This document shows, in pieces, positions 1 to 64,000 of a stretch of 64,000 bases of DNA. The stretch is from positions 6,250 through 70,249 of the forward strand of contig JAUIKM010000009.1 of the NCBI GenBank assembly GCA_030430495.1, read 5' to 3'. Source of the stretch: a bacterium (GTDB lineage: Bacteria > Bacteroidota > Ignavibacteria > Kapaibacteriales > UBA7675). Below the pieces are notes generated by a model, which had not been told where the DNA came from, made no database searches, and saw only the letters and a list, made by a program, of their open reading frames with translations. The translations under genes were made by a program, and so were the position numbers. Positions within the stretch are counted from its first letter, which is position 1, and every line of letters begins with the position of its first letter.

Positions 1-2017
1 CGTCGGCCGATACAAAGCAGGCGCCTTCATTAAACTCGTGCCCCTGCAGACCGTCATTGATATCAAAACTGCGAAAATGAGCACGCCGTTCACCGCCATC
101 GATCGCCTCATCATAGGTCAGCCGCGACAGCCCCTGATCGGCGCTGATCCAGTACGCGCCGGCAGAGTCGGCACAAATTGCGTACACGCGGTTGTTCACC
201 AGTCCATCCGCAACCGTAAATCGTTCAAATTGCGCCGAAACGCCGGCAACGCCGCCCGCATTGCGCAGACAGTTAACGCCGCCCCGATCAGTCCCGATCC
301 AGAGTGCCCCGGCGGCATCCACAAACATGTGGTTGATTGAGTTACTGCTCAAGCCGCGCGGATTATCCGGCTCCTGACGAAAGTTGACAAAGCGCTCGGT
401 TTCTGGCTGAAACAGGCTGACGCCGCCGTCGAGCGTGCCGACCCACAATCTTCCGGCGCTGTCGACGACCATCGCGGAAACAAAGTTGTTAACCAGTGAA
501 TTTTCATCGCCCGGCCGATTGAGAAATCGCCTGAACGTTTTGGACACCGGGTCAAACAGATTAAACCCTCCGCCGGAAGTACCGACCCAGAGCTTGCCGT
601 CAGCCCGTTCGATTACAGCGCGGACATCATTGTGGCTGATGCTCGTACTGTCGTCCGGCTTGTGTTTAAACTGCGAAAAATTATTGGTCGACGGGTCGAA
701 GATCATCAATCCTCCGCCGACGGAGCCCACCCACAGCTTGCCATCTTGGCGTGGACGTATCACGCGAATATCAGTATCATATGCGGAAAGATTTGAGTTT
801 TCAAACGAGACGCTGCCGCTGTAGGTCCACTCACCGCGTTGAAGTTTAAATCGGTTCAGACCGCTCCAGGCGCCGACCCACAGCGTCGTCTTGTCCGCCT
901 GCGCAATCGCGTGCACCTCATTGCGGTTAATACCTACCTGCCCCGTACCGCGCGCCCGGTAGTGCGCAAATTTCTGTTTAAGTTTATCGTATACATTCAG
1001 CCCGCCCCAGGTGCCCACCCACATGATGTCGGACGCTCCGCGGCAGATCGAACTGACGAGATCATCACTTAAACTCTGACGCTCCTCGGGGTCATTGTCA
1101 TACAGCCTGAACTCGGATGCTCCGCGATTGAGTATGGAAACGCCGCCGCCCCAGGTGCCAATCCACAAGCTGCCTTCAGCATCGTTTACAATGCTGCGAA
1201 TGTAGTCGTTCGACAGCGAGTTGGGCTTTTCCGGACGGTGGATAAAACGTCGCGAGTTTCCGTTGACGCGATCCAGCAGGAACACGCCGGCGCCCCAGGT
1301 CCCGACCCACAGCGAGTCGCCGACGGCATGGAGTGCGGAAATATCGTTAAGATGTGCAACGGCCTCCGCGCCTTCCATCAGTACGACCGGCTCAAAGGCG
1401 TCTGCATCCGCATTGTATCGCATCAGTCCATTTCCGCTGGTCCCCACCAGGATGTCGCCATCGACATCTTCGTACACCACCCAGACATTGTCTTCGCGTA
1501 CAACGGAATTGGAATCGGCCAACTGATAACGCGTAAACTCTTCTGTTAAACGATTCAGCCGGCACACGCCGCCGCCCCAGGTCCCGACCCACAAGTTGCC
1601 CTTGCGATCTTCACAAATTGTTCGCACGTCGTCGGAACTGATACTCGACGCGTTCCCGGCATTGTGGCGGTATGCGGTAAAACGCCCCGAACCCCGATTC
1701 AGTTTGTTTAAGCCGCCGCCCCAGGTGGCGATATACAGCACGCTGTCGCTCGTTTCATACACGGCCCACACCCGGCTGTTACTCAGGCTGGCGGGATCTT
1801 TGGGATCGTGATTAAACTCGCGAAATTCGTAGCCGTTGTACAGGTTTAATCCGTTGTTGGTCCCGATCCAGATGAACCTGCGGTTGTCCTGTACAATGCA
1901 GTTGATCTGGCTTTGGGAAATCCCCTGATCCCACGAAATTCTTTCGAACTTCACCTGGGCATGCAGCGACGCGGTCGCACATGTTAACACGGCGATTAAA
2001 CAGAGCGGCAATCTCAT
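1..2017 (-). CDS. Periplasmic sensor protein with at least 10 two-component-regulator-propeller repeats (PF07494-like). Partial: the 3' end runs off the window start.
   Basis: The ATG at 2017..2015 opens a minus-strand frame that I translated without stops down to position 1. The track does not list it because no stop falls inside the window. The translation starts MRLPLCLIAVLTCATASLHAQ (a signal peptide). It is followed by repeated W(V/I)GTWGGG(L/V) ... L(Y/F) ... D motifs: WIGTNNGL, YIATWGGGL, WVGTWGGGV, WVGTWGAGV, WIGTWGGGV, WVGTWGGL, WVGAWSGL, WVGSVGGGL, WVGTSGGG, WVGTLDGGV, WIGTDRGGV. These are the hallmark of sensor propeller repeats found in Bacteroidota hybrid two-component systems. 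Confidence 0.75.
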   Translation of the reverse strand, partial: MRLPLCLIAVLTCATASLHAQVKFERISWDQGISQSQINCIVQDNRRFIWIGTNNGLNLYNGYEFREFNHDPKDPASLSNSRVWAVYETSDSVLYIATWGGGLNKLNRGSGRFTAYRHNAGNASSISSDDVRTICEDRKGNLWVGTWGGGVCRLNRLTEEFTRYQLADSNSVVREDNVWVVYEDVDGDILVGTSGNGLMRYNADADAFEPVVLMEGAEAVAHLNDISALHAVGDSLWVGTWGAGVFLLDRVNGNSRRFIHRPEKPNSLSNDYIRSIVNDAEGSLWIGTWGGGVSILNRGASEFRLYDNDPEERQSLSDDLVSSICRGASDIMWVGTWGGLNVYDKLKQKFAHYRARGTGQVGINRNEVHAIAQADKTTLWVGAWSGLNRFKLQRGEWTYSGSVSFENSNLSAYDTDIRVIRPRQDGKLWVGSVGGGLMIFDPSTNNFSQFKHKPDDSTSISHNDVRAVIERADGKLWVGTSGGGFNLFDPVSKTFRRFLNRPGDENSLVNNFVSAMVVDSAGRLWVGTLDGGVSLFQPETERFVNFRQEPDNPRGLSSNSINHMFVDAAGALWIGTDRGGVNCLRNAGGVAGVSAQFERFTVADGLVNNRVYAICADSAGAYWISADQGLSRLTYDEAIDGGERRAHFRSFDINDGLQGHEFNEGACFVSAD

Positions 2018-2314
2018 CAAACGGCTGACCGCAATTGATCGCGGGGTCGGCATAATCCTGTTCCCTCTTGGTTCGGTGTAGCAGGCCGCGGAACGGCCGG
2101 TGGAAAATACGACAATCCCGATAGCCGCCCAACAGCCCGACACTCGGCAGGGCGGGACGATCCCCGGCGGACGCTCTTCCGGTCGCCTTGCTCTCTGAAA
2201 CCTCTGCCTGATTTTCTTGTTTGTCAGCGTGTTTGCCGTCTCGCGTCCACATCATGTCGACCGGCGCGAAGCGGCGAATGCCCCGGCAATTCCCGTTCAT
2301 CGCTCCTGAACCGC

Positions 2315-2557
2315 CGTTCAACCAGATTTTCCCCACCGCTCAGTTTTTTCGCCATGGATTTCAGGCCAACAGACCTTAGAATGGACAGAAAGCGGGCAGG
2401 CACGTGCATTCGGCCCGCCGATAAGCAGCTGAGCGCGACGGCGCCGAGCCGCTGAATCCGGGAACCCTGGCGGGGGCGAGCGGACGGAGAGCCTGTGCAC
2501 GGAAAATTTTCAGGCGTGGTGGTGGAGGGTAACGGGTGGGCCCAAAGATTCATCGCA
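2315..2557. repeat. Copy A of a 243-bp tandemly duplicated non-coding element (candidate structured RNA or regulatory module).
   Basis: Position-by-position alignment with 2761..3003 gives about 95% identity, with equal length and the same orientation. The track ORFs 2224..2553 and 2625..3233 merely read through the two copies. Internal GC-rich stems include GCGGGCAGGCACGUGCAUUCGGCCCGC and GGGUGGGCCC. Confidence 0.7.
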
Positions 2558-2760
2558 GGAGTGCGCCCAATTCATCAGCACATTGGCTGATTGCCGACTC
2601 GGATCACTTTTTACATGGTTCTGCCTAAATGAGAGCTTGCCTCAAAGCACACAACACTCTCCCGTGAACATGGCCGCAATCTGTGCCAAGGCCGCCCGAA
2701 TCGGGAGTAGTGCCGGCAGGTGAATCAATGCCGGTCGGCCGGTCATGACAATCCAACGAC

Positions 2761-3003
2761 CGTTCAACCAGGTTTTCCCCACCGCTCAGTTTTTTCGCCA
2801 TGGATTTCAGGCCAACAGACCGTAGTATGGACTGAAAGCGGGCAGGCACGTGCATTCGGCCCGCCGATAAGCAGCTGAGCGCGACGGCGCCGAGCGGCTG
2901 AATCCGGGAACCCTGGCGGGGACGAACGGACGGAGAGCCTGTGCACGGAAAATTTTCAGGCGTGGTGGTGGAGGGTAACGGGTGGGCCCAAAGATTCATC
3001 GCA
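2761..3003. repeat. Copy B of the 243-bp element, 203 bp downstream of copy A.
   Basis: See copy A. There are about a dozen substitutions and no indels. Both copies lie between the propeller sensor gene (minus strand) and the lipoprotein gene (plus strand). Confidence 0.7.
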
Positions 3004-3698
3004 AAAATGCGCTCAAATCTTAGTCTCAAGAACTTGAATACTGCTTCTCCTGGTTTCTGAAACCTGCACAGCCTCGGGATTTGCACAATTGGCGACCTCG
3101 AGTCCCATTCGCCTGGGCGCGCGCACCTTGGGCCGCGCCTCATTCCGCCCGCTGCATGCGACTCGGTTAGTCCGCAATTGTGAGACTCGAACCCATCTTC
3201 CATTCCTCTAACCGATCGCTGCACGACGAACAAAAATGGATTGCAAAAGGCGATGTGAGCAGCGCCTGGTCTGGTAGTGGAGAATACTTGAGGCCCGGGC
3301 GATTTTTTTCACGCCGACGAGTCTCAAATCGCAGCGGAATATTGTTAATAAAAGTGCGTTCTTCGGAACGTCGTAAAATTAGAGATGGACTTAAGCGCCT
3401 GCAACATATAATGTATCAATGACCGGTTTCGATCTATGCCTGACAAACATTAACTGATAGTCGCAACAATCAAATCTCCACACCGCCCGGCCGGGCCGGA
3501 CTTAAACAACCGCGCAGTAATCTCAATAGCCCGAACTACATCTATTCGCACTGCGGCTGCTGATTGTTTTACACCGCAACCATTCGTACTTTTGTCCGTT
3601 GGCGTTTCCAATGACCCGGCAGTCTTCCGGCAAACACCAATTGAAATTTGCGCCAGAGTTCCCGGCCTGTCGGCGTGTTAAAACGCGGAGGCAAACAC

Positions 3699-4412
3699 AT
3701 GCGCTCATTCAAGTACATCCTCGTGCTGCTCGCACTTGCGGCGGGTATGCAATCCTGTCATTTCAACTACCTTGAATCAAAAAACAGCGACCGCTACGGC
3801 ATCACGGCTTACGTCGATCCGGCCTACTATTCGCAGACCTTTGACGCGATCGCGGTGTACAGCGACAGCAGCGACTTACAATGGCGGCGCATCATCGAGA
3901 CCAAAACGCTGGAGACGCTGCACAAAAACGGCGTGCGTGCATTCTCCGGTTCGCGTTTGGTTCCGCCCACGCGACAATGGACGCGCACGGAAGGCGACAG
4001 CATCCTGCGGCTGGCGGGAGTGAACGCCGTCCTCCTATTCGACGTTGAAGTCGACTCGACAACCACGGAAGTATTTGTGCCCTTAACAACCAGCTCCAAA
4101 ACACGCGAGGAAAACAAACGCACCCAAAGCAGCGCCAGGCAGGATACCACCGGTGCCAAACCGCAACGCAACAGTGAAAAAGGTGTGCGTGAGGAGTGGA
4201 CCGTTGTCGAGAAAAAAGGCGGCTACATGAAAACAGAAGTGACGCGACACTACAACATTCGCGCGCGCCTTGTTGATGTTCGCAACGGCGCCGTGGCCTG
4301 GGTTGGACACTATTCGAGCAACAATGACAACTACCTGGACGACTTCACCTGGCGCGTGGCCAATCAGCTGATGATGGATGAGCTGGTGTTCAGAAGAGTC
4401 AGGCAGGATTAA
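3699..4412 (+). CDS. Hypothetical secreted protein or lipoprotein.
   Basis: GGAGG sits 8 nt upstream of the ATG at 3699. The N-terminus is MRSFKYILVLLALAAGMQSC, a signal peptide with a Cys at the cleavage region. The track ORF is 3648..4412. No recognisable catalytic motifs. Confidence 0.5.
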   Translation: MRSFKYILVLLALAAGMQSCHFNYLESKNSDRYGITAYVDPAYYSQTFDAIAVYSDSSDLQWRRIIETKTLETLHKNGVRAFSGSRLVPPTRQWTRTEGDSILRLAGVNAVLLFDVEVDSTTTEVFVPLTTSSKTREENKRTQSSARQDTTGAKPQRNSEKGVREEWTVVEKKGGYMKTEVTRHYNIRARLVDVRNGAVAWVGHYSSNNDNYLDDFTWRVANQLMMDELVFRRVRQD

Positions 4413-4735
4413 CAAAACGCCGAACTTAAACAACCATAATGGCGGAAGGCGGAGAATACAGCATCCCCGCCTCCCGCCCGAGTGAATCGGCGCACCGCTA
4501 CCGGCGCAGCGGCGCACCGCTCCGAACTATGTGCCGCCTGCTCCTGATTTCACCGCAATCCGTCACGCAACGTCGGAGAATCGTCCCGTGAATTGAATGA
4601 CCGGGAGATGAACAAACAGGCAACATGGTTACAATCGGGCGGGCGCATGCAGGCAAATACCGACCGCAACCGGGCGGACGAGATCCGTGCCGGCGGACAC
4701 ATACTGAGATCGGGCCAGGTTAAAACTCACGGCGG

Positions 4736-6073
4736 TTAACGAATTTCTCTGCGCAGTACGTCGACAAGCAACTGCAAGTCGGCTGTTGAAGTACAATACA
4801 TCGGCGCAATTCGAATGGCATTCAGCCCGTGCTCGCCGACAAAACGAAGGCGGATGCCGTCGCGCTCCGATAAAACGCGCAGTAAATCACGCGGATCGAT
4901 CGCATCGTTTAAAATCTGGAAAGTAACGATTGAAGCGCTGTCCGCCTCGGTCAGCGGTGTTAACAGTTTCAGGCCGGTTATCTGCAGGAGATTCTGTTTC
5001 AGGAATTCCGCCAGAAAGGCGCCGCGCCTGGCAATGTTTTCAAGGCCGATGGATTCCGCCAGATCTGCGGCGGCCGCCAGCGCTTCGAAAGCCGCACAGT
5101 TATACGTGCCGACCTCCACCGCACGCGCCTTGTTAAGCGGTGTAAAATCGGCTTCTTCCAATGAATAACTGGCGTCCGCGTACGCACCGGCCAGCGGCGT
5201 CGACCACACGTCCAGCAATTCACGGCGCACATACAGAATACCCGTCCCGGTGGGACCGTACAACCACTTGTGCCCCGAACTAGCGTAAAAATCACATCCG
5301 AGTTCGCGCAGGTTGACGTAGAACATTCCCGGCGGATGCGCTCCGTCAACAACACTTAAACAACCATGCGTGCGGCAGAGCGCGCTGATCGCTTTTATCG
5401 GCATGCGATAACCGGTTGTGCAGGTCACGTGCGAAACCATGACAAGCCGCGTTTGCGGCGTCAACAGCGCCTGCACGGCGTTCAGCGTCGCCTCCGCCGT
5501 ATCGCCCGGTTCAAACAGGCGGATGCGGCATCCGATGTCCTGCGCCCGTTTTATCCAGATCATGGCGCCGCCCGGATGTTCATGCGTGCTCATGATAATT
5601 TCATCGTCGGCCTTTAACGCCAGCCCGTTGGCAATCAGGTTCATGGCCGATGTTGTGCCGGCCGTAAACGCCAGTTCATCGTCGTCGCAGCCCAGGAACG
5701 TCGCCATTCGCCCGCGCGCCGTCTTCATTCGTTTGCGCTGCTCTTCCCCCGCTTCGGCAATCTCCAGTTCGGCGCGCTGCCTGGTCTGCAACGCCGGCCA
5801 GGACGCCGGCCCGAATCCGCCGCTGTTTAAGTAAATCCTGTCGTCGCGCAGCGGAAACAGACTGCGCAGCGACGTCCACGCCCGTTCGTCGGCGGCGTCG
5901 GACACCAGCTCCGTCAAAGGCTCGACGTCGGCCGCCGGTTCCGTCAGAATGCCGTCGGCGGACTGCTGTGCCGCCCCCTGCAATGCGCCCGTAAAACTGC
6001 CGAGGCCCAAAGCCACGGTCGCCGCGCCGCCCATTCGCAGAAAAGCGCGTCTCTCCTCCTGTCTGCTGCCCAT
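4736..6073 (-). CDS. Class V aminotransferase-fold PLP enzyme (cysteine desulfurase / SufS-IscS-like) with a twin-arginine (Tat) signal peptide.
   Basis: The SGHKWLYGPTGTGILYVRRELLD motif matches the PLP-lysine region of class V / SufS-type enzymes. The N-terminus from the internal start is MGSRQEERRAFLRMGGAATVALGLG, containing an RRxFL Tat motif. GGGAGG lies 6 nt upstream of that ATG at 6073. The track ORF extends to 6157. Confidence 0.7.
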   Translation of the reverse strand: MGSRQEERRAFLRMGGAATVALGLGSFTGALQGAAQQSADGILTEPAADVEPLTELVSDAADERAWTSLRSLFPLRDDRIYLNSGGFGPASWPALQTRQRAELEIAEAGEEQRKRMKTARGRMATFLGCDDDELAFTAGTTSAMNLIANGLALKADDEIIMSTHEHPGGAMIWIKRAQDIGCRIRLFEPGDTAEATLNAVQALLTPQTRLVMVSHVTCTTGYRMPIKAISALCRTHGCLSVVDGAHPPGMFYVNLRELGCDFYASSGHKWLYGPTGTGILYVRRELLDVWSTPLAGAYADASYSLEEADFTPLNKARAVEVGTYNCAAFEALAAAADLAESIGLENIARRGAFLAEFLKQNLLQITGLKLLTPLTEADSASIVTFQILNDAIDPRDLLRVLSERDGIRLRFVGEHGLNAIRIAPMYCTSTADLQLLVDVLRREIR

Positions 6074-6560
6074 AGTGTCCCTCCCCGGCGCACCGCTGCG
6101 CGCCCGTCCAAACTGAGTCCCGGAAAATTTGCGGGGCATTCCGCCCTCCGCGTACATCTACCCCGGCCTGTGGCAGTTGCGCCGTCATTCCGACGCTTAC
6201 ACCGCCCATCCACCCGATTGACTGTACACCGTGCCATATCGACGATCTCACGTGCGAAGTTCTCGCCGACACCGAATCGCGAGCCGCAGCCGATCCGCCT
6301 GCAAAAATAGTCCCTGCACCGCAATATCGCCCATTCGGCCTCTCTACCGCCGCACAACACGGCCGGATTTCCGGCGCATCCGTAAAAATAATTTGCAGGT
6401 CAACCTCGGTTCGCATAGATTTGCAGGCGTCAACCAAATGGTTAAACCCTTTGATTTACCCTTTTGGTTAGTCGCCGGGATTGAAACACGCAGTCCCCGG
6501 AACAGAAGTGCGGCTTCGCCGCATTTGTCCGAAGTCCATGAGCATAACAGAGGTCCGCCA

Positions 6561-7241
6561 ATGAACAGCAATAGGTCAAACGTGCCGCAGGGCGGTCGCG
6601 AGTCCTCCGATCTGCCCGCGCAGAGTCCGCAGGCGAACCGCGAGTCGGAAACCGAGCAGCGCATCCTCGACGCCGCGCGCCAGGTCTTCATCCTGAACGG
6701 ATTTTCCGGCGCGCGCATGCAGGCCATCGCCGACAAAGCCGGTATCAACAAAGCCATGCTGCACTACTACTACCGCAATAAACAGAAGCTGTTCGACGCG
6801 GTGTTTACCGAAGCGCTCGGCAAAATCCTGCACGTCGTTTTTGCCATCGTCGAATCCGACGCGCCGCTCGACGACAAGATTCCGCTCTTCTTCAACGAAT
6901 ACATCGGCATCCTGCAGCGGCATCCGCACATGCCCGCATTTGTCGTCAACGAAGTCAATCAGAACGGCAACTGGCTGCCGGAAATATTCAAAAAACACGG
7001 CGTCCACAAGCCGAAAAAACTCCTGCAGCAGTTTGCCGAGATCTACCAGCAGCCCGAACTTGATTGCCCGCGCCCCGAACATCTGATGGTCAACATGTTG
7101 GGCCTGGCGCTGTTTCCCTTCCTTGCCGCACCCCTGCTCAAACGCGTGCTGAATATGGACGACGCGGATTTTGCCGCGTTCCTGGAGGAACGCAAGACGC
7201 ATCTGCCCGCATTTTTCCAACAAGCCATCAAAACAACATGA
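6561..7241 (+). CDS. TetR/AcrR-family transcriptional regulator.
   Basis: The helix-turn-helix region RILDAARQVFILNGFSGARMQAIADKAGINKAMLHYYYRNKQKLF is typical of TetR. AGAGG precedes the ATG at 6561. The track ORF started at 6231 with a non-protein-like, R-rich extension. The stop overlaps the next gene's start (ATGA). Confidence 0.85.
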   Translation: MNSNRSNVPQGGRESSDLPAQSPQANRESETEQRILDAARQVFILNGFSGARMQAIADKAGINKAMLHYYYRNKQKLFDAVFTEALGKILHVVFAIVESDAPLDDKIPLFFNEYIGILQRHPHMPAFVVNEVNQNGNWLPEIFKKHGVHKPKKLLQQFAEIYQQPELDCPRPEHLMVNMLGLALFPFLAAPLLKRVLNMDDADFAAFLEERKTHLPAFFQQAIKTT

Positions 7242-8485
7242 AAACCTTCACCTGCCTGTGCCTGTTGCTGGCGGCCGGCGTTTTGCAGGCCCGCGATCTG
7301 AACATTCGCAGCGCCTGGAATCTGGCCGAACAGCATCACCCGCGCGCAGTCGAGTTTAACCTCTCGGACTCCGTCTACGCCCTCAAAGCGGAAAACATCG
7401 AAACCGTCTGGTTGCCGCTCCTGCTGCTCAATGCACGCGCCACATGGCAGTCGGAAACGGCCGAAATTGACGTTCCGCTGCCGGGAGTCGACATTCCCTC
7501 ACCGCCGCAGACCAATTACTCCATCGGCCTGCAACTGCGCCAGACACTGTACGACGGCGGACGCAGCAGCGCGCTCGGCGAGATCAACGCAGCCGAGGCC
7601 GAGGTTGAAGACCTGAAAATTGCCCAGGCGATTTATCGCATCCGCGCGGACGTCAACACCTGGTTTTTCCAGTGTTTAAGTCTGCAGGAAGATGCGGCCA
7701 TCCTGGATACACAGCTCGCACTGTTAAACGACAAACTGCGCGAGATGCGCGCGCGCCTGGCGCAGGGCGTCGTCACGCCCGATCTGATCGACCAGTTAAC
7801 CGCCGACGCCCTGCGCCTGCAGACGCGACGCATCGGCCTGCGCCATCAGCGCCGGATCGCCTTGCAACGGCTCTCGGTCTACCTGGGCCAAAACGTCGAC
7901 ACCAACACGCGTTTAAGTGCCGATCTGGCGGCCGACACCTTAAACAAACTGCGACCGGAGCAACGCCTCTTTGCCGCGCAGACGCAACGCCTGCGCGAGG
8001 CCGAAACCATCCTCGCCGCAAATCTCCGCCCGACGGTCGAGGTCTTCGGCGACGCGGCATTCGGACGGCCGGGCTACAACGTGTTTGCCGAAGACCCGCA
8101 CCTCTACGCCCTTTTCGGCATACAGCTGAATTGGAAGCTCCGGGACTGGGGACGCGCCGACCGCGAGCGCGGCGCCTTGCAGCTTCAGCAGGAAATGGTC
8201 GCCTCACAACGACTGGAGTTTGAGCGCGAACGCAGCCTGGCGATGCGCGATGTCCTGACAGGTATCGCGGCCGTCGACGAACAGATGGAACTCGACAAAA
8301 ACGTCGTTGAACTGCGGCGCAACATCACGACGCGGAGCGCTCGCAGACTGGACCAGGGAGTCGTCAACGCACACGACTATCTGGCCGATATCCGCGCTCT
8401 GGAAACCGCACAACTTGAGTTTAACCGTCGCCGCGTGGAACGCGAACGCCTGCTGGCGACGCTTCACTTTCTGGCAGGAGAATAA
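7238..8485 (+). CDS. TolC-family outer membrane efflux protein.
   Basis: Signal peptide MKTFTCLCLLLAAGVLQA. Coiled-coil and beta-barrel repeat organisation, with the typical two-repeat TolC/OEP architecture. Translationally coupled to the upstream TetR and the downstream HlyD. Confidence 0.8.
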   Translation: MKTFTCLCLLLAAGVLQARDLNIRSAWNLAEQHHPRAVEFNLSDSVYALKAENIETVWLPLLLLNARATWQSETAEIDVPLPGVDIPSPPQTNYSIGLQLRQTLYDGGRSSALGEINAAEAEVEDLKIAQAIYRIRADVNTWFFQCLSLQEDAAILDTQLALLNDKLREMRARLAQGVVTPDLIDQLTADALRLQTRRIGLRHQRRIALQRLSVYLGQNVDTNTRLSADLAADTLNKLRPEQRLFAAQTQRLREAETILAANLRPTVEVFGDAAFGRPGYNVFAEDPHLYALFGIQLNWKLRDWGRADRERGALQLQQEMVASQRLEFERERSLAMRDVLTGIAAVDEQMELDKNVVELRRNITTRSARRLDQGVVNAHDYLADIRALETAQLEFNRRRVERERLLATLHFLAGE

Positions 8486-8487
8486 TC

Positions 8488-9387
8488 GTGGTACGCAACA
8501 GTCTGGTATTTCTTCTGGCGGGAACACTTTTGTTAACCGCCGCGTGTGAAGACAACACGCGCACATCGGACGCATACGGCAACTTTGAAGCCGATGAAAT
8601 TCTTATCTCGGCCGAAACGCCCGGAAAAATTCTGCGCCTGAACGTGACGGAAGGTGAGATGCTGCAAGCCGGCGACACCGTGGCACAGATCGACACAAGC
8701 GATCTGCACCTGCAACGCCTGACGCTGGATGCGCAGCGCAATGCCGTCCGCGCGCGCTATCCGCAGTTAACGGCCCAGATCGACATCGTCAAAGCCGAGC
8801 GCGCCGTACTTGAACGCGATAAAACACGCCTGGAAGCGCTCGTGGCTGACAGCGCCGCCACACAGCAGGAGCTGGATGGAGTTAACGGCAGGCTCGACGT
8901 GCTCGAAGAACGCATCAGATCCATCCGGACGCAGCACGAACCGCTGCTCGCCGAGCTTGGCCTCATCGACGCCCAGGAGGCGCGGCTGGACGATATGTTT
9001 AACAAGTCGACCATCGTCAATCCCGTCGGCGGAACAGTATTGATTAAACACGCCGAGGAATACGAACTGGCATCGCCGGGACGGCCGCTCTATACGATCG
9101 CCGCGCTGGATGAACTCGACCTTCGGGTATTTGTCTCCGGTGCGGACCTGCCGAATGTTAAACTCGGTGAAAAAGCCGAGGTTATCGTCGACGACGGCAA
9201 TGGCTCCCTGCATACGCTGCCCGGCGTCGTAAGCTGGGTGAACGCCAAAGCCGAGTTCACGCCGACAACTGTGCAGACGCGCGAAGAACGCGTCAATCTG
9301 GTCTACGCGGTTAAGGTCCGCACGCCGAACGACGGCTCGCTGAAAATCGGCATGCCCGGCGAAGTCAACTTTGAAGCGGGACGTTAA
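8488..9387 (+). CDS. HlyD-family membrane fusion / periplasmic adaptor protein (YbhG-like).
   Basis: GTG start 2 nt after the TolC stop. Single N-terminal TM or signal segment. It has a biotinyl/lipoyl-like motif (ILISAETPGKILRLNVTEGEMLQAGDTVAQID), a coiled-coil region and a C-terminal beta-barrel (GMPGEVNFEAG). Confidence 0.8.
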   Translation: MVRNSLVFLLAGTLLLTAACEDNTRTSDAYGNFEADEILISAETPGKILRLNVTEGEMLQAGDTVAQIDTSDLHLQRLTLDAQRNAVRARYPQLTAQIDIVKAERAVLERDKTRLEALVADSAATQQELDGVNGRLDVLEERIRSIRTQHEPLLAELGLIDAQEARLDDMFNKSTIVNPVGGTVLIKHAEEYELASPGRPLYTIAALDELDLRVFVSGADLPNVKLGEKAEVIVDDGNGSLHTLPGVVSWVNAKAEFTPTTVQTREERVNLVYAVKVRTPNDGSLKIGMPGEVNFEAGR

Positions 9388-9389
9388 AT

Positions 9390-10325
9390 ATGCAATCCAC
9401 CGTGGTCCGCATCGAACACCTGGTTAAACGCTTCGGCGATGTGCAGGCGCTGGACGACTGCAACGCCGAAGTCCTTCAGGGCGAAATCTTCGGATTCATC
9501 GGCCCGGACGGCGCGGGTAAAACAACGCTGTTCCGCATTCTCACGACGCTGCTCACGCCCGATGAAGGCCGCGCCGAAGTCCTGGGCCTCGACGTCGTCG
9601 ACGACTACCGCCGCATACGCCCGCAGCTCGGCTACATGCCCGGCCGTTTTTCGCTCTATCACGACCTGAGCGTCGAGGAAAACCTGACCTTCTTTGCAGG
9701 CATTTTCGACGCGGATGTTCAACAGAATTACGAGCTGATACGCGACCTGTACGAGCAGCTGGCGCCGTTTAAAGACAGGCGCGCCGGCAAACTCTCCGGC
9801 GGTATGAAACAGAAACTTGCGCTGTGCTGCGCCCTGATTCACAAACCCCAACTGCTCGTGCTCGACGAGCCAACCACCGGCGTCGACGCCGTCTCGCGCC
9901 GCGAATTCTGGGACATGCTCGGACGCCTGCGGGAACACGGAATCAGCATTGTCGTGAGCACGCCCTACATGGACGAGGCGCGCCGCTGCGACCGCATTGC
10001 ACTGATTCAGGATGGCCGTATCCTGAGCACCGACAGCCCGCAAGCCCTGTCGCGCTCCTACCGCCGGCCGCTGCTGAGCGTGCGTGTTAAACAGAGTTTT
10101 GCCGCCCTGCGTGCGCTGCGCGAGTTTAAACACGCTCACAGTGTGTACAGCTTCGGCGACGCCCTGCACTACAGCGACGCGCGTACAACGCTGACCGGAA
10201 AAGACATCAGCGAACTGCGCGACTACCTGAGCGGCCGCTCCATCGAAGTGGAAGAACTGCACCCGATCGAACCGACCATAGAGGACAGTTTCATGGAACT
10301 CTCCACGGAGCGCAACGATGGCTGA
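9390..10325 (+). CDS. ABC transporter ATP-binding protein (first of two; split YbhF-like).
   Basis: Walker A GPDGAGKTT, ABC signature LSGGMKQKLALCCAL, Walker B LLVLDEPTTGVD. Confidence 0.9.
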   Translation: MQSTVVRIEHLVKRFGDVQALDDCNAEVLQGEIFGFIGPDGAGKTTLFRILTTLLTPDEGRAEVLGLDVVDDYRRIRPQLGYMPGRFSLYHDLSVEENLTFFAGIFDADVQQNYELIRDLYEQLAPFKDRRAGKLSGGMKQKLALCCALIHKPQLLVLDEPTTGVDAVSRREFWDMLGRLREHGISIVVSTPYMDEARRCDRIALIQDGRILSTDSPQALSRSYRRPLLSVRVKQSFAALRALREFKHAHSVYSFGDALHYSDARTTLTGKDISELRDYLSGRSIEVEELHPIEPTIEDSFMELSTERNDG

Positions 10326-11076
10326 AAACGCCAAAGTCATCACGGCGGATAAACTGACCAAACGCTTCGGTGCATTTACCGCGGTCGACGCGATCAGCTT
10401 TGAGGTCGGCGCCGGTGAAATTTTTGGCTTTCTGGGAGCCAACGGCGCGGGTAAAACAACGGCCATGCGCATGCTGACCGGTCTGCTTAAACCGACGTCG
10501 GGCCGCGCCGGCGTGGCGGGCTACGATGTGTTCACGCAGAGTGAAAACATTAAACGACGCATCGGTTATATGTCGCAAAGGTTTTCCCTGTACGAAGATC
10601 TGACCGTCTACGAAAACGTGCGATTCTACGGCGCGGTCTACGGCCTGCGTTCGGAGACGCTGCGGGCTAAAATCAAAGCCGTGCTGGAGGAGCTGGACTT
10701 AACACACGCACGCAACACCTTGCTCGCAGAACTGCCGCTGGGCTGGAAACAGCGCCTGGCGTTTTCCACCGCCTTGATCCACGATCCGGCCATCGTTTTC
10801 CTGGATGAACCGACCGGCGGCGTCGACCCCATAACGCGCCGGCAGTTCTGGGAAATGATCTACGAACAGGCCGAACGCGGCACGACGATCTTTGTGACGA
10901 CGCACTACATGGATGAAGCCGAATACTGCGACCGCGTCTCGATTATGGTCGACGGACGTATCGCCGCACTGGACACGCCGCGCGGACTTAAACAGACATT
11001 TCAGGCTGAAACGATGGACGACGTCTTTGTTCGGTTGGTCCGCGGTCCCAAAAGTTCGGTTGAGGCGGGAGGGTAA
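10318..11076 (+). CDS. ABC transporter ATP-binding protein (second ATPase).
   Basis: Walker A GANGAGKTT, Walker B IVFLDEPTGGVD. Overlaps the upstream ATPase gene by 8 nt. Confidence 0.9.
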   Translation: MAENAKVITADKLTKRFGAFTAVDAISFEVGAGEIFGFLGANGAGKTTAMRMLTGLLKPTSGRAGVAGYDVFTQSENIKRRIGYMSQRFSLYEDLTVYENVRFYGAVYGLRSETLRAKIKAVLEELDLTHARNTLLAELPLGWKQRLAFSTALIHDPAIVFLDEPTGGVDPITRRQFWEMIYEQAERGTTIFVTTHYMDEAEYCDRVSIMVDGRIAALDTPRGLKQTFQAETMDDVFVRLVRGPKSSVEAGG

Positions 11077-11081
11077 AACGC

Positions 11082-12185
11082 ATGCGCGCTTTTGCAGGTT
11101 TTGTTCGCAAGGAATTCAGGCATATCATCCGCGATCCGCGCACTCTGCTGATCCTCTTCGGCATGCCCGTCATCCAGCTCGTCCTCTTCGGTTTTGCCAT
11201 CAGCACCGAACTGCGCACGTCCAACCTCGCCGTGCTCGACATGTCGCGCGATGAAGTCAGCGGCGCAATTCTCGACAGAATGCGCGACTCCGAGTATTTT
11301 AACATAGTCGAAGATGTCGGGAGCGAAGAAGATATCAACGCGGCGATGCAGGCCGGCCGCGTCAAACTCGGTCTGATCTTTGGTCCTGGATTTGCCGGGC
11401 GTTTCAGCTCCGGCGACGGCGCGGCTCTGCGTATCGTGACCGATGCCGCCGACCCGAATACGGCGCGCCTGCTGCAAAGTTATGCCGCGGCGATCGTGCG
11501 TCAGTTTCAGCGGGAGCAGTTAAACGCGCCGGAAACGCCGGGCATGCGTATTCGCACCGCCCTTCTGTTTAACCCGCTGTTGCAATCCGTTTACATGTTT
11601 GTGCCCGGCCTGATAGTCGTTGTGCTCATGCTCGTCTCGGCACTGATGACGTCCATTGCCATCACCCGTGAAAAAGAGATGGGCACGATGGAAGTACTGC
11701 TCGTCTCGCCGCTGCGGCCCTTCCAGATTATCCTCGGCAAGGTATTGCCCTACCTGTTGCTCTCCTGTTTAATCGCCGCACTGATCCTCGTGCTCTCGCA
11801 GACGGTTTTTGCACTGCCCTTCAACGGCAGCATGCTGCTCTTCTGGGTCGAGTGTCTGTTGTTCATTTTCACGTCGCTGGCACTGGGCATTTTCATCTCA
11901 ACGGTGGCGCGCACGCAGCAGGTGGCCATGATGGTTTCGCTCGCGGGATTGCTGATGCCGACAATCCTGCTGTCGGGTTTCATTTTCCCCATCGAAAACA
12001 TGCCGCTGCCGCTGCAGGTAATTGCCAACATCATTCCGGCGCGCTGGTTTCTCGAAATACTCAAAGGCGTCATGATCAAGGGGCTCGGCATTCAGCAGCT
12101 TTGGACACAAACGGCGGTGATAGTTTTCATGCTGCTGCTGTTCACCGGACTGAGCATTCGCAAATTCAACATTCGTTTGCAGTAG
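11082..12185 (+). CDS. ABC-2 family transporter permease (YbhS-like).
   Basis: N-terminus MRAFAGFVRKEFRHIIRDPRTLLILFGMPVIQLVLFG. Six predicted TM segments in the C-terminal half, typical of ABC-2 permeases. Confidence 0.85.
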   Translation: MRAFAGFVRKEFRHIIRDPRTLLILFGMPVIQLVLFGFAISTELRTSNLAVLDMSRDEVSGAILDRMRDSEYFNIVEDVGSEEDINAAMQAGRVKLGLIFGPGFAGRFSSGDGAALRIVTDAADPNTARLLQSYAAAIVRQFQREQLNAPETPGMRIRTALLFNPLLQSVYMFVPGLIVVVLMLVSALMTSIAITREKEMGTMEVLLVSPLRPFQIILGKVLPYLLLSCLIAALILVLSQTVFALPFNGSMLLFWVECLLFIFTSLALGIFISTVARTQQVAMMVSLAGLLMPTILLSGFIFPIENMPLPLQVIANIIPARWFLEILKGVMIKGLGIQQLWTQTAVIVFMLLLFTGLSIRKFNIRLQ

Positions 12186-12209
12186 TTAAACACAATCGGC
12201 ACGGACGGC

Positions 12210-13334
12210 ATGCGCACGATCCTGTTTATCATCCAGAAAGAATTCCTGCAGATTTTCCGCAACAAACAAATGTTGCCGATCATCTTTGTCATGCCGATCA
12301 TCCAGCTCTTTGTGCTGGTGCACGCCGCCAATTTTGAGATTCGCAGCATTCGGCTCGACGTCAACGATATGGACCGCAGCCAGGCTTCGCAGCTGCTGCA
12401 ACAAAAACTCGTCGCGGGCGACCTGTTCCGCATTGTCAACACTTCCGCCACGGCAATGGAGGGACGTCGCAGTCTGGCGGAAGCCCACGCGGACGTCGCC
12501 CTTGTCATCCCCCACAACTTTGAACGGGAATTGCGCGAAGGTAAAAATCCCGTCGTGCAGGTTTCGGTCGACGCCTTGAACGGATTTGCGGCGGGCGTCA
12601 GCCAGTCCTATATCGCCGCTCTGGTGCAGGAGTTCAACGCGGAATATCTGGCGGCGATCGCTGCGGCGCCCCGTGGCGGCGGGCAAGCGGCGGCAATAGA
12701 TCTGAGTTCGTCCTTCTGGTACAACCGCACGATGGAATACGACATCTTCATGGCCCCGGGCATTCTGGTTGTGCTGATCACCATGATCGGCCTGTTCCTG
12801 GCGGGGATGAACATCGTCAAGGAAAAAGAAAGCGGCACAATCGAGCAGTTAAACGTCACTCCGATCAACAGAGTGCAGTTTATCGCCGGCAAGCTGCTGC
12901 CTTTCTGGCTGCTCGCCCTGGGCGAACTGAGCTTCGGCATGGTCTTTGTTAAACTCGTCTTCGACGTTCCCTTCCTTGGCAGCATCGCCCTCGTCTTTGC
13001 GGCGGCGGCAATCTACCTCGTGGTCATTCTCTCGCTCGGCCTGTTGATTTCCACCGTCACCGAAACACAGCAGCAGGCCATGTTTATCGCCTGGTTTATC
13101 ATGGTGATTTTCATTCTCATGAGCGGCATGTTTACGCCAATTGAGAGTATGCCCGACTGGGCGCAGTCAATCAGCCGCGGCAATCCCGTCGCTTATCTCA
13201 TCGAAATCATCCGCCGCGTTCTGTTAAAAGGCGCCGCCGCGGGCGACATCGCACAGCAGCTTTGGGTTCTCTCCGGAATGGCGGGCGGCGTCCTGCTCCT
13301 TGCCGGATTGCGCCAGCGCAAGTCGACCGCCTGA
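12210..13334 (+). CDS. ABC-2 family transporter permease (YbhR-like).
   Basis: A paralogous N-terminus, MRTILFIIQKEFLQIFRNKQMLPIIFVMPIIQLFVL, and the same architecture as the preceding gene. Confidence 0.85.
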   Translation: MRTILFIIQKEFLQIFRNKQMLPIIFVMPIIQLFVLVHAANFEIRSIRLDVNDMDRSQASQLLQQKLVAGDLFRIVNTSATAMEGRRSLAEAHADVALVIPHNFERELREGKNPVVQVSVDALNGFAAGVSQSYIAALVQEFNAEYLAAIAAAPRGGGQAAAIDLSSSFWYNRTMEYDIFMAPGILVVLITMIGLFLAGMNIVKEKESGTIEQLNVTPINRVQFIAGKLLPFWLLALGELSFGMVFVKLVFDVPFLGSIALVFAAAAIYLVVILSLGLLISTVTETQQQAMFIAWFIMVIFILMSGMFTPIESMPDWAQSISRGNPVAYLIEIIRRVLLKGAAAGDIAQQLWVLSGMAGGVLLLAGLRQRKSTA

Positions 13335-13387
13335 CGAGGCCGGGCTTTGTTAACTTCCGGCAGTACATCTGCCGAAATTGCGCCTGC

Positions 13388-13592
13388 GCGCCTGTTTTTG
13401 TCGGCTCACTTTGTTAAACCACCGACCAATTTCAGAGCGCTCACCTGCGGTGGCTTTTATGACTGTTTTGTTTGTCGTGGAGTGTTGTGCCCGGAGGCTG
13501 CGGGACTGTCTTCAAACCCAAAGTCTCCGAGACTTCAACCCGTCCCGCAGCTCACAGTCTTCAAACCCGGTGATAAACAAAAAAATCAAGAA
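13388..13592. mobile_element. MITE/REP-like intergenic element, bounded by an inverted TTTTTGT(T/C) motif and containing a nested 10-bp-stem hairpin.
   Basis: The left end reads CCTGTTTTTGTCGGC. The right end reads CCGGTGATAAACAAAAAAA, which is the reverse complement of TTTTTTTGTTTATCACCGG. Inside is GCUGCGGGAC...GUCCCGCAGC, enclosing AGUCUC-CG-GAGACU. The right arm TTTTGTTTATCACCGGGTTTGAAG matches 56320..56345 at 24 of 25 positions. Confidence 0.5.
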
Positions 13593-13692
13593 GCCCATGA
13601 GCCTGCAAAGCAGCGAGTGAGGCGCCCTCAGGCCAGGTGAAAAGTCAGCGGAAAGTTAACAAAAGTGCTCGCAGAGCCGCGGTGAACGTCGT

Positions 13693-14655
13693 TTAATCAT
13701 ATCGGCGAAAGAGGTCAAAAGCCGTGTCCAGATCGACGTTGCCGCCGCTGATGACAATGAGAATTCTCTTGCTGCGCAATTGTTCGGCCTGTTTAAGCGC
13801 CACCGCCAGCGAGACCGCGCCCGAGGGTTCAACGATGATGTTGAGGTATTGCCACAACAGACGCATGGCGCGCACGATATCCGCGTCGTCCACCGTGTAA
13901 ATATCGTCGACATTATGCTGGATAATCGGCCAGGTGAGCTCGCCCAGTGAAGTAAGAAGTCCGTCGGCAATTGTGTCGGGTTTAACAGACGGAATGATGT
14001 GACCCGCGCGCAGTGAACGCAGTGCGTCGTCGGCCCCGGTCGGTTCCGCGCCCCAGAGTCGGGCCGTCCTGCCGTCGGCGCGCAGACTCAGCGCCGTGCC
14101 GGAAAGCAGGCCGCCGCCGCCCACCGGAGCAATGACGTGGTTAAACACGTCGTCGTCCTGCAGCGCTTCCCTCAGCGCCGTGGACTGGCCGCAGATAATG
14201 CGTTCGTCGTCGTAGGGATGCACCACGTGCGCGCCCAGGTCCTCCACCAGGCGGGCCACCCCGTCCTCGCGCGCCTGCAGCGTCGGCACGCAGTGATGAA
14301 TATTTGCACCGGCATTGCGCACACGCCGTTGTTTAACTTCCGGTGCATTGTCCGGCATGACGATGTTTGCGTCTATTCCGCGCATCTGCGCCGCCAGAGC
14401 CAGCGCCGCCGCGTGGTTGCCCGAAGAATGAGTGGTCACGCCGCGCTTGGCGGTTTCCTCGTCCAGACCAAAAACGGCATTACATGCGCCGCGAAACTTA
14501 AACGCGCCACAGTGCTGCAGGTTCTCGGGTTTAAAGCGAAGATCGAGGCCCGTGACTTTGTTTAACTCGGCGGAAAACAAAAGCGGCGTGCGCCGCACGT
14601 AAGGTGCTATGCGCTCCGCCGCTTGTTGAAGTTCGTGTTCCTGCGGGAACTGCAT
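13693..14655 (-). CDS. Threonine/serine dehydratase-like PLP enzyme (fold type II, Trp-synthase beta superfamily).
   Basis: The HSSGNHAAALA and GGGGLLSG glycine loop are typical of threonine ammonia-lyase or serine racemase. The start codon overlaps the upstream gene's stop by 1 nt (TAATG). Confidence 0.8.
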   Translation of the reverse strand: MQFPQEHELQQAAERIAPYVRRTPLLFSAELNKVTGLDLRFKPENLQHCGAFKFRGACNAVFGLDEETAKRGVTTHSSGNHAAALALAAQMRGIDANIVMPDNAPEVKQRRVRNAGANIHHCVPTLQAREDGVARLVEDLGAHVVHPYDDERIICGQSTALREALQDDDVFNHVIAPVGGGGLLSGTALSLRADGRTARLWGAEPTGADDALRSLRAGHIIPSVKPDTIADGLLTSLGELTWPIIQHNVDDIYTVDDADIVRAMRLLWQYLNIIVEPSGAVSLAVALKQAEQLRSKRILIVISGGNVDLDTAFDLFRRYD

Positions 14656-17600
14656 TACTGGTTTGCGCCGCCGGATGCCGCGTCCGCCCCGCCTTCCGGC
14701 AGACTGTCGCTCACCGGAAAACCGGCCTTGCGTTTAAGGTCCATGATCTGGAACTCAATTTGCGGAATCAGGGCGTTGAGGTACTGATGCCCGGAGTTGC
14801 GATAGGATTCGATCACCTTCTCGGCTTCCGCGATTGCCTCGCTGTACTTGCCTTCCGACTCGTATTTCTCGATGCGGAGTTGATCGATAATCCCTTGCAG
14901 GCTGGGGTCGTCGCCGCGGCCGATTGATTCGCCGTATTGCTGCCAGTAATCCATTGCGGCGTCGTAGTTGCCGAGCATTGTGCTGGCGTCTGCGGCGATC
15001 TGAGCCGGATTATAGGAGTAGGTATAGCGCTCGCGCGTATTCCAGAGTTGGCGATTTTCGGGTTGCAGCAGAAAGTCGGACGATTCCAGCGCCATCTGCG
15101 CAAAGTGCTCGGCCTGGCGCTCCGCTCCGGCGCGGCTGTAGATTTCGGCTATCTGCATTTCCGTGGCAAAAGGCATCGGGAACATCTTGCTCGAAATGTA
15201 TTTGTCGAGCGTGTCCATGACGGCAGTCGCCTTTTCCTTGTTGCCCTGATTCAGCTGCCAGGTGGCGTAGTTCAGGTAGATATTGCGATAGCTGGGAACC
15301 GGGCGCCGGTTGGATTCGTCGTAGTAGACGTCCGGATTGTTCAGGTTGCGCAGTTTCCAGCCGTAGTGCTGCTGCTTGTGATAGTCGTTGCCCGGAATGA
15401 TGTTCAGCAGCGTCTGGTCCATGATGGCTTCGTTGCAGGCAAAAAAGCCGGACTGGTTGTTTTGTGAAACCGGACAGACGCGCAGACACATTCCCTCCAG
15501 GCGGAAGAAGTCTTCCAGCCCCGCATAGGCGTCGGGACCGACGGACATGGAGTAGTACACCGGACGCTCAAAACGCGTGGTTTTGAGGATGTCCGTCACC
15601 AGCTGGTCCTGCACGCGGATCACGTATTCCTGCGGCTCACTACCGCTGCCGTAGGGATCGCCGATGAGCTGCCAGCTCATTTTACCACTGTTGATAATGG
15701 CGGGATCGTCCGTGTACTGGCGCAGGATGTCGGGCGAAACGCTGACTTCCATCGTGCGCTCGCGGTCGATGTAATATGTCAATGCGACCGGCGAGTTTTC
15801 ATCGCGCGTCTGAATCGAAGCATCGCTGAACGAGAGCGGAATCTGCTCCGCGTTCCACGGTCGTTCGTTTTTCAGCTGATCGACGTACCAGAGGGTGTTG
15901 CCGAGGCTCAGGTTGACGATGCGCACGTCGCGACGCACGCCGGCGACGTCCTGCAGGTACCAGACCGGGAAGGTGTCGTTGTCGCCGTTGGTAAAGACAA
16001 TCGCATTTTCCTCGACGCTCTGCAGAATATTATAGGCGTAGTCGAATGGCAGGTAGTTGCCGCTGCGATCGTGAATCGCCCAACCCTGCCAGGCCATGTT
16101 GGCCGGTACCGCCACAAAGGACAGGATCAGAATGACGGCCACCAAAGGCGCGTAACCCGCCTCGCGCTGACGTCGCAATTGTTCGGCGATAAAATACACG
16201 CCGAGGCCTATCCACATGGCAAAGACCATAAATGAACCGGTGTAGAAATAGTCGCGCTCGCGCGGCTGCGGATTCTGTTGGTTCTGCTGCAGCGCAGCTA
16301 TTATTCCGGTCAGCAGGAAAAGCACAAAGTACGCGATTGCCATGCGCGGATCGCGGAATGCCTGAAAGAAGAGACCCAACAGTCCAAAGAGCAGCGGCAG
16401 CGCAAAGAAGCGCGCCGGAAAGTGCTCGGCGAAGGTGCCGACGCCGTAGAGCCAATAGTCTTCATCCGCCCCGATTTTGGTCCAGGGCGCGTCCTGAATG
16501 TCGCTCACCCGGCCGATAAAGTTCCAGGCGAAGTAACGCCCGTACATGTGGCTGGCCTGGTAGTCGATCAGGTAGTTGAATTCGCCGGCTGCGTTGACCT
16601 GGTTGAAGACAGGTACCGCCAGCACCACGCCGTCTTCGCGCTCAACGCGTTCGCGATCGGGCGGATACCATTCGCCGTAGGCGTTAAAATTGCGCTGAAT
16701 ATGCGGACGCGTGTCGTAGCGACGCGGCCACATAGGCGCATCGCCGTATTGTTCGCGGCCCAGGTAGGACACCAGGCTGCTGAGGTCGTTCGGGTTGTTT
16801 TCGTTCATCGGCGGGTGGGCGTTGGCGCGCAGCAGGATGTGCGTGTAGGTGCTGTAGCCCACAAAAATCAGCACAAAACAGGAGCCGACCACCACCAGGA
16901 GGTTGCGGTTGTTGCGCCAGGACCAGAAGATGAAAACCGCCGTGAAGAGCACCAGGAAACCGGCCACGATGCGGTCCAGTTTGCCGGCGTTGATTGTCCA
17001 GTTGCCGTCGATCATGGCCGGCAGCCACTTGACGATGCCGGGGTAGACCATGCCGAAAGCCGCCACCGCCGCGACGCCCATGACCAGGAAGGACAGCAGG
17101 CCCGGCTCGTTTTTGCGGAAGTATATAATGAGTGCAATCGGGAAGATCGTCAGAACCGCCAGCAGGTGAACGCCGATTGAAAGGCCGATCAGATACGCGA
17201 TCATCAGCAGGTAGCGCTCGTTGCCGGGATTGTCCGCCTCCTCATGCCATCGCATGATCAGCCAGACAATGATCGCCACAAAGAGCGTCGAGGCCGCATA
17301 GACCTCCGACTCCACCGCGTTAAACCAGAAAGTATCTGAAAAGATAAAAGCCGCCGCGCCGATAAAAGACGAGCCGTAGACCATCAGGCCCTCGCCGAAG
17401 TCCTTCGGTTTTTCGCCGCGGAAGTTGTTGATGACTATGACGGAGATCAAATAGAGAAGCAGGACACAAAATGCGCTGGAAAGCACGGAGACCAGGTTGA
17501 TGCGCCAGCCTTCATCGCCGAAGGGCAATAAAACGTGAAACACCTTGCCGACCATCAGAAACAGCGGCGCGCCCGGCGGGTGCGGCACCTGTTGCTGGAT

Positions 17601-17726
17601 GGCCGCGGCCGAAAATTCACCGCAGTCCCAGAACGGGACCGACGGCTGCACCGTGAGCATATAGGTGACGAGCGCCAGAGCAAATACCAGGATGCCAAAA
17701 GCGCGATGGAGAGTCTTTGTATCCAT
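14655..17726 (-). CDS. DUF2723 (TMEM260-type) GT-C fold membrane glycosyltransferase-like protein with a C-terminal TPR region. Paralog 1.
   Basis: From the internal ATG at 17726 the N-terminus is MDTKTLHRAFGILVFALALVTYMLTVQPSVPFWDCGEFSAAAIQQQVPHPPGAPLF, the DUF2723 signature. There are about 11 TM helices, then a large soluble region with TPR-like repeats. The track ORF extends 25 codons further upstream. Confidence 0.8.
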   Translation of the reverse strand: MDTKTLHRAFGILVFALALVTYMLTVQPSVPFWDCGEFSAAAIQQQVPHPPGAPLFLMVGKVFHVLLPFGDEGWRINLVSVLSSAFCVLLLYLISVIVINNFRGEKPKDFGEGLMVYGSSFIGAAAFIFSDTFWFNAVESEVYAASTLFVAIIVWLIMRWHEEADNPGNERYLLMIAYLIGLSIGVHLLAVLTIFPIALIIYFRKNEPGLLSFLVMGVAAVAAFGMVYPGIVKWLPAMIDGNWTINAGKLDRIVAGFLVLFTAVFIFWSWRNNRNLLVVVGSCFVLIFVGYSTYTHILLRANAHPPMNENNPNDLSSLVSYLGREQYGDAPMWPRRYDTRPHIQRNFNAYGEWYPPDRERVEREDGVVLAVPVFNQVNAAGEFNYLIDYQASHMYGRYFAWNFIGRVSDIQDAPWTKIGADEDYWLYGVGTFAEHFPARFFALPLLFGLLGLFFQAFRDPRMAIAYFVLFLLTGIIAALQQNQQNPQPRERDYFYTGSFMVFAMWIGLGVYFIAEQLRRQREAGYAPLVAVILILSFVAVPANMAWQGWAIHDRSGNYLPFDYAYNILQSVEENAIVFTNGDNDTFPVWYLQDVAGVRRDVRIVNLSLGNTLWYVDQLKNERPWNAEQIPLSFSDASIQTRDENSPVALTYYIDRERTMEVSVSPDILRQYTDDPAIINSGKMSWQLIGDPYGSGSEPQEYVIRVQDQLVTDILKTTRFERPVYYSMSVGPDAYAGLEDFFRLEGMCLRVCPVSQNNQSGFFACNEAIMDQTLLNIIPGNDYHKQQHYGWKLRNLNNPDVYYDESNRRPVPSYRNIYLNYATWQLNQGNKEKATAVMDTLDKYISSKMFPMPFATEMQIAEIYSRAGAERQAEHFAQMALESSDFLLQPENRQLWNTRERYTYSYNPAQIAADASTMLGNYDAAMDYWQQYGESIGRGDDPSLQGIIDQLRIEKYESEGKYSEAIAEAEKVIESYRNSGHQYLNALIPQIEFQIMDLKRKAGFPVSDSLPEGGADAASGGANQ

Positions 17727-17839
17727 ACGGTTGCCGATGTCCGATTGAAATTGTTGGCCGTCGGAGAAATGCGCTGCGCGCGTCCGGCCTGTGACACACA
17801 AATCCGTAATTTACCGCTTTGAGCGCAGACTGCAAGGTC

Positions 17840-19039
17840 TTATTTGCGGCTTTCGTCTGCGGCGAGCGTCCATTCCGCTCCGGCGGCGTCTTCCAGCCGC
17901 GTGATCACCTCGGCTGAAATTGCATCACAGACCATATAACCGGCTGCCGTCAGACTGATAACGCCCCCGTCAAAGCGCGCCAGTCCACGATCCTGCAGCT
18001 GCCCGGCATAGTCGCCCAGCGCCGCAACGACGTCGATATCAAATTCGCGCTGAAAATCGGCCGGTACTATTCCGGTGGAGCGCAGGCCGAGAAAAGCGCG
18101 TTCAAACATGCGGTCGCTGCGCGAAAGGCGTTCGGAGTTCGCCAGCGGCAGCACGCCCTCGTTCATCATATCCATATAGCGTTTGAGGTTGCGCACGTTC
18201 CAGTAGCGCGTTTCGTCCAGGTAGCCGTGCGCGGAGGGACCGACGGCAAAGTATTCTTCTCCGTTCCAGTATTTCAGGTTGTGGCGGCAGCGCAGGCCGT
18301 CGCGCGCAAAATTGGATACTTCGTACTGTTCATAACCGCCGTCCGCCAGGATCTGCATAACGTCGTCGTACATTGCGGCGTCCAGGTCTTCATCGGCTTC
18401 CCGCACTTCACCGCGCAGGCGCATGGCGTTGAGCGGCGTACCTTCTTCAAAGATGAGGCTGTAGGCGGAGATGTGTTCGGGGCCCAGTTCCAGCGCGTGC
18501 TTCATGTTTGCCTGCCAGCGCTCGCGCTTCTGGCGCGGCAGCGCAAACATCAGGTCCAGGTTAACATTGTCAAAGCCGGCCGCTCTGGCGGTGGTCAGCG
18601 CGTCAAATGCTTCGGTTCGCGAATGAATGCGCGAGAGGAATTTCAGATCGTCTTCGTAAAAGGACTGCACGCCGAAGCTTAATCTGTTGACGCCGTGTTC
18701 GCGGTAGCCGCTCAGACTCTCAACTGTTACCGTCCCGGGATTGCACTCCATTGTCAACTCGACATCCGGAGTCAACACAAGGTGTTCGCGTACGTTGTTT
18801 AATATGTTTCCGATCTGTTCGGGCCGCAGCAGCGAGGGCGTTCCCCCGCCAAAAAATACGGTATCGACCGTCCGCTGACCTTCCGGCAGTTTGTTTAAGC
18901 GCAGATCGATCTCACGCAGCAGCGCGTTAACAAATGCATCGATCATCGAGGTATTTTCGATGGAATAGAAGTCGCAATAGATGCACTTTTTATCGCAGAA
19001 CGGAATATGCAGATAGAGTCCGCGTTGCACGCCATTTCC
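17840..19039 (-). CDS. hemW: Radical SAM HemW/HemN-like protein (heme chaperone / oxygen-independent coproporphyrinogen oxidase family).
   Basis: LYLHIPFCDKKCIYCDF is the CxxxCxxC radical-SAM cluster motif, and GGGTPSLL is present. The track ORF (to 19297) adds an S/Q/R/K-rich, non-protein-like 86-aa extension with no internal Met. The likely start is the GTG at 19039 (VQRGLYLHIPFC), preceded by AGGGAAA. Confidence 0.75.
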   Translation of the reverse strand, partial: GNGVQRGLYLHIPFCDKKCIYCDFYSIENTSMIDAFVNALLREIDLRLNKLPEGQRTVDTVFFGGGTPSLLRPEQIGNILNNVREHLVLTPDVELTMECNPGTVTVESLSGYREHGVNRLSFGVQSFYEDDLKFLSRIHSRTEAFDALTTARAAGFDNVNLDLMFALPRQKRERWQANMKHALELGPEHISAYSLIFEEGTPLNAMRLRGEVREADEDLDAAMYDDVMQILADGGYEQYEVSNFARDGLRCRHNLKYWNGEEYFAVGPSAHGYLDETRYWNVRNLKRYMDMMNEGVLPLANSERLSRSDRMFERAFLGLRSTGIVPADFQREFDIDVVAALGDYAGQLQDRGLARFDGGVISLTAAGYMVCDAISAEVITRLEDAAGAEWTLAADESRK

Positions 19040-19683
19040 CTGTTTAATAACACGCCGGATTTTTCTCCGGCGACTTACACGGATGTTCCTGAGGGACTGA
19101 CACGGTTGAGCGCTGTAAAACGTGTAGCGGCTTTGTGGTTGGCGGGATTGAGGCCTGTCAGAAAGCGCTGTGCGCTTTTGGTTCTCCTGCCTGATTGACG
19201 CTGAACGACTTGAGGCTTGAGCGCTTCGCCCCTTCGTTCCACTCTGTGGCTTGCTTTTTTCTTTTTGTTTGCCGGCGGGTGTCGAACTTGGAGACATCGG
19301 GACCGCAAAAGGGTACGCCGGCCGTTGGTCGATTTTTTTCGATCAGATCAAATTTTTGTTTCGCTCGCTCTTATCGGCGAATTCAGCCTGCAAGGCGGAC
19401 ATCTCCGGCACGCGTAATGTAGATTTTTCACCTCGGCCATGTTTTCGGTTTGTTTCATTTGGCAAACGTTCGCTATGTTCCCACAAATTTCAAAGACATC
19501 TAAAAGAATCGCGCAGCACATCCACTCCCCAACACTCTGCATTTATGTATCCGATTCTTACTGGTCTCTGAATAACAGAAATCCGCAAAAACCACTGCCG
19601 TGAACCGCAAGGTTCAAACCCACTCGGTTGCGGAGAGTACATACGCCTTATGGATGGTGCACTGTTCAGTCCCGGCGTAAAGA

Positions 19684-19707
19684 TGAACCAAACAGACGTG
19701 TTTGGTT
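19684..19707. promoter_or_regulatory. 24-bp perfect palindrome GAACCAAACAGACGTGTTTGGTTC (10-bp arms, 4-bp spacer), a candidate dimeric TF operator.
   Basis: Read directly from the sequence, about 77 bp upstream of the 19784 ATG, inside an unusually AT-rich 740-bp intergenic region. Confidence 0.5.
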
Positions 19708-19783
19708 CGGCGACAAGTAAAAACCAAGGCCGTTTATCGCGATTTATTCGCTCAGTCATCCCAAACACTGGGAGTATTTCAAC

Positions 19784-20722
19784 ATGATGAAACAAATCTA
19801 TCAACGCTCATTGATAACGAGCACGCTTTTGACGACCGTTATGATTCTGCTGTTCTCAAGTTTAACCGCCAACGCACAATGCCTGCCGGACTGCCGGCAA
19901 TCGCCGTGGGGACCGCCGCAGACGAGAAATATCATCTTGTTTCATGAGTGTTTTGGCTGTGCTATAGAAGTGACTTTTGTCACAAGACGTGCTTGCGGAG
20001 CATTCGATGACATGCAGATAACTGAAGTAGAATTGGTTTCCGGCTGTGGTGGATGTACGCTGCAAGAAGTATTCGAAGCGGCATTTGAAGCACTGATTAT
20101 GGATGAACCTCGAATTTTTGAAGACCCTGATAATGGAGAGTGTGCAAATAACTGGCGTATTTCTTCAGCCGGCTGCTTTAACGAATGGTTCGTGACATTT
20201 CCGGAAGGAGGATCCGGTACATTCCTCGTGCCCTGCGACGGTGAAACCTGTTGTTTGACCCCGCTTCGGGTTTGTCGCGACAACAATGGAAATATTGAGT
20301 CAATCACACCTCTTGGTGGCCCCTTTGGCGGTGGTGATTGCGCCCAGTCTACTCCTGTATTTGGCGAGGGCCCCTGTTTTACGACCTGCGAATTTGACGG
20401 ATTTACTCTGGGCAAAGGTTCTCTACCTGGTGGCCGAGTTACCAACGATCCGGCACATGCCATTGAGCATGCGATTGCCATGCCCAATCCGGCAACCGGC
20501 ACCACGGTTGAATTCGAACTCGACGTAAACGCAGCCGGCCAGGCACATTTGGCGATTTATGACATGCAGGGGCGCATCGTCAAAGAAACATCTGTGAGCC
20601 TTGCCAATGGCAAAGCGCGCGTCGCCGTCGACGTCGCCGATTTGACACCGGGCTCCTACGTTTATGAACTGACGGTGGCCGGGCGCAAACTCGTCAACGA
20701 CAAACTTGTGATCAGCAAATAA
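19784..20722 (+). CDS. Secreted cysteine-rich protein with a Por/T9SS C-terminal sorting domain.
   Basis: N-terminal signal peptide MMKQIYQRSLITSTLLTTVMILLFSSLTANA. More than 25 Cys in about 200 aa. The C-terminal roughly 80 aa (NPATGTTVEFELDVNAAGQAHLAIYDMQGRIVKE...GSYVYELTVAGRKLVNDKLVISK) match the T9SS CTD pattern. Confidence 0.7.
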   Translation: MMKQIYQRSLITSTLLTTVMILLFSSLTANAQCLPDCRQSPWGPPQTRNIILFHECFGCAIEVTFVTRRACGAFDDMQITEVELVSGCGGCTLQEVFEAAFEALIMDEPRIFEDPDNGECANNWRISSAGCFNEWFVTFPEGGSGTFLVPCDGETCCLTPLRVCRDNNGNIESITPLGGPFGGGDCAQSTPVFGEGPCFTTCEFDGFTLGKGSLPGGRVTNDPAHAIEHAIAMPNPATGTTVEFELDVNAAGQAHLAIYDMQGRIVKETSVSLANGKARVAVDVADLTPGSYVYELTVAGRKLVNDKLVISK

Positions 20723-20760
20723 TATACTGAATCGTTATTTTATCTTTTTCTCAGAATACT

Positions 20761-22236
20761 ATGCAACGCAATTCAGCCGATTACGGTTGTTGGCTGCAAG
20801 AAGTAGGAGGGATCGCATCACCGGTCCCTCCTACCTTTATTGATACTTTCAATCGGACTTCAATGAAGCCCGCACGGACGACAGACAAAATCATGCACAA
20901 TTTCAAATCGCCCCTTCGCCTCAACATCGGGAAATTTTTCGCTTGTTTCTTTATCAACAGTATGTTCGTAGTAGTCTGCGCCATTGCGCAGCCACACTAC
21001 TGGGAGACTGTCGATCATATCCCAAGCCTTGATTACGAGGACATTGATTGTGCCGACAGCAATTCAATAATGGCGGTTGGCAACTGGGCCAACGGAGCGA
21101 GGCCGACAATCCGTAGAACGACGGATGGCGGCAAGACCTGGACCTCAGTAATTGAGAATGAAGTCGAGCGCGATGAAAATGGGAATGCAATCAGTTTTCC
21201 AATTCGTTTTATTGCGATTTCCCATCCTTCACCAGATATTGCCATCGTCGCTGCGGACAGTGGATTGATTTTGAGAACCTATGATCAAGGAAGTACCTGG
21301 GACACTCTGAATTTTGGCTTTGATGAGAGATTTCGCGACGTCGCGGTGACGCCCGCCGGCTCCGGAATTGCCACGACTATCAATGACCGGATATTTCTTA
21401 CAAATGATAGTGGAAAAACCTGGGAAGAAATCGAGTCGCCCGGAATAGCTTCTCAACGTGACATTGCATTTTACGACGGCATTGACGTTGTCCTGAAAGT
21501 ATTCACTGGTCCTGAAAACGGTGTTGGAGTCCGAACTAAAAAACTGGGAGAAAAGCAATGGAACGCCTTTGTAGCTCCAAACGAGCCTGGTGAAATGTTT
21601 TTCGCCACACCCGAAATTGGTTGGCTGGTTGGTTTTGAAACGACCGAAGGCAGTATTGGGAACGACCTCATTTACTCCACCACAGACGGAGGTAAAAACT
21701 GGACAACATTGCTTCGTGAACAAATAGAACAACCCTATGGATTGTACAGCATTGCCTTCGCCGACGAAAATCACGGTATAGCAGGCGGCTACTACGGTAA
21801 AATTCTTCGCACCAGTGACGGCGGTAAAAACTGGATTGTGGATACATCCGATATCAGAGAGTCCATTTTCCATGTGGTCATGAAGGTTTCATACCCCTAC
21901 ATAGATCTGGCTTATGCTGTCAGCCAAAACGGCCACATCGTGCGTTACAAACCGACGACCACATCGGTGGACGACGACACTCCGCGACGTCAAAACGAAC
22001 CCGTCACGCTCTACCCCAATCCGGCCACGCAGACAATCAATATCAAACTGCCGAAGCACTGTTTAAACTCGACAGTTGAACTCTTTGACGCCGCAGGCAG
22101 AAAGCTGCGGACACGGAACGCGCGGTCCGCCCGACAGATTGCTCTCGACGTCAATGGTCTGGAAGCGGGACTTCACATTGTCAGGCTCTCCGGCTGCGGC
22201 GAGTCATATACGCAGACGGTGATGATTGCCCGTTAA
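20761..22236 (+). CDS. Secreted BNR/Asp-box (Ycf48-like) beta-propeller repeat protein with a T9SS C-terminal sorting domain.
   Basis: Repeated S/T-x-D-x-G-x-T/N-W motifs: TTDGGKTWTSV, TYDQGSTWDTL, TNDSGKTWEEI, STTDGGKNWTTL, RTSDGGKNWIV. The C-terminus YPNPATQTINIKL...VELFDAAGRKL...GLHIVRL has the T9SS CTD pattern. The likely start is an internal Met (MKPAR, or MHNF at 20893) before the hydrophobic signal segment. Confidence 0.7.
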   Translation: MQRNSADYGCWLQEVGGIASPVPPTFIDTFNRTSMKPARTTDKIMHNFKSPLRLNIGKFFACFFINSMFVVVCAIAQPHYWETVDHIPSLDYEDIDCADSNSIMAVGNWANGARPTIRRTTDGGKTWTSVIENEVERDENGNAISFPIRFIAISHPSPDIAIVAADSGLILRTYDQGSTWDTLNFGFDERFRDVAVTPAGSGIATTINDRIFLTNDSGKTWEEIESPGIASQRDIAFYDGIDVVLKVFTGPENGVGVRTKKLGEKQWNAFVAPNEPGEMFFATPEIGWLVGFETTEGSIGNDLIYSTTDGGKNWTTLLREQIEQPYGLYSIAFADENHGIAGGYYGKILRTSDGGKNWIVDTSDIRESIFHVVMKVSYPYIDLAYAVSQNGHIVRYKPTTTSVDDDTPRRQNEPVTLYPNPATQTINIKLPKHCLNSTVELFDAAGRKLRTRNARSARQIALDVNGLEAGLHIVRLSGCGESYTQTVMIAR

Positions 22237-22322
22237 ACTTCTTTCAAAGGCGCAGGGTGTACAGATCTACGTAATTTTCTCAGAGATTGAAGAATCTGCC
22301 GTTTTTGGCACGACAGAAAAAT

Positions 22323-22351
22323 GAGCTGTGTGCCCTAAGGGCACACAGCTC
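22323..22351. terminator. Bidirectional intrinsic-terminator-like hairpin between convergent genes.
   Basis: GAGCUGUGUGCCC-UAA-GGGCACACAGCUC, a perfect 13-bp stem with a 3-nt loop, flanked by T-rich runs on both strands (tacgtaattttc appears on both sides). Confidence 0.6.
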
Positions 22352-22421
22352 ATACGTAGTTTTACGTAATTTTCAGTCTTTTCGCCGCAGCGACCAACGC
22401 TCAACCCAAAATCCCGCCCGC

Positions 22422-25400
22422 TCAGGCGTCGGGAAGTGACAAACCAGCCGCCGAGTCTCCCGGCGCCCCGGCTTTGAACTGGAGCTGCCGCATATGCTGC
22501 TCCAACTGCGGAATAATGCCGTTCAGGTATGCCGAACCCGAAGCGCGGTACTCAGTGATAATCTTCTGAATTTCCGCGATGGCCGCTACCACATCGCCCT
22601 CCGCCGTGTGGCGCTCGATGCGCAGCTGATCGATGACCGCTCGCAGGCCGGGGTCGTCGGCCCGGCCGATTGAAGCGCCGTAATCGCGCCAGTACTGCAT
22701 CGCTTCGTCGTAGCGACCGAGTATGGTCACCGCCTCGGCGGCAATCTGCATCGGGTTGTACGAATACGTGTACAGTTCGCGCGTGCCCCACAGATCCCGG
22801 TTGTTTAACAGATGTTCCGAGGACTTCAGTGCCATCTCCGCGAATTCGCGCGCACGCTCCGTTGCTCCCGCGCGCAGGTACATGTCGGCTGTTTGCAGCT
22901 CGACGGCAAAAGGCATCGGGAACATCTCCGTAGAAATGTAGTCGTTCATTGTGTTGAGCACCTGCTGCGCCTTGTCGTTTTTGCCGCGAGCAATCAACCA
23001 GTTGGCGTAGTTCATGTAGATATTGCGATAGCTCGGAATCGGACGACGGTTGGACTCATCGTAGTAAACATCCGGGTTGTTTAAGTTGCGCAGCTTCCAG
23101 CCGGGATGCGGTTCGGTGAAGAACTCATCACCCTCAACGATATTCATGATTGTCCGGTCCATCATCTCTTCACTACAGGCGTACAGATCGCCGCGATTGT
23201 GCTGCGGTACCGGACAAACGCGCATAGCCATGCCCTCCATCCTGAAGTGATCCTGCAAACCTGCGTAGGCGTCTGGACCGACAGACAGGGAGAAGTACAC
23301 GGGCCGCTCAAATCGAATAACTTCGATTATTTCGCGGATCAACTGATCCTGAACACGGAACACGTACTCGCCTTCACCGTGATTAAACTCCTCACCCTCA
23401 AAGAGCCAGCTCATCTTCGGCGTCTGCAACAAGGCCGGGTCGTCCGTGTATTGCGCCATGATTTCGCGGCGCACCGGCACTTCAACCTGACGGGCCTTGT
23501 CGATGTAGTACGACAGCGCCTCGCGGGCGTTGGGATCGTCAACCTGGATTGACTCATCGCTGAAACGCAGTGGAATGGCCGCAGCGCCCCACGGTTCGCT
23601 GTTTTTCAGTTGATTGACGTACCAGGGGGTATTGCCGAGGCTCAGGTTAACAATGCGTACGTCGCGACGCACGCCGGCAACGTCCTGCATGTACCAGACC
23701 GGAAATGTGTCGTTGTCGCCGTTGGTAAACACAATCGCATTTTCGTCAACGCTCTGCAGGATATTGTAGGCGTAGTCAAAGGGCATGTAGTTGCCGCTGC
23801 GATCGTGCACTTTCCACCCCTGGATGGCCATGCTCGCCGGCGCGGCGACAAAACTCACCAGCAGGACGCAGGCCACAATCGGCAGGGCCATGCGTTTATT
23901 GATGCTGCGTGCGCGTTCCGCCAGATAATAAACGCCGATTCCGATCCACATGGCAAAGATCATGAATGAACCGGTGTAAAAGTAATCGCGCTCGCGCGGC
24001 TGCGGATTCTGTTGGTTCTGCTGCAAGGCAACGATTATCCCCGCCAGAATAAACAGAATGAAAAATGACGCGGCGGCTTTTGGATCGCGCCGTGCATGAT
24101 AAAACAAACCGAGCAGGCCCAACAGAAAAGGCAAAGCAAAAAAGTTAATCGGAAAATAGTCCGCGAACAGTCCGACGCGATAATTCCAATAGTCCACATC
24201 TGCGCCCGGATGCACCCAGGGAGAATCCTGTATGTCGCCGACGCGCCCGATAAAATTCCAGGCAAAATAGCGCCAGTACATGTGGTCGGCCTGGTAGCTG
24301 AGCAGGTAGTTCAACTCCGCCCGGGTATTGATGTCGCTGTTCTCGTAGTCGACCACGCTCAACGCCATACCGTCGCGACGAACAACGCGTTTGCGCGCCG
24401 GCGGCTGCCATTCGCCATAGGCGTCAAAGTTGCGCTGAATCTGCTTGCGCGTATCGTGGCGACGCGGCCAGAAAGGAGCCTGGGGATATTGTTCGCGCCC
24501 CAGATAGTCCGCCAGGCCGCTGAGGTCGCCGGGATTGTTTTCATTCATCGGCGGATTGGCATTTGCGCGCAGCAGAATGTGACCGTACGTGCTGTAGCCG
24601 AGAACCGTCAGAATAAAACAGGCGCTGACGAGCGTCAACAGCCCCGACCGGCGACGGTATGCCCAGATAAACAGCACCAACGCAGCGCTTAATATTGAAT
24701 ATGCCAGGAGCCGCAACAGGGAGCTGTCCACCGCCATCCACTCGTTCGCTTCCGTCTTGAACGGCGCGTGACCGTCCATCATGCCCGGCAGCCACTTGAC
24801 CATACCGGGATAAATCACAAAAAAGACGGCTACAGCTATTGCGCCCATTGTGATAAATGTTAACGGTTTGAATTCGTACTTGCGGAAGTACACGATCATC
24901 GCAATCGGAAATATCGTCAGCAGAGCCAACAGGTGAACGCCGATCGACAATCCAAGCAGATAGGCAATGAGGAGCAAATAGCGCTCGTGCCCCGCCTCGT
25001 CGGCAGCTTGATGCCAGCGTAAAATCAGCCAGACAGTCAGCGCGACGAACAAAGTCGAAGCGGCATAAACCTCCGATTCCACTGCGTTGAACCAAAAAGT
25101 ATCGCTGAATGTCAACGAACATGCGCCGACAAACCCCGCGCCGTACACCGAGAGCGCCTCCGTGAATTCGCGCGGCCGGCCGCCGCGGAAATTGTCAATC
25201 ACCAGGACAATTATCAGGTACAACAGCAGCGCTATCACCGCACTTGCACAGACGGAAACGAGATTAACACGCCAGGCCGACTCGCCGAAGGGGATCAGCA
25301 AATCAAATGTTTTACCGACCATCAGAAAAAGCGGCGCGCCCGGCGGATGCGGCACCTGCTGCTGTACGGCCGCCGCGGTAAATTCCCCGCAATCCCAGAA

Positions 25401-25493
25401 CGGAACAGTATCCTGTACCGTCAGCAGGTAGGTGCAGAACGCCAGGATAAAGGTCAGAAATGCAAAAGATCGATGCAGTAATTTTACGTTCAT
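22422..25493 (-). CDS. DUF2723 (TMEM260-type) GT-C membrane glycosyltransferase-like protein with a C-terminal TPR region. Paralog 2.
   Basis: N-terminus MNVKLLHRSFAFLTFILAFCTYLLTVQDTVPFWDCGEFTAAAVQQQVPHPPGAPLF. Collinear with the 14655..17726 paralog along the whole length, with the same TM block and the same soluble repeats. Confidence 0.8.
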   Translation of the reverse strand: MNVKLLHRSFAFLTFILAFCTYLLTVQDTVPFWDCGEFTAAAVQQQVPHPPGAPLFLMVGKTFDLLIPFGESAWRVNLVSVCASAVIALLLYLIIVLVIDNFRGGRPREFTEALSVYGAGFVGACSLTFSDTFWFNAVESEVYAASTLFVALTVWLILRWHQAADEAGHERYLLLIAYLLGLSIGVHLLALLTIFPIAMIVYFRKYEFKPLTFITMGAIAVAVFFVIYPGMVKWLPGMMDGHAPFKTEANEWMAVDSSLLRLLAYSILSAALVLFIWAYRRRSGLLTLVSACFILTVLGYSTYGHILLRANANPPMNENNPGDLSGLADYLGREQYPQAPFWPRRHDTRKQIQRNFDAYGEWQPPARKRVVRRDGMALSVVDYENSDINTRAELNYLLSYQADHMYWRYFAWNFIGRVGDIQDSPWVHPGADVDYWNYRVGLFADYFPINFFALPFLLGLLGLFYHARRDPKAAASFFILFILAGIIVALQQNQQNPQPRERDYFYTGSFMIFAMWIGIGVYYLAERARSINKRMALPIVACVLLVSFVAAPASMAIQGWKVHDRSGNYMPFDYAYNILQSVDENAIVFTNGDNDTFPVWYMQDVAGVRRDVRIVNLSLGNTPWYVNQLKNSEPWGAAAIPLRFSDESIQVDDPNAREALSYYIDKARQVEVPVRREIMAQYTDDPALLQTPKMSWLFEGEEFNHGEGEYVFRVQDQLIREIIEVIRFERPVYFSLSVGPDAYAGLQDHFRMEGMAMRVCPVPQHNRGDLYACSEEMMDRTIMNIVEGDEFFTEPHPGWKLRNLNNPDVYYDESNRRPIPSYRNIYMNYANWLIARGKNDKAQQVLNTMNDYISTEMFPMPFAVELQTADMYLRAGATERAREFAEMALKSSEHLLNNRDLWGTRELYTYSYNPMQIAAEAVTILGRYDEAMQYWRDYGASIGRADDPGLRAVIDQLRIERHTAEGDVVAAIAEIQKIITEYRASGSAYLNGIIPQLEQHMRQLQFKAGAPGDSAAGLSLPDA

Positions 25494-25753
25494 GGTCTTC
25501 CGTCCGGAATTCGCAGCCGCAGTTTGTTAAAGACAAACAATGGCGGCGACGGCAATGAAATGCAGGGGCGTACGCCTCCGCTTCACCGTCGAATGTGAAG
25601 TGTCAATCTGTGTTTAAGTACGGATAGAGGGGCGGCTCGCTACGACCGCACCGAAGTGAATACCGGGACAGCGTCGTGGTTAACGCTTAAACAAACCCGA
25701 CCCGCGCCTGCACGGCTCCGGGTTTTCGTTTAACGACTTTTTCTGAGCAGAGA

Positions 25754-26659
25754 TTACTCGACAATGGTTCCGATTCGGCCAAAATCAATTTCGCCCCGGT
25801 CGTCGCGCGACCAATACACCAGGACGGCCTTGCCGAGAATTCTGTCGCATGCCACGCATCCCCAATAGCGCGAATCGTAGCTGTTGTCGCGATTATCGCC
25901 TACAACAAAGACGTAGTCGTGCTCGAATGTATAGCTGTCGCAGTATTCGCCGTTGATGTACACCTTAGCTTCGCTGAGGTTCACGCGATTACCGGCGGAA
26001 ATGATTAATTCTTTCCATGCTTCGATATTCCTATCGTCTATCTTGATCGTCAGCCCGCGGTAAGGCACGATCAATCGTTCGCGTGGCGCACCCTCCGGCA
26101 CGGCCAGATGCATGCGCTGTGCGCGCATGAGGAATGCACCGCCGAGCTTCGGCAGGTCGAGCTGTTGATTTGTCGTCAGATTCGTCAGGCGGCGACCGTC
26201 AAAGTGGACCGAATCGCCGGGCAGCCCCCAGGCGCGTTTGACGTAGCGCTCCAGCGGCGCGTCCCTGAGCCCATAAGCCGGAAAGTCAAAAACGATGACG
26301 TCGTCGTGCTCGACGTCAAAAGTTGAAAATCGCCAGTCGAGCGGGTTGTCCGCGTCGGTGAAAGGTATCGTGCGCGGCAGCCCCGCCGAATACGCCAGTT
26401 TGTTGACGACAACAAAATCGCCGATGTGCAGCGTCGGCTGCATCGAGCCGCTCGGAACCGAGAAAATGTCGAGCACAAAAATCTTTAACATCAGGCCCAC
26501 CGCCAGCGCCCAGATCAGCGCCTCGACGATGTCGCGAAGCCCGATGGAATCGGACTTGGGCCCGGGAGCCTTGTCGGAATCCGACGCCGGGCCGCTCTCA
26601 TCTTTCCGCTCCGACGGATCGGGCGCTTCGGCGCCGTTATGTTGGCTGGATTCGCTCAT
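25754..26659 (-). CDS. lepB: Signal peptidase I (S26 family), paralog 1 of 3.
   Basis: Catalytic Ser box PSGSMQPTL, Lys box KRAWGLPGD, and box E VVGDNRDNSYDSRYWG. N-terminal acidic, low-complexity extension followed by a TM segment. Confidence 0.85.
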   Translation of the reverse strand: MSESSQHNGAEAPDPSERKDESGPASDSDKAPGPKSDSIGLRDIVEALIWALAVGLMLKIFVLDIFSVPSGSMQPTLHIGDFVVVNKLAYSAGLPRTIPFTDADNPLDWRFSTFDVEHDDVIVFDFPAYGLRDAPLERYVKRAWGLPGDSVHFDGRRLTNLTTNQQLDLPKLGGAFLMRAQRMHLAVPEGAPRERLIVPYRGLTIKIDDRNIEAWKELIISAGNRVNLSEAKVYINGEYCDSYTFEHDYVFVVGDNRDNSYDSRYWGCVACDRILGKAVLVYWSRDDRGEIDFGRIGTIVE

Positions 26660-26686
26660 GAACTCGCTGATTATTCTGCTGCCGGT

Positions 26687-27598
26687 CTATTCCACGGAAG
26701 TCATAAAGCGATCCGACCGCGTCTGCCCCGTTACCGGATCGACCGAGTAGTAGACGAGGAAAGGACTGCCCACGACGTCGTCAAGCGCCACAAATCCCCA
26801 GTAGCGGCTGTCGAGACTGTTGTCGCGGTTGTCGCCCATCATGAAAAGATAGTCGCGCTCGACAGTGTAGTTCATCACTGGGCGGCCGTCGATCACCCAA
26901 TTTTCGTTGAGAAAATCGATATTGACGGCGTGCCCCTCACGCGCGATGAACACCTGCCATCTGTTGATGGTCTCTTCACTCAGGTCGAGCGTCACGACGT
27001 CGCCTGCGGCCGGGACGCGCAGCGGACCGTATTCGGTGGCCGACCATTCGCTGCCCTTGGGGAAAATCCTTCCCGCACCGGCCGGCATCCACGGATTGTC
27101 TTCGCGGTAGGCGTGTTCCGGCAGCGCGTCTTTGAGGCCGTTGATGTACAAATCGTTATGGCGCATCTCCACCGTGTCTCCGGCAATAGCCACACAGCGC
27201 TTCAGGTAGTAGTTGAATTGTCCCGCCTCGATCTGATCGCGATCGCCGGGATATTCAAATACCACCAGGTCGCCGCGGTCGGGTTCATCCCAGGAAGGCA
27301 GAAGCGGGATCCAGGGCGCTTCCACGCCGAGAACGGGAATGGTGCGTGGCGTGGTCAGCCGGTAACGCGCTTTGTTGACGAGTACGTAGTCGCCCGCAAG
27401 CACGGTGCCTTCCATCGAGCCCGTTGGGAGGAAAAAAGTGGACACGGAGCAGAAGTAGAGAAAACCCAAAATACACGACGCGGCTATCAGACCATAGATT
27501 CCGCGCGATCGCCTGGGCGTTTTATCCGAAGCCTTGTCAATTCGGGCCATACAAGCGATTCTCGTTGCGTGGTCGCCGGAACACCGGCCGTTGATCAC
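26687..27598 (-). CDS. lepB: Signal peptidase I (S26 family), paralog 2 of 3.
   Basis: PTGSMEGTVLAGDYVLVNK, KRCVAIAGD, MMGDNRDNSLDSRYWG. An alternative start at the Met at 27550 is possible. Confidence 0.85.
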   Translation of the reverse strand: MINGRCSGDHATRIACMARIDKASDKTPRRSRGIYGLIAASCILGFLYFCSVSTFFLPTGSMEGTVLAGDYVLVNKARYRLTTPRTIPVLGVEAPWIPLLPSWDEPDRGDLVVFEYPGDRDQIEAGQFNYYLKRCVAIAGDTVEMRHNDLYINGLKDALPEHAYREDNPWMPAGAGRIFPKGSEWSATEYGPLRVPAAGDVVTLDLSEETINRWQVFIAREGHAVNIDFLNENWVIDGRPVMNYTVERDYLFMMGDNRDNSLDSRYWGFVALDDVVGSPFLVYYSVDPVTGQTRSDRFMTSVE

Positions 27599-27666
27599 CG
27601 CATGTTCGGCGCGCGCCCACCTGAATCAGACCGGCGCGCTCAGCATTTCACCTTGTGATTTTTAAC

Positions 27667-28584
27667 TCAGTCGATGCCGGTAAAAATCCGGTCCAGTCGC
27701 AGGCGCGACCACTTTTCTGCCAGAGGATATTCCTGATTGCTGTTCTTCGGGCCTACTTCCCAGGACCAATACACAAACATCGGTGTGCCGACGATATTGT
27801 CAACCGGAACAAAACCCCAGAAGCGGCTGTCGAGGCTGTCATCGCGATTGTCGCCCATGCCGAAAACGTAGTCGCGCTCAACTGTATACGTCTGCGCCTC
27901 CACCCCGTCGATGCGCCACGTCCCCGTCGCCTGGTCGTAATCCACGTCGTGACCCTCGCGCTGAATAAAGATATTCCAGCGATTGAACGTGTCGGGATCG
28001 GCATCCAGCGTCACCACATCGCCTTCCTTCGGCACCGTAATCGGGCCGTAATTCGACGGCGACCAGCTGGTTCCACGCGGAAACAGGCTGCCAGGGCGGT
28101 AGTGTTTGTCCCCGCTGAAATTCGCCAGCTCGGGGTTTTCCTGCAGACTGCCGTTCACGTACAACTTGTTTTCGCGCACTTCCACTTCATCGCCGCCGAC
28201 AGCTACGCAGCGTTTGAGATAGTAGGTGAATTCTTTGGATTCAACCATGTCGCGATCGCCCGGAAAGATAAACACAATCACGTCGTTGCGCTCCGGAGCC
28301 CAGATCGGCGCCGTCTTCCAGAACGGCAGGGGCTCGTTCAGAAAAGGAACGATCTGCGGCGTGGAAGGACCGTACACAAATTTGTTTACAAAGACAAAAT
28401 CACCGGCGAGCACCGTGCCCTCCATGGAGCCGGTCGGTACGACGAAGGACGCTACCAGCGCGCCGTTGACGAACATGACGATGATGATGGCGCCGATGAT
28501 TGTTTTAATCCAGGAGGTCAGGCCGGCCACAAAACCGACTTTTTCATTTGAAGGTCGTTTGCCCTCCGACTTTGGTCTCGCCAC
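27667..28584 (-). CDS. lepB: Signal peptidase I (S26 family), paralog 3 of 3.
   Basis: PTGSMEGTVLAGDFVFVNK, KRCVAVGGD, GMGDNRDDSLDSRFWG. Located immediately downstream of lepA, the canonical lepA-lepB arrangement. Confidence 0.85.
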   Translation of the reverse strand: MARPKSEGKRPSNEKVGFVAGLTSWIKTIIGAIIIVMFVNGALVASFVVPTGSMEGTVLAGDFVFVNKFVYGPSTPQIVPFLNEPLPFWKTAPIWAPERNDVIVFIFPGDRDMVESKEFTYYLKRCVAVGGDEVEVRENKLYVNGSLQENPELANFSGDKHYRPGSLFPRGTSWSPSNYGPITVPKEGDVVTLDADPDTFNRWNIFIQREGHDVDYDQATGTWRIDGVEAQTYTVERDYVFGMGDNRDDSLDSRFWGFVPVDNIVGTPMFVYWSWEVGPKNSNQEYPLAEKWSRLRLDRIFTGID

Positions 28585-28758
28585 GGTTTTACCCTGTATT
28601 GTATCGTGATAGAAAGGTCTGCAAGTGAGTTTTCAGCCCCGCATTTCAGGCGACGCAACGCCGCGCTCCGCGAGCCACAGTGATGCAGCTACGCGCCCGG
28701 TCGGCAAATGTTTCCACCGCCGGAATATCCGCGGCCGTAAACGGCAAAAGTCGGCAGT

Positions 28759-30561
28759 TTAATCGTTGATGCGCAGGACGGCCAGGAATGCTTCCTGCGG
28801 CACCTCCACGCTGCCGATCTGTTTCATCTTGCGTTTGCCGGCTTTCTGTTTTTCGAGCAGCTTGCGCTTGCGCGAAATATCACCGCCGTAGCACTTGGCC
28901 AGCACGTTCTTGCGCATGGCGCGGATGGTGTCGCGTGCAACAATGCGCGTTCCGATAGCCGCCTGGATGGCAACTTCAAACATCTGGCGCGGAATCAATT
29001 CTTTCAGCTTGGCGCACAGTTTTTTGCCCCATTCGTGCGCCTTGGAACGGTGAATGATGCACGACAGAGCGTCCACCGGGTCGCCGTTGAGCAGGATGTC
29101 GAGCTTGACCAGTTCGCTGGGACGCTCTTCCAGGATCTCGTAGTCGAGCGAGGCATAACCGCGCGTCGAGGATTTGAGCCGATCAAAAAAGTCGAAAATC
29201 ACCTCGGCCAGCGGCAGGTCGAAGTTCATTTCCACGCGGTCTTCGCTCAGGTAATTTGTACTCACCGGCGCGCCGCGGCGCTCCAGGCACAGTTTCATCA
29301 CCGCGCCGATGTACTCCGACGGACAGATGATCTGCGCGCGGATGATCGGCTCTTCAATGCGGTTGATCACGCCCGGCGAGGGCAGGTCGACCGGGTTGTC
29401 GACTTTCAGCACTTCGCCGTTGGTGCGGTAGACCGTATATGCCACGTTGGGCACCGTCGTCACAATTGTCATCTTGAACTCGCGTTCCAGACGCTCCTGC
29501 ACGATCTCCATGTGCAGCAGTCCAAGGAAGCCGCAGCGGAAACCGAAGCCGAGCGCCGAACTGGACTCGGGCTCAAAGGTAATCGCCGAGTCGTTCATCG
29601 CCAGTTTGGACAGCGCCTCGCGCAGATTCTCAAAGTCCTCGCTGTCCTGCGGGTAAATCCCGCTGAAGACCATCGGCTTGACTTCCTTGAATCCCGCTAT
29701 CGCATTCTCGACGCCGTTCTTAACCGTTGTGATCGTGTCGCCGACCTTGGTATCGTGCAGGTTTTTGATGGCGGCGGTCATGTAGCCGACCTCGCCCGCA
29801 CGCAGTTCACTCTGCGGCACGCGCCCCATGCGCATGATGCCGACTTCTTCCACTTCGTATTGCGGCTGTGTGGCAAAAAAACGGATTTTCTGGCCTTTTT
29901 TTATCACGCCGTCTATCACGCGAATGTTAACAACCACGCCGCGGTAGGGATCAAACACGGAATCGTAAATCAGCGCCCGCAGCGGCGCTTCGGGGTCGCC
30001 CGTCGGCGGCGGAACCTTTTCAACAATCGCTTCAAGGATGTCTTCCGTGCCGATGCCCTCTTTGGCCGATGCCAGGATCATGTCCTCATCTTCGCAACCG
30101 ATTAACTCGCGCACCTGTTTCTGCACGTTTTCCAGCGTGGTCGCCGCACTCGGCAAGTCAATTTTGTTAACAACCGGAATGATCTCCAGTCCGGCGTCAA
30201 TCGCCAGATAGAGATTGGAAATTGTCTGCGCTTCCACGCCCTGGGTTGCGTCTACAATTAACAACGCACCTTCGCAGGCCGCCAGCGAACGCGACACCTC
30301 GTAGGAAAAGTCCACGTGCCCCGGCGTGTCGATCAGGTTCAGGACGTACTCTTCCCCGTCTTTGGCTTTGTAGCGCATCTGAATGGCATGCAGTTTGATC
30401 GTGATGCCGCGCTCCTGCTCCAACGGATTGTCGTCCAGGACCTGCTTGGTTTTAAACGCTTTGGCGTTCAGCGTTTTGGTAAATTCGAGCAGCCGATCCG
30501 CCAGCGTCGATTTGCCGTGGTCGATATGCGCGATAATGCAGAAATTGCGAATCTTCTTCAT
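28759..30561 (-). CDS. lepA: Translation elongation factor 4 (LepA).
   Basis: [25 protein letters not shown] is the G1 motif. DTPGHVDF and NKIDL are present. The protein is LepA-like along its whole length. The internal Met at 30561 matches the canonical LepA N-terminus. The track ORF adds 12 codons. Confidence 0.9.
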
Positions 30562-30638
30562 CAAGTATTGCCTTGTCCCAATCGGGTCACGCCGCATCTC
30601 CGTCCGTTTAATCCGGTGCGGTCGTACATTGTCTGTGT

Positions 30639-33134
30639 TTAAAGTGCGCGGTCCAGGAATTTAACAAACGCGGCTTCGTCCGTTGTGTAGGCGGACTTGG
30701 ATATCAACTGCTCCTGCGGTGTTAAAATCACGTAGAGCGGCAGGCTGATGTCGCCGTAGCGTTCCTCCTGCATCTTCTTGTACCGGTTGCTGTCATCCGA
30801 GCGCAGATCCGTATACAGTTGCACCACAACCATCTGTTCCAGACGGGTTTTAACACTCTCCTTCGGGAACATGGTCTTTTCCATCAGGCGGCAGTTTGTA
30901 CAGGTTTTGCCGGTAAAATCCACAAAGAGCGGTTTACCCGTTTTCTGCGATTCGGCCAGCGCCGCTTCGTAGTCCAGGAATATCTGCTCGCCTGCGTGTT
31001 TTTGCTTGAGCCTTTCCAGGAAATCACTACTGTTTTCCCCGGCTGCGGCTTCGCCGGCGCCTGGCTGTGCGAGGTCTGAATTTGTCGAGCTGTTTTCAGT
31101 CGTGACCGAGTTTCCGCCTTCCTCAAAATTGTGGAAGTAGATTTTGTCGTCCGGCGGCAGGAACGAGTCGATCATGCCGAGGTTTTTGCCCATCAATCCC
31201 GTAAACAGGAAAAAGGTGATGCTGGCAAAAAAGAGCGCAAACATCGCGCGCGTAGCGCCGACGCTGTCAACCGGACTGTCGTGCGAAAACCGGAAAATAC
31301 CCAGGATGTAAATCACGATGAAAATCGCGCAGCCGATCCACGTCGCAAGAAACAGATCGCGCGATAAAATTTGCCAGTTCCACACCAGGTCGGCATTGGA
31401 TATGAACTTCACCGCCGCCGCAATCTCGATGAATCCCATCACCACTTTGATGTTGTTCATCCAGCCGCCGGCGCGCGGCAGCTTCTGCATCATAGCCGGA
31501 AACAACGCCAGCAAAAAGAATGGCAATGCAAAAACCGTCGCGAATGCCGTCATCCCCAGAACCGGCCGCAGCAGCTCCGTTTCAGCGCCGCCGGTAGAAA
31601 TGAAAGCGGTCCCCACAAAGGGCACCGTACAGGTAAACGAGGTCAGCGAAAAGGTCAAAGCCATCAACAGAATGCCCGTGAAACCCTTGCCGTCGCCGCT
31701 GGCCGTATTCAGTTTGTTAAGTATCGCCGCCGGTATCTGAATCTCAAATGCGCCGAAGAGATTAAACGCAAAAATGATAAAGACCGAGGCAATCGCGATG
31801 TTCACCCAGGGATTCGTCGAGAAGTCGCGAACGCCCGTCGCGCCGAACAACAGCGTCAAAAGGACGCCCAGCACAACAAAGGTCAGGATAATGCCGAAGG
31901 AATAGACCAGGCTGTCGATCACGCCGCGGCCCGGATTTTTCTCGGAGCGTTTGGTGAAAAACGACACGGTGATCGGAATCATCGGGAACACACAGGGCGT
32001 CAGCAGAGCGCCGGCGCCGGCGACCATCGCCAGGATGAGGTACATCCACGTCGTCGCCTTGATCGTGGCCGTGATGTACATTTTGTGCTGCGTCGGCGGC
32101 AGACAGGCGCCTTCCTTGCAGATCTGATAGTCGATCGAAATGCTGAAGGGCTCCTGTGAATTGTCCTGCTCCAGCTTGACATTGTCCGGCACGTACACCG
32201 GAATCCGGAAGGTCGCTTCTTTTTTGTGTTTGCCGACGTCCATCATCTGGGCTTCGTCGTATTCCACCGTCGGCTGCGACTCCGTCACGTCTCCCATGCG
32301 AATTTTATCGCCGCCCTCCACCTCGAAGGTCGTGGCCTGGGGACCGAGTCCGTATTCGTCAACCGTTGCATTGATGCTGTAGGCATGCCAGCCGTCGGCA
32401 ATTTTCATGGTGACGTCGAGGTACACCGTATCGCCGACGACAATCGCCAGGTTCGTCGTGTCGGCAATCGAGATGTCGACCAGTTTGTCGTAGCTCGCAT
32501 TCGACAGATCGTCGCCGGACGATGCACCGTCCGACTCCATCGACTCGGAGTAATCTTCGCCTTCGTCGGAACTTTCGTCATCACTTGCGGCATCATCCGC
32601 GGCGCTGTCGGTCGTGGATGTGGCCGCACCGCTCACTTTGACCGTCAGCGGCAGTTCTTTCATGTCCGGCGGCAGACAGCGCGTCGGATCGCAGGACTGG
32701 AAGTACACCCTTACTTTGCCGGTGTAATCACCGGGCGCCATTCCGGCCGCCGCTTTGACGTTGACCGTAAAGTTGGCGCTGTGCTCGTGGTATTCAATAT
32801 CAAAATCAAAACCCTTGTCGAATTTCGACTTGGGTTTGGGCTCTTTTACGCCGGCCAGGCTGATGCCGTCGGCAAAACCGTCCAGCTCGACCTCGGTGGC
32901 CGTCGGTCCGATGCCGTATTCATCGCTTTTGGGGTTGACGCCGTAGATGTACCAGGTCTCGTCGATCGTGGCTTTCAGACCTACCGCCGCTTGTGAACCG
33001 GCTTCAACGCTGATGCTGTTGCCGCCGAGCGACCACTGCACCTTGGCGCCGTCTTCGCTGAAAAGCGTACTGTAGCCGACCGCCGCAAGCAGAAGAACGG
33101 TCGCCGTAATCAGGAATTTATCGGCTCTTGTCAT
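30639..33134 (-). CDS. dsbD: Thiol:disulfide interchange protein DsbD-family, with a duplicated nDsbD-like periplasmic domain.
   Basis: TM core with CVFPMIPI (CxxP variant). C-terminal thioredoxin-like domain [10 protein letters not shown] (CxxC). There are two N-terminal domains, each ending in a Cys pair before LPP: CDPTRCLPP and CKEGACLPP. They are separated by a D/S/E-rich acidic linker. Confidence 0.8.
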
Positions 33135-33320
33135 GCGTCAACTCCTCCAGAGGAACGGTTCGCCGTCGCGACAAACCGAATTTCGCAAGTTAGCGATTTA
33201 GCCAGTCATAATAAAACGGGATGAGCCCCGCAAAACCATTTCACCAGCGCGTTTGGTTCCCGCAATTTTTCCGGAGCCGATGCGCCTCCAATCGACAATC
33301 TCACGGGCCGGATCGCGTCT

Positions 33321-35255
33321 GTGGCGCCTATGAGCGACGCATCCGCACCGGGCCGCGCATCGAAGGACGACAACAAACTCGACGGCAAATTGCTGAAACG
33401 ACTGGTCGTCTTTTTGAAGCCCTATAAACGCCTGGTTATCCTGGCAATTGTCTTTAACATTCTGGCCGCAGGCCTTGGGCCCTTCCGCGCAGTCCTCGTG
33501 AACTACGCCGTGGACGACGCCATCAAGATTACGGCGGTCGATGATGACAGCCCCACAGACGCCGGCGCATCGCTCACCCCCGGCGCAACGACTGAACCTC
33601 AGACTCCCGCCCTCTCTCCCGCTGACAAACAAAAGAATGCCCAAAACGATCCGCAAACACGCTACGATCTGCTGCAATTTTACTGCCTCAGCATTTTTGG
33701 ACTGCTGGTGCTGCAGGGCCTGCTGCAGTATTTCCTGACGCTCCTGATGAACTGGATCGGCCAGAATACGATCAACGATGTGCGGACGACGCTTTTTGAC
33801 ATCGTACAGCGATTGTCGCTGCGTTTCTACGACACAAATCCGATCGGGCGGCTGATTACGCGGGTTACCAGCGATGTGGAGGTGTTGCAAACGATGTACA
33901 CCGACAGCCTGGTGATGATCATTTCGAACGTCTTCCAGCTGGTGTTTATCGTCGCGGCCATGTTCATCGTCTCGTGGCAACTCGCCTTTGCCACGCTGGC
34001 CATCGTGCCGCTGCTGCTGATCGCCACGTCGATTTTCCGCCGCCACGTGCGCGAGGCCTTCCGCAGTATTCGCGGCCTCGTCTCGCGCATGAACGCCTTC
34101 CTGAATGAGTACATCACGGGCATTTCCGTGGTGCAGCTCTTTTCCCAGGAACGCAAACAGGCCGCCAAGTTCGACAAGATCAACAAGGAACACACCGACG
34201 AGCAGATCCGCACCGTCACCTACTACGCGCTCTTTTTTCCGGTTGTGGACTTCCTGACTTCGATGTCGACCGCCATAACGGTTGGTTTCGGCGGCTGGGC
34301 CATCACGGGCGGCAGCGTGGAACTGGGCGATCTGATCGCATTTATCCTGCTCTTTGAGCTCTTTTTCCGTCCCCTGCGCGAACTGTCGGACAAATACAAC
34401 GCACTGCAAAACGCCATGGCTTCGTCGGAGCGCATTTTTGAGCTGCTCGACGAAGACTCATTTATCTCCGACTCACCGCAGGCGCAGGATATGCCAAGGT
34501 TGGCGCGCGCCGTGGAATTCAACAAGGTCGGCTTTGCCTACGACGGCGTCAACTTTGTGCTCGACGATATTTCCTTTACCGTCAACAAAGGTGAGACGAT
34601 TGCAATTGTCGGCGCCACGGGCGCGGGCAAGAGTTCCATCATCAACCTGCTGACGCGATTTTACGAGTTCCAGCGCGGCAGTATCCGCGTCGACGGCGTC
34701 GACATCCGCGACCTGCGCCAGAATTCCCTGCGCAGTCACATCGCAATTGTGCTGCAGGATGTCTTCATGTTTTCGCGCAGCGTGCTCGACAACATCACAC
34801 TCGGCGACGAAAACATTACGCGCGAGGATGCCGTCGCGGCCGCCAAAGCCGTCGGTGCGCACGACTTCATCGAACGGCTGCCGCAGGGCTACGACACGCA
34901 GGTCCGCGAACGCGGATCCACGCTCTCCGTCGGTCAAAGGCAACTCTTGTCCTTTTGTCGCGCACTCGCCGCGGACCCGGACATTCTCATTCTGGACGAA
35001 GCGACGTCCAGCGTCGACACGGCAACGGAACAGATTATCGAGGCGGCCATTTCGCGTCTGCTGGCGGGCCGCACCTCAATTGTTATTGCACACCGCCTTT
35101 CCACCGTCCGCCGCGCGGACCGGATCATTGTTATGCACCGCGGCAAGATGTACGAGCAGGGCAGCCACGAGGAATTGATCGCGGCCGACGGCCTGTACGC
35201 CAAGCTGTACAAATTGCAGTACAAGGAACAGCTCACCACTCCGCTCGACTCCTGA
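33321..35255 (+). CDS. ABC exporter, fused permease-ATPase (MsbA/lipid-export-like).
   Basis: Six-TM domain followed by an NBD: Walker A GATGAGKSS, signature LSVGQRQLLSFCRAL, Walker B ILILDEATSSVD. The antisense ORF 33198..34409 is spurious. Confidence 0.85.
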   Translation: MAPMSDASAPGRASKDDNKLDGKLLKRLVVFLKPYKRLVILAIVFNILAAGLGPFRAVLVNYAVDDAIKITAVDDDSPTDAGASLTPGATTEPQTPALSPADKQKNAQNDPQTRYDLLQFYCLSIFGLLVLQGLLQYFLTLLMNWIGQNTINDVRTTLFDIVQRLSLRFYDTNPIGRLITRVTSDVEVLQTMYTDSLVMIISNVFQLVFIVAAMFIVSWQLAFATLAIVPLLLIATSIFRRHVREAFRSIRGLVSRMNAFLNEYITGISVVQLFSQERKQAAKFDKINKEHTDEQIRTVTYYALFFPVVDFLTSMSTAITVGFGGWAITGGSVELGDLIAFILLFELFFRPLRELSDKYNALQNAMASSERIFELLDEDSFISDSPQAQDMPRLARAVEFNKVGFAYDGVNFVLDDISFTVNKGETIAIVGATGAGKSSIINLLTRFYEFQRGSIRVDGVDIRDLRQNSLRSHIAIVLQDVFMFSRSVLDNITLGDENITREDAVAAAKAVGAHDFIERLPQGYDTQVRERGSTLSVGQRQLLSFCRALAADPDILILDEATSSVDTATEQIIEAAISRLLAGRTSIVIAHRLSTVRRADRIIVMHRGKMYEQGSHEELIAADGLYAKLYKLQYKEQLTTPLDS

Positions 35256-35320
35256 CGTACACGCCTGTTTAAGCTTCGCGTTCGATGAATTCCGCCCGGA
35301 TCGACTTGCAGCTTCCCATT

Positions 35321-35460
35321 TACTCGGCGGCCTGACATTTTTGTTTGTCAGCGCGAGCGGGGCGTGGGGCTGGTTTGGAGACGTCTGGTTTACTCGGCGG
35401 CCTGACATTTTTGTTTGTCAGCGCGAGCGGGGCGTGGGGCTGGTTTGGAGACGTCTGGTT
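35321..35460. repeat. Perfect 2x70-bp tandem duplication. Each unit contains a CUGACA-UUUUUGUU-UGUCAG hairpin.
   Basis: 35321..35390 equals 35391..35460 base for base: TACTCGGCGGCCTGACATTTTTGTTTGTCAGCGCGAGCGGGGCGTGGGGCTGGTTTGGAGACGTCTGGTT. It lies between convergent genes. Confidence 0.9.
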
Positions 35461-35816
35461 GAGCGATGGACATTAGATCTGGCGGCAAAAAACAATTCAG
35501 ATGTAGTCTTGAACAAAGACCTTGTACAGTATCACAACCAGGCGTTCAGCGATAGCCAAAAGTCGCCGAACTTCAAGTCCAAAGTCCGTTTCAATCACAT
35601 CAGTGCAACATCACCTGAAATCCCGGCGGTTCGCAGCGGGCCTGAAACAGGCTGGTCCAAAGTATCAGTGCGGTCGGGAGGACAAAAGCAGTTAAACCGT
35701 GGTGTCGGGAAAACGTCGTAACTGTGTCGGAAGGCGTTGATCTCTCGTGCGCCGTACATGCATGGGTGGGTTTAAAAGCAGACGGGCCGCTTGCGCGGCC
35801 CGTCCTGTTAACAGTC

Positions 35817-37577
35817 TTATGCTTCCATCTCTTCTTCGACATCTTCTTCCATGTCGTCGATATCGTCAACGTCGTCAACGTCGTCCATCTCGTCGTCCAT
35901 GTCGTCCATATCCTCATCGTGCTCTTCGGAATCTTCGTCCGCGTCGCTGTTGGTCGGACGCTGATAGAAGTAGGATGACTCCGTCGTGTCGTGACCGAGC
36001 AGTTCGGCCAGTTCGATTTCGTTCATCTGTTTCCACGAACCTTCCTTGATCGTATCGGTCGTGAGTGTGCCGATGCGGAAGCGGTGCATGGAAAGCACTT
36101 CCAGGTCGTTGTTTTTGAGCACTTTGTTGATATCGGTCACGCCGCCGCGTTTAACAATGATCGACAGCCAGCAGGAGCGTTTGTTCTTCTGCAGGACCGC
36201 AGCTTTGGTCTCTTTGCCGTTGTCGTCATGCAGCGCGCGCAGGGCCTTGTTCAAGGCCGTGATTTCCGTGCGCTTGGGAACGCGGTTAACCTTGACGTGG
36301 TATTCTTTTTCCAGCGTGTTAAACTCCGACGCGTCGGAATTGCGATGCGCTTCGTCATTGGTCGTAATCACCAGACCGCTCATCGCTTTGGACAGGCGTC
36401 CGGCCGGGAAGTACCAGTGTTCGGAGTTCGGCACCAGCGAGTGCACCGAGCGCACGTTCGGCTCTTTGGACGGCACGAGGCCGGCCGGTTTGTGCAGCAC
36501 CACGAAGTTGCCGCTGCGATTTGCTTTCAGCGGCATGTAGTCGACGGCAACGCGGTCCTTAAACAGGATGACGCGTTTGTTCGGATCGGAAACGATAGCA
36601 TTGTTAACCGACACGCGCGAGTTGCGGATAAAGTCGATCGTAATGTTGCGCGATCCGAACTGCAGTTTGGCCATGGCGCGCGGCAGCGAGACAATCTGCA
36701 GATTGCGCCGCTTTTTGGTAAAGTTTTTCTGGGCTTCCTTGCGCGTAATCTGCGGTTTGCGCGGCTTCTGGAATCGCTGATTCTGGTGGCGCGCCTGCTG
36801 GCCGCCGCCCGGATGACGTCCCTGTTGTCCGCCGCCGGGGTGATCGCCGCCGCCGCGGCGATCCTGCTGCCGATCCTGCTGATAACCGCCTTCGCGGCGC
36901 TGATACTGGCGACTTTCGCCCTGATAGCCACCACCGCCGCCGCCGCCTCGATGTGAGGGTTGCGCCGGCGCCGGTCCCGGCGGACGGCGTTTGATCATGC
37001 GGCGCGGCCGCGGTTCCGGCGCGCGATTGTCGTACTGCTGATAACTGTCGCGATCGCGGTCGCGGTCGCGGTCCCGACTGCCGCCGCCGCCGTAATCGCC
37101 GCCGCGCGAACGGTAGTTGTCGCGCGGTTGCCGATTTTCATAGTTGTGCGAGTCGCGGTAGTTGTCGCGCGGCGGGCGGTTGTCGTACTGCTGCTGACGC
37201 GGCTGATAAGACGAACGACGCTGGTAGGACTGGTTGCCGCCGCCACCGCCGCCGTACCCGCCGGATTTCTGGCGGTTGTAGTTGCCGCCGTACGAGGGGT
37301 TCTGGTCGCTGTAAATTTTCGGGTTGCCGACGTTGGCGCCTTCGCGATTCCAGCGGTGCTCATCGGGTTCTTCGTAGTCGTAATCGTAGTCGTAATCGCG
37401 CTTGGGCACGCGGCCGGCCGCATCCTGCGGATTCGGCGCCTGATCGTAGGGCGGCTGTTGCTCCGGTTGGCGCGGCGCGTCCTGATCCTTGGCATCATCC
37501 TGTTGCCATTGCTGATTCTTCCAGACTCTGCCGGAGCGCGAATTGTCGCGCCGCGGTATTCTGTTTTTCCCATTCAT
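35817..37577 (-). CDS. RluB/RsuA-family pseudouridine synthase, with a roughly 300-aa RGG/YGG-rich N-terminal disordered region and a poly-acidic C-terminal tail.
   Basis: S4 domain (SRVSVNNAIVSDPNKRVILFKDRVAVD). Catalytic region with VVLHKPAGLVPS and ITTNDEAH. The N-terminal segment is low-complexity: GGYGGGGGGNQSYQRR, RDRDRDRDSYQQY, GGGGGGYQGESRQYQRREGGYQQDRQQDRRGGGDHPGGGQQGRHPGGGQQ. The C-terminus reads DEDSEEHDEDMDDMDDEMDDVDDVDDIDDMEEDVEEEMEA. GGAGAT RBS before the ATG at 37577. Confidence 0.75.
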   Translation of the reverse strand: MNGKNRIPRRDNSRSGRVWKNQQWQQDDAKDQDAPRQPEQQPPYDQAPNPQDAAGRVPKRDYDYDYDYEEPDEHRWNREGANVGNPKIYSDQNPSYGGNYNRQKSGGYGGGGGGNQSYQRRSSYQPRQQQYDNRPPRDNYRDSHNYENRQPRDNYRSRGGDYGGGGSRDRDRDRDRDSYQQYDNRAPEPRPRRMIKRRPPGPAPAQPSHRGGGGGGGYQGESRQYQRREGGYQQDRQQDRRGGGDHPGGGQQGRHPGGGQQARHQNQRFQKPRKPQITRKEAQKNFTKKRRNLQIVSLPRAMAKLQFGSRNITIDFIRNSRVSVNNAIVSDPNKRVILFKDRVAVDYMPLKANRSGNFVVLHKPAGLVPSKEPNVRSVHSLVPNSEHWYFPAGRLSKAMSGLVITTNDEAHRNSDASEFNTLEKEYHVKVNRVPKRTEITALNKALRALHDDNGKETKAAVLQKNKRSCWLSIIVKRGGVTDINKVLKNNDLEVLSMHRFRIGTLTTDTIKEGSWKQMNEIELAELLGHDTTESSYFYQRPTNSDADEDSEEHDEDMDDMDDEMDDVDDVDDIDDMEEDVEEEMEA

Positions 37578-37697
37578 GAGGGTATCTCCCTTCAAACTAT
37601 TACACAAGTATTAATATCATATTCTTCAATTGCACGGTCACATCACCAATGTGTGTGTTGACTGTGGGTGTGACGGACCGGTTGGGCTGAGGCGACT

Positions 37698-38300
37698 TCA
37701 GAGTAGTACTTTAACGACGTAAAATCCAAGCACCAGAAGTACGATGAACACGATAGAGAGAATATCGAAATATTTATCGATAAATACCTTGATCTGTGCT
37801 CCGAAGATTCGAATCAAGCCCCCAACGAGGAAAAATCTCCCCGCACGACCGATCGTAGAAATCAGAATAAACGGCAAAATCGGCATCTCGAAGGCGCCTG
37901 AGGCGATTGTAGCCACTTTGTACGGTATGGGCGTAAACGCCGCTCCGAGAAGCAGAAGGTTACCGTACTCGTCGTACATCGCCTGGAATTCCTCCCACTT
38001 GGATTCCAGGCCGTACATCGCGATAACAGGATTTCCTACGACATCCATCAGTCCGAATCCAATGAGATAACCGATTACCCCGCCAACCAGAGACCCCAAG
38101 GTGCACCACAACGCCGCCTGTAACGCCTTGTCAGGCCTTGAGACAGCGATGGCGATAAGCAGTACGTCCGGTGGAATCGGAAATACAGAAGATTCGGCCA
38201 ATGCCAAAAAGAACAAAGCATACATTGCGGACGGTTTTTCCGCAAAACTTTCCATCCAGGCTTTCAGACTTCGCATCCAGCGAAAAAACGCTTTCACCAC
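37698..38300 (-). CDS. DedA/YqaA-family (VTT domain) membrane protein.
   Basis: 200 aa with about 5 TM helices. It has the ESSVFPIPPDVLLIA motif characteristic of the DedA/SNARE-associated family. Confidence 0.75.
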   Translation of the reverse strand: MVKAFFRWMRSLKAWMESFAEKPSAMYALFFLALAESSVFPIPPDVLLIAIAVSRPDKALQAALWCTLGSLVGGVIGYLIGFGLMDVVGNPVIAMYGLESKWEEFQAMYDEYGNLLLLGAAFTPIPYKVATIASGAFEMPILPFILISTIGRAGRFFLVGGLIRIFGAQIKVFIDKYFDILSIVFIVLLVLGFYVVKVLL

Positions 38301-38376
38301 TCAGATCCTTAACGTGTCTTGCCCCGTGAAGGTCGCCGCCCGAAAACACTGTGTGTTTCGGTCACGCCGGCGTTCT

Positions 38377-39363
38377 TCAGACAGGATCCGCACTTACTTC
38401 CGTCCAGATACCCATTGCGCTGAACTTGTTCAATCGTTGTTCCAACAAGTCAGTGGTGTCGAACTTAAGCAGGCCGCGAAGTTCATCAGTCAAAATACGC
38501 TGCATCGTTGCAAACATTGCGCCGTGGTCGGCATGAGCTCCGCCAATAGGTTCGGGAACGATGCGATCTATTATTCCGAACTTTTGCAGATCCGGCGCCG
38601 TCAGTTTAAGTGCTTCAGCCGCCTGCTCTTTGTATTCCCAGCTGCGCCACAAAATGCTGGAGCAGGACTCGGGCGCAATCACCGAATACCAGGCGTTTTC
38701 CAACATCAGAACCCTGTCCCCGATTCCAATGCCCAGCGCGCCGCCGGAGGCGCCCTCGCCGATAATTGTTATGATAATCGGCACGCTCAACCGCGCCATT
38801 AAACGCAAATTGCGGGCGATTGCCTCTGCCTGTCCGCGTTCCTCGGCTTCCATGCCCGGATACGCGCCCGGAGTGTCAATCAGGCAAACAACAGGTTTGT
38901 TGAATTTTTGCGCCAACTCAAACAGTCGGTGCGCCTTGCGGTATCCCTCGGGATTCGGCATGCCGAAATTGCGCATCAGGTTCGATTTGGTATCGCGCCC
39001 CTTTTGATGCCCCACCACTACGACGCCGCGGCCGTCCAGCCGGGCCAGACCGCCCACAATCGCAGGATCGTCACGGAACGAGCGGTCGCCGTGCAACTCA
39101 ACAAAATCGGTAAAAATGTTTTCGATGTAATCAAGCGTCTGCGGACGCTGCGGGTGGCGCGCTATCTGGACGCGCTGCCAACGGGTAAGTTTGGAATACA
39201 CTTCCTCACGCAGGCGCCTGACTTTGCTTTCGAGTTTGTCTATCTCGAGATTGATCTCCATGGAATCGGCCATCGCCCGCATCTCGTCGACCTTGGCTTC
39301 CAGGTCGATGATCGGTTTTTCAAATTCGAGAATGGGGCTGATATTTTTTTTACCCGACGCCAC
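38377..39363 (-). CDS. accA: Acetyl-CoA carboxylase carboxyltransferase alpha subunit.
   Basis: [41 protein letters not shown]. Full-length AccA. Confidence 0.9.
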
Positions 39364-41329
39364 TGTTTCTACGGAAAAAATATTTTACAAAAATTTCAAA
39401 ATCCAGCGCCAGTGAGTAATGGCGCAAATAATAGTCATTTAAACTGCGTAAAGCCTGGATGGATATCTTTTCGGCTTTGTTGATGTGAGCCAGGCCCGTT
39501 AATCCGATTTTGCCGATTTTTGACTCTGAATCGCCTTCCAGGGGATAAATGCCGAATAGGCTGTAGTCACCTTTGAGGACCAGTACCAGCTTGTGCCTCG
39601 CGACCTTTGGATCAGCAGACGCCAAATATACGATAGGCAACCCAATTGTCAAAAGAAAAAGCGAGCCGCAAATGTCGATCAAACGCTTGGCCAGACGATT
39701 ACCCGGACGCGTAATTTTATACTGCGCCGCCGCCGGCGCCACGCCGGTCAGACTCTCGATTATTCGCGAGGTTATAACTTCGTCGTAACTGTGCGCAAAA
39801 CGCCAGTGGCGCGCATGCCCCGCCAGCTCCGTCATGTTCCGCAGCATCTCCGTGCGCGAAAGCTCGCCGTCCGTCACGATCAACTCGTCGATTCCGTGGT
39901 CGCGCACGATTTTGTTCAGGTAGCTGATGTTCCCGAGCACCGGGTCCGCCCAGGACGGCAGCGCTGCGCCCGGCTGTGTGTTGACGAAACCCACCAGGTC
40001 CGTGTTGCGCGCCTCGGCCGTCTGCAGGTCCGTCATCAACTGGCGCGAGACGTCGTTCACGCCCACAATCGCGATGCGCTTGTCCGCGTCGCGCCCCAGC
40101 AATTTCTCAAAAACGGAAATCGCCAGGCGCAGCGCGCCAAGACCAACAAAACTCAGCCCCAGGAACATCAGGAGCACGCCGCGGGAAATGGCGTAGTCTT
40201 CCACGAAGTACGGCACCGTCGAGAGCAGGAAAAACGAAATCATCAGCGCCGTCACCAGATTCCGGATCGACGAGCGTTGGTATATCGAGTACTCGCCCGC
40301 ATACAACAGCGAGACAAGCAAAAAACCGGCCGGAATCAACGGAATCTCCGGGTAGGCATAGGCCGGAAAACCCAGGAACGAACCAGTGCGAATCTTGATC
40401 CCCATCATCAGCGCCGCATTCGCCAGCGCAAAGTCCGCCAGCGCCAGACCCCACTGCGCCCGGTACTGCCAGATGTAGGCGATAAATGAACGCACCGTGA
40501 TGCCCAGTCGCAAAAACAACAGGAAAAGTTTGCTCGCCCCGAAGTGTTTGTTAACAAACACCTCCATCGCCCGGTAAAATTCGCGTACCTCGTTCAGCGA
40601 GGAACGCCGCGTGCTCTCGCCCTTGAAGTGAATGACGGAGGTCGAATGCACGTAGACAATCTGCCAGCCGGCGCGCCCCACGCGATAACACAGGTCCAGA
40701 TCCTCGCCGTACATGTAGTAGTCCGGGTCGAATCCGCCCGTCTGCTCCAGCGCCTCGCGCCGCATAAACATGAATGCTCCCGCCACCGCATCCACCGGAT
40801 AGGTCTCGTTCACATCGCGAAAAGTCTGGTTGTACTGTCCAAAAAGCCTGGAGTTGGGAAAGAGTGATTGCAGGCCGAAAATTTTGGTGAATGACACCCA
40901 GGGCGTCGGAAAGCCGCGGCGGCAGGGCAGCTGGAAACTGCCGTCGTGGTTGAGCAGCTTGCAGCCGCTCAGGCCCACCTGCGGATGGCGGCGCATGTAG
41001 TCCACCATGTGGTCCATCGTGTCTTCGCTCACCAGCGTGTCGGGATTCAGACACAACACAAACGCGCCGCGGCAGCGCTCAAAACCAATATTGTTGGCCT
41101 TGCCGAACCCCAGGTTCTCCGTCTGCCGGATGAACTCCACCTCCGGAAAGAGCGGCGCAAGGTAATCCACGGAGCCGTCCTGAGAGTTGTTGTCCACGAC
41201 GATGACCTGTCCTTCCAACGTGGCAAATGCATCGCGCAGCGACTGCAGGCAGTTGTACAGGAAGTCCTTGACGTTGTAGTTGACAATTACAACGCTGACG
41301 TCGGGCTGTTTGGCTTCACGTGAAATCAA
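39350..41329 (-). CDS. Fusion protein: N-terminal GT2 glycosyltransferase plus a WbaP-like multi-TM/Rossmann linker region and a C-terminal sugar-transferase-like domain.
   Basis: N-terminus [14 protein letters not shown]...[10 protein letters not shown]...[11 protein letters not shown] (GT2 DxD and QxxRW-type region). The middle has 4-5 TM helices and [15 protein letters not shown]...ELIVTDG (WbaP-like). The C-terminal approximately 120 aa is divergent and has no clean PGITG motif. The 3' end overlaps accA by 14 nt. Confidence 0.6.
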
Positions 41330-41544
41330 TCTGCGGCAACCTCTCGTTTAACAAAGGCGCTTCTGCGCGGCGCCGCTAATTTACGAACGAAATCTCTCAC
41401 CGCACGCCTGCGGCACGCCTCGCTGCGCTCCATCGTTCCCACCGACCGCCAATTGCGGATCCGCTTAGCCGAAAAATAGCTAGATTGCAATTCTACGTGG
41501 CTGCTTGTGAACCTTGGAATGTTGTTGTCTTCCAGCCCCCGCGC

Positions 41545-42303
41545 ATGAAAATTTCGATTATTACCGTTGTGTACAACGGCGCTCAGACCATTGCCGATAC
41601 CATCAGGTCCGTTCAGGCCCAGAATTACGACGACATAGAATACATCGTCATTGACGGCGGCTCGACGGACGGCACCCAGGATGTCGTCCGCTCATTCGGC
41701 AGCGCTGTCGACACTTTCATCTCCGAGCCCGACAAAGGCATTTACGACGCCATGAACAAGGGCCTGCGCCTGGCCGGCGGCGAGTTGGTGAGCATTCTCA
41801 ATTCCGACGATTTTTATGCATCTCCCGACGTTCTGCGCACGGTGGCCGAGGCTTTTTCCGGCAATGACGTCGACGCGGTCTACGGCGACCTTGTTTACGT
41901 CGATGCGGACGACCCCGACAAAGTCGTGCGTTTCTGGCGTTCGCGCAGCATGTACCCGCGTTTTTTCGAGGACGGCAACGTCCCTCCCCACCCCAGTCTT
42001 TTTGTTCGCCGCTGCGTCTATGAGGACATCGGACTGTTCGACCCTTCCATGCGTCTGGCGGCCGACCACGAATTCATGCTGCGTCTGTTCCGCATTCACC
42101 GTCGCAAAGGCCTCTACATTCCGCGGATTTTTGTGCGTATGCGCCTGGGCGGCGCGTCCAACCCCAGCCTGTTAAACATGTTGCGCTCCAATCGCGAGAT
42201 CGCCGGGGCCTGGAAAAAAAACGGACTGACCATTCCGACGCGAGCGCTGATCTTGCGCATGTGGTTGCGCATTCGCCAGTACATTCAGCGCCCCGATCAG
42301 TGA
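41545..42303 (+). CDS. GT2 family glycosyltransferase.
   Basis: MKISIITVVYNGAQTIADTIRSVQAQNYDDIEYIVIDGGSTDGT, with a DxD-type LNSDD motif. Start at the internal ATG at 41545. Confidence 0.8.
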   Translation: MKISIITVVYNGAQTIADTIRSVQAQNYDDIEYIVIDGGSTDGTQDVVRSFGSAVDTFISEPDKGIYDAMNKGLRLAGGELVSILNSDDFYASPDVLRTVAEAFSGNDVDAVYGDLVYVDADDPDKVVRFWRSRSMYPRFFEDGNVPPHPSLFVRRCVYEDIGLFDPSMRLAADHEFMLRLFRIHRRKGLYIPRIFVRMRLGGASNPSLLNMLRSNREIAGAWKKNGLTIPTRALILRMWLRIRQYIQRPDQ

Positions 42304-43466
42304 TGTGCGTTCGTCACGCGGCGGTACACCTCGTAAATCTTGCCTGCTATAACTTCATTTGTGTAGTGCGTTTCCACTCTTTTTGCGCCGGCTTCGCCCA
42401 GAGCAAGCCTTTTTTGTTCGTCATCGAGCAATTCGGTCACGCGGCCGGCCAGTTGGTCCGCATCCCCTTCGTGAAAAACCAGACCGCCTTCGCCGATGAC
42501 GTTCGGAATTTCGCCCGAGTCCGAGCCGATCGCCGGCACGCCGCAGGCCATCGCTTCAATCAAAACACGCCCGAACTGTTCTTTCCAGACATCCGTCGTA
42601 AGCGAGGGCAGCACCAGCATGTCGATGGCGTTGAAATACTGCACCACGTCCGCCGCCGGCACCGACTGCACCCAGCGAATGCGCGATGCAATGCCCAGTT
42701 TGCCTGCCAGCGCCTGAAATCTCTCTTTGTCCGGCCCCGAGCCGAGAAAAAGCATCGTCCAGTCGTCGCGGTCGGCGATACGCTGCAGCGCCTGCAGCAG
42801 ACTGTCGATGCCCTTCATTCTTAACATGCGGCCCACGTAGCCGATCACCTTGCCGCGCAACGCGTGTTTTTCCTTCAACGCCGGATTGGCCGGCCGTCGC
42901 CCGAAGCGCTGCGGGTCAACGCCGTACTGCGGAATCAGCGCCTGCGGCGCGGTGCAGCCCTTGTCGCTGAAAATCTCCAGCGCTTCCCCGTTGCCGCCGA
43001 TCAAAAAGTCCAGCTTTTTAAGCACAAATCGCTCCACGCGCGGCTGAATGTAGCGCTGCGGTTTGAGCGGGGAAAATGTGCCGTAGTCGTACACCAGATT
43101 CTGCCAGGTGAACAGGACAATGCGCGCCCGCGGCGCCTGGCGCCGCGCCGCCCGGATTATCTGCCGCGTCACCAGACTGGACGGCTCTTCTTCAATGTGT
43201 ATAATGTCCGGCTGCGTCATCGCAATCACGCCCGGCAGGCCGATAAACAGGTACATGTTCTGCCGTCCATAGCGCCCTGCCAGCGTCGGTCGTTTTATCA
43301 CCCTGTACTCGCCGCCGCCCTCCCAGGCTTCGACCAGACGCGTGCCTTCGCGGTACACCGCGGGCAGTAAAACGCTCAGATTGACGTCGGGTCGACGGCC
43401 CAGGTAGCGCAGTTTGTCCTGGTACACGTCGACGACGGAAGAATGTGAAATGAATAAAACATTCAT
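42297..43466 (-). CDS. GT4 (group 1) glycosyltransferase.
   Basis: C-terminal GT-B motif LVLPSLTTDVWKEQFGRVLIEAMACGVPAIGSDSGEIPNVI, with the EX7E-type region. Confidence 0.8.
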   Translation of the reverse strand: MNVLFISHSSVVDVYQDKLRYLGRRPDVNLSVLLPAVYREGTRLVEAWEGGGEYRVIKRPTLAGRYGRQNMYLFIGLPGVIAMTQPDIIHIEEEPSSLVTRQIIRAARRQAPRARIVLFTWQNLVYDYGTFSPLKPQRYIQPRVERFVLKKLDFLIGGNGEALEIFSDKGCTAPQALIPQYGVDPQRFGRRPANPALKEKHALRGKVIGYVGRMLRMKGIDSLLQALQRIADRDDWTMLFLGSGPDKERFQALAGKLGIASRIRWVQSVPAADVVQYFNAIDMLVLPSLTTDVWKEQFGRVLIEAMACGVPAIGSDSGEIPNVIGEGGLVFHEGDADQLAGRVTELLDDEQKRLALGEAGAKRVETHYTNEVIAGKIYEVYRRVTNAHH

Positions 43467-43588
43467 TGCGGCAGGAATCCCGGTATTTTTTTCACCCTTT
43501 GCAGGCGCGCAAACTTACGTAAATTGCCCCTGACGGCAAATCCTGCACGCCGGGTGCAAGACCCGTGAGCACTCTCCGATAGAGCACT

Positions 43589-44713
43589 ATGAATATCAGC
43601 GTCAATACACGTTTGTTAATGCCTGGAAGGCTCGAAGGAATCGGCTGGTTTACCTTCGAAATTTTCCGCCGCCTGGCCGCGCGCCATCCCGAGCACTCCT
43701 TCCACTATTTATTTGATCGTCCCTTTGCCGACGAATTTTTAACATCCGACAACATCGTGCCGCACGTTCTGCCGGTGCAGGCGCGCCACCCCGTCCTGTG
43801 GCACATCTGGCACGAGTGGCTGCTGCCGCGCCACTTAAACAAGATCAAACCCGATATTTTCATCGCGACCGACGGACTGTTTACGCGGCGCGGCGCGGGC
43901 AAAGCCGTCAGCGTTATCCACGATCTCAATTTTGAGCATCACCCCGAAGTGCTGCCGCCGCTGGTGGCGCGCTACTACCGCCGCAACATTCCCGACTACG
44001 CGCGCCGTTCAACGCGGCTGGCCGCAGTGTCCGCTTTTACCAAAGAAGATGTTAAACAGACCTACGGCTTTGCCGACGAACAGATCGACGTGGTGTACAA
44101 CGGCGTGCGCAGCGAGTTCAGGCCCATGGACGAAGTTAAACAGACAGAAGTCAGACAAAGAGTCAGCGGCGGCGCGCCCTACTTCGTCTACGTCGGCAGC
44201 ATTCATCCGCGCAAGAACATCGCGCGCCTGTTGAAGGCCTATGATCGTTTTCGCGAAGCCGCGCCGTCCAACATCAAACTCGTACTGGCCGGCGCACGCA
44301 TGTGGAACGATCCCGACATCGAAGCCGCCTACAAGACAATGAAATTTCGCGACGACGTGATCCTGACCGGACGCATCAGCAGCGCCGAACTCTGCGACAT
44401 TCTCGCCGCCGCGCTGGCGCTGACCTACGTCTCGCTCTTTGAAGGATTCGGCATTCCGATCGTCGAAGCATTTGCCTCCGACGTACCGGTGCTCACGTCG
44501 GATTGTACCTCGATGCCGGAAGTCGCCGGCGACGCCGCCGTGCTGGTAAACCCCGAGTCCGTCGACGCAATCGCACAGGGCATGCGGCAGCTGGCGGCTT
44601 CGGCGGACGTGCGCGCGCGCCTGATTGCCGCCGGCCGCGCTCGCGCGCAACACTTCAGTTGGGAACATTCGGCCGACTCCATGTGGCGCTGCATCGAACG
44701 CGCCCTCGGCTGA
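43589..44713 (+). CDS. GT4 (group 1) glycosyltransferase.
   Basis: YVSLFEGFGIPIVEAFASDVPVLTSDCTSMPEVAGDAAVLVNP, the canonical GT4 C-terminal domain. Confidence 0.8.
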   Translation: MNISVNTRLLMPGRLEGIGWFTFEIFRRLAARHPEHSFHYLFDRPFADEFLTSDNIVPHVLPVQARHPVLWHIWHEWLLPRHLNKIKPDIFIATDGLFTRRGAGKAVSVIHDLNFEHHPEVLPPLVARYYRRNIPDYARRSTRLAAVSAFTKEDVKQTYGFADEQIDVVYNGVRSEFRPMDEVKQTEVRQRVSGGAPYFVYVGSIHPRKNIARLLKAYDRFREAAPSNIKLVLAGARMWNDPDIEAAYKTMKFRDDVILTGRISSAELCDILAAALALTYVSLFEGFGIPIVEAFASDVPVLTSDCTSMPEVAGDAAVLVNPESVDAIAQGMRQLAASADVRARLIAAGRARAQHFSWEHSADSMWRCIERALG

Positions 44714-44757
44714 TTTCCGCGGCAAGCAGATATTCTCACGATTCTTTGCCTCCGAAC

Positions 44758-44795
44758 GCTGCGGCGCAGCGGCGCAGCGGCGCAGCGGCGCAGCG
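44758..44795. repeat. Octanucleotide tandem repeat (GCGCAGCG) x about 4.5 in the 5' region of the downstream membrane glycosyltransferase gene.
   Basis: GCTGCGGCGCAGCGGCGCAGCGGCGCAGCGGCGCAGCGG, read directly, 30-70 bp upstream of the ATG at 44827. Confidence 0.8.
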
Positions 44796-44826
44796 GTTTT
44801 GGCCAGGCATTAAACACGTACTCACT

Positions 44827-46161
44827 ATGGTTTCATCCTTTCTTTCCGATCTCCTGCAGCGCTTCAACGGGCTCGATACGCGCCGCGTGCTGACGGCCTG
44901 TTTTATGCTGGCGCTCACGCTGCGACTGCTGCTGATTGCCACGGCCGCGCCGCTGGACGGCAGCGGTCAGTTTGAACACGGCGAAATTGCGCGCAACCTG
45001 GTCCACGGCCACGGTTTTGCGATGCATTGGCCCTACGAACCCATCGACCCGCAGCGTCAGGCGCTCAAAAACGCACCGCCGACGCACGAGACGGCCTTTC
45101 TGCCGCCGCTCAACCCCTGGCTGCTGGCCGGGACATTTACCCTGCTGGGCGACGGACCCGCCGCCAACCTCGCGGTCCTGTTGTTCTATGCGCTGGTTTC
45201 CTGCTGCCAGGTCCTGTTGGCCTACGGCATCTGTCGTTATTTCACGTCCGAATCCACGGCGCGCCTGGCGGCCCTGATGGCGGCCGTATTTGTTCCGGCG
45301 GCAACGGCGGTGGCCTCGTTCAGCGGTTCGGCGCTGTACCAGACGCTGGCGCTGACGGTGCTGTGGCTCTGCCTGCGACTCAACCGGCGCGCGGATCTGT
45401 CCACGGCTCTGCTCGCCGGCCTGGCGTTGGGGCTGCTCATCCTGCTGCGCGCCGAGTTTATCGCCTTCGGACCGGTTCTGCTGCTGATCGCTTTGTGGCC
45501 GCGGCTGCGCACGCAGCGGATACTCGTTGTCAAACTTCTGGCTGTCGCGGCGCTTCCGGTTCTTGTGCTCGTGGGCCCCTGGCTGCTGCGCAACTATCAA
45601 CTCTTCAACAAACCCGTCGGCATGTCCAGCCACCCCTGGAATGAAATCTGGCGCGGCACCAACCCGCACGCCTCCGGCAGTTCCTACGACGCCGCAGGCA
45701 ACTCCGTCTGGGTTGGTCACGGTCCCTGGACCGACATCGCCGCACGCCTGGATTCGCTGCCGTATAACGCGCGTTTTGAGCCGGCCGCCGACAGCCTGCA
45801 ACGCGAAATTGTGCTTGACTTTATCAGTCGCGAACCCGCGCACGCCGCACGCCTCTTTGCCGCAAAATTCGCCATGATCTGGACCTTCGACTGGTACGCG
45901 CCCAAAGCGCGCAATCCCGTTTACCTGCTCTTTTCCTTTGCGATGATTCTACTGTTTATTGTCGGCATGAATGTGCTGCGCCGCAACCGGCAGTGGTTGC
46001 CCTTTCTGGTTTTCCTGGCTTTTGTGCTGGCATACACAGCGCTGTTTACTCTCACGCACGTGGAACCGCGCTATCGCATTTACATGATGAGCTGCATGAC
46101 GCCTGTCGCCGCAGTGGGACTAAACACCCTTCTGGCGCGTTTAACACAGGCCAAACCCTGA
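44827..46161 (+). CDS. Polytopic membrane protein, putative GT-C fold glycosyltransferase (ArnT/PMT, COG1807-like). Tentative.
   Basis: 444 aa with 10 or more TM helices. The first extracytoplasmic loop carries LDGSGQFEHGEIARNLVHGHGF, an acidic D/E-containing loop at the position of the GT-C DE motif. The track ORF (from 44503) overlaps the upstream GT4 gene and is R-rich and non-protein-like before MVSSF. Confidence 0.5.
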   Translation: MVSSFLSDLLQRFNGLDTRRVLTACFMLALTLRLLLIATAAPLDGSGQFEHGEIARNLVHGHGFAMHWPYEPIDPQRQALKNAPPTHETAFLPPLNPWLLAGTFTLLGDGPAANLAVLLFYALVSCCQVLLAYGICRYFTSESTARLAALMAAVFVPAATAVASFSGSALYQTLALTVLWLCLRLNRRADLSTALLAGLALGLLILLRAEFIAFGPVLLLIALWPRLRTQRILVVKLLAVAALPVLVLVGPWLLRNYQLFNKPVGMSSHPWNEIWRGTNPHASGSSYDAAGNSVWVGHGPWTDIAARLDSLPYNARFEPAADSLQREIVLDFISREPAHAARLFAAKFAMIWTFDWYAPKARNPVYLLFSFAMILLFIVGMNVLRRNRQWLPFLVFLAFVLAYTALFTLTHVEPRYRIYMMSCMTPVAAVGLNTLLARLTQAKP

Positions 46162-46171
46162 CATGACCTTC

Positions 46172-46218
46172 TTGTTTGTCGCGCAGCTGAAAGTGTTAAA
46201 CACAGCGACAAACAAAAG
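46172..46218. repeat. Hairpin of the TTGTTTGTC/GACAAACAA family: 11-bp stem, 22-nt loop.
   Basis: CTTGTTTGTCGC-gcagctgaaagtgttaaacaca-GCGACAAACAAG. It lies 11 bp after the stop of the 44827..46161 gene, so it is possibly a terminator. Confidence 0.55.
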
Positions 46219-46852
46219 CGGCTTTAAAGCAGGAATCAGTGCGACGTTGTTCCGGCGACGGGCACGAAGCCGGAAATGTATCCGCCGGCCATTCCAGGGC
46301 AAAGACAGGCAGTGCGCGCACAACAGACGACAAAAAGGGGACGGATTTTTGACCAGCATTTTGCTTGCGCAACAAACAGCGGCGTTGTATGTTTGAGGCA
46401 CAAAACTTTTGCGAACAGAAAAAGCGCCAATGAAATCTGTTTCTACGAATTGTGTCTTCCGACTTCTCAGACTTCCAACTAATACAGTTGCTTAACGACC
46501 CACTTTACCATTTCTGACAACAGGCTTCTTCCGATAGTCCGACCGCCCTGCCCCGGCGGTTCCCGGTCTGTCCGGTCGTGGTTAACAACGCGATCGCAGC
46601 CGAAGCCATCCACTTGCCAATCAATTCAAAACGCCGCTGCTGGTGAGCAACGGCATTGACACTGCTGTTAACAATTCCCAGAACGCACGGCCGCCGGCTG
46701 CGCGATGAGACGGTGTTGTTGATACGGCATTCCGTGTCCACCGAGAAAAATGGGGCCGGGTCGGCATACTTTAATTAACTGTTAGAGTGCGCGTTTCCAT
46801 TGCCGACTCCGGCCTCATGTTTAATGAGCCGCGAGAACCCAAAAAGTTGAAT

Positions 46853-48070
46853 TCACCGCTCAGAATTATCGGCCCGACCGGCCGCTTCCCGCAGAAATCG
46901 TTCAAACTCCTGCGTCAGCGTTTCCCACGAATACTTCTGCACGGCCGTAGTGCGTGCCGCCCGCTCCAGCGACTGTTTAAACGCCGCATCTTCCAGCAGG
47001 CGGGCAACCGACTTAACAAATTCCTCCGGATTTTCGGCGATCAACAGGTCGCGTCCGTCGCGGTAGTCAATCCCCTCGGCGCCCACGGCCGTGGAGACAA
47101 TCGCCTTGTGCGCCGCCATGGCTTCCACGACTTTAACGCGCATGCCGCCGCCGATGCGCAGGGGCACCAGCAGAATATCATACGAATGCAGGAAATTCGG
47201 TGCGGACGGCACATTCGCATGCACATGCACGTCGGGCCGATTGTTAAACGCCAGAATGTCCGGCTCCGGATTTTTACCGCCGATATGCAGCTCCAGGTCC
47301 GGGAATTTCAACTTGAGCGCCGGCCAGATGTCGCGCATCAGCCAGTGCACCGCATCGGCATTGGGCGCCCAGTCAAACGATCCAAAGTAGAGCAGCGAAC
47401 GCGGCACGGCCCGCACTTCCGGCGTTTTGTTAAACGCTTCGATGTCCACGCCAAGCGCCACCGGACGCAGCAAAGTGGAACAGCCCAGCGCGCGAATTCT
47501 CTCGGCGTCCTGCTCCGTCATCGGCGCAATGCCGTCGCACAGCCCGTACATTTCGCGCTCCATGGCGCGCGTGCCGTTGATGTTGAAGCTCAGGTACCAG
47601 GACAGCAGACGCGACTCGCTGCCGCGGGCCATGCGCGTCAACAGCGCGTATTCCACATTGTGATTGCGGTGCACGATCGGCACGGCGCTGACGGCGCGAA
47701 TGTCCGGCACGTAGAGCACCATCGGCGTCTGGTCCGGCACGATGACGTCAAACTCTTCCTGCGTGAGAATTGCGCGCAGACGCGCGGCCATTTCCCTGGA
47801 ATAAAAGCGGCGGTATTTATACGGCGGGCGGCTGAACAGGTGCAGCATCGCGGCCGGACGGCTCGGCGTTGTATCGACGTCGACCGCTTCTACGCGGTCG
47901 CAGACCTCGGCCATTACGGAGGGGTCCTGCCTGAACTTGACCGGATTGAGCGCCAGCACCGTGATGTGATGCCCGGCGCGGCGCAGATAGCGCAGTTGCT
48001 GATAGGTAGCCACCGCTCCGCCGTCGTGCAGCGGCCAGGGAATGCGCGGCAAGAGATAAAGAATCTTCAC
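46853..48070 (-). CDS. GT4 (group 1) glycosyltransferase.
   Basis: LLYFGSFDWAPNADAVHWL...ELHIGGKNP...LLVPLRIGGGMRVKVVEAMAAHKAIVST (GT-B C-terminal domain). The probable start is the GTG at 48070 (VKILYLLPRIPWPLHDGG). The track extension (to 48376) is R-rich and non-protein-like. Confidence 0.7.
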   Translation of the reverse strand: MKILYLLPRIPWPLHDGGAVATYQQLRYLRRAGHHITVLALNPVKFRQDPSVMAEVCDRVEAVDVDTTPSRPAAMLHLFSRPPYKYRRFYSREMAARLRAILTQEEFDVIVPDQTPMVLYVPDIRAVSAVPIVHRNHNVEYALLTRMARGSESRLLSWYLSFNINGTRAMEREMYGLCDGIAPMTEQDAERIRALGCSTLLRPVALGVDIEAFNKTPEVRAVPRSLLYFGSFDWAPNADAVHWLMRDIWPALKLKFPDLELHIGGKNPEPDILAFNNRPDVHVHANVPSAPNFLHSYDILLVPLRIGGGMRVKVVEAMAAHKAIVSTAVGAEGIDYRDGRDLLIAENPEEFVKSVARLLEDAAFKQSLERAARTTAVQKYSWETLTQEFERFLREAAGRADNSER

Positions 48071-48263
48071 TGAATTTTCCGCCCAGCTGTGAACCCGACG
48101 CCGGAGCCGACGGGCGCAACAATCGATCCCGCAATTTACGAGGAATTGGCGGCATGGCCTGCGACGGCCTGCTCCGCTCCGCCCAATTTTGCTAGTTTTG
48201 CCGTCGATTGCGAGCAACAAACACAGGAATCGCGGCGCATCCGGGCGCCGCGGCGACACGGCC

Positions 48264-48875
48264 ATGAACAGACTTCTCGACTTCCGCAAACCGCTCATTC
48301 TGGCTTCGGCCTCGCCGCGCCGCCGGCAGCTCTTAAGCCAGCTCAACCTGGAATTTGAGGTGCGCGTGGCGCGCATCGACGAGGAAAAACTTGCGCGCGG
48401 CCTGCAACCGCGCGACTACGTCATGAAACTGGCACAGTCCAAAGCAGCCGCGATTGCTCGGGACGCGGGCGACGCATGGGTGATCGGCGCGGACACAATC
48501 GTCGTGCTGGACAACAACATCATCAACAAACCGGCCGACGCGGACGAAGCCTGTGCGATGCTGCGCCGCCTTTCCGGTCGCACGCATCAGGTCTACAGCG
48601 GCTTTGCCATTATCGACGCCGGCACCGGCGCGAGCCTGGCTGACTACCGCCGCACGGACGTGGAATTCCGCGAGTTGGACGAAGATGAAATACGCGACTA
48701 CGTGGCGGGCGGCTCGCCGCTGGACAAAGCCGGCGCATACGGCATCCAGGATGATTTCGGCGCAGTCTTTGTGCGCGAGGTGCGCGGCTGTTACTACAAC
48801 GTCGTCGGCCTGCCGCTGGAACTGCTGTACCGCCGTCTGCGCGAATGCCTCACTACGGGAATTACAGCCGAATGA
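48264..48875 (+). CDS. maf: Maf-family nucleoside triphosphate pyrophosphatase.
   Basis: LILASASPRRRQLL is the Maf N-terminal motif. IGADTIVVLD and GAYGIQD are present. Confidence 0.85.
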   Translation: MNRLLDFRKPLILASASPRRRQLLSQLNLEFEVRVARIDEEKLARGLQPRDYVMKLAQSKAAAIARDAGDAWVIGADTIVVLDNNIINKPADADEACAMLRRLSGRTHQVYSGFAIIDAGTGASLADYRRTDVEFRELDEDEIRDYVAGGSPLDKAGAYGIQDDFGAVFVREVRGCYYNVVGLPLELLYRRLRECLTTGITAE

Positions 48876-49771
48876 AACTGAGCATCGGGCGCACAACGCG
48901 CCTGCACGGCCAGACGGCGATCCTGCTTTCGCCCTGGATGATCACCTTCCTGGTGTTCTGGCTTTTTCCGCTCATCTACGCGTTGTACATGAGTTTCACG
49001 CGTTACCTGACGCTGCGCAACGAGGCCGAGTGGATCGGGTTCGACAACTACGTACGCATCTTCAACGACGACCTGTTCTGGACGGCGCTGGCCAATACCT
49101 CGATTTTTGTCGTCGGAACGATCCCCTTCACGACGGCGCTGGCGCTGGGCCTGGCTTTGGCGGTGCACCGCGTCAAAAAATTCCGCAATTTTTTCCGCTC
49201 GGCTTTTTTCCTGCCTTCGGTCAGCTCGCTGGTGGTGCTCTCGCTCATCTTCACCAATCTCTACGCCAAGGACGGCTACATCAATTACCTGCTGCAGATG
49301 CTGGGACTCGACTACCCCGAACGCGGCTGGCTGCTGGAACCGTCGACGGCGCTCTTTGCCGTGATGGGCATGGAGGTCTGGATTTCGGCAGGATATTACA
49401 TGGTTATTTTCCTGGCGGCGCTGCAGACGATCCCGAAGGATTACTACGAGGCGGCCGAGCTGGCGGGCGCAAACCTTTGGACACAACTGACGCGCATAAC
49501 CATTCCCCTGCTCAGACCAACCCTCTTGTTTGTCCTCGTGATCAACACGATCAAGTCGTTTCAGGTATTCGTCGAGATTTACGTGATGACAAAGGGCGGT
49601 CCATTGCACGCCACAACAACGCTGATTTACCAGGTATTTATCAACGCCTTTGAAAAAGCCGATATGATGGGTTATGCGGCGGCGCTGGCCTATGTGGTTT
49701 TCATAATAATTCTGCTGTTTTCCCTTCTACAGATCAAAATTTTGCGCATCGACCGCGGAACAGGCGAATGA
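48872..49771 (+). CDS. ABC transporter permease (MalF/UgpA-type, binding-protein-dependent). An orphan.
   Basis: EAA loop AAELAGANLWTQLTRITIPLLRP and six TM helices. Start ATGA-coupled to the maf stop. The stop overlaps the plsY start. Confidence 0.75.
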   Translation: MKLSIGRTTRLHGQTAILLSPWMITFLVFWLFPLIYALYMSFTRYLTLRNEAEWIGFDNYVRIFNDDLFWTALANTSIFVVGTIPFTTALALGLALAVHRVKKFRNFFRSAFFLPSVSSLVVLSLIFTNLYAKDGYINYLLQMLGLDYPERGWLLEPSTALFAVMGMEVWISAGYYMVIFLAALQTIPKDYYEAAELAGANLWTQLTRITIPLLRPTLLFVLVINTIKSFQVFVEIYVMTKGGPLHATTTLIYQVFINAFEKADMMGYAAALAYVVFIIILLFSLLQIKILRIDRGTGE

Positions 49772-50433
49772 GTACTTTTGAATCGATTCTGGTTTCGATA
49801 GCAAGCGCGGCGGTGGGCTATATGCTCGGCGCTATTCCGACGGCCTGGCTTGTTATGCGCCGCGCATTGGGACGCGACATCCGCAGCGAGGGCTCGCACA
49901 ACGTCGGCACGCGCAATTTTTACGAGGTTTCCGGCTCAAAATGGCTGAGTGTGGCAGTACTGCTGGGCGATGCGCTCAAGGGCGCGGCGGCCGTCTGGTT
50001 CGGCATATTCATTTCGCCCGACGACTTTCTGGGCGCGGGCGTGGCGGCCTTTTTTGCGGTGGTCGGGCACAACTACAACATTTTCATCCGCGCGGGCGGG
50101 CGCGGCCTGGCTACGGCGGCGGGCGCGGCGCTGGCGATGAATCCGCTGCCGCTGGTACTTTTCCTGCTGATGTACGTTACCGGTTTTTATATTATTCGCC
50201 GCAACGTGCACATCGCGACGGTCATCGGCGCGCTCGGCATGGCTACGCTGTTGTTCAACACGCCGCAGCCGATTATCGAGTACATTCAGTTTGCGCCGCT
50301 CGAATACGTGTCCCAGTTCAAGGTCGCCTGGACGGCCATCGCGCTGCTGGTGGTCGTCAAAAACATCGAGCCGATCCGCGAGCTCGTCGGCGCAAATCGC
50401 GAAGCCGACGAGGAGTCGATCAGGAATAATTGA
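49768..50433 (+). CDS. plsY: Glycerol-3-phosphate acyltransferase PlsY.
   Basis: GSHNVGTRN (a variant of the PlsY GSGNxGATN motif). 5-6 TM helices over about 220 aa. Confidence 0.85.
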   Translation: MSTFESILVSIASAAVGYMLGAIPTAWLVMRRALGRDIRSEGSHNVGTRNFYEVSGSKWLSVAVLLGDALKGAAAVWFGIFISPDDFLGAGVAAFFAVVGHNYNIFIRAGGRGLATAAGAALAMNPLPLVLFLLMYVTGFYIIRRNVHIATVIGALGMATLLFNTPQPIIEYIQFAPLEYVSQFKVAWTAIALLVVVKNIEPIRELVGANREADEESIRNN

Positions 50434-50727
50434 GCGGCGCATCATCGCCGGAATCACCTGCCTATGATCCAGCAAATCACATATCTGCGAAACGCCCTGC
50501 GCCGTTTGTTCCTGACGGTCATGGTCTGTTACGTCATGGCCGTGCGCTCGGCCGTGCTGCCGCCGGGCGCGCTGCGTGAGACCGCGCCGATTGTCTTCCA
50601 CCTGGAGAATCCACCCGACTACGCGCGCCGCAAACCCGCCAAAAGGCATCACCTGCAGGGCCGCCGCCACTTGCAGGCCATCATTTGAGCGCCATCCGAC
50701 CGACCGGGGTCAGACGGGGCCAAATTC

Positions 50728-52344
50728 GTGACCACGCCCGCGGCGCTAAAAATTGTAAATTTGCAGCGTGAATCCGGAGGGTGGAACGACAGATCGTTCC
50801 GCGTGTACTGCCTTCCAAAGAGACCCGGCCATCATATTCATGGTTCTACGTTGAGCGACAATCAAGAAGCGGCTGCGGGCGCAGGGGCGGGGCGGACAAT
50901 CCTGGCCGGCTCGGCGGTGGTGTTTGCCGCGCAGATGATCAACACACTCCTGATGATCCTTGCGCAGCGCGCCATCCTCTCGACCCTGCCCAAGGACGCC
51001 AACGGCGATTTCTACTGGGTGCAGCGCTTCGTCGACCTGGCCATCGTCGTGTTTGTCGAGCTCGGCATGGCGCAGGTGGCCGGACGCATGATCATCCACC
51101 AGCCGCATCGCGCCGACGACATCATGGGAACCTTCATCAAGCTGCGCATGATGCTGTGGCTGCTGGTGTCCGCCGCCACGCTGGGCGCAATCCTCTTCTA
51201 CAAACCTGGCGTTGTTGACCTTACCCTGCTCACTCTGCTTTTTTACCTGGTGGCCGGACGCACCGGCGTCATGCGCATGGTGTTTGAGACGCGCCGCCGC
51301 GCACGCACGGACCTGACGCTGATCTCGGCTTTGTCCGTCCTGGACATGCTGCTCTTCACAACACTCGTCATCTTCGACCAGTCCAGCCTGACGCCGGAGC
51401 GCGTCATGCTGTGGATGCTGCTGGCCGCCCTGCCCGGTTTTGTCTGGATGGTCCTGGTCTCGGGCGACGTCAAACGCATCTTCAGCAATTTCAGTCTGGA
51501 TATCGCGCGGCAGTTCCTGCGCGAATGCGCGCCGATTTTCATGGCCGGCATTTTCATGCAGGTGGCCGAAAAGGCCGAGATCTTCTTTTTTGACCTGTAC
51601 TCAACCAGCACGGAGACCGGCATTTACGGCGCGGCCTCCAAGGTCTACCTGCCTTTTCTGGTCGTCGTCGTGTCGTTCACCACCGGTCTCTACGCCTCGG
51701 TGGCGCGTTTTCACAGGGAGGACCCGGAGCGCGCCAACCGCATGATTTATCGCGGTTTAAAGGTGTTGCTCCTCCTGGCCGTGGGCTTCTCGATGCTGAC
51801 GAGCGCGGCCGCGCCGTGGATTATTCACTTCCTGACAAAAGATCAATACGCGGACAATCTGGTGCATTTTCAGTTGTTCCCGTGGACGTCCTTCGCCGTT
51901 TTTGTCGTGCACTACGTGATGTTCATGCACATCACGATCGGCACACAGCGGCGCAACAACTGGATTGCCATCGCCCTGCTGGTCTCCAGCGCGGCGGCGC
52001 ACATCGTGTTTACCTCGCAGTTTGAAGCGCTCGGCGCCATCGTCGCGCGCCTCGTCGCCAACCTGATTACGGCGGGCGTGGCGCTCTACACCCTGCGCGA
52101 CGTTTTCAACGGCGAGCGCCTGCGCGGCCTGCTGCTCAACGTAGGCGCGCTGGCGCTGATTTCCGCCGCGGCAACGTGGTACGGACTGCAAATCCTGCCG
52201 ACCGCGGCGGCTGTTCTGGCGGCATTGCCTATCTTTGTGCTTTTTGTCGTGCTGACGCGCGCCGTCGACAAACAGGACGTCGACCTGGCCCGCAGCATCT
52301 TCCAGGGCGTGCTGAACAAACTGGGAATCAAGGGAGGCCGGTAG
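50728..52344 (+). CDS. Wzx-like polysaccharide flippase (MOP / polysaccharide biosynthesis protein family).
   Basis: About 12-14 TM helices, typical of Wzx-family flippases. The start is uncertain: the first roughly 40 codons from the GTG at 50728 are not membrane-protein-like. The TTG at 50851 (MSDNQEAAAGAG...) is an alternative. Confidence 0.7.
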   Translation: MTTPAALKIVNLQRESGGWNDRSFRVYCLPKRPGHHIHGSTLSDNQEAAAGAGAGRTILAGSAVVFAAQMINTLLMILAQRAILSTLPKDANGDFYWVQRFVDLAIVVFVELGMAQVAGRMIIHQPHRADDIMGTFIKLRMMLWLLVSAATLGAILFYKPGVVDLTLLTLLFYLVAGRTGVMRMVFETRRRARTDLTLISALSVLDMLLFTTLVIFDQSSLTPERVMLWMLLAALPGFVWMVLVSGDVKRIFSNFSLDIARQFLRECAPIFMAGIFMQVAEKAEIFFFDLYSTSTETGIYGAASKVYLPFLVVVVSFTTGLYASVARFHREDPERANRMIYRGLKVLLLLAVGFSMLTSAAAPWIIHFLTKDQYADNLVHFQLFPWTSFAVFVVHYVMFMHITIGTQRRNNWIAIALLVSSAAAHIVFTSQFEALGAIVARLVANLITAGVALYTLRDVFNGERLRGLLLNVGALALISAAATWYGLQILPTAAAVLAALPIFVLFVVLTRAVDKQDVDLARSIFQGVLNKLGIKGGR

Positions 52345-52352
52345 AAGCCGAG

Positions 52353-53861
52353 GTGTCGACACTTTCCGCAGACAAAGCCGATGTACGCAGCCGCCGCATT
52401 CGCGGACGGCGCCTGGCCGAATGGACGCCCAGCGTGTTCCAGTTTCTGGCGGACGTCGTGGCGATGATCGGCTCGGTGCTGCCCTACTACTGGCTCAAAT
52501 TTTTCTCCGGCTGGTTTGAAACGGAAACGCCGGCGCACGTGGCTTCCAACCCGCTGCTGATTGCCTTCACGGTGGTGGGCCTCTCGCTCTTCTGGATTGT
52601 GCTGTTCTGGTTTGCCGGGCTGTACAAAAATTGGTTCGTGCGCTCGCCCTTTGAAGAACTCTTCTCGGTCGTCAAACTGACCATCGTCGGCTGTTTCATA
52701 TTGTTCGCGGCGATTCTGTGGGATGACAACTTCGGCTCCTCGCTCAACTCGCGGCTGATCATACTCGTGTACTGGCTGCTCGTTTCACTCTCGGTGATGT
52801 TCGGCCGTTTGACGGCGCGGGCGGTGCAGCGCCGTCTGCGCGAACGCGGCATTATTCGCATTCCGGCTATTCTGGTCGGCTGTGCCGACAAAGTCGCCGA
52901 TTTGTACCGCTCGCTCAAGTCCGCGCCGGCGCTCGGTTACCTTCCGCTGGGTGTTGTGTTACAGCCTTCGGCCGCAGACAGCGAAAACGCCGAGCGCGAC
53001 GCAGCCGCGCGCGACGAACTGCGCGACCTGGAAGATCTGGGATCGCCGGCTAACCTTGGAAAAATTCTGGAAGACAAGCGCCCGCGCGAAGTCCTCATGG
53101 CAATCGGCCGGATAAGTCACGACGACCTGCTGGACCTGGCGTCCACCTGCAGCGCCAAGAACGTTCAAGTGAAAATTGTGCCCGATCTGTACGAAATTTT
53201 TTCCGGTCAGGCGCGCACGATGCAAATTTACGGGACGCCGCTGATCGAGGTCAGCCCGCAGCTGATGAAACCCTGGGAGGAAGTCGCCAAGCGCCTGCTC
53301 GACATCCTCGTCAGTCTGGGCGTCCTTGTCGTCGGCCTGCCGCTCTGGGTAATGGTGGCCATCCTGATCCGCCTGGATTCGCCCGGCCCGATTCTGTACT
53401 CACAGACGCGGGTGGGACGCGACGGCCGCAATTTTACGCTGCACAAGTTCCGTTCGATGTACACGGATGCCGAAAAACACGGCCCGCAGTGGGCCAAAAT
53501 GAACGATCCGCGGGTGTCGCGTGTAGGCCGATTTATTCGCAAAACGCACATCGACGAGTTTCCGCAGTTCTGGAACGTCTTGCGCGGCGAAATGAGCATG
53601 GTGGGACCGCGGCCCGAACGCCCCTACTACGTTGAAAAATTTACCGAGGCGATTCCGTATTACCCGCGGCGTCTGAAGGTGCGGCCCGGCATTACCGGCT
53701 GGCACCAGGTCAAATACGTCACGTACGACGAAACGCTGAAGGACGTGCGCGAGCGGCTGCGCTACGACTTTTTCTACATCGAAAACATGTCGTTTAAACT
53801 CGACCTGGAAATCCTGGCGCGGACTGTCTTCCGCGTGCTCAAGGGGCATGGCCAGGCCTGA
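52353..53861 (+). CDS. Polyprenyl (undecaprenyl)-phosphate sugar phosphotransferase (WbaP/CpsE-type priming enzyme).
   Basis: C-terminal catalytic domain RLDSPGPILYSQTRVGRDGRNFTLHKFRSM...DEFPQFWNVLRGEMSMVGPRPE...RPGITGWHQV. N-terminal TM block plus a CoA-binding-like linker. Candidate GTG start at 52353. The track ORF starts at 52176, overlapping the flippase. Confidence 0.8.
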   Translation: MSTLSADKADVRSRRIRGRRLAEWTPSVFQFLADVVAMIGSVLPYYWLKFFSGWFETETPAHVASNPLLIAFTVVGLSLFWIVLFWFAGLYKNWFVRSPFEELFSVVKLTIVGCFILFAAILWDDNFGSSLNSRLIILVYWLLVSLSVMFGRLTARAVQRRLRERGIIRIPAILVGCADKVADLYRSLKSAPALGYLPLGVVLQPSAADSENAERDAAARDELRDLEDLGSPANLGKILEDKRPREVLMAIGRISHDDLLDLASTCSAKNVQVKIVPDLYEIFSGQARTMQIYGTPLIEVSPQLMKPWEEVAKRLLDILVSLGVLVVGLPLWVMVAILIRLDSPGPILYSQTRVGRDGRNFTLHKFRSMYTDAEKHGPQWAKMNDPRVSRVGRFIRKTHIDEFPQFWNVLRGEMSMVGPRPERPYYVEKFTEAIPYYPRRLKVRPGITGWHQVKYVTYDETLKDVRERLRYDFFYIENMSFKLDLEILARTVFRVLKGHGQA

Positions 53862-53895
53862 GCGCGCACGCGCCGGCCGATTATCTGGAACAGCG

Positions 53896-54636
53896 ATGAA
53901 AGCACTTGTCGTCATACCCACATACGATGAAAAAGACAACATCCGCGCGATTATCAGCGCCGTGCTGGCCGTGGACGAACGCCTCGAAATTCTGGTGGTG
54001 GACGACAGCTCGCCCGACGGCACGGGGCAGATCGTCAGGGACATGCAGGCCGCGGGTGAGAGCCGCCTGCACCTGAAGGAACGCGCCGGCAAGATGGGCC
54101 TCGGCACCGCCTACGTGGCCGGTTTTGGATATGCGCTGCAACGCGACTACGACTTCGTGTTTGAAATGGACGCCGACTTTTCGCACGACCCCAAAGAGCT
54201 CAAAAACTTCCTGGAAAAAATCGAAGACGCGGACCTGGTGCTCGGCTCGCGTTACATCAAAGGCGTCAACGTCGTCAACTGGCCGATGTCGCGCCTGCTG
54301 CTCTCCTACTTTGCCAACCTGTACACGCGCATCGTGACGGGCATGCCGGTCAAAGATGCGACGGGCGGCTTCAAGTGTTTCCGCGCCGCGACGCTGCGAG
54401 CCATCGACTTTTCGGACATCAAGTCCAACGGCTACGCCTTCCAGATTGAAATGACCTTCAAAGCCTGGCAGGCCGGCGCGCGCATCGTCGAAATCCCGAT
54501 CATTTTTGTCGACCGGCGCTCGGGCGTCTCCAAGATGAGTAAAAACATCATCTACGAAGCCGCCTTCCTGGTCTGGAAACTCAAAATTTCTTCCCTCTTC
54601 GGCAAACGGCGGCGCAGCAGACTGCCGACCAATTGA
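53896..54636 (+). CDS. Polyprenol-phosphate mannose (or hexose) synthase, GT2 Dpm1-like.
   Basis: MKALVVIPTYDEKDNI...ILVVDDSSPDGTGQIV...FEMDADFSHDP, the Dpm1 / ArnC / GtrB-type DAD motif region. 246 aa with no TM anchor. Confidence 0.8.
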   Translation: MKALVVIPTYDEKDNIRAIISAVLAVDERLEILVVDDSSPDGTGQIVRDMQAAGESRLHLKERAGKMGLGTAYVAGFGYALQRDYDFVFEMDADFSHDPKELKNFLEKIEDADLVLGSRYIKGVNVVNWPMSRLLLSYFANLYTRIVTGMPVKDATGGFKCFRAATLRAIDFSDIKSNGYAFQIEMTFKAWQAGARIVEIPIIFVDRRSGVSKMSKNIIYEAAFLVWKLKISSLFGKRRRSRLPTN

Positions 54637-54717
54637 AACGGGACGCGTGGAGCGGCGAACAGGCTCCGGAAATTTTTTCAGCGGCGGCAACAGCCGCCCG
54701 GTTTTGATGCAGCACTT

Positions 54718-56226
54718 ATGAACGTCGACGCCCTGCAAAACACCTGGAACGAATTACGCCGCAACCCGCCATTGCAGTGGTGGGCGGGCATTCTTTTCGG
54801 AGCCGTCCTGGCCGCGATCCTGATCGGCGCGTTTTTTAACAGCCGCGTGCTCTACCTGGCCGCCGGAGCGTTTGTCGCTTTCCCGCTCGTGGCGATCATG
54901 TCGCGCTACCCGCAGGCCTGGATCTTCAGCGTCGTGGCGCTGCACGCCGTCTGGCTGCGCACGAGCGACAAAGGGCTGAGCCTGGTGGAAATTGCCATCG
55001 TCGGTTTTTTCTTCGGCAGCCTCAGCCTGTGGTTCCTGTGGCAATTTGTGGTCAAACGCAAGCGCCTGGTGCGCCACGCCGGCGACCTGCTGATATTGAT
55101 AGCCTCCGGTCTGGCCGTCCTCAACCTGGGCGTGGCGTACTACCGCGAAGTTCTCATCCTGGAGTGGTTCCGGCAGTTCCTGCTCTGGGCCATGATCCTC
55201 TACTACTTCCCGATACGCGAGTACATCACCACCGACAAACGCCTGCGCATCTTCTTTTACATTCTGCTGGGCGTGTTTTGCGTGGTCGGCGTGCAGACGG
55301 TGCAGGCGTATATTCGCGCCACGACGGACATCGTCTACGCCTACGAGCTGGTCTCGGCGCGTTCGGCGCTGACGGAAATGGCGCTGGTGGCCGCGACCAT
55401 CGGCTGCGCCGGCGCATTGCTTTTTGCGCGGCGACTGATCAGCAATATTTTCTCGCTGGGACTGACGGTCTTTTTCTTCAGCTGCCTCGTGGCCACCTTC
55501 TCGCGCAGTTTCTGGGCGGCGACGATGATGAGCCTGGGCATGCTGTATGTCTTTTCGCGTGCGCGGCAGCGAGCCAAGATTCTGGTCATGTCGCTCATCG
55601 GCGTGGCGATCGCAATTTTCGGCATCCTCACTTTTGTGGGCGAGGACAAAGCCGAGCTTTTTCTGGGGATGTTGCAGTCGCGCTTTGAGTCGATATTTTC
55701 GCCCACCAAATCCGTCTCGCTGGAAGCGCGCGGCAGCGAGTCGGCTGAGCTGGTCAAACTCATTCCGGAGTCGCCGATGCTCGGTTTTGGCTTCGGCGCG
55801 ACCTTCATGTTTTACGACCCGATTTTCAACACCTACGCCGTCGGCAACTTCATTCACAACGGCTACCTCTACCTGGCATTCAAGCTGGGCATACCGACGG
55901 CGCTGCTCTTTCTGGCGGGACTGATTATTCACCTCTGGCGCGCCATTCCACTTTTCCGGCGGGTGCACGACCCGCTCCTGCGCTACGCCCTGATGGTGTC
56001 CTTCGCCTGTTTGTCCGCCGAATTGATGGTCAGTTATTTCGGCAACCAGTTTGCCTTCCGCGAGGGCGTTTTCCTCTACGCCATCAACCTGGCGCTGATT
56101 TCGATTGTCGAACGCCGCGTGGATCAAACTGAAACGGGCGGCAAAACGCTGGACCGCGTGCTTCCGTTGCTGCCGGCGGGCAGACAGAAAGCACTTCAGG
56201 CGGCTTCCACGAACACAACACCCTGA
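54718..56226 (+). CDS. O-antigen ligase / Wzy-like polymerase family membrane protein.
   Basis: About 12 TM helices. Wzy_C-like region FSRSFWAATMMSL ... large periplasmic loop ... NFIHNGYLYLAFKLGIPT (H-N-x-Y-L motif). Confidence 0.7.
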   Translation: MNVDALQNTWNELRRNPPLQWWAGILFGAVLAAILIGAFFNSRVLYLAAGAFVAFPLVAIMSRYPQAWIFSVVALHAVWLRTSDKGLSLVEIAIVGFFFGSLSLWFLWQFVVKRKRLVRHAGDLLILIASGLAVLNLGVAYYREVLILEWFRQFLLWAMILYYFPIREYITTDKRLRIFFYILLGVFCVVGVQTVQAYIRATTDIVYAYELVSARSALTEMALVAATIGCAGALLFARRLISNIFSLGLTVFFFSCLVATFSRSFWAATMMSLGMLYVFSRARQRAKILVMSLIGVAIAIFGILTFVGEDKAELFLGMLQSRFESIFSPTKSVSLEARGSESAELVKLIPESPMLGFGFGATFMFYDPIFNTYAVGNFIHNGYLYLAFKLGIPTALLFLAGLIIHLWRAIPLFRRVHDPLLRYALMVSFACLSAELMVSYFGNQFAFREGVFLYAINLALISIVERRVDQTETGGKTLDRVLPLLPAGRQKALQAASTNTTP

Positions 56227-56317
56227 CGAGCACGCAAAGGCGCCGACGTCTTCACCTGGTTAACAGGGTGTGGAACGCGCGCCTTGACACTTCCTCTTTT
56301 GCGCATTTTAAACAGCC

Positions 56318-56412
56318 TCTTTTGTTTGTCACCGGGTTTGAAGCCGGAAGACTTCGGGGCTGTTAACAGACTCGCAGGTTTGGAGCTTAAAACTCGCTGA
56401 CAAACAAGAGGG
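56318..56412. mobile_element. MITE/REP-like element with imperfect about-16-bp terminal inverted repeats of CCTCTT(TT)GTTTGTCA.
   Basis: The left end is CCTCTTTTGTTTGTCACCGGGTTTGAAG. The right end is GCTGACAAACAAGAGG, which is the reverse complement of CCTCTTGTTTGTCAGC. The left arm matches the right arm of the 13388..13592 element. Confidence 0.5.
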
Positions 56413-56570
56413 AAAAGCAAGCCGCCCGCAGAGCGGAGGCGAAGCGCTCAAACCTCAGACAATCAGCAATACCGATTCAATCAAACCTTAAACACATCGG
56501 CAAACGGCAGATCCGGACCGCTTAAACAACGGCCCGGGCAAGTGGTGAACGCGGCAACAATCAGAGATAA

Positions 56571-56990
56571 TCAGGCGGCCTGGCGGTACTGCTCGGCATA
56601 GCGCTGAATCTGGGCCAGCAGGTCCTCCAGCCCGGTCGTGTGGTTGGCCGACTTAAACGCATCCATGTCCAGCTGCTGCACAAAATTCGGCGGTGAATCC
56701 AGAATCTCCTGCGGCGAACGGCTCGAATAAATGCGCATTAACATCGCAATAATGCCGCGCATCTGCATTGAGTCGCTGTAACATTCAAATTCGAGTTTGC
56801 CGTCGACGAAGTTAACATCGTGCCAGATAACCGTCTGGCAACTGACGAGGGTGCGTTCGGGTGTTTTTTTCTCTTCGGGGAACGGCGGCAGACTGCGCCC
56901 GAGCCTGACCATGTAACGAAAGCGCGCCTCAAAGTTTTCGAGGGCGTTAAACTCTTCCACAATCTGTTGTTGTACGTCGTTACAGGTCAT
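56571..56990 (-). CDS. sufE: SufE-family cysteine desulfuration / sulfur acceptor protein.
   Basis: 139 aa. LVSCQTVIWHDVNFVDGKLEFECYSDSMQMRGIIAML matches the SufE C-x-S-x-V-W core with a conserved Cys. Confidence 0.75.
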   Translation of the reverse strand: MTCNDVQQQIVEEFNALENFEARFRYMVRLGRSLPPFPEEKKTPERTLVSCQTVIWHDVNFVDGKLEFECYSDSMQMRGIIAMLMRIYSSRSPQEILDSPPNFVQQLDMDAFKSANHTTGLEDLLAQIQRYAEQYRQAA

Positions 56991-57137
56991 TGCTCTTTCT
57001 GATAATGGTTAAACAACGCGGCCAGGTCTGCGCCGACTCGTACGCAGGCCACAGGTACATCCGCCGAAACGGGCGGACAAATTACGGAATTTTCGGGAGA
57101 TGAACACGGTGACGTTCCGACGCGTCGGACGCTGCGC

Positions 57138-58775
57138 TCAGAAGTCTTCAAATGCAAATGCCAGGCTGAAATTGTGCGCCGCCGCGCCGTTGACGTTGTC
57201 GAGCCGGTAAACCGCGTGCACGTTAAAACCGCGAATAAACTCCCAGCCGGCCGCCAGCCCGAGTGCAAAGCGGCGTTCGACGTCGCCGTCCAGAAAAGGA
57301 CTGATTTCCGAGTCCTCGCTGCGGCGCGCCTGCAGCACATCGCCGCCGACATTTTTGATCAGCGTTACGCCGTCGGCCGCGTAGATATTGCGTCCGTGGC
57401 GACGGAAGGAAGCCTCGACGGTGACGGGATAACGACCGCCGTACCACCAGCGCATACGCGCCGCCAGCTGATCCGAGTTGGGCGGCAGAAAACCGCCGAG
57501 CTGAACCTGGTCATTTGTGATGGAATTCTGCACGTTGAAGTGGCTGTAGGTGTAGGGCCGCACGCGGCTGTACTCCAGCGCGGCGTCGAGCGGCAGGCGT
57601 GGAGCGAACATCAGGCCGACGTTCCAGGCGGTTTTGTTGCCGGAAAACTCATCGCCGATGCGGCCAAACTGCAGATCGTCCAGGAAAAAAGCGGCGCGCA
57701 GTTCCAGGCCGTCGAGCGGTCGAATCGTGGCGTCGAGGCCCAGGGCGCTGTTGTCGCGGTCGCGCAGCGAGTGTTCGATCGACTTGAAAAAGCTGAGCGG
57801 GTTCAAGTAGGCCAGGTCGAGGTTGCGGTCGCTGTACATCACCTGCTCGGTGAAGGAGACCTGGCCCCAGCCGGCGCGCAGCGCAAAGCGGTGGTACGCC
57901 ATGTACTTGGCCGGAATCAGCGCTTCGGGCCCAAACTGAAAACCGGTCTGCGGGCCGCCGACGAGCGAGGCGTGCGCAAAACGATAGGCGAAGTGTTCGA
58001 AATCGGCCTCAACGCTGAGTGCGTCCATCGGCGGCGCAAGATTGCCGATAAAAATGCGGTTGAAGTAACCCGCTCCGCTGAGCCGCCGCATGCGCGAGAT
58101 TGAAACGCCGAACCAGTCGCGCGCAAATCGCACATGCGACTCGGCGAAGTCAAAGTCGCTGTCCAGGTCGCCGAATTTGACGTTGGCGGACAGGCGCGGA
58201 TCTTCGAGCGCCAGGGACTTCTCACCTGAAATCGCCGCGCCGTTGGTGACCTGCAGGTAAAACCCGAGCATGTCGTCGACACTGCCGTGGAAACGCAGGC
58301 CGCCCTGCCCCAGCAGGACGCTGCGCGAGGAATCGGCGCTCTGCATGCGCTGCTCCACCGCTCCGAGCGGCTGCAGAAACATCCGCAGGCGGTCCGTACT
58401 GTCGTAGTAGACTGATTTTTCGCTGTCGCTGAAAAGACCGTCAAAAAAGAGGTCCTGCTGGTCGCCGTGCGCAAAGATGGCGGCGCGGCGCGATTCCGTC
58501 AGACCAAACTCGCGCTCAAACTGTTCGAGCAGACTGAGTTCGGCGGCATCCAGCCGGGTGGCTTCGGCACGCAGCGTCCGCAGCGCGGCGCTCACATGCC
58601 CGCGCGGCAGCGGCAGTTCCGCCAGTGAAAAATTACCGAGCAGACCGCGCGCCTGCATGCGCTCCAGCCAGGGATAGACCGGGTGTTCAATCGGCAGGTA
58701 CTCCACCTGCGCCGTCGCGGACGCGATCGTCAGGAGCGCCAGGACCGGCAGCAGCAGAATGCGAAGTCGGGTCAT
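57138..58775 (-). CDS. Outer-membrane beta-barrel protein, probably capsule-assembly Wzi family.
   Basis: Signal peptide MTRLRILLLPVLALLTIASATA. An early HPVYPWLERMQARGLL motif resembles the Wzi N-terminal helix. The C-terminus ends ...LAFAFEDF (aromatic-terminal OMP signature). It lies adjacent to a Wza-like exporter. The family call is from memory and tentative. Confidence 0.5.
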   Translation of the reverse strand: MTRLRILLLPVLALLTIASATAQVEYLPIEHPVYPWLERMQARGLLGNFSLAELPLPRGHVSAALRTLRAEATRLDAAELSLLEQFEREFGLTESRRAAIFAHGDQQDLFFDGLFSDSEKSVYYDSTDRLRMFLQPLGAVEQRMQSADSSRSVLLGQGGLRFHGSVDDMLGFYLQVTNGAAISGEKSLALEDPRLSANVKFGDLDSDFDFAESHVRFARDWFGVSISRMRRLSGAGYFNRIFIGNLAPPMDALSVEADFEHFAYRFAHASLVGGPQTGFQFGPEALIPAKYMAYHRFALRAGWGQVSFTEQVMYSDRNLDLAYLNPLSFFKSIEHSLRDRDNSALGLDATIRPLDGLELRAAFFLDDLQFGRIGDEFSGNKTAWNVGLMFAPRLPLDAALEYSRVRPYTYSHFNVQNSITNDQVQLGGFLPPNSDQLAARMRWWYGGRYPVTVEASFRRHGRNIYAADGVTLIKNVGGDVLQARRSEDSEISPFLDGDVERRFALGLAAGWEFIRGFNVHAVYRLDNVNGAAAHNFSLAFAFEDF

Positions 58776-60586
58776 CAGCGGTTCAGCCAGTTGATGAGCG
58801 TGGTCGCCACAACCACGGCAGCGGACACGAGGTTGACGTAGAAGGAGTATTCCTGCGCCTCCACGCCCGGCGCAAACTGCGGGTCGGCCGGAACGTATAT
58901 GATGTCGCCGGACTCGACCACGATGTCGTCAAAGTTGTCTTCGATCCAGATATTGGTTCGTCCCTTGATCACCGCCGCGCGTCCCATGTCCGCCGATTCG
59001 GCCGCGCCGCCGGCTTGCCGCAGATACCAGGCGGCCGTGCGCCCCTCCACAAAACCGACGTAGCCGGGATTTGCGACGTGGCCGTAGACGTAGACATTCA
59101 TTGGGTTGCGCGGGATCACCAACACGTCGCCGTTCTGCATGGTGATGTTGTCCTGCTCGGAATTTTCCAGCAGGGCCGCGCCGACGTCGCAGGCGGCCAT
59201 CGAGCTGCGCAGCATATTGTGCATGCGGAAACGCGCGGTGTCGCCCAGGCCGAGCGTATAAAATTGCGTCAGGCGCACCTGGGTCTCTTCGGGCGTGTAG
59301 TGTTCCGCTCCCATGAAGTCGCGGCGCAACACGTATGCAAGCGGCAGATAGGCTTCCTCGTTGGTTCCGCCGGCCATTTCCACCAGATCTTTCAGGCGCG
59401 TCTCACCCGGTTGAATGACAAAGGTCCCCGGTTTTGCAACCATGCCGCTGACCGACGCGGTCACGACGCTTGCGGGCTCAAGAGCTGAGCGCTCAACGAC
59501 AATTTTTGCGCCGGCGGTGATGGGGCGATCGCCCTGACCGGACATGACCGCGTTCACGTCGATATTTTCGCGCGAGGCCGAGCCCGGCGCCAGGTAGTAC
59601 ACTTCGTTGGAGTCGGCGTGATCCGCGAGGCCGTAACCGGCGCGCAGCAGCAGCGAGAGGCTGTCGCCGCGGCGCCATGGAATAATGGCGGGGCGGCGCA
59701 CCGCTCCGGCAATCGAAACGGTCGGCGCTTCGGCCGGTTCAAAGGGAACAAAAATTTCATCGCCTTCGCGCAGCGTGGGGTCCTCTTCGGGACGGTTCAA
59801 CAGACGCGCGCGGATGTCGTCGGAAATATGCGAGGTGCCGTCCTTGTGGTAGACGACCGTATTGCGACGCAGCCATTCACAGAGGTAATTCTCGCCCAGT
59901 TCGGACTCTACCTTGGCATAGGCGCGGTCGCGCAAGGTGCGAATGAGCGGTTTGCCGCCGCCGCCGAGTGTGGTCTTTGGATCCTGATTGGCGTACTGCA
60001 CGGCCGTCGAGACGCGCATCGAAGCAGGCAGGGCGTACATGCGCGGATATTTGACGTTGCCGCCGATATCGACAAATACGGTGCGCGCTTTCAGCAGCGA
60101 CACCGCGACGCCCCAATTGGCATTGCGCTCGCGGTACAGCGCTTCGACCGTATCGCGCACTTCGGCCAGATTTCTATCCAGCACGGAAATGCGGCCGATG
60201 CGCGGCAGCATCAACATGCTTTCGGGCGAAATCATCAGCGGATACTCACCGGACAGCGTACCGACCAGTTGCAGCAGCAGCACGTCGCCGGGGCCGACCT
60301 GGTAGACCTCGGGGTCGACCACGTTGTCGGTCGGAAACGCATCGGTGTCGCTCGCCAGCAATTCGAGCGGACTCGCGCCGCTCTGCGCCGACACACCCGG
60401 GCCGGGCATGCCGTAGGAATCGTCGCTGCCACCGCCGAGACCGCCGGACTGGGCGTAGACTGCCGGACAGCAGCAAATCGCGATGAACAGAAGGAGTGCA
60501 TTAAGTCGAAGCGCGGCTCGCATCATAGGTCGGCGTTGCATCACAGAGATGCGCATGTTTGTACAGACAGAGGTTTGTTCAGTCAC
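58775..60586 (-). CDS. Polysaccharide export protein (Wza-like: Poly_export plus SLBB domains).
   Basis: Signal peptide. YQVGPGDVLLLQLVGTLSGEYPLMISPESMLMLPRIGRISVLDRNLAEVRDTV is the Poly_export motif. Multiple SLBB-like beta-grasp repeats follow. Confidence 0.75.
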   Translation of the reverse strand: MTEQTSVCTNMRISVMQRRPMMRAALRLNALLLFIAICCCPAVYAQSGGLGGGSDDSYGMPGPGVSAQSGASPLELLASDTDAFPTDNVVDPEVYQVGPGDVLLLQLVGTLSGEYPLMISPESMLMLPRIGRISVLDRNLAEVRDTVEALYRERNANWGVAVSLLKARTVFVDIGGNVKYPRMYALPASMRVSTAVQYANQDPKTTLGGGGKPLIRTLRDRAYAKVESELGENYLCEWLRRNTVVYHKDGTSHISDDIRARLLNRPEEDPTLREGDEIFVPFEPAEAPTVSIAGAVRRPAIIPWRRGDSLSLLLRAGYGLADHADSNEVYYLAPGSASRENIDVNAVMSGQGDRPITAGAKIVVERSALEPASVVTASVSGMVAKPGTFVIQPGETRLKDLVEMAGGTNEEAYLPLAYVLRRDFMGAEHYTPEETQVRLTQFYTLGLGDTARFRMHNMLRSSMAACDVGAALLENSEQDNITMQNGDVLVIPRNPMNVYVYGHVANPGYVGFVEGRTAAWYLRQAGGAAESADMGRAAVIKGRTNIWIEDNFDDIVVESGDIIYVPADPQFAPGVEAQEYSFYVNLVSAAVVVATTLINWLNR

Positions 60587-61682
60587 GGAGAATCAGATCC
60601 AGATCGTTGGCGATGCGTTCGGCCGCACGCCCGTCCCAGAAGGGCGGAACCTCGGTCCCCTGCGGCGGATGCGCAAAGGTCTCGGCCAGGGCGGTTCGCA
60701 GCAGATCCACCTGCGGCGCAACCAGTCGATTGCTGCCGAGGGTAATTGTCGACGGGCGTTCCGTGCTCGTGCGCATGGTGACGCAGGGCACTTTCAACGC
60801 GGTCGTTTCTTCCTGGATGCCGCCGGAGTCCGTCAGCACGAGCGCGGCTTCGCGCATCAGCGCCGTAAAACGAACGGGCGACTGCGGCTCCAGGATGTGC
60901 AGGCGCGGATGATCTTCGATCATGGCCTGCATTCCGAATTTTTCGATGCGCGCCCGCGTGCGCGGATGCAGCGGCAGGACGACGTCGCGTTCGTCGGCCG
61001 TGTCGCGCAGCAGCTGCAGCAGACCGCGCAACTGTTCTTTGTCGTCGACATTGCTGGGGCGGTGCAGCGTCACCAACACGTACTCCCCCGCCGTCAGTCC
61101 CAACTCGGCGCGCAGCGGACAGGCGCGCGCCGCGTCGAGGATAAAAAACAGCGAGTCGATCATCGTGTTGCCGCGGAAAAAAATGCGCTCGCGCGGCCAG
61201 CCCTCGCGCAGCAGATTGTCCAGGCCGCTCTGTTCCGTCACAAAGGCGTAGTCGCAGACGGCGTCGATCGCCAGACGATTCAATTCTTCCGGCATCTCGC
61301 GATCGCCGGAGCGCAGGCCGGATTCAATGTGCACCAGCGGCACGTGCAGTTTGCGCGCCGTCAGGCCGCAAGCCAGGCTGGAATTGACGTCGCCCACGAC
61401 AATGACAAGGTCGGGTTTGTGCTCCTGCACAACGCCCTCAAACGCCATCATCACGCGCGCTGTCACTTCGGCATGACTGCCGGATCCAACGCCCAGAAAC
61501 ACGTCCGGTTCGGGTAGTTGATGTTCCTGAAAAAAAACATCCGACATGTTGACGTCATAGTGCTGCCCGGTGTGCACAATGACGTGCTGAATGCGATCGG
61601 CACAGGCTTGCAGCGCCCGGTGGATCGGCGCGACTTTCATGAAGTTGGGTCGCGCGCCGACGACCGAAATCACTTTTTTCAT
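60579..61682 (-). CDS. wecB: UDP-N-acetylglucosamine 2-epimerase (non-hydrolysing).
   Basis: MKKVISVVGARPNFMKVAPI...VHTGQHYD...DLVIVVGDVNSSLA...HIESGLRSGD. Full-length WecB. Confidence 0.9.
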   Translation of the reverse strand: MKKVISVVGARPNFMKVAPIHRALQACADRIQHVIVHTGQHYDVNMSDVFFQEHQLPEPDVFLGVGSGSHAEVTARVMMAFEGVVQEHKPDLVIVVGDVNSSLACGLTARKLHVPLVHIESGLRSGDREMPEELNRLAIDAVCDYAFVTEQSGLDNLLREGWPRERIFFRGNTMIDSLFFILDAARACPLRAELGLTAGEYVLVTLHRPSNVDDKEQLRGLLQLLRDTADERDVVLPLHPRTRARIEKFGMQAMIEDHPRLHILEPQSPVRFTALMREAALVLTDSGGIQEETTALKVPCVTMRTSTERPSTITLGSNRLVAPQVDLLRTALAETFAHPPQGTEVPPFWDGRAAERIANDLDLILRD

Positions 61683-63091
61683 TTGCCGTCTCCCAGCAGC
61701 ACCACTTTGGCCCGATCGGCTTCGGGGACGTTGCGGCAGGCATTGCGCGTGTCGATCACCACATTGCTGTTGGCGGCGATCATATCGTAGTCAAAGCTGC
61801 TGTGATCGGTCGTGATCACGCAGACGTCGTAGCCCTTGAGCACGTCCGGATCGATCGCCGGCAGCGAGTCTATCGTGCGGCCGTGAATGCGGATCGACGG
61901 CACGTAGGGATCGAAGTAGTTGATATTCGGGATGTCGTCCTCGTCCAGCAGCTCGATGACTTTGAGCGCCGGCGAGTGGCGCAGATCGTCCACGTCGCGC
62001 TTGAAGGCGACGCCCAGCAGCAGGATGCGAGCCTCGATGGTCGTCACCGGCTGGCGTGCAATCTCGCGCGTAATCATGTCGCGCACATAAAAGGGCATCG
62101 ACTCATTGACTTCGGCCGCCAGCGTGATAAAATTCGTCACGAAGTCGTCCTTGCGCGCCGCCCAGGAGAGGTAGTATGGATCGATCAGGATGCAGTGTCC
62201 GCCGATGCCCGGTCCGGGGAAAAAGGGCATAAAACCGAAAGGTTTGGTGGAGGCGGCTTCAATCGCCTCCCACACGTTGATGCCGCCCATGCGGTCGCAG
62301 AGCTGCGCCAGTTCGTTGACGAGCGCGATGTTGACGCTGCGGAAAATGTTCTCGAGCAGCTTGGACATCTCGGCGACTTTGGGGTTGGACACCGTCACAA
62401 CCTCTGCGATAATCAGCTCGTTGACTTCGGCCGCCAGTTTGGTGCACAGTTGCGTCACACCGCCGACCACGACGGGCGTATTGCCCGTGTTGAACCGCTG
62501 ATTGCCCGGATCGATGCGCTCGGGCGAAAAGGCCAGGAAAAAATTGCGGCCGACTTTTCTCTGCTCGTTTTCGAGCTGGGGCAGCACGTGCCCTTCGGTC
62601 GTGTTCGGAAAAGTCGTGCTTTTGAGAATCACCAGCTGGCCGAGCTGCATGTGCGCCGCGATATTGCCCGTAGCGCTCATGATATACTGGATATCCGGTT
62701 CTTTATTCGGTGTGAACGGCGTCGGAACGCAGATGTAGAGCACATCGCAACCGGCGAGCCGACTGAAGTCGTCCGTGGCGTCGAGCAGATTGTCCCGCAC
62801 CAGTTGACGCAACACGTCGCTGTCGACGTCCTGGATGTAGTTGTCGCCACGATTGATCGCCTGCGTTTTAGCGGCGTCGACGTCGAACCCCAGCACCTGG
62901 ATGCCGCGTTGACCAAACTCGACTGCCAGCGGCAGGCCGACATAGCCGAGCCCGATAATGCCGATTTTCAGCGTTCTGGCACTGATTTTCTCGCGCAGTT
63001 GCGTCGCAAGCGCCGTCGCCTCCGGATGTGCGTTCCGCTCGTTGTAGCCGGGCGCATCTCCCCGTGAACCATGCAGTTGTTGTGACGCCAT
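61679..63091 (-). CDS. Nucleotide-sugar dehydrogenase (UDP-ManNAc / UDP-GlcNAc 6-dehydrogenase, WecC/TviB-like).
   Basis: NAD-binding KIGIIGLGYVGLPLAVEF. The catalytic Cys region and the C-terminal UDP-binding domain are present. Overlaps wecB by 4 nt. Confidence 0.85.
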   Translation of the reverse strand: MASQQLHGSRGDAPGYNERNAHPEATALATQLREKISARTLKIGIIGLGYVGLPLAVEFGQRGIQVLGFDVDAAKTQAINRGDNYIQDVDSDVLRQLVRDNLLDATDDFSRLAGCDVLYICVPTPFTPNKEPDIQYIMSATGNIAAHMQLGQLVILKSTTFPNTTEGHVLPQLENEQRKVGRNFFLAFSPERIDPGNQRFNTGNTPVVVGGVTQLCTKLAAEVNELIIAEVVTVSNPKVAEMSKLLENIFRSVNIALVNELAQLCDRMGGINVWEAIEAASTKPFGFMPFFPGPGIGGHCILIDPYYLSWAARKDDFVTNFITLAAEVNESMPFYVRDMITREIARQPVTTIEARILLLGVAFKRDVDDLRHSPALKVIELLDEDDIPNINYFDPYVPSIRIHGRTIDSLPAIDPDVLKGYDVCVITTDHSSFDYDMIAANSNVVIDTRNACRNVPEADRAKVVLLGDGK

Positions 63092-63100
63092 AGTCTTTAT

Positions 63101-64000
63101 TCAGAGCTTGTAATGTTGTCGATAATACTCGCGGTACGCGCCGGACCGCACGTGCGCACACCAATCGGCGTTGGCGCGGTACCATTCGATCGTAGACCGC
63201 AAACCCGCTTCAAAGCTGTGCCGCGGTTGCCAGCCGAGATTGCTCCGCAGAGCGCTCGCATCCACCGAATAGCGGAAATCGTGCCCGGGTCTGTCCGCAA
63301 CAAAGCGGATTAAACGTTCCGATTTGCCTAAAATTTGAAGGATGGCGCGAACAACGTCCATGTTCGCCTGTTCGCCGTCGGCGCCGATGTTATACACTTC
63401 ACCGGCATTTGCGTTGCAATACACCGCCCAGACGGCGCTGCAATGGTCGTCCACGTGAATCCAGTCGCGCACATTCTCGCCGTCGCCATACACCGGCAGC
63501 GGCTCGTCGTCCAGCGCATTGAGGATCATCAGAGGAATGAGTTTTTCGGGGAATTGACGCGGGCCGTAGTTGTTGGAGCAGCGCGTAATCACAGTGTCCA
63601 TGCCGTAGGTGTGGTGGTAGGCGCGCACCATCAGGTCGGCGCTCGTCTTGGACGCCGCGTAGGGTGAATTGGGCCGCAGCTGTGAGTGTTCCGTAAAAGT
63701 TCCGTCGCGGCCGAGCGTGCCGTACACTTCGTCGGTGGAAATCTGCAGAAAACGACGAATGCCGTGGGCGCGGGCGCACTCAAGCAGCGCCAACGTGCCG
63801 GAAACATTAGTGTCGACAAAAATCGCCGGGCCGCTGATCGAACGGTCCACGTGCGTTTCCGCCGCAAAGTTGATAATGCCGTCGAAGTCCTGTTCACCGA
63901 CCGTTTTGTTCAGCGCCGCAGCGTCGCGGATGTCGCCGTGGACAAAAGTGTAGCGCGGGTCGGATTCCAGATCGCTGAGATTTTCCAGGTTGCCGGCGTA
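63101..64000 (-). CDS. rfbB: dTDP-glucose 4,6-dehydratase (partial: the 5' end is beyond the window end).
   Basis: HFAAETHVDRSISGPAIFVDTNV...TDEVYG...PYAASKTSADLMVRAYHHTYG...C-terminal ...YYRQHYKL. The frame stays open from 63850 up to position 64000 (AGNLENLSDLESDPRYTFVHGDIRD...). Confidence 0.85.
   Translation of the reverse strand, partial: YAGNLENLSDLESDPRYTFVHGDIRDAAALNKTVGEQDFDGIINFAAETHVDRSISGPAIFVDTNVSGTLALLECARAHGIRRFLQISTDEVYGTLGRDGTFTEHSQLRPNSPYAASKTSADLMVRAYHHTYGMDTVITRCSNNYGPRQFPEKLIPLMILNALDDEPLPVYGDGENVRDWIHVDDHCSAVWAVYCNANAGEVYNIGADGEQANMDVVRAILQILGKSERLIRFVADRPGHDFRYSVDASALRSNLGWQPRHSFEAGLRSTIEWYRANADWCAHVRSGAYREYYRQHYKL

Follow-up and report, generated by a model that had tools for sequence, protein, structure and literature searches.

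Words over-represented in one bacterial lineage are rare windows onto the machines that read bulk chromosomal DNA, and to our knowledge all described cases (USS, DUS, HIP1 and Chi) come from a few cultured groups. The uptake sequences USS of Pasteurellaceae and DUS of Neisseriaceae are enriched approximately 100-fold or more, and their intergenic copies lie mostly downstream of genes, with a spacing that is more even than random. Chi/KOPS-type words (5-8 bp) are read by DNA-processing machines and are strongly co-oriented with replication, whereas very-short-patch (VSP) repair, which removes CTAG and creates CCWGG in E. coli, is strand-symmetric and needs no reader. In Campylobacter jejuni, the 6-bp methylation mark RAATTY serves as a self-mark in natural transformation through the enzyme CtsM. 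The cyanobacterial word HIP1 (GCGATCGC) is over-represented 15-300-fold (PMC5861425), and its function, long obscure, has since been connected with transformation or nucleoid structure (PMC5861425; PMC4390886; bioRxiv 10.1101/2024.09.10.611283). USS and DUS words are reported to build up by point substitution and fixation bias (PMC1939737; PMC2817400).

The window analysed here, a stretch of 64,000 nt from an uncultured Ignavibacteriota bacterium, contains 102 copies of the hexamer TTAAAC. Similar to USS and DUS, TTAAAC is a short lineage-specific word that is over-represented on both strands, lies inside genes in several frames, where it shapes codon and some residue choices, and differs in density between regions. 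However, it spans only 6-7 bp and lacks a flanking consensus, whereas USS/DUS cores span 9-12 bp with one; it is enriched 3-6-fold, and it is found in two sister species only, whereas USS/DUS are shared, with dialects, across a bacterial family. TTAAAC also resembles HIP1 in being hyper-abundant in all frames and in spacers and in being distributed non-randomly along the chromosome, but HIP1 is a GC-rich palindromic octamer that is phylum-wide and associated with two orphan methylases, whereas TTAAAC is an AT-rich asymmetric hexamer of one genus-level clade with no known enzyme. RAATTY differs in that it is abundant through base composition alone and acts via methylation. A 6-mer present at 1.6 copies per kb is unfit as a partition (parS-type) site.

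The enriched unit is the hexamer TTAAAC

An earlier sequence-only reading of this DNA described an over-representation of TTAA tetramers in GTT(T)AA(A)C contexts. The excess is real for the hexamer: TTAAAC, counted together with its reverse complement GTTTAA, occurs 102 times versus 18.17±4.76 (maximum 33) in 100 dinucleotide-preserving shuffles of the window, a 5.6-fold enrichment, and is the top hexamer by z-score (z 19) under a first-order Markov model. Within genes, 80 copies are observed versus 27.6 expected from within-gene synonymous-codon shuffling (z 10-12), and TTAAAC again ranks first among all hexamers, so that its ratio to expectation is far from 1 under both nulls by which the reading had proposed to judge it. 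TTAACA/TGTTAA is the second enriched word and is weaker.

The tetramer itself is only slightly over-represented, with 180 copies (1 per 356 bp) versus 128 expected (1 per 500 bp), and this ratio of 1.4 falls to 1.2 (z 2.9) under the codon null. A TTAA every 60-150 bp, at 5-10 times expectation, was therefore an overstatement: the median gap is 162 bp, 27% of gaps are within 60-150 bp, and the first 15 kb contain 1 per 197 bp. The GC content of the window is 57.7%, not the approximately 63% assumed earlier.

The unit is the asymmetric hexamer; neither the tetramer TTAA nor the palindromes GTT(T)AA(A)C fill this role. TTAA is inside TTAAAC/GTTTAA in 97 of the 180 cases, or in 124 once GTTAAC is counted too; the contexts in which TTAA was said to sit "almost always" account for 95, and all nine example coordinates hold the words given for them within 5 bp. 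GTTAAC (27 versus 24.9) shows no excess over the prediction from its sub-words in a fourth-order Markov model. The count of GTTTAAAC, which consists of two overlapping opposed TTAAAC copies, equals its expectation in the same model (5 versus 5.0), which indicates that this palindrome is not the unit. As estimated from flank tallies, TTAA with favoured flanks on both sides occurs approximately 50 times versus approximately 51 if the sides are independent. In the position matrix of the 102 oriented sites, the information outside the hexamer is below 0.1 bit except at +1 (0.25 bit), where a weak A is present in 45 sites, and at +2 (0.11 bit).

Strands, reading frames and codon usage

No strand skew of TTAAAC is seen across the window (57 copies on the plus and 45 on the minus strand), and sense and antisense copies number 42 and 38. 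The GC skew is negative from 1 to approximately 56 kb while the two strands carry nearly equal numbers of sites, which distinguishes TTAAAC from Chi/KOPS-type words, although it is likewise short, over-represented and species-specific. The proposal that the sites fall in several reading frames is borne out, since all four stop-free frames are enriched (TTA-AAC, 16 versus 2.8 expected; xTT-AAA-C, 26 versus 8.9; xGT-TTA-A, 14 versus 1.0; xxG-TTT-AA, 24 versus 15), with an absolute excess of 9-17 sites per frame. Non-coding DNA contains 18 copies versus 3.4 expected, an approximately 5-fold enrichment. The word does use a disfavoured Leu codon, as had been noticed: TTA represents 3.6% of Leu codons, the next base is A after 52 of 70 TTA codons, and the TTA share of Leu codons is 29% before AAC and 0.3% before codons starting with G.

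The data support a pressure that acts on DNA and not on protein, which was the core inference of the sequence-only reading, because the enrichment persists when the null leaves amino-acid sequence and codon usage unchanged, because it is symmetric on the strands and present in every stop-free frame and in non-coding DNA, and because, between two species, divergence at the sites is approximately half that at matched positions. It is very improbable that the cause resides in the protein or in translation, through amino-acid composition, repeated peptides (Gly-Leu-Asn in a propeller sensor) or codon-pair preference. The first gene, with Reg_prop propeller repeats, does bear 12 sites, many of which fall within G-L/F-N repeats, and dipeptide order adds approximately 1.3-fold (expected count 21.2 with permuted codons, 27.6 under synonymous shuffling). 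However, the z of 10-12 persists with each gene's codon usage fixed, the antisense strand and the frames show an equal excess, and the sites are spread over many unrelated genes. The synonymous-codon null, the frame counts and the non-coding counts refute a protein-level origin as the main cause, and amino-acid composition alone, an alternative raised earlier, is ruled out.

Density, spacing and position in spacers

The signal is not "pervasive", as it had been called, but block-wise. Half of the sites (51 of 102) are within the first 16 kb (13, 10, 15 and 13 per 4 kb), and the local ratio of observed to expected counts (O/E) per 4 kb varies between 1.3 and 15 (chi-square p=3e-6), with values of 9-15 in 1-16 and 44-48 kb and approximately 1-2 in 48-56 and 57-64 kb. 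The sites and regions are as follows.

1..64000, 57 + and 45 -: all TTAAAC sites, n=102, 1.6 per kb
664..671: GTTTAAAC, two overlapping opposed copies; others at 10124, 22061, 46975 and 53792
1..14737: first dense block, 51 sites, 3.2 per kb, local O/E 9-15; genes (Pfam) for a Reg_prop sensor, an aminotransferase, a TetR-OEP-HlyD-ABC-ABC2 operon and PALP
13693..14655, minus strand: gene for the pyridoxal-phosphate enzyme PALP, 963 bp with 7 sites, the highest density of any gene
14498..14565: triplet of sites, each 31 bp from the next (14498+, 14529-, 14560-)
14655-17801: 3.1-kb gene adjoining PALP, 2 sites
35256..35816: convergent (3'-3') spacer, 3 sites
43835..47435: second dense block, 11 sites; glycosyltransferase genes and the convergent spacer 46162-46852; O/E 9.6 (44-48 kb)
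47436..56307: sparse stretch of 8.9 kb, two loci with 3 copies in all, local O/E 1.3-2
56308..57014, plus strand: cluster of 6 sites, all +; convergent spacer 56227-56570 and SufE gene
57015..64000: sparse stretch of 7 kb, a single site

The edge of the first dense block is abrupt and coincides with a gene boundary (14.7 kb), and densities differ approximately 10-fold between adjacent gene blocks despite near-identical codon usage and divergence. The sister species is equally dense at this block (locus L084, 42 sites in 15.7 kb). The sites in the PALP gene use frames 0, 1 and 2, and several match lineage-specific residues, such as Pro43, which is Cys in 13 of 13 distant homologues. The sparse stretch at 57-64 kb runs 4.4 kb past the window to parB/parA, with one more site there.

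Non-coding copies prefer positions downstream of genes. Convergent spacers contain 12 sites in 2462 nt (O/E 13.6), exemplified by the spacer at 35256..35816, and tandem spacers contain 8 in 1133 nt (O/E 23), whereas divergent, promoter-only spacers contain 2 in 2994 nt (O/E 2.1). These positions agree with the downstream placement of intergenic USS/DUS; unlike USS/DUS, no terminator-like inverted-repeat pairs of the word are seen among the intergenic sites.

Neighbouring TTAAAC sites avoid each other at short range, with no gaps of 3-28 bp versus 6.3 expected (p ~0.001), and gaps of 29-37 bp are in excess (7 versus 2.1), as in the three sites at 31-bp steps. Among 204 hexamers of similar abundance, TTAAAC is first for both effects, although the counts are small and the significance over 204 tests depends on TTAAAC being chosen beforehand; both effects are absent from a control set of 31 AT-rich hexamers (47 versus 42 and 16 versus 15.8). 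The relative orientation of neighbouring sites is mixed.

The exclusion below 29 bp and the pile-up at approximately 31 bp, or three helical turns, resemble a protein footprint, and TTAAAC may be bound by an abundant protein that associates with the nucleoid or structures the chromosome, with the density of the word being selected in particular chromosomal blocks and not for uptake. The block-wise density, the scarcity in promoter-only spacers and the orientation independence of the word are consistent with such a role, which Xu et al. also gave to HIP1 (PMC5861425). We nevertheless consider this explanation unlikely, as the mixed orientation of neighbours implies no fixed architecture, a block edge at a gene boundary is unlike that of a chromosomal domain, the spacing counts are small, and there is no known candidate protein.

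Lineage distribution and conservation

The enrichment is shared by a sister species (L001/L084) at approximately 91% nucleotide identity, with O/E in the window and in L001 of 6.6 and 4.7 for TTAAAC and 1.41 and 1.32 for TTAA. In the outgroup set of approximately 45 Ignavibacteriota loci (L002-L046; 66-78% LepA identity), the O/E of TTAAAC is 0-0.97 in every locus and that of TTAA is 0.04-0.64 in all but two low-GC loci. TTAAAC in the window is at 21.5 times the level in GC-matched relatives (21 loci, 396 kb). Among the loci compared, the enrichment is thus confined to the two sister species, a genus-level clade, and is a lineage-specific gain on a TTAA-avoiding background; since the next relatives (LepA identity 78% and below) deplete the word, it is not shared family-wide.

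Of 59 TTAAAC sites in the window, 47 are intact in the sister species, whereas gene- and frame-matched hexamers give an expectation of 33.1±3.8 (p=0.0004); this places the word first of 573 hexamer classes. The conservation is weaker in the reverse direction, with sites defined in the sister species (47 of 65, z 2.6, rank 16 of 577). Third-codon-position divergence is 9.8% inside the sites, compared with 18.3% overall and 24-26% for A/T-ending codons, and non-coding divergence is 5.6% at the sites versus 17%. HIP1 sites, too, are more conserved between genomes than a matched expectation would predict, and Xu et al. used this to argue for selection and against neutral replenishment (PMC5861425). 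Each of the six positions takes part in gains and losses, whose transition:transversion ratio is ordinary, and there is no significant compensatory turnover (2 of 12 within 30 bp, p=0.08).

It is possible, although in our view doubtful, that TTAAAC is a word without a reader, created or restored as a neutral side effect of a mutation or mismatch-repair bias that depends on context and is specific to this lineage. Such a bias would give strand symmetry, copies in all frames and spacers, and species specificity, as observed, and restoring repair would also lift the apparent conservation. Many other words also differ from relatives (AAAA, 3.3-fold; GCGC, 2-fold; CCCC, depleted), which indicates that general compositional forces have changed in this genome, and TTGAAC<->TTAAAC is the commonest single interspecies difference at the sites (6 of 30). 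However, none of the 18 one-mismatch neighbours is a hypermutable precursor or is depleted enough to supply the excess: together they number 360 versus 353 expected, the candidates TTGAAC (0.91) and TCAAAC (1.05) are near neutral, and the depleted neighbours (TTAAAT, TTAAAG and CTAAAC) are all of low abundance. All positions take part in gains and losses, and A/T third positions, the fastest-evolving class, are slow inside the word. Additionally, density changes approximately 10-fold between adjacent blocks, and mutation alone would not be expected to keep sites apart at short range or to favour downstream over promoter spacers. The comparison with VSP repair leads to the same differences: TTAAAC shares with it a DNA-level, strand-symmetric action, and CTAG is nearly absent from this genome's DNA as well (3 copies), but a VSP-type bias predicts a matching depleted precursor and neither block-wise density nor short-range exclusion.

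Possible readers of the word

We tentatively favour, at slightly less than an even chance, the explanation that TTAAAC is a genus-specific, orientation-independent DNA word kept by selection or a recombination-coupled drive, most plausibly for self-DNA recognition in uptake or homologous recombination. Together with its weaker relative TTAACA, the word would have built up against a lineage-wide avoidance of TTAA, and would be retained at the DNA level most likely because a candidate sequence-specific double-stranded-DNA-binding protein recognises it, so that TTAAAC may act as a self-DNA signal. The modest enrichment (3-6-fold) and the 6-7-bp length without flanking consensus stand against uptake or recombination, which also does not predict the block-wise density (O/E 15 to 1.3) in detail, and a word-restoring repair system would likewise make the sites look conserved. 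We know of no competence or uptake receptor in this uncultured lineage, and no methyltransferase, restriction, competence, uptake, recombination or nucleoid gene is found in the 64-kb window.

The more specific proposal, that TTAAAC is a recently evolved, minimal 6-bp self-recognition signal for natural transformation or recombination, whose origin in a TTAA-avoiding setting would give approximately 20-fold discrimination against even close relatives, is improbable; if true, the FCB (Fibrobacterota-Chlorobiota-Bacteroidota) group would have its first uptake-type signal, and none shorter would be known. TTAAAC has risen approximately 20-fold where relatives purge it and is seen here at an early, moderate stage; with two sister genomes at hand, its gains and losses can be counted. 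A reader protein, if it exists, could reveal the origin of such signals, and the word would serve as a simple tag by which to bin sequences and assign mobile elements to this uncultured host; a repair or mutation bias would instead be an unusually specific one. Under either cause, the block-wise density is a concrete, testable puzzle.

TTAAAC might alternatively be the target of a DNA methyltransferase (orphan, Type IIS, Type III or BREX-like), with methylated sites that have an epigenetic, repair or self-marking role. Short asymmetric 6-mers are typical of Type III, Type IIG and BREX motifs, and HIP1 has two associated orphan methylases (PMC4390886). This explanation appears quite improbable, given that known restriction-modification targets are avoided or neutral in their hosts and not enriched 3-6-fold, which speaks against a classic target of this kind, and that the window holds no methyltransferase gene. 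Restriction-modification pressure is nonetheless suggested by two other words, as CTCGAG is present at 0.11 times and ATCGAT at 0.31 times the level in relatives.

TTAAAC is the enriched word

The hexamer TTAAAC, counted together with its reverse complement GTTTAA, is present in 102 copies in the window, compared with 18.17±4.76 (maximum 33) in dinucleotide-preserving shuffles, and its z of 19 under a first-order Markov model is the highest of all hexamers. Within coding sequence, synonymous shuffling gives 27.6 copies where 80 are observed (z 10-12), and TTAAAC is again ranked first; the second-ranked word, TTAACA/TGTTAA, is found 53 times against 18.5. These dinucleotide- and codon-preserving nulls, which the sequence-only reading had proposed for its TTAA-core motifs GTT(T)AA(A)C, thus both leave a large excess when run on the hexamer.

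The tetramer itself is far less remarkable. TTAA occurs 180 times, or once per 356 bp, and 128, 126 and 105 copies are expected from base composition, first-order Markov and second-order Markov models, respectively; in coding sequence, 141 copies are observed versus 117±8 (O/E 1.2, z 2.9) in shuffles that keep the protein sequence and the per-gene codon usage. The proposed spacing of 60-150 bp, set against an expectation of one TTAA in 700-800 bp, is therefore much overstated, and it fits only the first 15 kb (one per 197 bp). The GC content assumed there, approximately 63%, is 57.7% when measured over the window, and all nine example coordinates are correct to within 5 bp.

The flanks of TTAA define the unit. 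Among the 16 words TTAA+NN, only those ending in AC, CA and GT are in excess (approximately 2.9-fold each), whereas those ending in AT, TT, TA, TG and AG are in deficit, and C follows TTAAA in 74% of cases, compared with 24% after other NAAA contexts. The palindromes stressed in the sequence-only reading reach only the frequency expected from their sub-words (GTTAAC, 27 vs 24.9; GTTTAAAC, 5 vs 5.0). In a flank-pair tally, TTAA with favoured flanks on both sides occurs approximately 50 times versus approximately 51 expected under independence, which suggests that the two flanks vary independently. The enriched unit is therefore the asymmetric hexamer TTAAAC. When the 102 sites are oriented and aligned over ±10 bp, the position matrix shows only a weak A at +1 outside the hexamer, and an extended or bipartite motif was rejected on this ground.

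Reading frames, strands and codons

The window is 92% coding, with 44 genes called, and the excess is found in each of the four stop-free frames: TTA-AAC (16 vs 2.8), xTT-AAA-C (26 vs 8.9), xGT-TTA-A (14 vs 1.0) and xxG-TTT-AA (24 vs 15). In absolute terms the excess is alike, at 9 to 17 sites per frame. Sense and antisense copies number 42 and 38, and 18 non-coding copies are observed against 3.4 expected. TTA makes up only 3.6% of the Leu codons in the window genes, and its use depends on the next codon, with a share of 29% before AAC, 53% before ACA, 1.8-1.9% before codons starting with C or T, and 0.3% before those starting with G. The four enriched words contain 44 of the 70 TTA codons, and 4 of the 15 TAA stops lie in T-TAA-AC.

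A cause at the level of protein or translation is thus refuted as the main one and is scarcely credible; the order of amino acids contributes a factor of only about 1.3. In the densest gene for sites, the pyridoxal-phosphate enzyme gene PALP (13693-14655, minus strand), site residues match the homologue majority in 12 of 20 cases, approximately the gene-wide identity, and forced replacements are not in clear excess. The earlier argument for a pressure acting on DNA stands, as the excess survives synonymous shuffling and extends to all stop-free frames, both strands and non-coding DNA.

At PALP residues 41-43 (window 14527-14535), the Cys of FKCEN is shared by all 13 distant homologues; here and in the sister species the residue is Pro. 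The codons TTT-AAA-CCC make a TTAAAC, and Cys would yield the disfavoured TTAAAT; this is an anecdote only and may be a coincidence.

The plus and minus strands carry 57 and 45 sites while the GC skew is one-signed from 1 to approximately 56 kb, and a word of the Chi or KOPS type was rejected owing to this lack of strand skew.

Distribution along the window

The density of TTAAAC changes in blocks (chi-square p=3e-6), with a local O/E from 15.1 down to 1.3, so the description of the motifs as pervasive is wrong.

Local TTAAAC O/E per 4 kb
1-16 kb: 9.6, 9.2, 15.1, 13.3
16-44 kb: 2.4-3.6
44-48 kb: 9.6
48-56 kb: 1.3-2.0
56-60 kb: 6.0 (six sites, all within 56.3-57.0 kb)
60-64 kb: 1.7

Density drops sharply at 14.7 kb, from 7 sites across the 963 bp of PALP to 2 across the 3,147 bp of the adjoining gene. 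The sparse state at the right persists 4.4 kb past the window, as far as parB/parA, and the block pattern is also present in the sister species. Several causes of the blocks were rejected. Neither divergence at codon positions 1+2 (Spearman p 0.53) nor that at position 3 (p 0.28) correlates with density, codon usage is nearly identical in site-rich and site-poor genes, AAAA and AATT are spread evenly over the window, and GC at third codon positions fails to account for the pattern.

Between genes, convergent (3'-3') spacers carry 12 sites in 2,462 nt (O/E 13.6), tandem spacers 8 in 1,133 nt, and divergent, promoter-only spacers 2 in 2,994 nt (O/E 2.1). Apart from five overlapping GTTTAAAC pairs, no gap of 3-28 bp separates neighbouring sites (6.3 expected, p about 0.001), and gaps of 29-37 bp number 7 against 2.1 (p=0.005). 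For both ranges TTAAAC ranks first of 204 similarly abundant hexamers, and both effects are absent from 31 AT-rich control hexamers (47 vs 42; 16 vs 15.8). Owing to the small counts and the mixed orientation of neighbouring sites, the spacing pattern is suggestive only. A word bound by a nucleoid protein would be the best match to this footprint-like spacing and to the blocks; we regard this explanation as distinctly unlikely overall.

A recent gain in one lineage

A search with LepA across 185,579 species genomes, together with the T9SS sorting domains, places the window in Ignavibacteriota, near Kapaibacterium and Melioribacter. The MAG contig CAYULF010000011.1 (L001) is 98% identical in LepA and approximately 91% identical over collinear nucleotides, and its lineage is accordingly treated as a sister species; a Logan contig of that lineage (L084) extended the overlap with the window to 32 kb. 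The sister species shares the excess, with an O/E of 1.32 for TTAA and 4.7 for TTAAAC in L001 and 42 TTAAAC sites in the 15.7 kb of L084. In contrast, the other Ignavibacteriota loci (L002-L046; 66-78% LepA identity) have a TTAA O/E of 0.04-0.64, except for two low-GC loci, and a TTAAAC O/E of 0-0.97 in every locus. Relative to 21 GC-matched relatives (396 kb), TTAA is 6.4-fold and TTAAAC 21.5-fold more frequent in the window. These opposite states mark TTAAAC as a recent, genus-level gain on a TTAA-purging background. The collections searched contained no relative intermediate between the sister species and the rest: a metagenome scan with PALP gave only a 37% match, a protein search a single 93% match (the sister species) followed by one of 59%, and exact-protein look-ups short near-identical Logan contigs or no match.

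CTAA/TTAG (25 copies, O/E 0.07) and CTAG (3 copies, O/E 0.01) are almost absent from the window, and they are depleted in almost every Ignavibacteriota or Bacteroidota locus retrieved (L002-L079), which makes this depletion a separate and older trait than the gain of TTAAAC. Within the window it falls mainly on coding sequence, where synonymous shuffling gives 82 copies and 10 are observed; spacers show a milder deficit (15 vs 25).

Conservation between the sister species

The two-species alignment comprises 32,008 columns at 91.3% identity. With hexamers from the same gene and frame as the control, a logic of matched expectation applied to HIP1 by Xu et al. (PMC5861425), 47 of 59 window sites have an intact counterpart in the sister species versus 33.1±3.8 (p=0.0004), and of the 573 hexamer classes, TTAAAC shows the largest excess of conservation. 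The result is weaker for sites defined in the sister species (47 of 65, z 2.6, rank 16 of 577), and the overlapping word TAAACA is second in both directions. Third codon positions are 9.8% divergent within sites, compared with 18.3% overall and 24-26% in A- or T-ending codons, the class of most site positions; non-coding divergence is 5.6% within sites versus 17%.

In the 30 species-specific sites, departures from TTAAAC are spread over all six positions, with TTGAAC the commonest partner (6); for those one step from TTAAAC, our tally gives an ordinary transition:transversion ratio of 15:6. A hypermutable precursor was rejected, as the one-mismatch neighbours total 360 against 353 expected and none is sufficiently depleted. 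Compensatory turnover is not significant, with a gained site within 30 bp at 2 of 12 lost sites versus 0.48 expected (p=0.08). The pattern fits ordinary point mutation with a word-keeping bias rather than a mutational hotspot, and this bias could be selection, recombination-coupled drive or word-restoring repair.

A neutral bias of mutation or repair is rather unlikely in our judgement. Word-restoring repair would mimic the conservation of sites; however, such a bias has no precursor word here, and it predicts neither the blocks, nor the exclusion zone, nor the promoter contrast.

Comparison with known words

Our leading reading, held tentatively and at a little under an even chance, is that some protein recognises TTAAAC in DNA and that selection or drive maintains the word. 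In the variant we favour, it would be a self-signal for DNA uptake or recombination, because of its symmetry, occurrence in all frames, preference for sites downstream of genes, accumulation by substitution, uneven density and approximately 20-fold contrast with relatives. Taken together, these traits are the syndrome of USS, DUS and HIP1 (PMC1939737, PMC2817400, PMC5861425, PMC4390886). The hexamer behaves like known lineage-specific over-abundant words, yet it misses defining features of each family. USS and DUS have a core of 9-12 bp with flanks and are family-wide, whereas TTAAAC has no such core or flanks and is not family-wide; HIP1 is a palindrome enriched 15-300-fold, whereas TTAAAC is non-palindromic, far less enriched and without a known methylase; and Chi, unlike TTAAAC, is strand-skewed. 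A methylation target is highly unlikely in our judgement. Genes for a methyltransferase, a restriction enzyme, Vsr or competence are all absent from the window, and a literature search for TTAAAC/GTTTAA as a methylation motif, or for Ignavibacteria methylomes, returned nothing relevant.

TTAAAC is thus a very young and moderately enriched word, whose sequence is short, AT-rich and asymmetric, and its host is an uncultured bacterium of the FCB group. The strengths of the case are solid statistics and a striking phylogenetic contrast, and its weaknesses are the modest enrichment and a possible repair artefact.

Other features of the window

The window encodes housekeeping and envelope functions only.

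Genes in the window
Propeller sensor
TetR-efflux-ABC operon
PLP enzyme
Two TMEM260-like proteins
Three signal peptidases
LepA
DsbD
AccA
Exopolysaccharide cluster

There are no Rfam matches or tRNAs in the window, and neither a DnaA-box cluster nor a parS match. Past its right end, at a distance of 1-4 kb, are parB and a probable parA (window 54000-64000; L085 1-4460), and the cumulative GC skew has its minimum at approximately 54-56 kb, so the window may adjoin the replication origin.

A 265-nt direct repeat (2309-2573 and 2755-3019; 95% identity, 446 bp apart) is located in a 1.5-kb gene-poor stretch between divergent genes (2144-3647) that has no Rfam match. Of the 28 CTAA/TTAG/CTAG in the window, 6 fall in this stretch, as does a single TTAAAC. 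The region 19146-22274 (approximately 3 kb), which has a low GC content of 49-53% and is missing from the sister species, was probably inserted recently. Two proteins encoded there carry T9SS C-terminal sorting domains, and one of the two also has BNR/Sortilin repeats; TTAAAC is less enriched in this region than in the window on average. Two TMEM260-like paralogues of approximately 1,030 aa, putative protein O-mannosyltransferases, and a tandem set of three signal-peptidase-I paralogues occupy the intervals 14655-17801, 22422-25493 and 25754-28584; none of the three peptidase genes contains TTAAAC.

The L001 record is titled 'uncultured Hyphomicrobiales', a label that is probably wrong given the LepA and gene-order match to the window, and several other loci appear similarly mislabelled (Patescibacteria, Thalassomonas).

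Runs of A/T and G/C are commoner in the window than in GC-matched relatives (AAAA 3.3-fold, TAAA 4.2-fold, AATT 2.4-fold, GCGC 2-fold), and CCCC/GGGG is strongly depleted (z -10, codon null); the shift in short-range composition is general and wider than TTAAAC alone. Additionally, CTCGAG (0.11-fold), ATCGAT (0.31-fold), TGATCA (0.42-fold) and GATC (0.58-fold) are scarce in the window relative to these relatives, which may reflect species-specific avoidance of restriction sites.

Follow-up and report, generated by a model that had tools for sequence, protein, structure and literature searches.

The intergenic region between a propeller-type sensor kinase gene and a lipoprotein gene contains two copies of a 265-nt unit. 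Because the unit is conserved block by block amid variable stretches, the comparison of three species indicates that it is a constrained, lineage-specific functional non-coding element. We describe it as an unclassified, lineage-restricted candidate small RNA (sRNA) or regulatory element. The reading that we prefer, and hold tentatively, is that each copy could be the gene of a trans-acting sRNA of about 155 nt that is transcribed from the minus strand.

The repeat and its locus

We analysed a 64-kb stretch of DNA, which is called the window throughout. A repeat search and BLASTN revealed one pair of direct repeats in it, at 2309-2573 and 2755-3019. The two copies are 265 nt each, start 446 nt apart, and differ by 14 mismatches (94.7% identity) with no indels; the BLASTN E-value of 9e-119 excludes a chance origin of the repeat. 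The initial annotation had reported tandem copies of 243 nt, at 2315-2557 and 2761-3003, with about 12 substitutions between them. The repeat proved to be real, collinear and free of indels, with a full extent of 265 nt rather than 243, but we counted only 7 substitutions (97.1% identity) between the shorter segments. The spacer had been called unique, and it is; it measures 203 bp between the shorter segments and 181 nt between the full repeats. Nothing resembling the 181-nt spacer was found in either flank, elsewhere in the window or in the loci of the relatives. Neither short-word BLASTN nor an nhmmer profile of the unit found a third copy in the 64-kb window, and the profile found no extra copy in the related loci examined. 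The locus is laid out as follows.

1..2053, minus strand: 5' part of the propeller (Reg_prop/Y_Y_Y) histidine-kinase gene, assigned from Pfam, a full-length 1171-aa orthologue and alignment
2309..2573, minus strand (putative direction of transcription): copy 1 of the unit, the one nearer the sensor gene; a direct repeat, orthologous to the L005 and L003 loci
2574..2754, no strand: spacer between the copies, 181 nt, unique
2755..3019, minus strand (putative direction of transcription): copy 2 of the unit, with 94.7% identity to the first
3699..4412, plus strand: lineage-specific lipoprotein gene, with promoter-like site P1 upstream

The positions that the initial annotation gave for the neighbouring genes were correct, except that the sensor gene probably starts at ATG 2053 rather than at 2017. 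In the relatives, the sensor gene is followed by a response regulator gene with a SpoIIE phosphatase domain. A Pfam search of the lipoprotein found no domains. The gap between the sensor and lipoprotein genes is 1.65-1.68 kb here, compared with 1.3-1.5 kb in the relatives. The host uses GGAGG-type ribosome-binding sites, for example 5' of ATG 3699, and a tRNA/tmRNA scan found neither kind of gene. One protein of the window carries a T9SS sorting tail, and the proteins nearest to LepA (28759-30597) are named Chlorobiota, Ignavibacteria and Kapabacteria. These two observations place the organism, which is uncultured, in the Bacteroidota/Ignavibacteria/Kapabacteria group.

Contigs of relatives were gathered by exact-protein look-ups. 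They represent two further species, the second being L005/L008 (NCBI GCA_964445695.1) together with L006 and L007 (Logan), and the third being L003 (ENA ERZ27271384). Each sister species holds one orthologous copy of the unit, 81% identical at L005:8957-9217 and 73% identical at L003:8587-8839, which bears out the conservation in related genomes on which the initial annotation had made its proposal depend. The single copy of the relatives occupies the same place in the same orientation, and their contigs are unbroken across it. The unit is evidently ancestral: the last ancestor shared by the three known species already carried it, as a single copy at this syntenic position.

Only two 90% clusters of the lipoprotein exist among 5.8 billion proteins. 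The sole close cluster of the sensor consists of four genomes plus an unrelated 54-aa fragment, and beyond this cluster the matches of the sensor protein were at most 38% identical. Given two lipoprotein clusters and one close sensor cluster, there are therefore only three independent lineages to compare. Patterns made from the conserved blocks, two for each collection, found no further homologue in GTDB representative genomes besides the L005-type relative and a 24-nt chance match, and they had no match in viral contigs or JGI metagenomes. A BLASTN search of plasmids with the complete unit gave no match.

We polarised the substitutions in the two copies with the two relatives. Derived substitutions common to both copies number 15, while 3 and 4 are private to the individual copies. 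The second copy is specific to the lineage of the window and, because the shared derived changes so outnumber the private ones, it arose late on its branch by this polarisation. The 14 differences between the copies are absent from two core blocks, and 7 of the 14 fall at sites that also vary between the relatives, an enrichment that is only marginal (P = 0.07). A DGR template/variable repeat was ruled out, as the differences are not adenine-specific. What was copied (2309-2573) matches in extent the part that is conserved between species (2315-2572 against L003), and neither flank was copied along with it. A simple tandem duplication of a larger stretch was rejected, since its footprint would differ from the one seen here and the spacer resembles neither flank.

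Conservation and identity of the unit

Across the three independent lineages, 170 of the 265 positions of the unit do not vary. The longest unbroken run of such positions measures 27 nt (2391-2417; P = 0.00025 by permutation), and a 48-nt stretch at 2510-2557 has 43 of them (P = 0.0006). When the entire intergenic region is aligned across the three species, the blocks of the unit are as conserved as the coding ends, and the DNA between the unit and the genes shows 30-65% identity to L003. The segments of the unit referred to below are the following.

2337..2358 (copy 2: 2783-2804), no strand: block 1, CGCTCAGTTTTTTCGCCATGGA, conserved in the alignment
2391..2417 (copy 2: 2837-2863), minus strand: block 2, 27 invariant nt
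2425..2464, minus strand: central hairpin around GCGC-GACG-GCGC plus an outer stem, variable between species
2510..2557 (copy 2: 2956-3003), minus strand: block 5, a -7-like box AATCTTTG and then the conserved C-rich ACCCGUUACCCnCCACCACCAC

We asked whether the unit could be protein-coding. The only long open reading frames (ORFs) are, as the initial annotation had stated, the minus-strand readings of the copies, which encode 109 aa at 2224-2553 and 202 aa at 2625-3233. Among the four sequences, the 91 variable columns are distributed 31/31/29 by position modulo 3. A 1-nt indel in L003 splits the long minus-strand ORF, so that its 5' and 3' halves lie in different frames, and the stop codons of the best plus-strand frame are placed differently in the window and in L005. 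A search of the 109-aa ORF against 1.84 billion representative proteins returned only its own copy-2 reading and a eukaryotic tandem-repeat artefact, and a Pfam search of the unit's ORF gave no match. The absence of triplet periodicity, together with the frame shift of the ORF in one relative, shows that the unit is non-coding; we rejected the coding reading on these two grounds and on the lack of homologues.

The initial annotation had also considered a non-autonomous repeat or a fragment of an insertion sequence. We found no terminal inverted repeats and no target duplications at the unit. With no copies other than the two adjacent ones, and with one copy at the same position in the relatives, the unit is not mobile, and the MITE, IS-fragment and dispersed-repeat readings were all discarded.

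The same annotation could not match the unit to cobalamin, RNase P, tmRNA or SRP consensus features, and an Rfam scan of both strands in three species found no family for it either. Rfam 15 at gathering thresholds gave 0 matches in the 64-kb window. At E <= 10 over 2000-3750 there was no credible match, the best sub-threshold match inside the unit being a human lncRNA model (E = 3.2), and at E <= 1 there was none in the orthologous L003 and L005 loci. The unit is outside every RNA family described in Rfam.

Promoter-like sites, folding and readings of the unit

RpoD promoters of the clade have the form TTG-N17-23-TAnnTTTG, and the -7 box of Chlorobaculum is TA[ATC][ATC][AT]T (bioRxiv 10.1101/172254). 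The strict clade motif occurs three times in the intergenic region, always with a 20-nt spacer, and the occurrences are kept in 3 of 3 species.

-7 box at 3587, plus strand: P1, promoter-like, 5' of the lipoprotein gene, TTG-N20-TACTTT
-7 box at 3381, minus strand: P2, promoter-like, distal, conserved in three species
2104..2132 (-7 box at 2109), minus strand: P3, promoter-like, 5' of the sensor gene, TTG-N20-TATTTT, with motif and spacing identical in L005 and L003

The region around P3 (2018-2139) is 85-100% conserved. About 105-125 nt downstream of P2 there is a conserved AGGCG...CGCCU hairpin with a U-run, and P2 together with this hairpin and U-run is a candidate for a separate sRNA-like gene. 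It lies 350 nt from the repeat unit in the same orientation. The presence of this second promoter-plus-hairpin/U-run unit nearby suggests that the region hosts sRNA-type genes, and the 1.2-1.7-kb spacer beside the propeller-type sensor kinase seems to hold at least two candidate sRNA genes.

Within the unit itself, the strict clade motif is absent from both strands. A near-match, TTG-N17-AATCTTTG, is found on the minus strand, running from 2570 to 2543 in copy 1 and from 3016 to 2989 in copy 2. It is kept in 4 of 4 sequences and lacks the first T of the -7 box. At block 5 of copy 1, TTG lies at 2570 to 2568 and AATCTTTG at 2550 to 2543, with a 17-nt spacer between them. In this arrangement, TTG-N17-AATCTTTG in block 5 may be a promoter. 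Scanning and sequence inspection of the blocks gave no convincing match for sigma-70, ECF or sigma-54 readings. The unit is not needed as a promoter of the flanking genes, because both have conserved promoter-like sites of their own.

The initial annotation had called the unit structured and had quoted two stems, GCGGGCAGGCACGUGCAUUCGGCCCGC (2392-2418) and GGGUGGGCCC. Both stems are present, but the general description was not upheld: the folding energies equal those of shuffles, the covariation term is about zero, and pair counts are similar on both strands. The minimum free energies of both copies on both strands had z-scores of +0.65, -0.51, -0.30 and -1.36 against dinucleotide shuffles. 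The RNAalifold covariation term was +2.56 for the plus strand versus -1.44 for the minus strand, the better minus-strand value being a slight hint of the strand of a putative sRNA, and the SCI of the unit alignment was 0.63. On each strand the pair counts exceeded those of column shuffles by a similar margin; this comparison is circular, because the structures were derived from the same four sequences. Taken one by one, the hairpins differ little in stability between the strands, with no consistent strand bias. Neither covariation nor thermodynamics marked the unit as a structured RNA, the power of covariation being low because only three independent lineages are available.

Two hairpins deserve description. 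The block 2 hairpin, GCGGGC...GCCCGC at 2392-2418, has energies of -15.6, -15.6, -10.1 and -16.5 kcal/mol. On the minus strand it is followed 3' by UUUCUGU (2391 to 2385), and the U-rich tail is clear in three of the four sequences (copy 1, copy 2 and L003) and weak in L005. A terminator scan did not flag this hairpin. The central hairpin is shortened in L003 by a 6-nt deletion. Its outer stem has one double change (G.U in copy 1, U-A in L005), and the pair is broken in copy 2.

These elements can be arranged into a model of the tentatively preferred sRNA gene, whose product would be the following.

2385..2537 (copy 2: 2831-2983), minus strand: predicted transcript of copy 1, about 155 nt, a feature of the model only

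Each copy would have a weak promoter, TTG-N17-AATCTTTG, of the RpoD type found in Bacteroidota/Chlorobi, and this promoter may overlap an operator-like inverted repeat, CGCA-N4-TGCG. Transcription would start near 2537 in copy 1 and near 2983 in copy 2. The RNA would begin with an unpaired, almost invariant C-rich segment, ACCCGUUACCCnCCACCACCAC, which could act as a seed that pairs with G-rich sites of mRNAs. Two variable hairpins would follow, and the invariant 27-nt hairpin with its U-rich tail would serve as the terminator. The two copies would be tandem paralogues that either raise the dosage of the sRNA or give a read-through RNA with the spacer in it. In the fold of copy 1, the C-rich 5' end is left unpaired. 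Against the model, the promoter match is imperfect, the terminator scan passed over the hairpin, and the conserved block 1 sits downstream of the proposed terminator, where its role is unexplained. When the C-rich segment was scanned as a seed against the 5' regions in the window, the scores were no better than those of shuffled seeds. We infer transcription itself, as well as the strand, ends, seed and targets of the candidate sRNA. The initial annotation had proposed a duplicated sRNA; the duplication stands, and an sRNA is the best reading that the sequences offer.

It is unlikely that the unit is instead a cis-acting DNA regulatory module, whose blocks would be protein-binding sites that control the sensor operon or neighbouring promoters. 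Such a module would agree with the conservation of exact sequence, including the 'loop' of the hairpin, at a locus where RNA structure is little supported. It would also agree with the short perfect palindrome in each block (CCATGG, GCACGTGC and GGGCCC) and with the shared boundaries of the duplicated and the conserved segments, as for a discrete module. However, 265 bp with five blocks is large for bacterial operators, and the unit lies 200-460 bp from the promoter-like site of the sensor gene and about 570 bp or more from that of the lipoprotein gene. Moreover, the response regulator adjacent to the sensor has a SpoIIE/PP2C output and no DNA-binding domain. A sigma-54 promoter has GG and GC dinucleotides 10 nt apart within TGGCAC-N5-TTGC. 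Block 2 contains a perfect -24-like GGCACG, which speaks for a DNA module, but TTCG stands where TTGC is required, and the GC dinucleotide of the -12 element is off the required spacing from GGCACG. We rejected a sigma-54 promoter in block 2 for this reason; in an alternative register, the -24 element is poor.

We also regard as quite doubtful the possibility that the unit belongs to a long 5' leader of the sensor operon, transcribed from P2 or from the weak promoter of the unit, with the hairpin and U-tract as an attenuator. P2, the unit and the sensor gene are co-oriented in three species, and the minus-strand hairpin does have a U-rich tail, both of which would suit a leader. Yet the sensor gene has P3, a conserved promoter-like site close to its own start; between the unit and P3 there are about 200 nt of DNA with little conservation (40-65% identity to L003), and P2 is separated from the unit by a candidate terminator. 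In addition, the unit matches no riboswitch or leader family, and an attenuator duplicated in series would make little functional sense. The initial annotation had entertained a leader or riboswitch-like element for either flanking gene. Copy 1 of the unit stops about 200 nt short of the promoter-like site of the sensor gene, and the unit ends about 680 nt before the start of the lipoprotein gene. Such a role is unlikely because both genes have conserved proximal promoter-like sites of their own (-7 boxes at 2109 and 3587), placed between the unit and the respective gene.

An RNA transcribed from the plus strand, with a U-rich 5' part and a G-rich 3' part, seems improbable to us. It might form a helix between block 1 and block 5 or a G-quadruplex in GGUGGUGGnGGGUAACGGGnGGG. 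In the plus-strand consensus fold, blocks 1 and 5 pair with each other (26 pairs, with 90-94% of cells paired), duplexes have lower energies on this strand, and the G-tracts are conserved. On the other side, the block 1:block 5 duplex does not outperform shuffled sequence (z of -0.1 to -1.8), the covariation term of +2.56 is a penalty, and in none of the species is there a promoter-like site upstream or a terminator downstream on this strand.

We consider it very improbable that the unit is a relic evolving neutrally, for example the remains of an acylphosphatase gene, or that the duplication is an artefact of assembly. The suspicion of a relic comes from a 24-nt exact match of the unit to an acylphosphatase gene in a Syntrophales MAG (L009). 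However, no frame of the unit matches the Pfam Acylphosphatase family (PF00708), whereas a true acylphosphatase used as a control does so at 3e-27. The BLASTP alignment is limited to the 7 residues that the common 24-mer encodes, and an acylphosphatase pseudogene was rejected on both counts. Block-wise conservation is also incompatible with neutral decay. The suspicion of an artefact comes from the source, which is a MAG, and from the break of the Logan contigs at the repeat: contigs of the same organism begin at 2974, which is 30 nt before 3004, the first base where copy 2 diverges from copy 1. A break at this distance is the signature of a true repeat in a k=31 graph, and is thus exactly what a genuine duplication would leave. 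A chimeric join cannot yield a unique 181-nt spacer between two diverged copies, and 14 differences allow short reads to resolve the copies. An assembly artefact is therefore unlikely.

Also very improbable is a discrete RNA module of a new class, self-contained and with a gene that could be copied as a unit. The duplicated and the conserved segments share their boundaries and no flank was co-duplicated, which would fit RNA-mediated or other unit-specific copying rather than ordinary tandem duplication.

Significance and comparison with known systems

If confirmed, the preferred sRNA reading would provide the first sRNA family described in a Kapabacteria/Ignavibacteria-like genus that is almost unsampled, and with it a natural case of recent sRNA gene duplication, useful for the study of dosage or neofunctionalisation. 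Constrained elements of this kind are common in long bacterial intergenic regions, and the finding touches no long-standing open question.

The RNAs of Bacteroidota/Chlorobi in Rfam and the general families (6S, tmRNA, RNase P, SRP and riboswitches) resemble the unit in their size range and intergenic location, but the unit has no Rfam match to 6S, tmRNA, RNase P, SRP or riboswitch families. Comparable in the proposed mode of action are sRNAs with C-rich seeds, namely RsaE/RoxS of Firmicutes and RepG of Helicobacter, which pair with G-rich ribosome-binding regions. The likeness lies in the conserved, unpaired C-rich CCCnCCACCACCAC at the putative 5' end of the unit's RNA and in the GGAGG-type sites of the host. 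The differences are that CCUCC in the window is CCGCC in both relatives, that there is no homology, that the C-rich motif of the unit is outside hairpin loops, and that its C-rich segment has no target above background.

The closest functional analogue, by analogy of arrangement, would be tandem sRNA paralogues of the PrrF1/PrrF2 type, known from Pseudomonas aeruginosa (PMC2851614; Wilderman et al. 2004 cited there). No relationship in sequence or in Rfam exists between PrrF1/PrrF2 and the unit, and there is no Fur box at the unit. PrrF is about 115 nt long, whereas the units here are 265 nt with a predicted RNA of about 155 nt, and other pseudomonads have two unlinked copies where the relatives here have a single one. 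In both systems, nonetheless, a single intergenic region holds two near-identical non-coding units in head-to-tail order, and the tandem arrangement is confined to one lineage. Each copy has its own upstream promoter-like sequence and hairpin, and the unique spacer could enter a read-through product, as it does in PrrH.

Promoter-like motifs and the sensor gene start

A scan of the 64-kb window with the strict motif TTG-N17-23-TA[ATC][ATC][AT]T returned 28 occurrences. The version with a 20-nt spacer was found only three times, each time in the intergenic region between the sensor histidine kinase gene and the lipoprotein gene, and all three sites are kept in both related species:

2104-2132, minus strand, 20-nt-spacer motif
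3376-3404, minus strand, 20-nt-spacer motif
3564-3592, plus strand, 20-nt-spacer motif

Across the three species, identity is 85-100% over the 120 nt that precede the annotated start of the sensor gene (2018-2139). An in-frame ATG at 2053 has GAGGGAA 8 nt upstream of it and gives a translation that begins MPTPRSIAVSRLMRLPL; this ATG, not position 2017, is therefore the probable start of the gene.

A candidate second sRNA-like gene right of the unit

We identified a candidate for a second gene of the sRNA-like kind to the right of the duplicated non-coding unit, with counterparts in the second (L005) and third (L003) species:

3232-3410, minus strand, candidate sRNA-like gene (promoter-like motif and hairpin with a U-run)
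L005, about 9530-9712, counterpart
L003, about 9270-9455, counterpart

Its promoter-like motif, TTG-N20-TAATTT, is of the strict clade type (-7 box 3381->3376) and is kept in each of the three species. It is followed, at a distance of about 105-125 nt, by a conserved AGGCG-loop-CGCCU hairpin with a U-run (about 3265->3240), and an A8/T8 run at 3305-3312 within the candidate gene is also conserved. Within the candidate, the Rfam model of the SAM_alpha (SAM-II) aptamer gives a weak hit (3278-3345, minus strand) that, at 15.7 bits (E = 1.7), stays below the gathering score of 36; neither L005 nor L003 keeps the helix on which this hit depends.

In the second species, an imperfect 150-nt palindrome rich in TTGAG/CTCAA directly follows the unit on its right (L005 9218-9368; also L006 8730-8880). 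Neither the window nor L003 has this palindrome, so the flank right of the unit turns over rapidly.

Apparently spurious similarities, other genes and taxonomy

Block 2 of the unit shares a 24-nt exact identity with positions 3350-3373 of a Syntrophales MAG locus (L009, JAQTRB010000005.1), where the 24-mer sits in an acylphosphatase gene and codes for GQARAFG. Beyond it, the unit and this gene have no similarity at the DNA or protein level; since the similarity stops at 24 nt, we judged it a coincidence. The 54-aa protein P0128 was grouped in the 90% cluster of the sensor kinase. Its source, a JGI contig (3300015331) of 979 nt that is AT-rich and plant-like, shows no similarity to the window, and the cluster membership therefore appears spurious.

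Elsewhere, the window carries two large, paralogous genes for TMEM260-like protein O-mannosyltransferases (14655-17801 and 22422-25493, minus strand) and, further along, a run of glycosyltransferase genes (39350-48376).

The NCBI MAG of the second species, GCA_964445695.1, is labeled 'uncultured Hyphomicrobiales bacterium', a label that looks wrong: its LepA is 98% identical to the LepA of the window, and the nearest proteins are from Chlorobiota, Ignavibacteria and Kapabacteria.

Follow-up and report, generated by a model that had tools for sequence, protein, structure and literature searches.

A T-rich, palindrome-forming interspersed repeat at gene ends in one narrow lineage of uncultured Kapabacteria

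The word TTGTTTGTC is a real, non-random feature of the DNA that we analysed, a stretch of 64,000 nucleotides from an uncultured bacterium (hereafter the window). In the arms of a repeat family, whose members are imperfect palindromes of 39-160 nt and single arms, it forms the T-rich outer end, the part that is conserved best. In our opinion these elements are best understood as a lineage-specific interspersed repeat of the REP/BIME, ERIC or BOX kind, capable of forming hairpins at operon ends. We hold this reading with middling confidence, and the function that it contains is one that we infer.

Eleven exact copies of TTGTTTGTC are present on the two strands of the 64 kb, while 0.53 are expected and none of 100 dinucleotide shuffles yielded more than 4. 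If the 10-mer TTTGTTTGTC is used and up to one mismatch allowed, there are 21 occurrences against 4.2 expected. The preference for non-coding DNA is strong: according to our own gene map such DNA makes up 11.45% of the window, and it holds 9 of the 11 exact copies (binomial P=1.5e-7, rising to 1e-6 when the two identical 70-bp units count as one). Another word, TTCAAACCC, occurs four times, at 13511, 13560, 19613 and 56334, with about 0.59 occurrences expected. The original prediction spoke of a core recurring in at least seven intergenic places, and all the places it named do exist in the sequence. It was also right that TTCAAACCC occurs four times, although its coordinates were slightly off, and that the copies at 13.5 and 56.3 kb are nearly identical, although the match is 23 of 24 nt (13559-13582 against 56320-56343) and not 24 of 25. 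To these places we can add copies at 33624(-) in an ABC transporter gene, at 49526(+) in coding DNA and at 17793(-), where the word reads TTTGTGTGTC. A weak variant lies at 13393-13402, and 3225(-) and 42414(+) have the variant TTTTTGTTCGTC.

The window derives from an uncultured lineage of Kapabacteria (Bacteroidota/Chlorobi group) and has a G+C content of about 57%. This assignment follows from the proteins with type IX secretion sorting domains that are encoded in it and from its TMEM260-like and ABC proteins, whose nearest named relatives bear the label Candidatus Kapabacteria or Kapaibacterium. Window sequence is found at 100% identity in Logan assemblies from several runs. The same species cluster is represented by the genome GCA_964445695.1 (contigs L003 and L006) and by the Logan contigs L004 and L005, at about 91% DNA identity and covering the window from 6 to 35 kb; the genome is mislabelled as Hyphomicrobiales in its record. 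An ENA contig, L047, spans 41-63 kb of the window at 86% identity, and a sister genome, GCA_028284775.1 (contigs L048 and L053), stands at about 68%. Two further sources were used, a 2.2-kb contig (L052) that encodes an ABC protein 75% identical to that of the window, and a distant comparison set of 30 Kapabacteria/Ignavibacteria loci. Our census of the repeat covers the window of about 64 kb and the relatives' versions of the same region. Some 3.5 kb of extra DNA, reached via the proteins at the window's edges, contains no repeat copy. A scan of a genome collection with the TMEM260-like protein returned one genome of the same species; the other relatives, with identities of 57% or less, are without the motif.

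The basic unit of the family is a T-rich arm of about 25-50 nt with the consensus ...TGAC.TTTTTGTTTGTC(A/G)(G/C)CG... When all spacers are compared with one another, the similarity of most copies is limited to 13-35 nt at the T-rich box, with interiors that are unrelated. What follows the box is of two types. The first, ACCGGGTTTGAAG..., is found at 13.5 and 56.3 kb and, in diverged form, as GGCGGGTGTCGAA at 19.2 kb and as GGCGGGTTTCAAG at the orthologous site of L003. The second, AGCG.GAG.GGGG or AGCGAGTTTTAAG, is found at 2.2, 33.6, 35.3 and 56.4 kb. Since the palindrome at 56.3 kb has one arm of each type, and these are 76% complementary over 49 nt, the two types are diverged versions of a single arm. 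Most non-coding copies are paired as inverted arms, the T-rich arm coming first on whichever strand is read, and a few arms are single. Because the inverted arms face each other, each paired locus makes up an imperfect palindrome, 39-160 nt long, whose interior is free, and the order of arms is identical in all three clear pairs and in a degenerate pair at 35.3-35.5 kb. The centres of the palindromes read GTGTTAAACAC at 46.2 kb and CTGTTAACAG at 56.3 kb.

Palindromy is clear only for pairs of arms. About half of the arms do have a short stem of their own, TGAC(A)...(T)GTCA around a T-rich loop, with one covarying case (TGAT/ATCA), and the rest are without it. Small apical hairpins vary from copy to copy and yet stay paired, CCGC/GCGG being exchanged for CCAC/GTGG and TGAC/GTCA for TGAT/ATCA. 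Some arms are preceded by an extra flank of about 60 nt, made of TTGAGCGCTTCGCC, a small variable hairpin and GGCTTGCTTTT. Together with the arm this gives a module of about 85 nt that is common to three copies, 2168-2243 (+), 19206-19292 (+) and 56462-56381 (-), with nhmmer E values from 1e-19 to 3e-10; its order is TTGAGCGCTTCGCC, the small variable hairpin, GGCTTGCTTTT, more T-rich sequence, TTTTGTTTGTC and (A/G)(G/C)CG. A weaker full-length match to the module lies at 13631-13556 (-).

The palindromes at 13.5 and 56.3 kb lie between convergent genes. The one at 13440..13600, imperfect and about 160 nt long, separates the gene of an ABC-2 permease (12210-13334, +) from that of a PALP enzyme (13693-14655, -). 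Its T boxes are TTTTGTTTGTCG at 13465-13476 (+), with the core at 13468, and TTTGTTTATC at 13572-13581 (-), and it encloses an inner hairpin of CTGCGGGAC (13498-13506) and GTCCCGCAG (13542-13550). A consensus hairpin of 57 pairs, including one compensatory pair, is kept here in three genomes, those of the window, L003 and L005. The window is without a DJ-1/PfpI gene and its neighbour gene that relatives have at this place, and the junction, 13437/13438, is the edge of the palindrome; the two genes are replaced by a window-specific segment of 102 nt (13336-13437), inside which is the weak T-box variant TGTTTTTGTC (13393..13402, +). The other palindrome, of 92 nt and centred on GTTAAC, occupies 56319..56410 between a Wzy_C gene (+) and a SufE gene (-). 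Its arms are 49 nt long, with cores at 56322(+) and 56399(-); the left arm reads TTTTGTTTGTCACCGGGTTTGAAG... and the reverse complement of the right arm CTTGTTTGTCAGCGAGTTTTAAG... From 56381 to 56462, on the minus strand and downstream of SufE, a flank module and T box can be read as GAGCGCTTCGCC, the hairpin CCGCTCTGCGGGCGG, CTTGCTTTTCCCTC and TTGTTTGTCAGCG (nhmmer E=1e-19). Its segment 56438-56457 is identical to 19211-19230 in 19 of 20 positions.

The palindromes at 46.2 and 25.5 kb are more compact. At 46172..46215 a hairpin of 44 nt consists of TTGTTTGTCGC, a 22-nt loop centred on the word given above, and GCGACAAACAA; the 11-bp arms are perfect, the cores are at 46172(+) and 46207(-), and the hairpin starts 11 nt past the stop codon of a PMT_2-like gene. 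At 25511..25549 a palindrome of 39 nt reads TCGCCGCCATTGTTTGT-CTTTA-ACAAACTGCGGCTGCGA on the minus strand, with arms of 17 nt that are 76% complementary. Its core, 25532-25540 (-), is 38 nt upstream of the ATG of a TMEM260-like gene (22422-25493). The palindrome is kept in L003, where one change improves the structure.

Full-length single arms, with flank module and T box, are found at 2168..2243 (+) and 19206..19292 (+). In the former (nhmmer E=3e-10) the core is 2217-2225, TTGTTTGTCAGCG, and the arm lies about 90 nt upstream of a minus-strand Reg_prop gene, pointing away from it. The latter (nhmmer E=5e-14) has the order TTGAGCGCTTCGCC, the small hairpin CCAC AGA GTGG, GGCTTGCTTTT, the T box TTGTTTGCC (19265-19273) and GGCGGGTGTCGAA; the site at 19264(+) reads TTTGTTTGCC. 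This arm is upstream of a minus-strand HemN-like gene, also pointing away, and its orthologues in L003 and L005 have the exact core. Two other sites are less secure. The diverged T box at 17793..17802 (-), in the 116-nt spacer between the HemN-like gene and a TMEM260-like paralogue, is a one-mismatch match that is identical in L003, and it weakly suggests membership of the family. The exact core at 49526..49534, on the sense strand (+) of coding DNA, is present in L047 too, has no family-like flanks and scores 18 with the position weight matrix, compared with 23-28 for clear members; it may be a chance occurrence or an embedded copy.

That the sequence has spread is shown by two loci that flank or lie in an ABC exporter gene (33321-35255). 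Starting 64 nt past its stop codon is an array (35319..35495) of two identical 70-nt tandem units on the plus strand, 35319-35388 and 35389-35458, each with CCTGACATTTTTGTTTGTCAGCGCGAGCGGGG and with boxes at 35341(+) and 35411(+), followed by a degenerate inverted arm at 35479-35495. The number of units is variable: L003 has at least three, which have diverged, and their conserved part is only CTTGTTTGTCAGCG.GAGCGGGG. Logan contigs break inside the 70-nt array, and another contig ends inside a separate 265-nt duplicate. The second locus is within the gene, where an in-frame insertion of 43 codons (about 33528-33660; 129 nt) falls into the first extracellular loop. None of the nine aligned homologues has it, not even the one with 75% identity; the nucleotide alignment with this homologue is too diverged for exact junctions, and the ends given are approximate. 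The insertion contains a T box with about 35 nt similar to the 70-nt unit (33616..33650, -, antisense to the gene), and a second box-like word is 29 nt away. The copy contributes to 24-nt inverted repeats, being 88% complementary to 35339-35362, and the insertion itself is not palindromic. We would picture the history of the family as a slow multiplication within the lineage followed by vertical inheritance.

At 13.5, 17.8, 19.2, 25.5, 33.6, 35.3, 46.2 and 56.3 kb the orthologous sites are all occupied in relatives of 86-91% nucleotide identity, and among the comparable loci of these relatives we see no presence/absence polymorphism, only the tandem copy number being variable. In L047 the site at 56.3 kb is occupied with its cores decayed to TTGTTTGCC and GACAAGCAG, and at 46.2 kb, at 86% overall identity, both cores are intact while arm positions 10-11, which give two extra stem pairs, have been lost. 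The density of the core in L003-L006 and L047 is 1.4-3.5 per 10 kb. The sister genome GCA_028284775.1, on the other hand, has no core in 42 kb, and its spacer between the ABC and PseudoU genes is boxless and 139 nt long, compared with 561 nt in the window. What it does have is one tandem array of 165 nt, each unit of which holds a strong plus-strand hairpin (z -3.9) directly followed by GGCTTTTGTTTC; on its other strand the unit holds TTTGTTAGTCCCGGTTTGAAAC, a diverged copy of the first arm type. We considered whether this array is syntenic with 2.2-3.0 kb of the window and rejected the idea, the adjacent Reg_prop proteins being 22% identical and the DNA not similar. In the 30 more distant Kapabacteria/Ignavibacteria loci the core is at chance level, and a metagenome scan with the 21-mer TTTGTTTRTCRSCGGGTTTSA gave 10 matches, about the chance estimate, all in unrelated contexts. 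Given the sister genome, the distant loci and the metagenome scan, the family is confined to one species-level lineage of Kapabacteria, and the sister has a single diverged array.

The claim that several copies sit after stop codons or between convergent genes is borne out, as 10 of the 12 non-coding copies follow a co-oriented stop codon, their T-rich strand being the sense strand. The exceptions are 2217 and 19265, the best single arms and two of the three best full-length copies, which are placed upstream of a gene and face away from it. Inverted arms are present in four of the six convergent spacers of at least 100 nt; classical hairpin-plus-T terminators occupy the remaining two (4413-4735 and 22237-22421). 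No copy was found in the divergent promoter regions, e.g. 6074-6560, 33135-33320, 41330-41484 and 43467-43588. Position and orientation fit an RNA hairpin at operon ends. Read-through RNA coming from either side of two convergent operons would fold into a long hairpin, and such a hairpin may protect the 3' end, stop or insulate convergent transcription, or do both. Since the sister genome manages without the elements at the same operon ends, they are not essential.

Folding supports hairpins for some of the copies. For the segment 13440-13600 the folding energy is -56 kcal/mol on either strand (z -2.5 and -3.1), and 56319-56410 folds well as plus-strand RNA (z -3.6) and less so on the minus strand (z -1.3). 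Single arms and the flank module fold no better than shuffled sequence (z -1.4 to +1.8), and the 70 nt preceding the boxes show no more structure than randomly chosen positions. The T tract is always present. A convincing upstream hairpin exists at 56399(-) and plausible ones at 2217, 13573 and 25532; at the other copies it is weak or missing, and the folding energies are at background. Classical terminators with a hairpin and a T tract do exist in the same DNA, at 22321-22353, 4441-4478 and about 35780-35803. In the palindromes the U-rich arm is 5' and the A-rich arm 3', and thus they lack the trailing U-tract of a classical terminator.

These observations bear directly on the strongest rival, that the box is the U-tract of its own upstream hairpin, so that pairs are two convergent factor-independent terminators arranged tail to tail and the family is a terminator cassette. 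Much in the layout is as this would have it. Homology runs outward from paired boxes into the hairpin-bearing flank, which is followed by CTTGCTTTT...TTGTTTGTC; terminator-like sites were scored at 56436-56422 and 13441-13453; in all three pairs each box is nearest its own gene and on the sense strand; three G-U pairs of the flank stem are, on our reading of the alignment, possible only on the T-rich strand; and in the sister array the hairpin is directly succeeded by GGCTTTTGTTTC. The box also contains TTNTTT, known from Bacillus as the NusG-dependent pause motif. Several points speak against the cassette. About half of the copies have a weak upstream hairpin or none, and no hairpin outperforms its shuffled controls. 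In several copies 15-45 nt separate the box from the hairpin, there is no co-oriented gene upstream of the arms at 2217 and 19265, and the orthologous operon ends of the sister genome lack a box. Besides, a U-tract does not need an exact word of 9-13 nt. It is on account of the weak or absent hairpins, of which none exceeds the shuffles, and of the arms pointing away that we rank an interspersed repeat family above a terminator cassette, which we place second and consider unlikely. The label REP/MITE-like, under which the elements were originally described, has survived in part: they are REP-like in being dispersed, hairpin-forming and mainly intergenic, whereas the MITE half of the label is not supported. 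True MITEs would be non-autonomous transposons, with the T boxes as terminal inverted repeats and a transposase elsewhere in the genome. One can point to inverted termini of 9-17 nt on elements of 44-160 nt (at 25.5, 46.2 and 56.3 kb, and imperfectly at 13.5 kb), to a copy in a lineage-specific insertion within a coding gene, to the restriction of the family to one lineage, and to indels between close relatives that adjoin two elements, 13437/13438 and 19146-22275. The latter is a low-GC insert of 3.1 kb in the window, with two secretion-tagged genes, adjoining the arm at 19.2 kb; two such cases do not stand out from the preference that indels have for spacers in general. On the contrary, the interior is not conserved, matches between spacers being limited to 13-24 nt around the box; target-site duplications, which had been proposed as a check, are not visible at the palindromes at 13.5, 25.5, 46.2 and 56.3 kb, where complementarity simply fades out; conserved sequence runs outside the supposed termini; comparable loci at 86-91% identity are all occupied, the cores there merely decaying; the insertion in the ABC gene is not palindromic; and neither a cognate transposase or RAYT gene nor an integrase gene is present within the 64-kb window. 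With no target-site duplication, conserved body or polymorphism, with homology beyond the termini and with no transposase in the window, these are not MITEs in the strict sense, and we regard that explanation as very improbable.

Other explanations treat the box as a site in DNA. A protein peculiar to the lineage could bind it, for instance a regulator, a nucleoid protein or a recombinase, with palindromes as paired sites. A short exact core amid variable flanks would be natural then, as would the diverging tandem units of L003, which keep only the box and a 3' extension of about 14 nt (AGCGAGAGCGGGG), the sense box 38-70 nt upstream of the start codon in both TMEM260-like paralogues, and the indel junctions near boxes. 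Yet most copies are at the 3' ends of genes and none is in a divergent promoter region, the neighbouring genes share no functional theme, the decaying cores of L047 have no replacement, and a candidate binding protein was not found; we think such a site very unlikely. Still harder to accept is a promoter element that drives short convergent transcripts, be it a variant -7 box of the Bacteroidota or some other sigma-factor motif. The Bacteroidota -7 box is TAnnTTTG, and TTTGTTTG fits it at five of the six specified positions; two copies are also 38 and about 70 nt upstream of start codons. But all divergent intergenic regions are without a box, paired boxes would fire into each other, a sigma-70 scan gave no excess of promoter-like sites, and a housekeeping element would be common to the 30 related loci, while the box is lineage-specific. 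We rejected a housekeeping promoter, since neither divergent promoter regions nor related genomes contain the box, and consider a promoter of any kind highly improbable. As an explanation, a DNA uptake sequence like the DUS of Neisseria or the USS of Haemophilus seems to us close to negligible. Such sequences are found roughly once per kb, frequently also in coding DNA, and inverted pairs of them often form terminator-like hairpins. The present word is short, exact and often found in inverted pairs after genes, it has a dialect-like change in the sister genome (TTTGTTAGTC) and it has indels nearby. Its density, however, is one per about 5.8 kb with 82% of the exact copies non-coding, competence is not known in the group, and another word family of the window, GTTTAA/GTTAAC, fits the distribution of uptake sequences better. 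Look-alikes of attC, parS, dif and sigma-54 sites were rejected by eye since their consensus positions misfit, and a reading of GGGTTTGAAGCC as a tRNA fragment (T-loop) is not supported, as a tRNA scan of the window found none.

There is also a more speculative proposal, which we judge quite unlikely. It takes the T box as the recognition signal of an operon-end activity peculiar to the lineage, which would be either termination or insulation by hairpins with the U-rich arm first, or a recombination hot spot behind the adjacent gains and losses of genes. The hot-spot version would account for the 3.1-kb insert, the lost DJ-1/PfpI pair and the in-frame insertion in the ABC exporter.

Returning to the interspersed repeat that we favour, the family is an undescribed one of an ordinary kind. 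It had not been recognised as a named family at first reading, and this has held up: searched with Rfam 15, the window gives no match, whether gathering thresholds or E<=5 are applied, and the sister array gives only chance-level ones, and in the literature the motif matches only primers and unrelated sequences, with nothing relevant on palindromic repeats in Kapabacteria. The closest parallel is perhaps with the REP/BIME elements of Enterobacteria and Pseudomonas. These, too, are short, interspersed, hairpin-capable repeats, almost exclusively extragenic and placed at operon 3' ends, which form mosaics of alternating orientation with variable linkers and extra motifs, which are species-specific in sequence, and which are thought to stabilise mRNA 3' ends and to attenuate transcription. 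Placement of the REP type is what we find here, with 9 of 11 copies non-coding and inverted arms in four convergent spacers. The differences are that a single REP is a GC-rich palindrome of 20-40 nt whereas the single unit here is an A/T-rich arm, that the GTAG/CTAC tetranucleotide is absent from our aligned arms, and that we see no RAYT gene in the 64-kb window. BOX elements of Streptococcus pneumoniae (boxA-boxB(n)-boxC) are similarly modular and intergenic, form stable hairpins, have no known mobilising enzyme and contain one module that is tandemly repeated in variable number, like our 70-nt unit with two copies in the window and at least three in L003. There is, however, no sequence similarity, the host belongs to another phylum, and the modules here are inverted arms rather than parts in a fixed A-B-C order.

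With ERIC/IRU and the Rickettsia palindromic elements (RPE) the family shares imperfect palindromes of about 100-150 nt in transcribed spacers and, with RPE, a copy in frame in a protein gene, here in a tolerant surface loop of the ABC exporter. It is unlike both in that the interior is not conserved among copies and that the copy within the gene is a single arm in a 129-nt insertion and not a complete palindrome. Terminal inverted repeats, small size and intergenic position recall MITEs such as the Correia elements of Neisseria, which differ in having what we do not see here: target-site duplications, a conserved body, insertion polymorphism among relatives and a matching IS, for which the window offers no transposase gene. 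Finally, a T-rich tract after some GC-rich hairpins past stop codons is reminiscent of rho-independent terminators, but the T-rich arm of the palindromes is 5', the upstream hairpins are weak, and the exact word is conserved beyond compositional need.

No general concept is changed by this finding. Extragenic repeats are well known in Proteobacteria and Firmicutes and hardly described in Kapabacteria, a candidate class that is represented by metagenomes only. On the practical side the repeat can serve as a lineage marker, as a flag for operon boundaries and as an aid to annotation and assembly; it explains why short-read assemblies break here, with Logan contigs ending in the 70-nt array. It also documents a repeat-derived, in-frame insertion in the loop of a transporter. 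For the biology of the group it is a modest lead to the signals at operon ends of Kapabacteria: if the hairpins do end or protect transcripts, the family would reveal the way in which operon ends are marked in bacteria whose transcription signals have gone unstudied.

The T box, the T-rich conserved core of the hairpin-forming intergenic repeats, is not the only recurrent sequence in this DNA. A second family of words, built on GTTTAA and GTTAAC, is far commoner and is strongly in excess across the whole window. GTTTAA/TTAAAC occurs 102 times in the window against about 18 expected, and GTTAAC 54 times against 15. For the longer words TGTTTAAG and ACTTAAACA the window holds 19 occurrences against 0.8 expected and 10 against 0.16, respectively, while TGTTAACA is found at 8 sites, which, with both strands counted at each, makes 16 against 0.9. 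Examples lie at 4425, 25686, 46192-46202, 56259-56266 and 56360-56367. Within coding DNA the family is equally represented on both strands, and in spacers it is enriched 2-3 times, a distribution similar to that of HIP1 or of a DNA uptake sequence. Words of this family also form the centres of two palindromes of the repeat family, at 46172-46215 and 56319-56410.

Repeated sequence is also present in the sister genome GCA_028284775.1 (about 68% identity). One of its loci, L048, carries at 14739-15460 a tandem array of 165-nt units, of which the tandem-repeat finder TRF reports 3.4 copies; more units, diverged in sequence, extend as far as about 15460. A strong plus-strand hairpin is present in every unit (z of -3.9 and -3.2 for the two units that we folded). 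The array is flanked by a 128-aa ORF on one side and a gene for a secreted beta-propeller protein on the other, and no Rfam match to it was found.

The window also contains two TMEM260-like (DUF2723) paralogues of about 1020 aa each, at 14655-17723 and 22422-25493. They are 7.7 kb apart, their DNA identity is 69-83% in blocks, and a T box lies upstream of both. At the corresponding position of a second locus of the sister genome (L053), between the peptidase S26 and HemN-like genes, a TMEM260-like gene is absent.

Closer relatives differ from the window in gene content as well. Compared with the 91%-identical locus L003 of GCA_964445695.1, which has 170 nt at this place, the window carries a 3.1-kb insert (19146-22275) of low G+C (49-53%), which encodes two proteins carrying C-terminal sorting domains for type IX secretion. 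Conversely, two genes, one of the DJ-1/PfpI family and one encoding about 205 aa, lie between the PALP and ABC-2 permease genes in both L003 (19103-20795) and the corresponding stretch of an equally close Logan contig (L005) but are missing from the window, where 102 nt of unrelated sequence (13336-13437) occupy their place. Relative to the 86%-identical ENA contig L047, there is about 1.1 kb of extra DNA at 44710-45836, spanning most of a PMT_2-type glycosyltransferase gene; opposite this segment, at 3430-3490, L047 has only a 63-aa ORF.

The ABC exporter gene at 33321-35255 has, in its first extracellular loop, a 43-codon in-frame insertion (33528-33660) that was not found in any of the 9 aligned homologues. 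It is of low complexity, rich in Pro, Thr and Asp, and includes one repeat copy.

Two stretches are poor in genes. In the first, which is 1.5 kb long and has no convincing gene, 2309-2573 and 2755-3019 are two copies of one 244-265-nt segment, 95-97% identical and 446 nt apart. The ORFs of the duplication have no Pfam match, and the segment has no Rfam match. One contig from Logan, the public assemblies of sequencing runs, stops at 2974, within the second of these copies. The other stretch is a spacer of about 640 nt (46216-46852) with no called gene in either the window or L047. It has blocks that are near-identical between the two, for example 46330-46420, and may contain a small gene or RNA that the annotation lacks.

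A remark is needed on the database label of the contig that carries L003, CAYULF010000011.1. It is recorded as 'uncultured Hyphomicrobiales bacterium'. Its genes share 91% DNA identity with the window and their named homologues are from Kapabacteria; by sequence, the label looks wrong.

Finally, the window has strong hairpins of the classical terminator type. The one at 22321-22353 has a perfect stem of 15 bp, with T runs after it on either strand; a second, at 4441-4478, also has 15 pairs, and a third, at about 35780-35803, has a perfect stem of 10 bp. Ordinary intrinsic terminators are thus in use in this organism.

Follow-up and report, generated by a model that had tools for sequence, protein, structure and literature searches.

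We asked what two large genes of the DUF2723 family do in the window, as we call the whole stretch of 64,000 nucleotides of bacterial DNA analysed here, and whether the genes around them point to a sugar donor or an acceptor (Table 1). The original prediction, two paralogous membrane proteins of the TMEM260-type GT-C class, is supported by the domain matches described here and by a solved relative. Both genes are real, and their products are 63% identical over 1015 aa, match PF11028 (TMEM260-like) with 208.8 and 204.6 bits at a cutoff of 24.2, and share the expected N-terminal signature in the form VPFWDCGEF...VPHPPGAPLF. Beyond the ATG of paralog 1, the frame stays open up to a TTG at 17801. 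Hydropathy gave 11 peaks within residues 1-552, the number of transmembrane segments foreseen. However, the soluble part is not the TPR-like tail of ~550 aa that had been proposed: it comprises ~470 aa (553-1023), with an α/β domain (the "palm") at residues 553-800 and a TPR-like region only at ~804-1001 (~200 aa). The AF2 model has a pLDDT of 87 and a pTM of 0.87. Neither PF02366 nor PF13231 matched the paralogs, and the MIR domain is also absent. A literature search gave no paper on bacterial PF11028/DUF2723 members, in line with their description as essentially uncharacterised.

Table 1. Features of the window discussed in the text, in order of position.
Feature	Position	Strand	Details
PLP-dependent serine/threonine/β-hydroxyaspartate dehydratase-family gene	13693..14655	-	PF00291, 258 bits
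Paralog 1, TMEM260-like GT-C glycosyltransferase	14655..17726	-	1023 aa, 116 kDa, ATG start
FTNGDNDTFP, periplasmic α/β palm, paralog 1	15966..15995	-	residues 578-587
PQPRERDYFY, start of late TM helix, paralog 1	16242..16271	-	residues 486-495
YLGREQYG, candidate donor-loading-loop motif, paralog 1	16743..16766	-	residues 321-328
Sugar-recognition motif PFWDCGEF...HPPG, paralog 1	17571..17636	-	residues 31-52; phmmer/hmmsearch alignment to 9rql
hemW (radical-SAM heme chaperone), upstream of paralog 1	17840..19030	-	TIGR00539, 326.8 bits, cutoff 205.4
Low-GC insertion, ~3 kb, with both T9SS cargo genes	19146..22275	+	blastn vs L081
T9SS-CTD cargo gene	19784..20722	+	Por_Secre_tail
T9SS-CTD cargo gene, BNR/Ycf48-like propeller	20761..22236	+	Por_Secre_tail
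Terminator-like hairpin, perfect 16+16-nt palindrome then T run	22321..22353	.	69 nt past paralog 2 stop
Paralog 2, TMEM260-like GT-C glycosyltransferase	22422..25493	-	1023 aa; between third lepB gene and hemW
FTNGDNDTFP counterpart, paralog 2	23700..23729	-	
PQPRERDYFY counterpart, paralog 2	23976..24005	-	
Candidate donor-loading-loop motif, paralog 2	24486..24506	-	
Sugar-recognition motif, paralog 2	starts 25380..25403	-	
Signal peptidase I genes (lepB), three in tandem	27667..28584, 26687..27598, 25754..26659	-	Pfam Peptidase_S26
lepA, upstream of paralog 2	28759..30597	-	Pfam LepA_C
Further GT-C (PMT_2), same polysaccharide cluster as Dpm1-like GT2	44503..46161		
WbaP-like phosphoglycosyltransferase (PGT), flanks Dpm1-like GT2	52176..53861		
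Dpm1-like GT2, candidate polyprenyl-phosphate-mannose (hexose) synthase	53896..54636	+	PF00535
Wzy_C protein, flanks Dpm1-like GT2	54718..56226		

The only solved relative found by sequence was human TMEM260 (E 6e-22 with a single sequence, 1.3e-24 with a profile), the ER protein O-mannosyltransferase for the IPT domains of plexins, cMET and RON (CAZy GT117; PDB 9RQL/9RQM/9RQN). Mutagenesis and residue roles described for TMEM260 assign D52, H67, R264, Y267 and E354-R355 to binding of the sugar-phosphate donor, whereas D441 deprotonates the acceptor hydroxyl, and D441A is inactive (10.64898/2026.03.17.711096). In the HMM alignment, D34 and H49 of the paralogs pair with D52 and H67, within a motif that is invariant in alignments of 51 and 84 sequences. 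The original prediction had named an acidic residue in the first periplasmic loop as its test; D34, together with E37, occurs in both paralogs and is invariant. R324 and Y327 share the R-E-x-Y-G pattern of human FLR264EEY267G (human numbering checked on fragment P0246), and hhalign pairs REQYG with REEYG, at a statistically weak E of 0.0058 and a probability of only 6%; R324, Q326 and Y327 are at least 93% conserved in the 84 sequences. The E490-R491 pair that opens a late TM helix is the probable counterpart of E354-R355 as judged from the motif, although TMEM260 R355 falls on Y493 in the HMM alignment and not on an arginine, the invariant E490-R491 lying two residues earlier. In the palm, G581-D582 aligns with G440-D441, which contains the catalytic base; the surrounding 10-residue motif is invariant in both alignments, and D582 is likewise kept in both paralogs. 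D34, H49, D582 and R324/Y327 are all at least 93% conserved among 84 sequences that are only 30-60% identical. Conservation declines toward the TPR, as described for TMEM260 (10.64898/2026.03.17.711096). Taken together, the alignments show that both paralogs are homologous to TMEM260 and have a GT-C fold, and both copies retain the counterparts of its donor-binding residues (D34, H49, R324 and Y327, and probably E490-R491) and its palm aspartate (D582). By sequence, they are clear relatives of this human protein O-mannosyltransferase, with its tested catalytic residues kept. The bacterial proteins differ in being ~320 aa longer (1023 vs 707 aa); a periplasmic insert of ~140 aa (302-442) lies between two of the TM helices, the palm is enlarged and has additional β-strands (~650-750), and the TPR extends further.

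The gene order around the paralogs is old. The lepA-lepB-hemW-DUF2723 synteny is shared across Ignavibacteria, Kapaibacteria and Chlorobiaceae, the lepA-lepB order upstream recurs in L004-L012, L017 and L081 (GCA_964445695.1, a relative with 91% nucleotide identity to the window), and hemW adjoins DUF2723 in 14 of 81 loci. What had been called an odd operon context is thus inherited synteny and no peculiarity. The supposed translational coupling of hemW to paralog 1 is contradicted by a gap of 113 nt from the hemW stop to the ATG; the listed hemW ORF of 485 aa is also too long, the relative's gene of 396 aa indicating the GTG at 19030 as the likely start. Coupling to the dehydratase-family gene, for which every NCBIfam match lies under its equivalog cutoff, agrees with what is seen: the stop of paralog 1 overlaps the dehydratase start as TAATG, and L081 has the same overlap. 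By position, paralog 1 is orthologous to the lone copy linked to hemW in Ignavibacteria, Kapaibacteria and Chlorobiaceae, and the duplication behind the pair is lineage-specific, within an old housekeeping array of lepA, three lepB genes, copy 2, hemW and copy 1. A terminator-like hairpin (15-pair stem, 9 GC pairs, minus-strand tail TTTTCTG) stands between the lepB-paralog 2 unit and the hemW-paralog 1 unit, suggesting that these are separate transcription units.

Two genes for T9SS-secreted proteins do lie between the paralogs, as predicted, but the functional hint drawn from them fails, because they sit in an insertion (GC 49-53% vs ~58%) that has no counterpart in L081. At this site, blastn gave 171 bp in L081 against 3131 bp in the window; L081 has the same lepB-paralog 2-hemW-paralog 1-dehydratase array without the cargo genes, and its paralog 2 ortholog is 97% identical and in the same position. 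The adjacency of paralogs and cargo is an accident of recent insertion, and the cargo genes stand outside the glycosyltransferase unit. That the paralogs are dedicated to glycosylating these two proteins is argued for by adjacency in this window only. With the insertion, no cargo homolog in any of 80 related loci, the opposite strand of the cargo genes and the hairpin in between, this idea is in effect refuted and we give it next to no credence.

The predicted Dpm1-like synthase was confirmed: among solved structures its best relative is 5mlz, the dolichol-P-mannose synthase of Pyrococcus (E 3.5e-27; ArnC, 1e-8). Its proposed role as supplier of a lipid-linked donor to the paralogs is plausible but weaker than originally stated: other genomes support it, whereas in the window the gene belongs to a separate glycan cluster, with 28 kb between it and the nearer of the paralogs, and since that cluster holds a GT-C of its own, rival consumers of the product have to be reckoned with. 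Elsewhere, in the Kapaibacterium loci L004 and L035, the DUF2723 gene is directly followed by a GT2 of 245-249 aa that, among NCBIfam models, comes closest to the polyprenyl-P-sugar synthases PpgS, ArnC and AglJ, with all scores far under curated cutoffs. A similar GT2 lies within 4-7 kb of the DUF2723 gene in four other loci; only 6 of 81 loci have one within 10 kb. Orthologs of the window's Dpm1-like GT2 (58-61% identity) occur near DUF2723 genes in L032, L036, L045 and L078, in shared co-directional clusters, and the DUF2723 gene is followed immediately by a flippase-like gene (TIGR00374) in L027, L032, L036, L045 and L050.

Our best explanation, which we consider probable, is that the paralogs belong to the TMEM260 family (PF11028, CAZy GT117) and act as GT-C glycosyltransferases of the inner membrane, with a periplasm-facing active site and a putative protein acceptor. 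A cytoplasmic GT2 would attach a hexose, presumably mannose, to a polyprenyl monophosphate, the carrier expected in a bacterial inner membrane in place of the dolichyl phosphate used by TMEM260, and the lipid-linked sugar would be flipped to the periplasm and bound by the transmembrane core. The C-terminal TPR would grip a Sec-exported protein along an extended segment, and the palm would set a Ser/Thr beside D582 for transfer with inversion. The two copies probably differ in their acceptors or else function together as a pair. In 9 loci of Ignavibacteria- and Kapaibacteria-type genomes, the DUF2723 gene lies downstream of the signal peptidase I genes, which suggests a link to exported proteins. 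The distance to the Dpm1-like GT2 and its other possible clients count against the proposal; unlike for TMEM260, no IPT-type sequon was found in the window, and a TPR domain alone is no proof of a protein acceptor.

Known systems resemble this scheme in part. The PMT/POMT enzymes (GT39, including the Sec-coupled actinobacterial Pmt, which uses polyprenyl-P-mannose) share the acidic residue in the first extracytoplasmic loop and, if our scheme is right, would share a lipid-monophosphate-mannose donor from a Dpm1/Ppm1-type GT2 and unfolded exported chains as substrates. Unlike them, the paralogs lack the domains noted above and would carry the acceptor-activating base in the soluble palm, not in loop 1. 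TMTC1-4 (GT105; cadherin O-mannosyltransferases) also place a membrane GT-C core before a lumenal TPR that chooses protein clients, but have no detectable sequence similarity to the paralogs and no Rossmann-like palm with a catalytic Asp. The GtrA/GtrB/GtrC and ArnC/ArnE-F/ArnT systems follow the same logic of GT2 polyprenyl-P-sugar synthase, flippase and GT-C, a trio seen among the gene neighbours of DUF2723 in L004, L035, L036, L045 and others; in contrast, they modify O-antigen or lipid A, and the three genes are not clustered in this window.

As for ArnT or the mycobacterial arabinosyltransferases, the acceptor could be a non-protein one in the periplasm (a glycolipid, a polysaccharide, or lipid A or core), and the TPR would then be a scaffold or partner-binding domain. 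Next-door genes in other lineages, namely GT4 (10 loci), polysaccharide deacetylase (11), GT2 (8), GT9 heptosyltransferase (6) and methyltransferase, form a pattern that would equally suit a lipopolysaccharide or polysaccharide acceptor. We nevertheless find this unlikely: the sole solved relative by sequence modifies protein, the aspartate that activates the Ser/Thr hydroxyl in TMEM260 is invariant here, and palm plus TPR constitute the peptide-gripping module of TMEM260 (10.64898/2026.03.17.711096). It is also quite improbable that the paralogs are subunits of an obligate heterodimer like Pmt1-Pmt2 or POMT1-POMT2, and not independent enzymes with different clients. Tandem pairs did arise and were kept independently at least five times (identities of 63% in the window and L081, 55-58% in L027 with L032, 54% in L045, 75% in L066 and 35% in L077), and every invariant residue is kept in both copies. 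However, most loci have a single copy, the TMEM260 structures are described for a single chain (10.64898/2026.03.17.711096), the hairpin past paralog 2 separates the two units, and divergence is even over all domains (60-70%), with no sign of an asymmetric interface.

A special case of our preferred reading, transfer to protein, would make the DUF2723 family the transferase that puts the conserved core of the Bacteroidota general O-glycan (LFG locus) on D-(S/T)-x sites, more fully D-(S/T)-(A/I/L/V/M/T), from a lipid-linked mono- or disaccharide. There too, Ser/Thr residues are glycosylated in the periplasm; mannose forms the reducing end of the core, which also bears a rhamnose branch, deletion of the LFG locus leaves only hexose and deoxyhexose, and a review of Bacteroidota O-glycosylation states that the core flippase, OTase and ligase are still undiscovered. 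Three model species have and express DUF2723 proteins of ~124 kDa, which are catalogued among their O-glycoproteins of the inner membrane (P. gingivalis PGN_0192, P. intermedia BWX39_09045 and T. forsythia Tanf_01470), and a protein annotated as dolichyl-phosphate mannosyltransferase is expressed in P. intermedia as well. Clusters in L032, L036, L042 and L045 variously join DUF2723 with a Dpm1-like GT2, rmlD, a flippase-like gene and a GT2 that resembles rhamnosyltransferases weakly, at scores under the cutoff. Yet these clusters come from Calditrichota/KSB1-type genomes, outside the demonstrated range of this glycosylation system, and the family reaches beyond the lineages with reported D-(S/T)-x enrichment. 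Moreover, T. forsythia has the gene but links its glycan through galactose, and the accepted model posits en bloc transfer of an Und-PP-linked glycan by a PglL-like OTase. We hold this identification to be unlikely; if it were true, the DUF2723 family would be the missing core O-glycan transferase of the Bacteroidota.

The core of the original prediction, a pair of large TMEM260-type membrane proteins, stands, since both open reading frames, a shared N-terminal motif and matches to the Pfam family PF11028 (DUF2723) back it. Each protein opens with a transmembrane helix followed by VPFWDCGEF(S/T)AAA(I/V)QQQVPHPPGAPLF, and PF11028 ('Protein O-mannosyl-transferase TMEM260-like') matched residues 34-206 of both paralogs with 208.8 and 204.6 bits (Pfam gathering cutoff 24.2). 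Database homologs also carry PF28495 ('TMEM260_2'), and such proteins are already labelled TMEM260-like or 'protein O-mannosyl-transferase family' in Pfam and NCBI annotation; an NCBIfam search with paralogs 1 and 2 matched no model to either one. The two proteins are 63% identical across 1015 residues, and their divergence is even (60-70% in each domain). No PMT (PF02366), PMT_2 or MIR domain was found in either paralog (Pfam, E ≤ 0.01); the paralogs lie outside GT39 and resemble PMT/POMT at the fold level only. Their multi-pass membrane core with a conserved 7-helix module is that of a GT-C protein. In an AlphaFold model (pLDDT 87.1, pTM 0.87), the last transmembrane helix ends at ~residue 552. 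A soluble C-terminal region is present, as had been proposed, but it is not ~550 residues of TPR: residues 553-800 form an α/β domain in the model, with strands and helices alternating at 576-750 by DSSP, and paired helices are confined to ~804-1001. The C-terminus is matched by TPR proteins. From the odd count of hydropathy peaks we infer that the palm and TPR domains lie on the non-cytoplasmic side.

Human TMEM260 (9RQL/M/N) was the sole solved relative found by sequence (E 6e-22 with a single sequence, 1.3e-24 with a 51-sequence profile), and it matched in two stretches, one over the N-terminal GT-C module, the other over the final transmembrane helices and the beginning of the soluble domain. 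TMEM260 was shown in 2023 to be a protein O-mannosyltransferase and was placed in a new CAZy family, GT117 (PMC10214176). According to a 2026 cryo-EM preprint, it holds Dol-P-Man through its sugar-recognition motif (D52, H67), its donor-loading loop (R264, Y267) and TMH10 (R355), uses D441 of its lumenal Rossmann-like palm as catalytic base, and grips an extended acceptor peptide with its TPR domain (10.64898/2026.03.17.711096). We compared the paralogs with TMEM260 up to residue 481. HMM alignment placed D52 on D34 and H67 on H49, both present in both paralogs, and D441 on D582, with G581-D582 pairing with G440-D441 (FTNGDNDTFP versus human LLRGDLPGN); FTNGDNDTFP is invariant in the bacterial alignments. 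R264/Y267 correspond to R324/Y327, human FLR264EEY267G facing bacterial YLGR324EQY327G, with the human numbering verified on TMEM260 fragments (≤343 aa). Region-restricted hhalign paired REQYG with REEYG collinearly, though weakly (E 0.0058, probability 6%), full-length hhalign against TMEM260 covered the N-terminal 189 columns only, and the loop region alone, as single sequence or profile, retrieved no TMEM260 match from the PDB sequences. R324, Q326 and Y327 are at least 93% conserved in an 84-sequence alignment. For R355 the HMM gave Y493 as partner, although a pair resembling human E354-R355, the invariant E490-R491, stands two residues before it.

The mapped residues as a set are invariant in the 51-sequence alignment and at least 93% conserved in the 84-sequence alignment (30-60% identity). 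Conservation peaks around their motifs and fades toward the TPR, the same trend as reported for TMEM260. In the human TPR, the acceptor peptide is bound by an asparagine ladder (N602, N638, N642 and N680); partly conserved Asn occupies just three columns of the bacterial alignment (796, 805 and 812). Compared with TMEM260, the paralogs are ~320 residues longer, with an enlarged palm, an extended TPR and 140 aa inserted on the periplasmic side at 302-442, and their carrier lipid would be bacterial. As judged by the aligned residues, the paralogs are members of the TMEM260-like family, with counterparts of D52, H67, R264/Y267 and D441 and the palm-TPR arrangement, and the comparison shows most of the mutagenesis-validated catalytic apparatus to be conserved, so far as mapped, from humans to FCB bacteria. 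The loop acidic residues, whose absence from both copies was to count against the original prediction, are not missing, as D34 is kept in both. Since all mapped residues are present in both paralogs, neither copy looks inactive. We considered whether one of them is a dead or pseudo-enzyme and rejected this, every invariant residue being kept in both copies.

Features of the window discussed in the text, with their coordinates
Feature	Coordinates	Strand	Remarks
Paralog 1 ORF	14655..17801	-	First ATG 17726; 1023 aa from ATG, ~116 kDa
hemW ORF as listed	17840..19297		485 aa, ATG at 19297; ~89-codon 5' extension without HemW similarity
~3-kb insertion	19146..22275		Two T9SS-CTD cargo genes, one without recognisable domain, one BNR/Ycf48-like β-propeller
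T9SS cargo genes	19784..20722, 20761..22236	+	Between both paralogs
Strong terminator-like hairpin	22321..22353		After paralog 2
Paralog 2 ORF	22422..25493	-	1023 aa from ATG, ~116 kDa
Three tandem signal peptidase I genes (lepB)	27667..28584, 26687..27598, 25754..26659		Downstream of lepA
lepA	28759..30597		Array start, upstream of lepB genes
DedA/VTT-domain membrane protein	37698..38300		Adjoins accA and GT2-phosphoglycosyltransferase fusion
Envelope-glycan cluster	~39350..63850		Also holds GT2 and GT4 genes, UDP-GlcNAc 2-epimerase, UDP-sugar dehydrogenase, NAD-dependent epimerase/dehydratase-family gene
GT2-phosphoglycosyltransferase fusion	39350..41329		In envelope-glycan cluster
PMT_2-type GT-C	44503..46161		In envelope-glycan cluster
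WbaP-like phosphoglycosyltransferase	52176..53861		In envelope-glycan cluster
Dpm1-like GT2	53896..54636		In envelope-glycan cluster
Wzy_C protein	54718..56226		In envelope-glycan cluster
Wza-like exporter	58775..60586		In envelope-glycan cluster

The gene order around the paralogs was compared across 81 DUF2723-bearing loci. At nine of them, of Ignavibacteria or Kapaibacteria type (L004-L006, L008-L012 and L017), lepA, lepB, lepB, hemW and the DUF2723 gene lie on one strand, and at three Chlorobiaceae loci (L021, L023 and L031) at least hemW is directly upstream. hemW is the commonest neighbour of the DUF2723 gene (14 of the 81 loci), and this recurring neighbourhood explains what had been taken for an odd operon context. 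The window array runs lepA, three lepB, paralog 2, hemW, paralog 1 and dehydratase; it matches the conserved order plus one extra copy, so that by position paralog 1 is orthologous to the ancestral copy. A plus-strand ORF at 26639..27658, without a Pfam match, probably shadows the middle lepB. Translational coupling had been claimed for paralog 1 on both sides. Downstream, the paralog 1 stop does overlap the start of the PLP-dependent dehydratase gene (TAATG); upstream there is no coupling, as 113 nt separate the hemW stop from the paralog 1 ATG. In L081 (GCA_964445695.1), a close relative with ~91% nucleotide and 97-98% protein identity to the window, hemW encodes 396 aa, which equals a GTG start at 19030 in the window.

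L081 has the same array without the T9SS cargo genes. Outside its orthologs, no protein found exceeds 56% identity to the paralogs, which are therefore nearer to each other than to any protein outside L081; this duplication thus took place in the lineage of the window. A second indel separates the two genomes downstream of the dehydratase (window ~13335..13438 versus L081 19102..20796), where L081 carries a DJ-1/PfpI gene and a 203-aa ORF (~1.7 kb) that the window lacks. Elsewhere in the family, tandem pairs arose independently (L027 with L032, L045, L066 and L077). Tandem duplication occurred at least five independent times, window/L081 included, with within-pair identities of 35-75%, and its repetition suggests that selection has repeatedly favoured a second copy. 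For its clade, the window itself is unremarkable.

The T9SS cargo genes have a different history. The segment that holds them corresponds to a 171-bp intergenic region in L081 and has the lowest GC of the window (0.49-0.53). Because the cargo genes are absent from the otherwise identical array of L081 and low in GC, they came by recent intergenic insertion. None of 80 related loci carries a cargo homolog, and a search for repeats around the insertion gave no convincing sign of terminal repeats or of a duplicated target site. The functional tie to T9SS cargo that had been drawn from adjacency does not hold, the neighbours having arrived recently, and we consider it very improbable that the paralogs are dedicated to T9SS cargo. 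These neighbours of the window paralogs are incidental.

A donor for such enzymes had been sought in the Dpm1-like GT2 of the window. Its identity is borne out, as Pyrococcus dolichol-P-mannose synthase matches it best among solved structures (E 3.5e-27), far ahead of ArnC (1e-8) and GtrB-like sll0501 (5e-4). It is flanked by the WbaP-like phosphoglycosyltransferase and the Wzy_C protein, and since this polysaccharide cluster also holds a PMT_2-type GT-C, the GT2 has other possible clients. Supply of donor to the paralogs by this GT2 is plausible, though a weaker case than had been put forward. Four cluster ORFs (48553..49653, 49936..50670, 50728..52344 and 57138..58775) had no Pfam match. Members of the DedA/VTT family, one of which is encoded beside the cluster, are implicated in undecaprenyl phosphate recycling, which would matter for lipid-linked sugar pathways.

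Other loci place such genes closer. In the Kapaibacterium locus L004, the order lepA, lepB, lepB, hemW, DUF2723 continues with a 249-aa GT2, and the same GT2 type directly follows DUF2723 in L035. The best NCBIfam relatives of this GT2 are polyprenyl-P-sugar synthases (PpgS, ArnC, AglJ, dolichyl-P-hexose transferase), with scores all far under the curated cutoffs (e.g. 67-74 bits versus 370 for PpgS). At L032, L036, L045 and L078, co-directional clusters hold an ortholog of the window GT2 (58-61% identity), placed 4-7 kb downstream of DUF2723. A flippase-like gene (TIGR00374/LPG_synthase_TM) comes right after DUF2723 at L027, L032, L036, L045 and L050, and a ~345-aa GT2 with C-terminal transmembrane segments abuts it at L036, L040, L042, L045, L059 and L065; the similarity of this GT2 to rhamnosyltransferases is weak and sub-cutoff, and other GT2 families (e.g. 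PgaC) score better. rmlD is nearby in L032, L036 and L042. The L036 cluster (8786..17712, a Calditrichaceae MAG) is co-directional and runs weak-rhamnosyltransferase GT2, DUF2723, TIGR00374 flippase-like, DUF4837, an unknown gene, PfkB, RmlD, Dpm1-like GT2 and accA, with L032 and L045 similar. Such a gene set would fit the making of a lipid-linked Man/Rha unit. The set of GT2, flippase and GT-C neighbours follows the familiar logic of periplasmic glycosylation with lipid-monophosphate sugars. Polyprenyl-P-sugar synthase-like and flippase-like genes tend to accompany DUF2723 genes; a GT2 of the polyprenyl-P-sugar synthase-like type was seen within 10 kb at only 6 of the 81 loci.

We favour, with some reservation, the reading that the paralogs are periplasmic protein O-glycosyltransferases that use a polyprenyl-phosphate hexose by a TMEM260-like mechanism, as the mapped residues would allow. 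The polyprenyl-phosphate hexose, probably mannose, would be synthesised in the cytoplasm and flipped into the periplasm, where the transmembrane core (D34, H49, R324, Y327 and E490-R491) would bind it. The TPR would bind an extended stretch of exported protein, and D582 of the palm would deprotonate a Ser/Thr, the sugar being moved with inversion. That the gene keeps its place downstream of signal peptidase I genes would agree with Sec-exported chains as substrates, but gene order inherited from an ancestor may account for it. A motif scan found no TMEM260 IPT sequon in the proteins of the window, and counts of D[ST][AILVMT], the motif of the Bacteroidota general O-glycosylation system, did not separate its exported from its cytoplasmic proteins. 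The paralogs themselves contain this motif at 838 and 1007 (paralog 1) and at 28 and 1013 (paralog 2). An acceptor other than protein is unlikely in our estimation, but it stays alive because the GT2/flippase association is not universal and because GT4, GT9, methyltransferase or polysaccharide deacetylase genes are the neighbours in other lineages. As for the presence of two copies, we hold a heterodimer to be improbable; the paralogs probably differ in their clients.

The DUF2723/TMEM260-like family is large and FCB-centred. A one-genome-per-species scan gave at least 598 matches, and the matches listed span Kapaibacteria, Ignavibacteria, Chlorobiaceae, Rhodothermales, Balneolales, Calditrichaceae, KSB1, Neomarinimicrobiota and many Bacteroidia. 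Among 1.84 billion cluster representatives (50% identity), a profile matched 18,305 at E ≤ 0.001, 9,667 at ≤ 1e-10 and 2,066 at ≤ 1e-30; a homolog search with the Bacteroidia-type member L058 returned only near-identical Prolixibacteraceae proteins. Our literature search found no published functional study of bacterial DUF2723, PF11028 or GT117 members, including PGN_0192, PG2144 and TF2012, in agreement with the original prediction that they are essentially uncharacterised.

Members of the family are present and expressed in three species with a proven O-glycosylation system, P. gingivalis, P. intermedia and T. forsythia. At their reducing end, the general O-glycans of Bacteroidota have a common core built of mannose, rhamnose and glucuronic acid; when the LFG locus is deleted, hexose and deoxyhexose are all that is left of the glycan, genes elsewhere in the genome encode the core machinery, and the core flippase, OTase and ligase are still undiscovered (PMC12871550, a 2025 review). 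Supplementary proteome tables list ~124-kDa inner-membrane DUF2723 proteins in P. gingivalis (PGN_0192/PG2144), Prevotella intermedia (BWX39_09045) and T. forsythia (Tanf_01470/TF2012), all three themselves O-glycosylated, that of P. intermedia at DTL823 and DSI844 (PMC8729774, PMC10897501, PMC8550257). The same tables show expression in P. intermedia of a protein with the annotation dolichyl-phosphate mannosyltransferase. The undiscovered core machinery, the expression in three species and the gene clusters together make the family a concrete candidate for the core transferase. It is a long-shot proposal that the family initiates general O-glycosylation in Bacteroidota and related FCB lineages by moving the reducing-end mannose, or a Man-Rha core, from a polyprenyl-phosphate carrier to Ser/Thr of exported proteins; the donor would be made by a Dpm1-like GT2 and flipped by a TIGR00374-type flippase-like protein. 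Against it, the T. forsythia glycan is linked via galactose and the gene is nonetheless present, and the suggestive clusters come from lineages outside those with a demonstrated general O-glycosylation system of this kind.

The recognition of TMEM260 as a protein O-mannosyltransferase dates only from 2023, and the account of its mechanism is as recent as a 2026 preprint. Its bacterial relatives, on which our search found no published work, nevertheless make up many clusters (9,667 at E ≤ 1e-10). The result for the window is more modest, a correctly recognised pair of family members whose donor link is plausible and not window-specific. If the proposed role as core transferase is true, the two copies in the window would be initiating enzymes with different client ranges.
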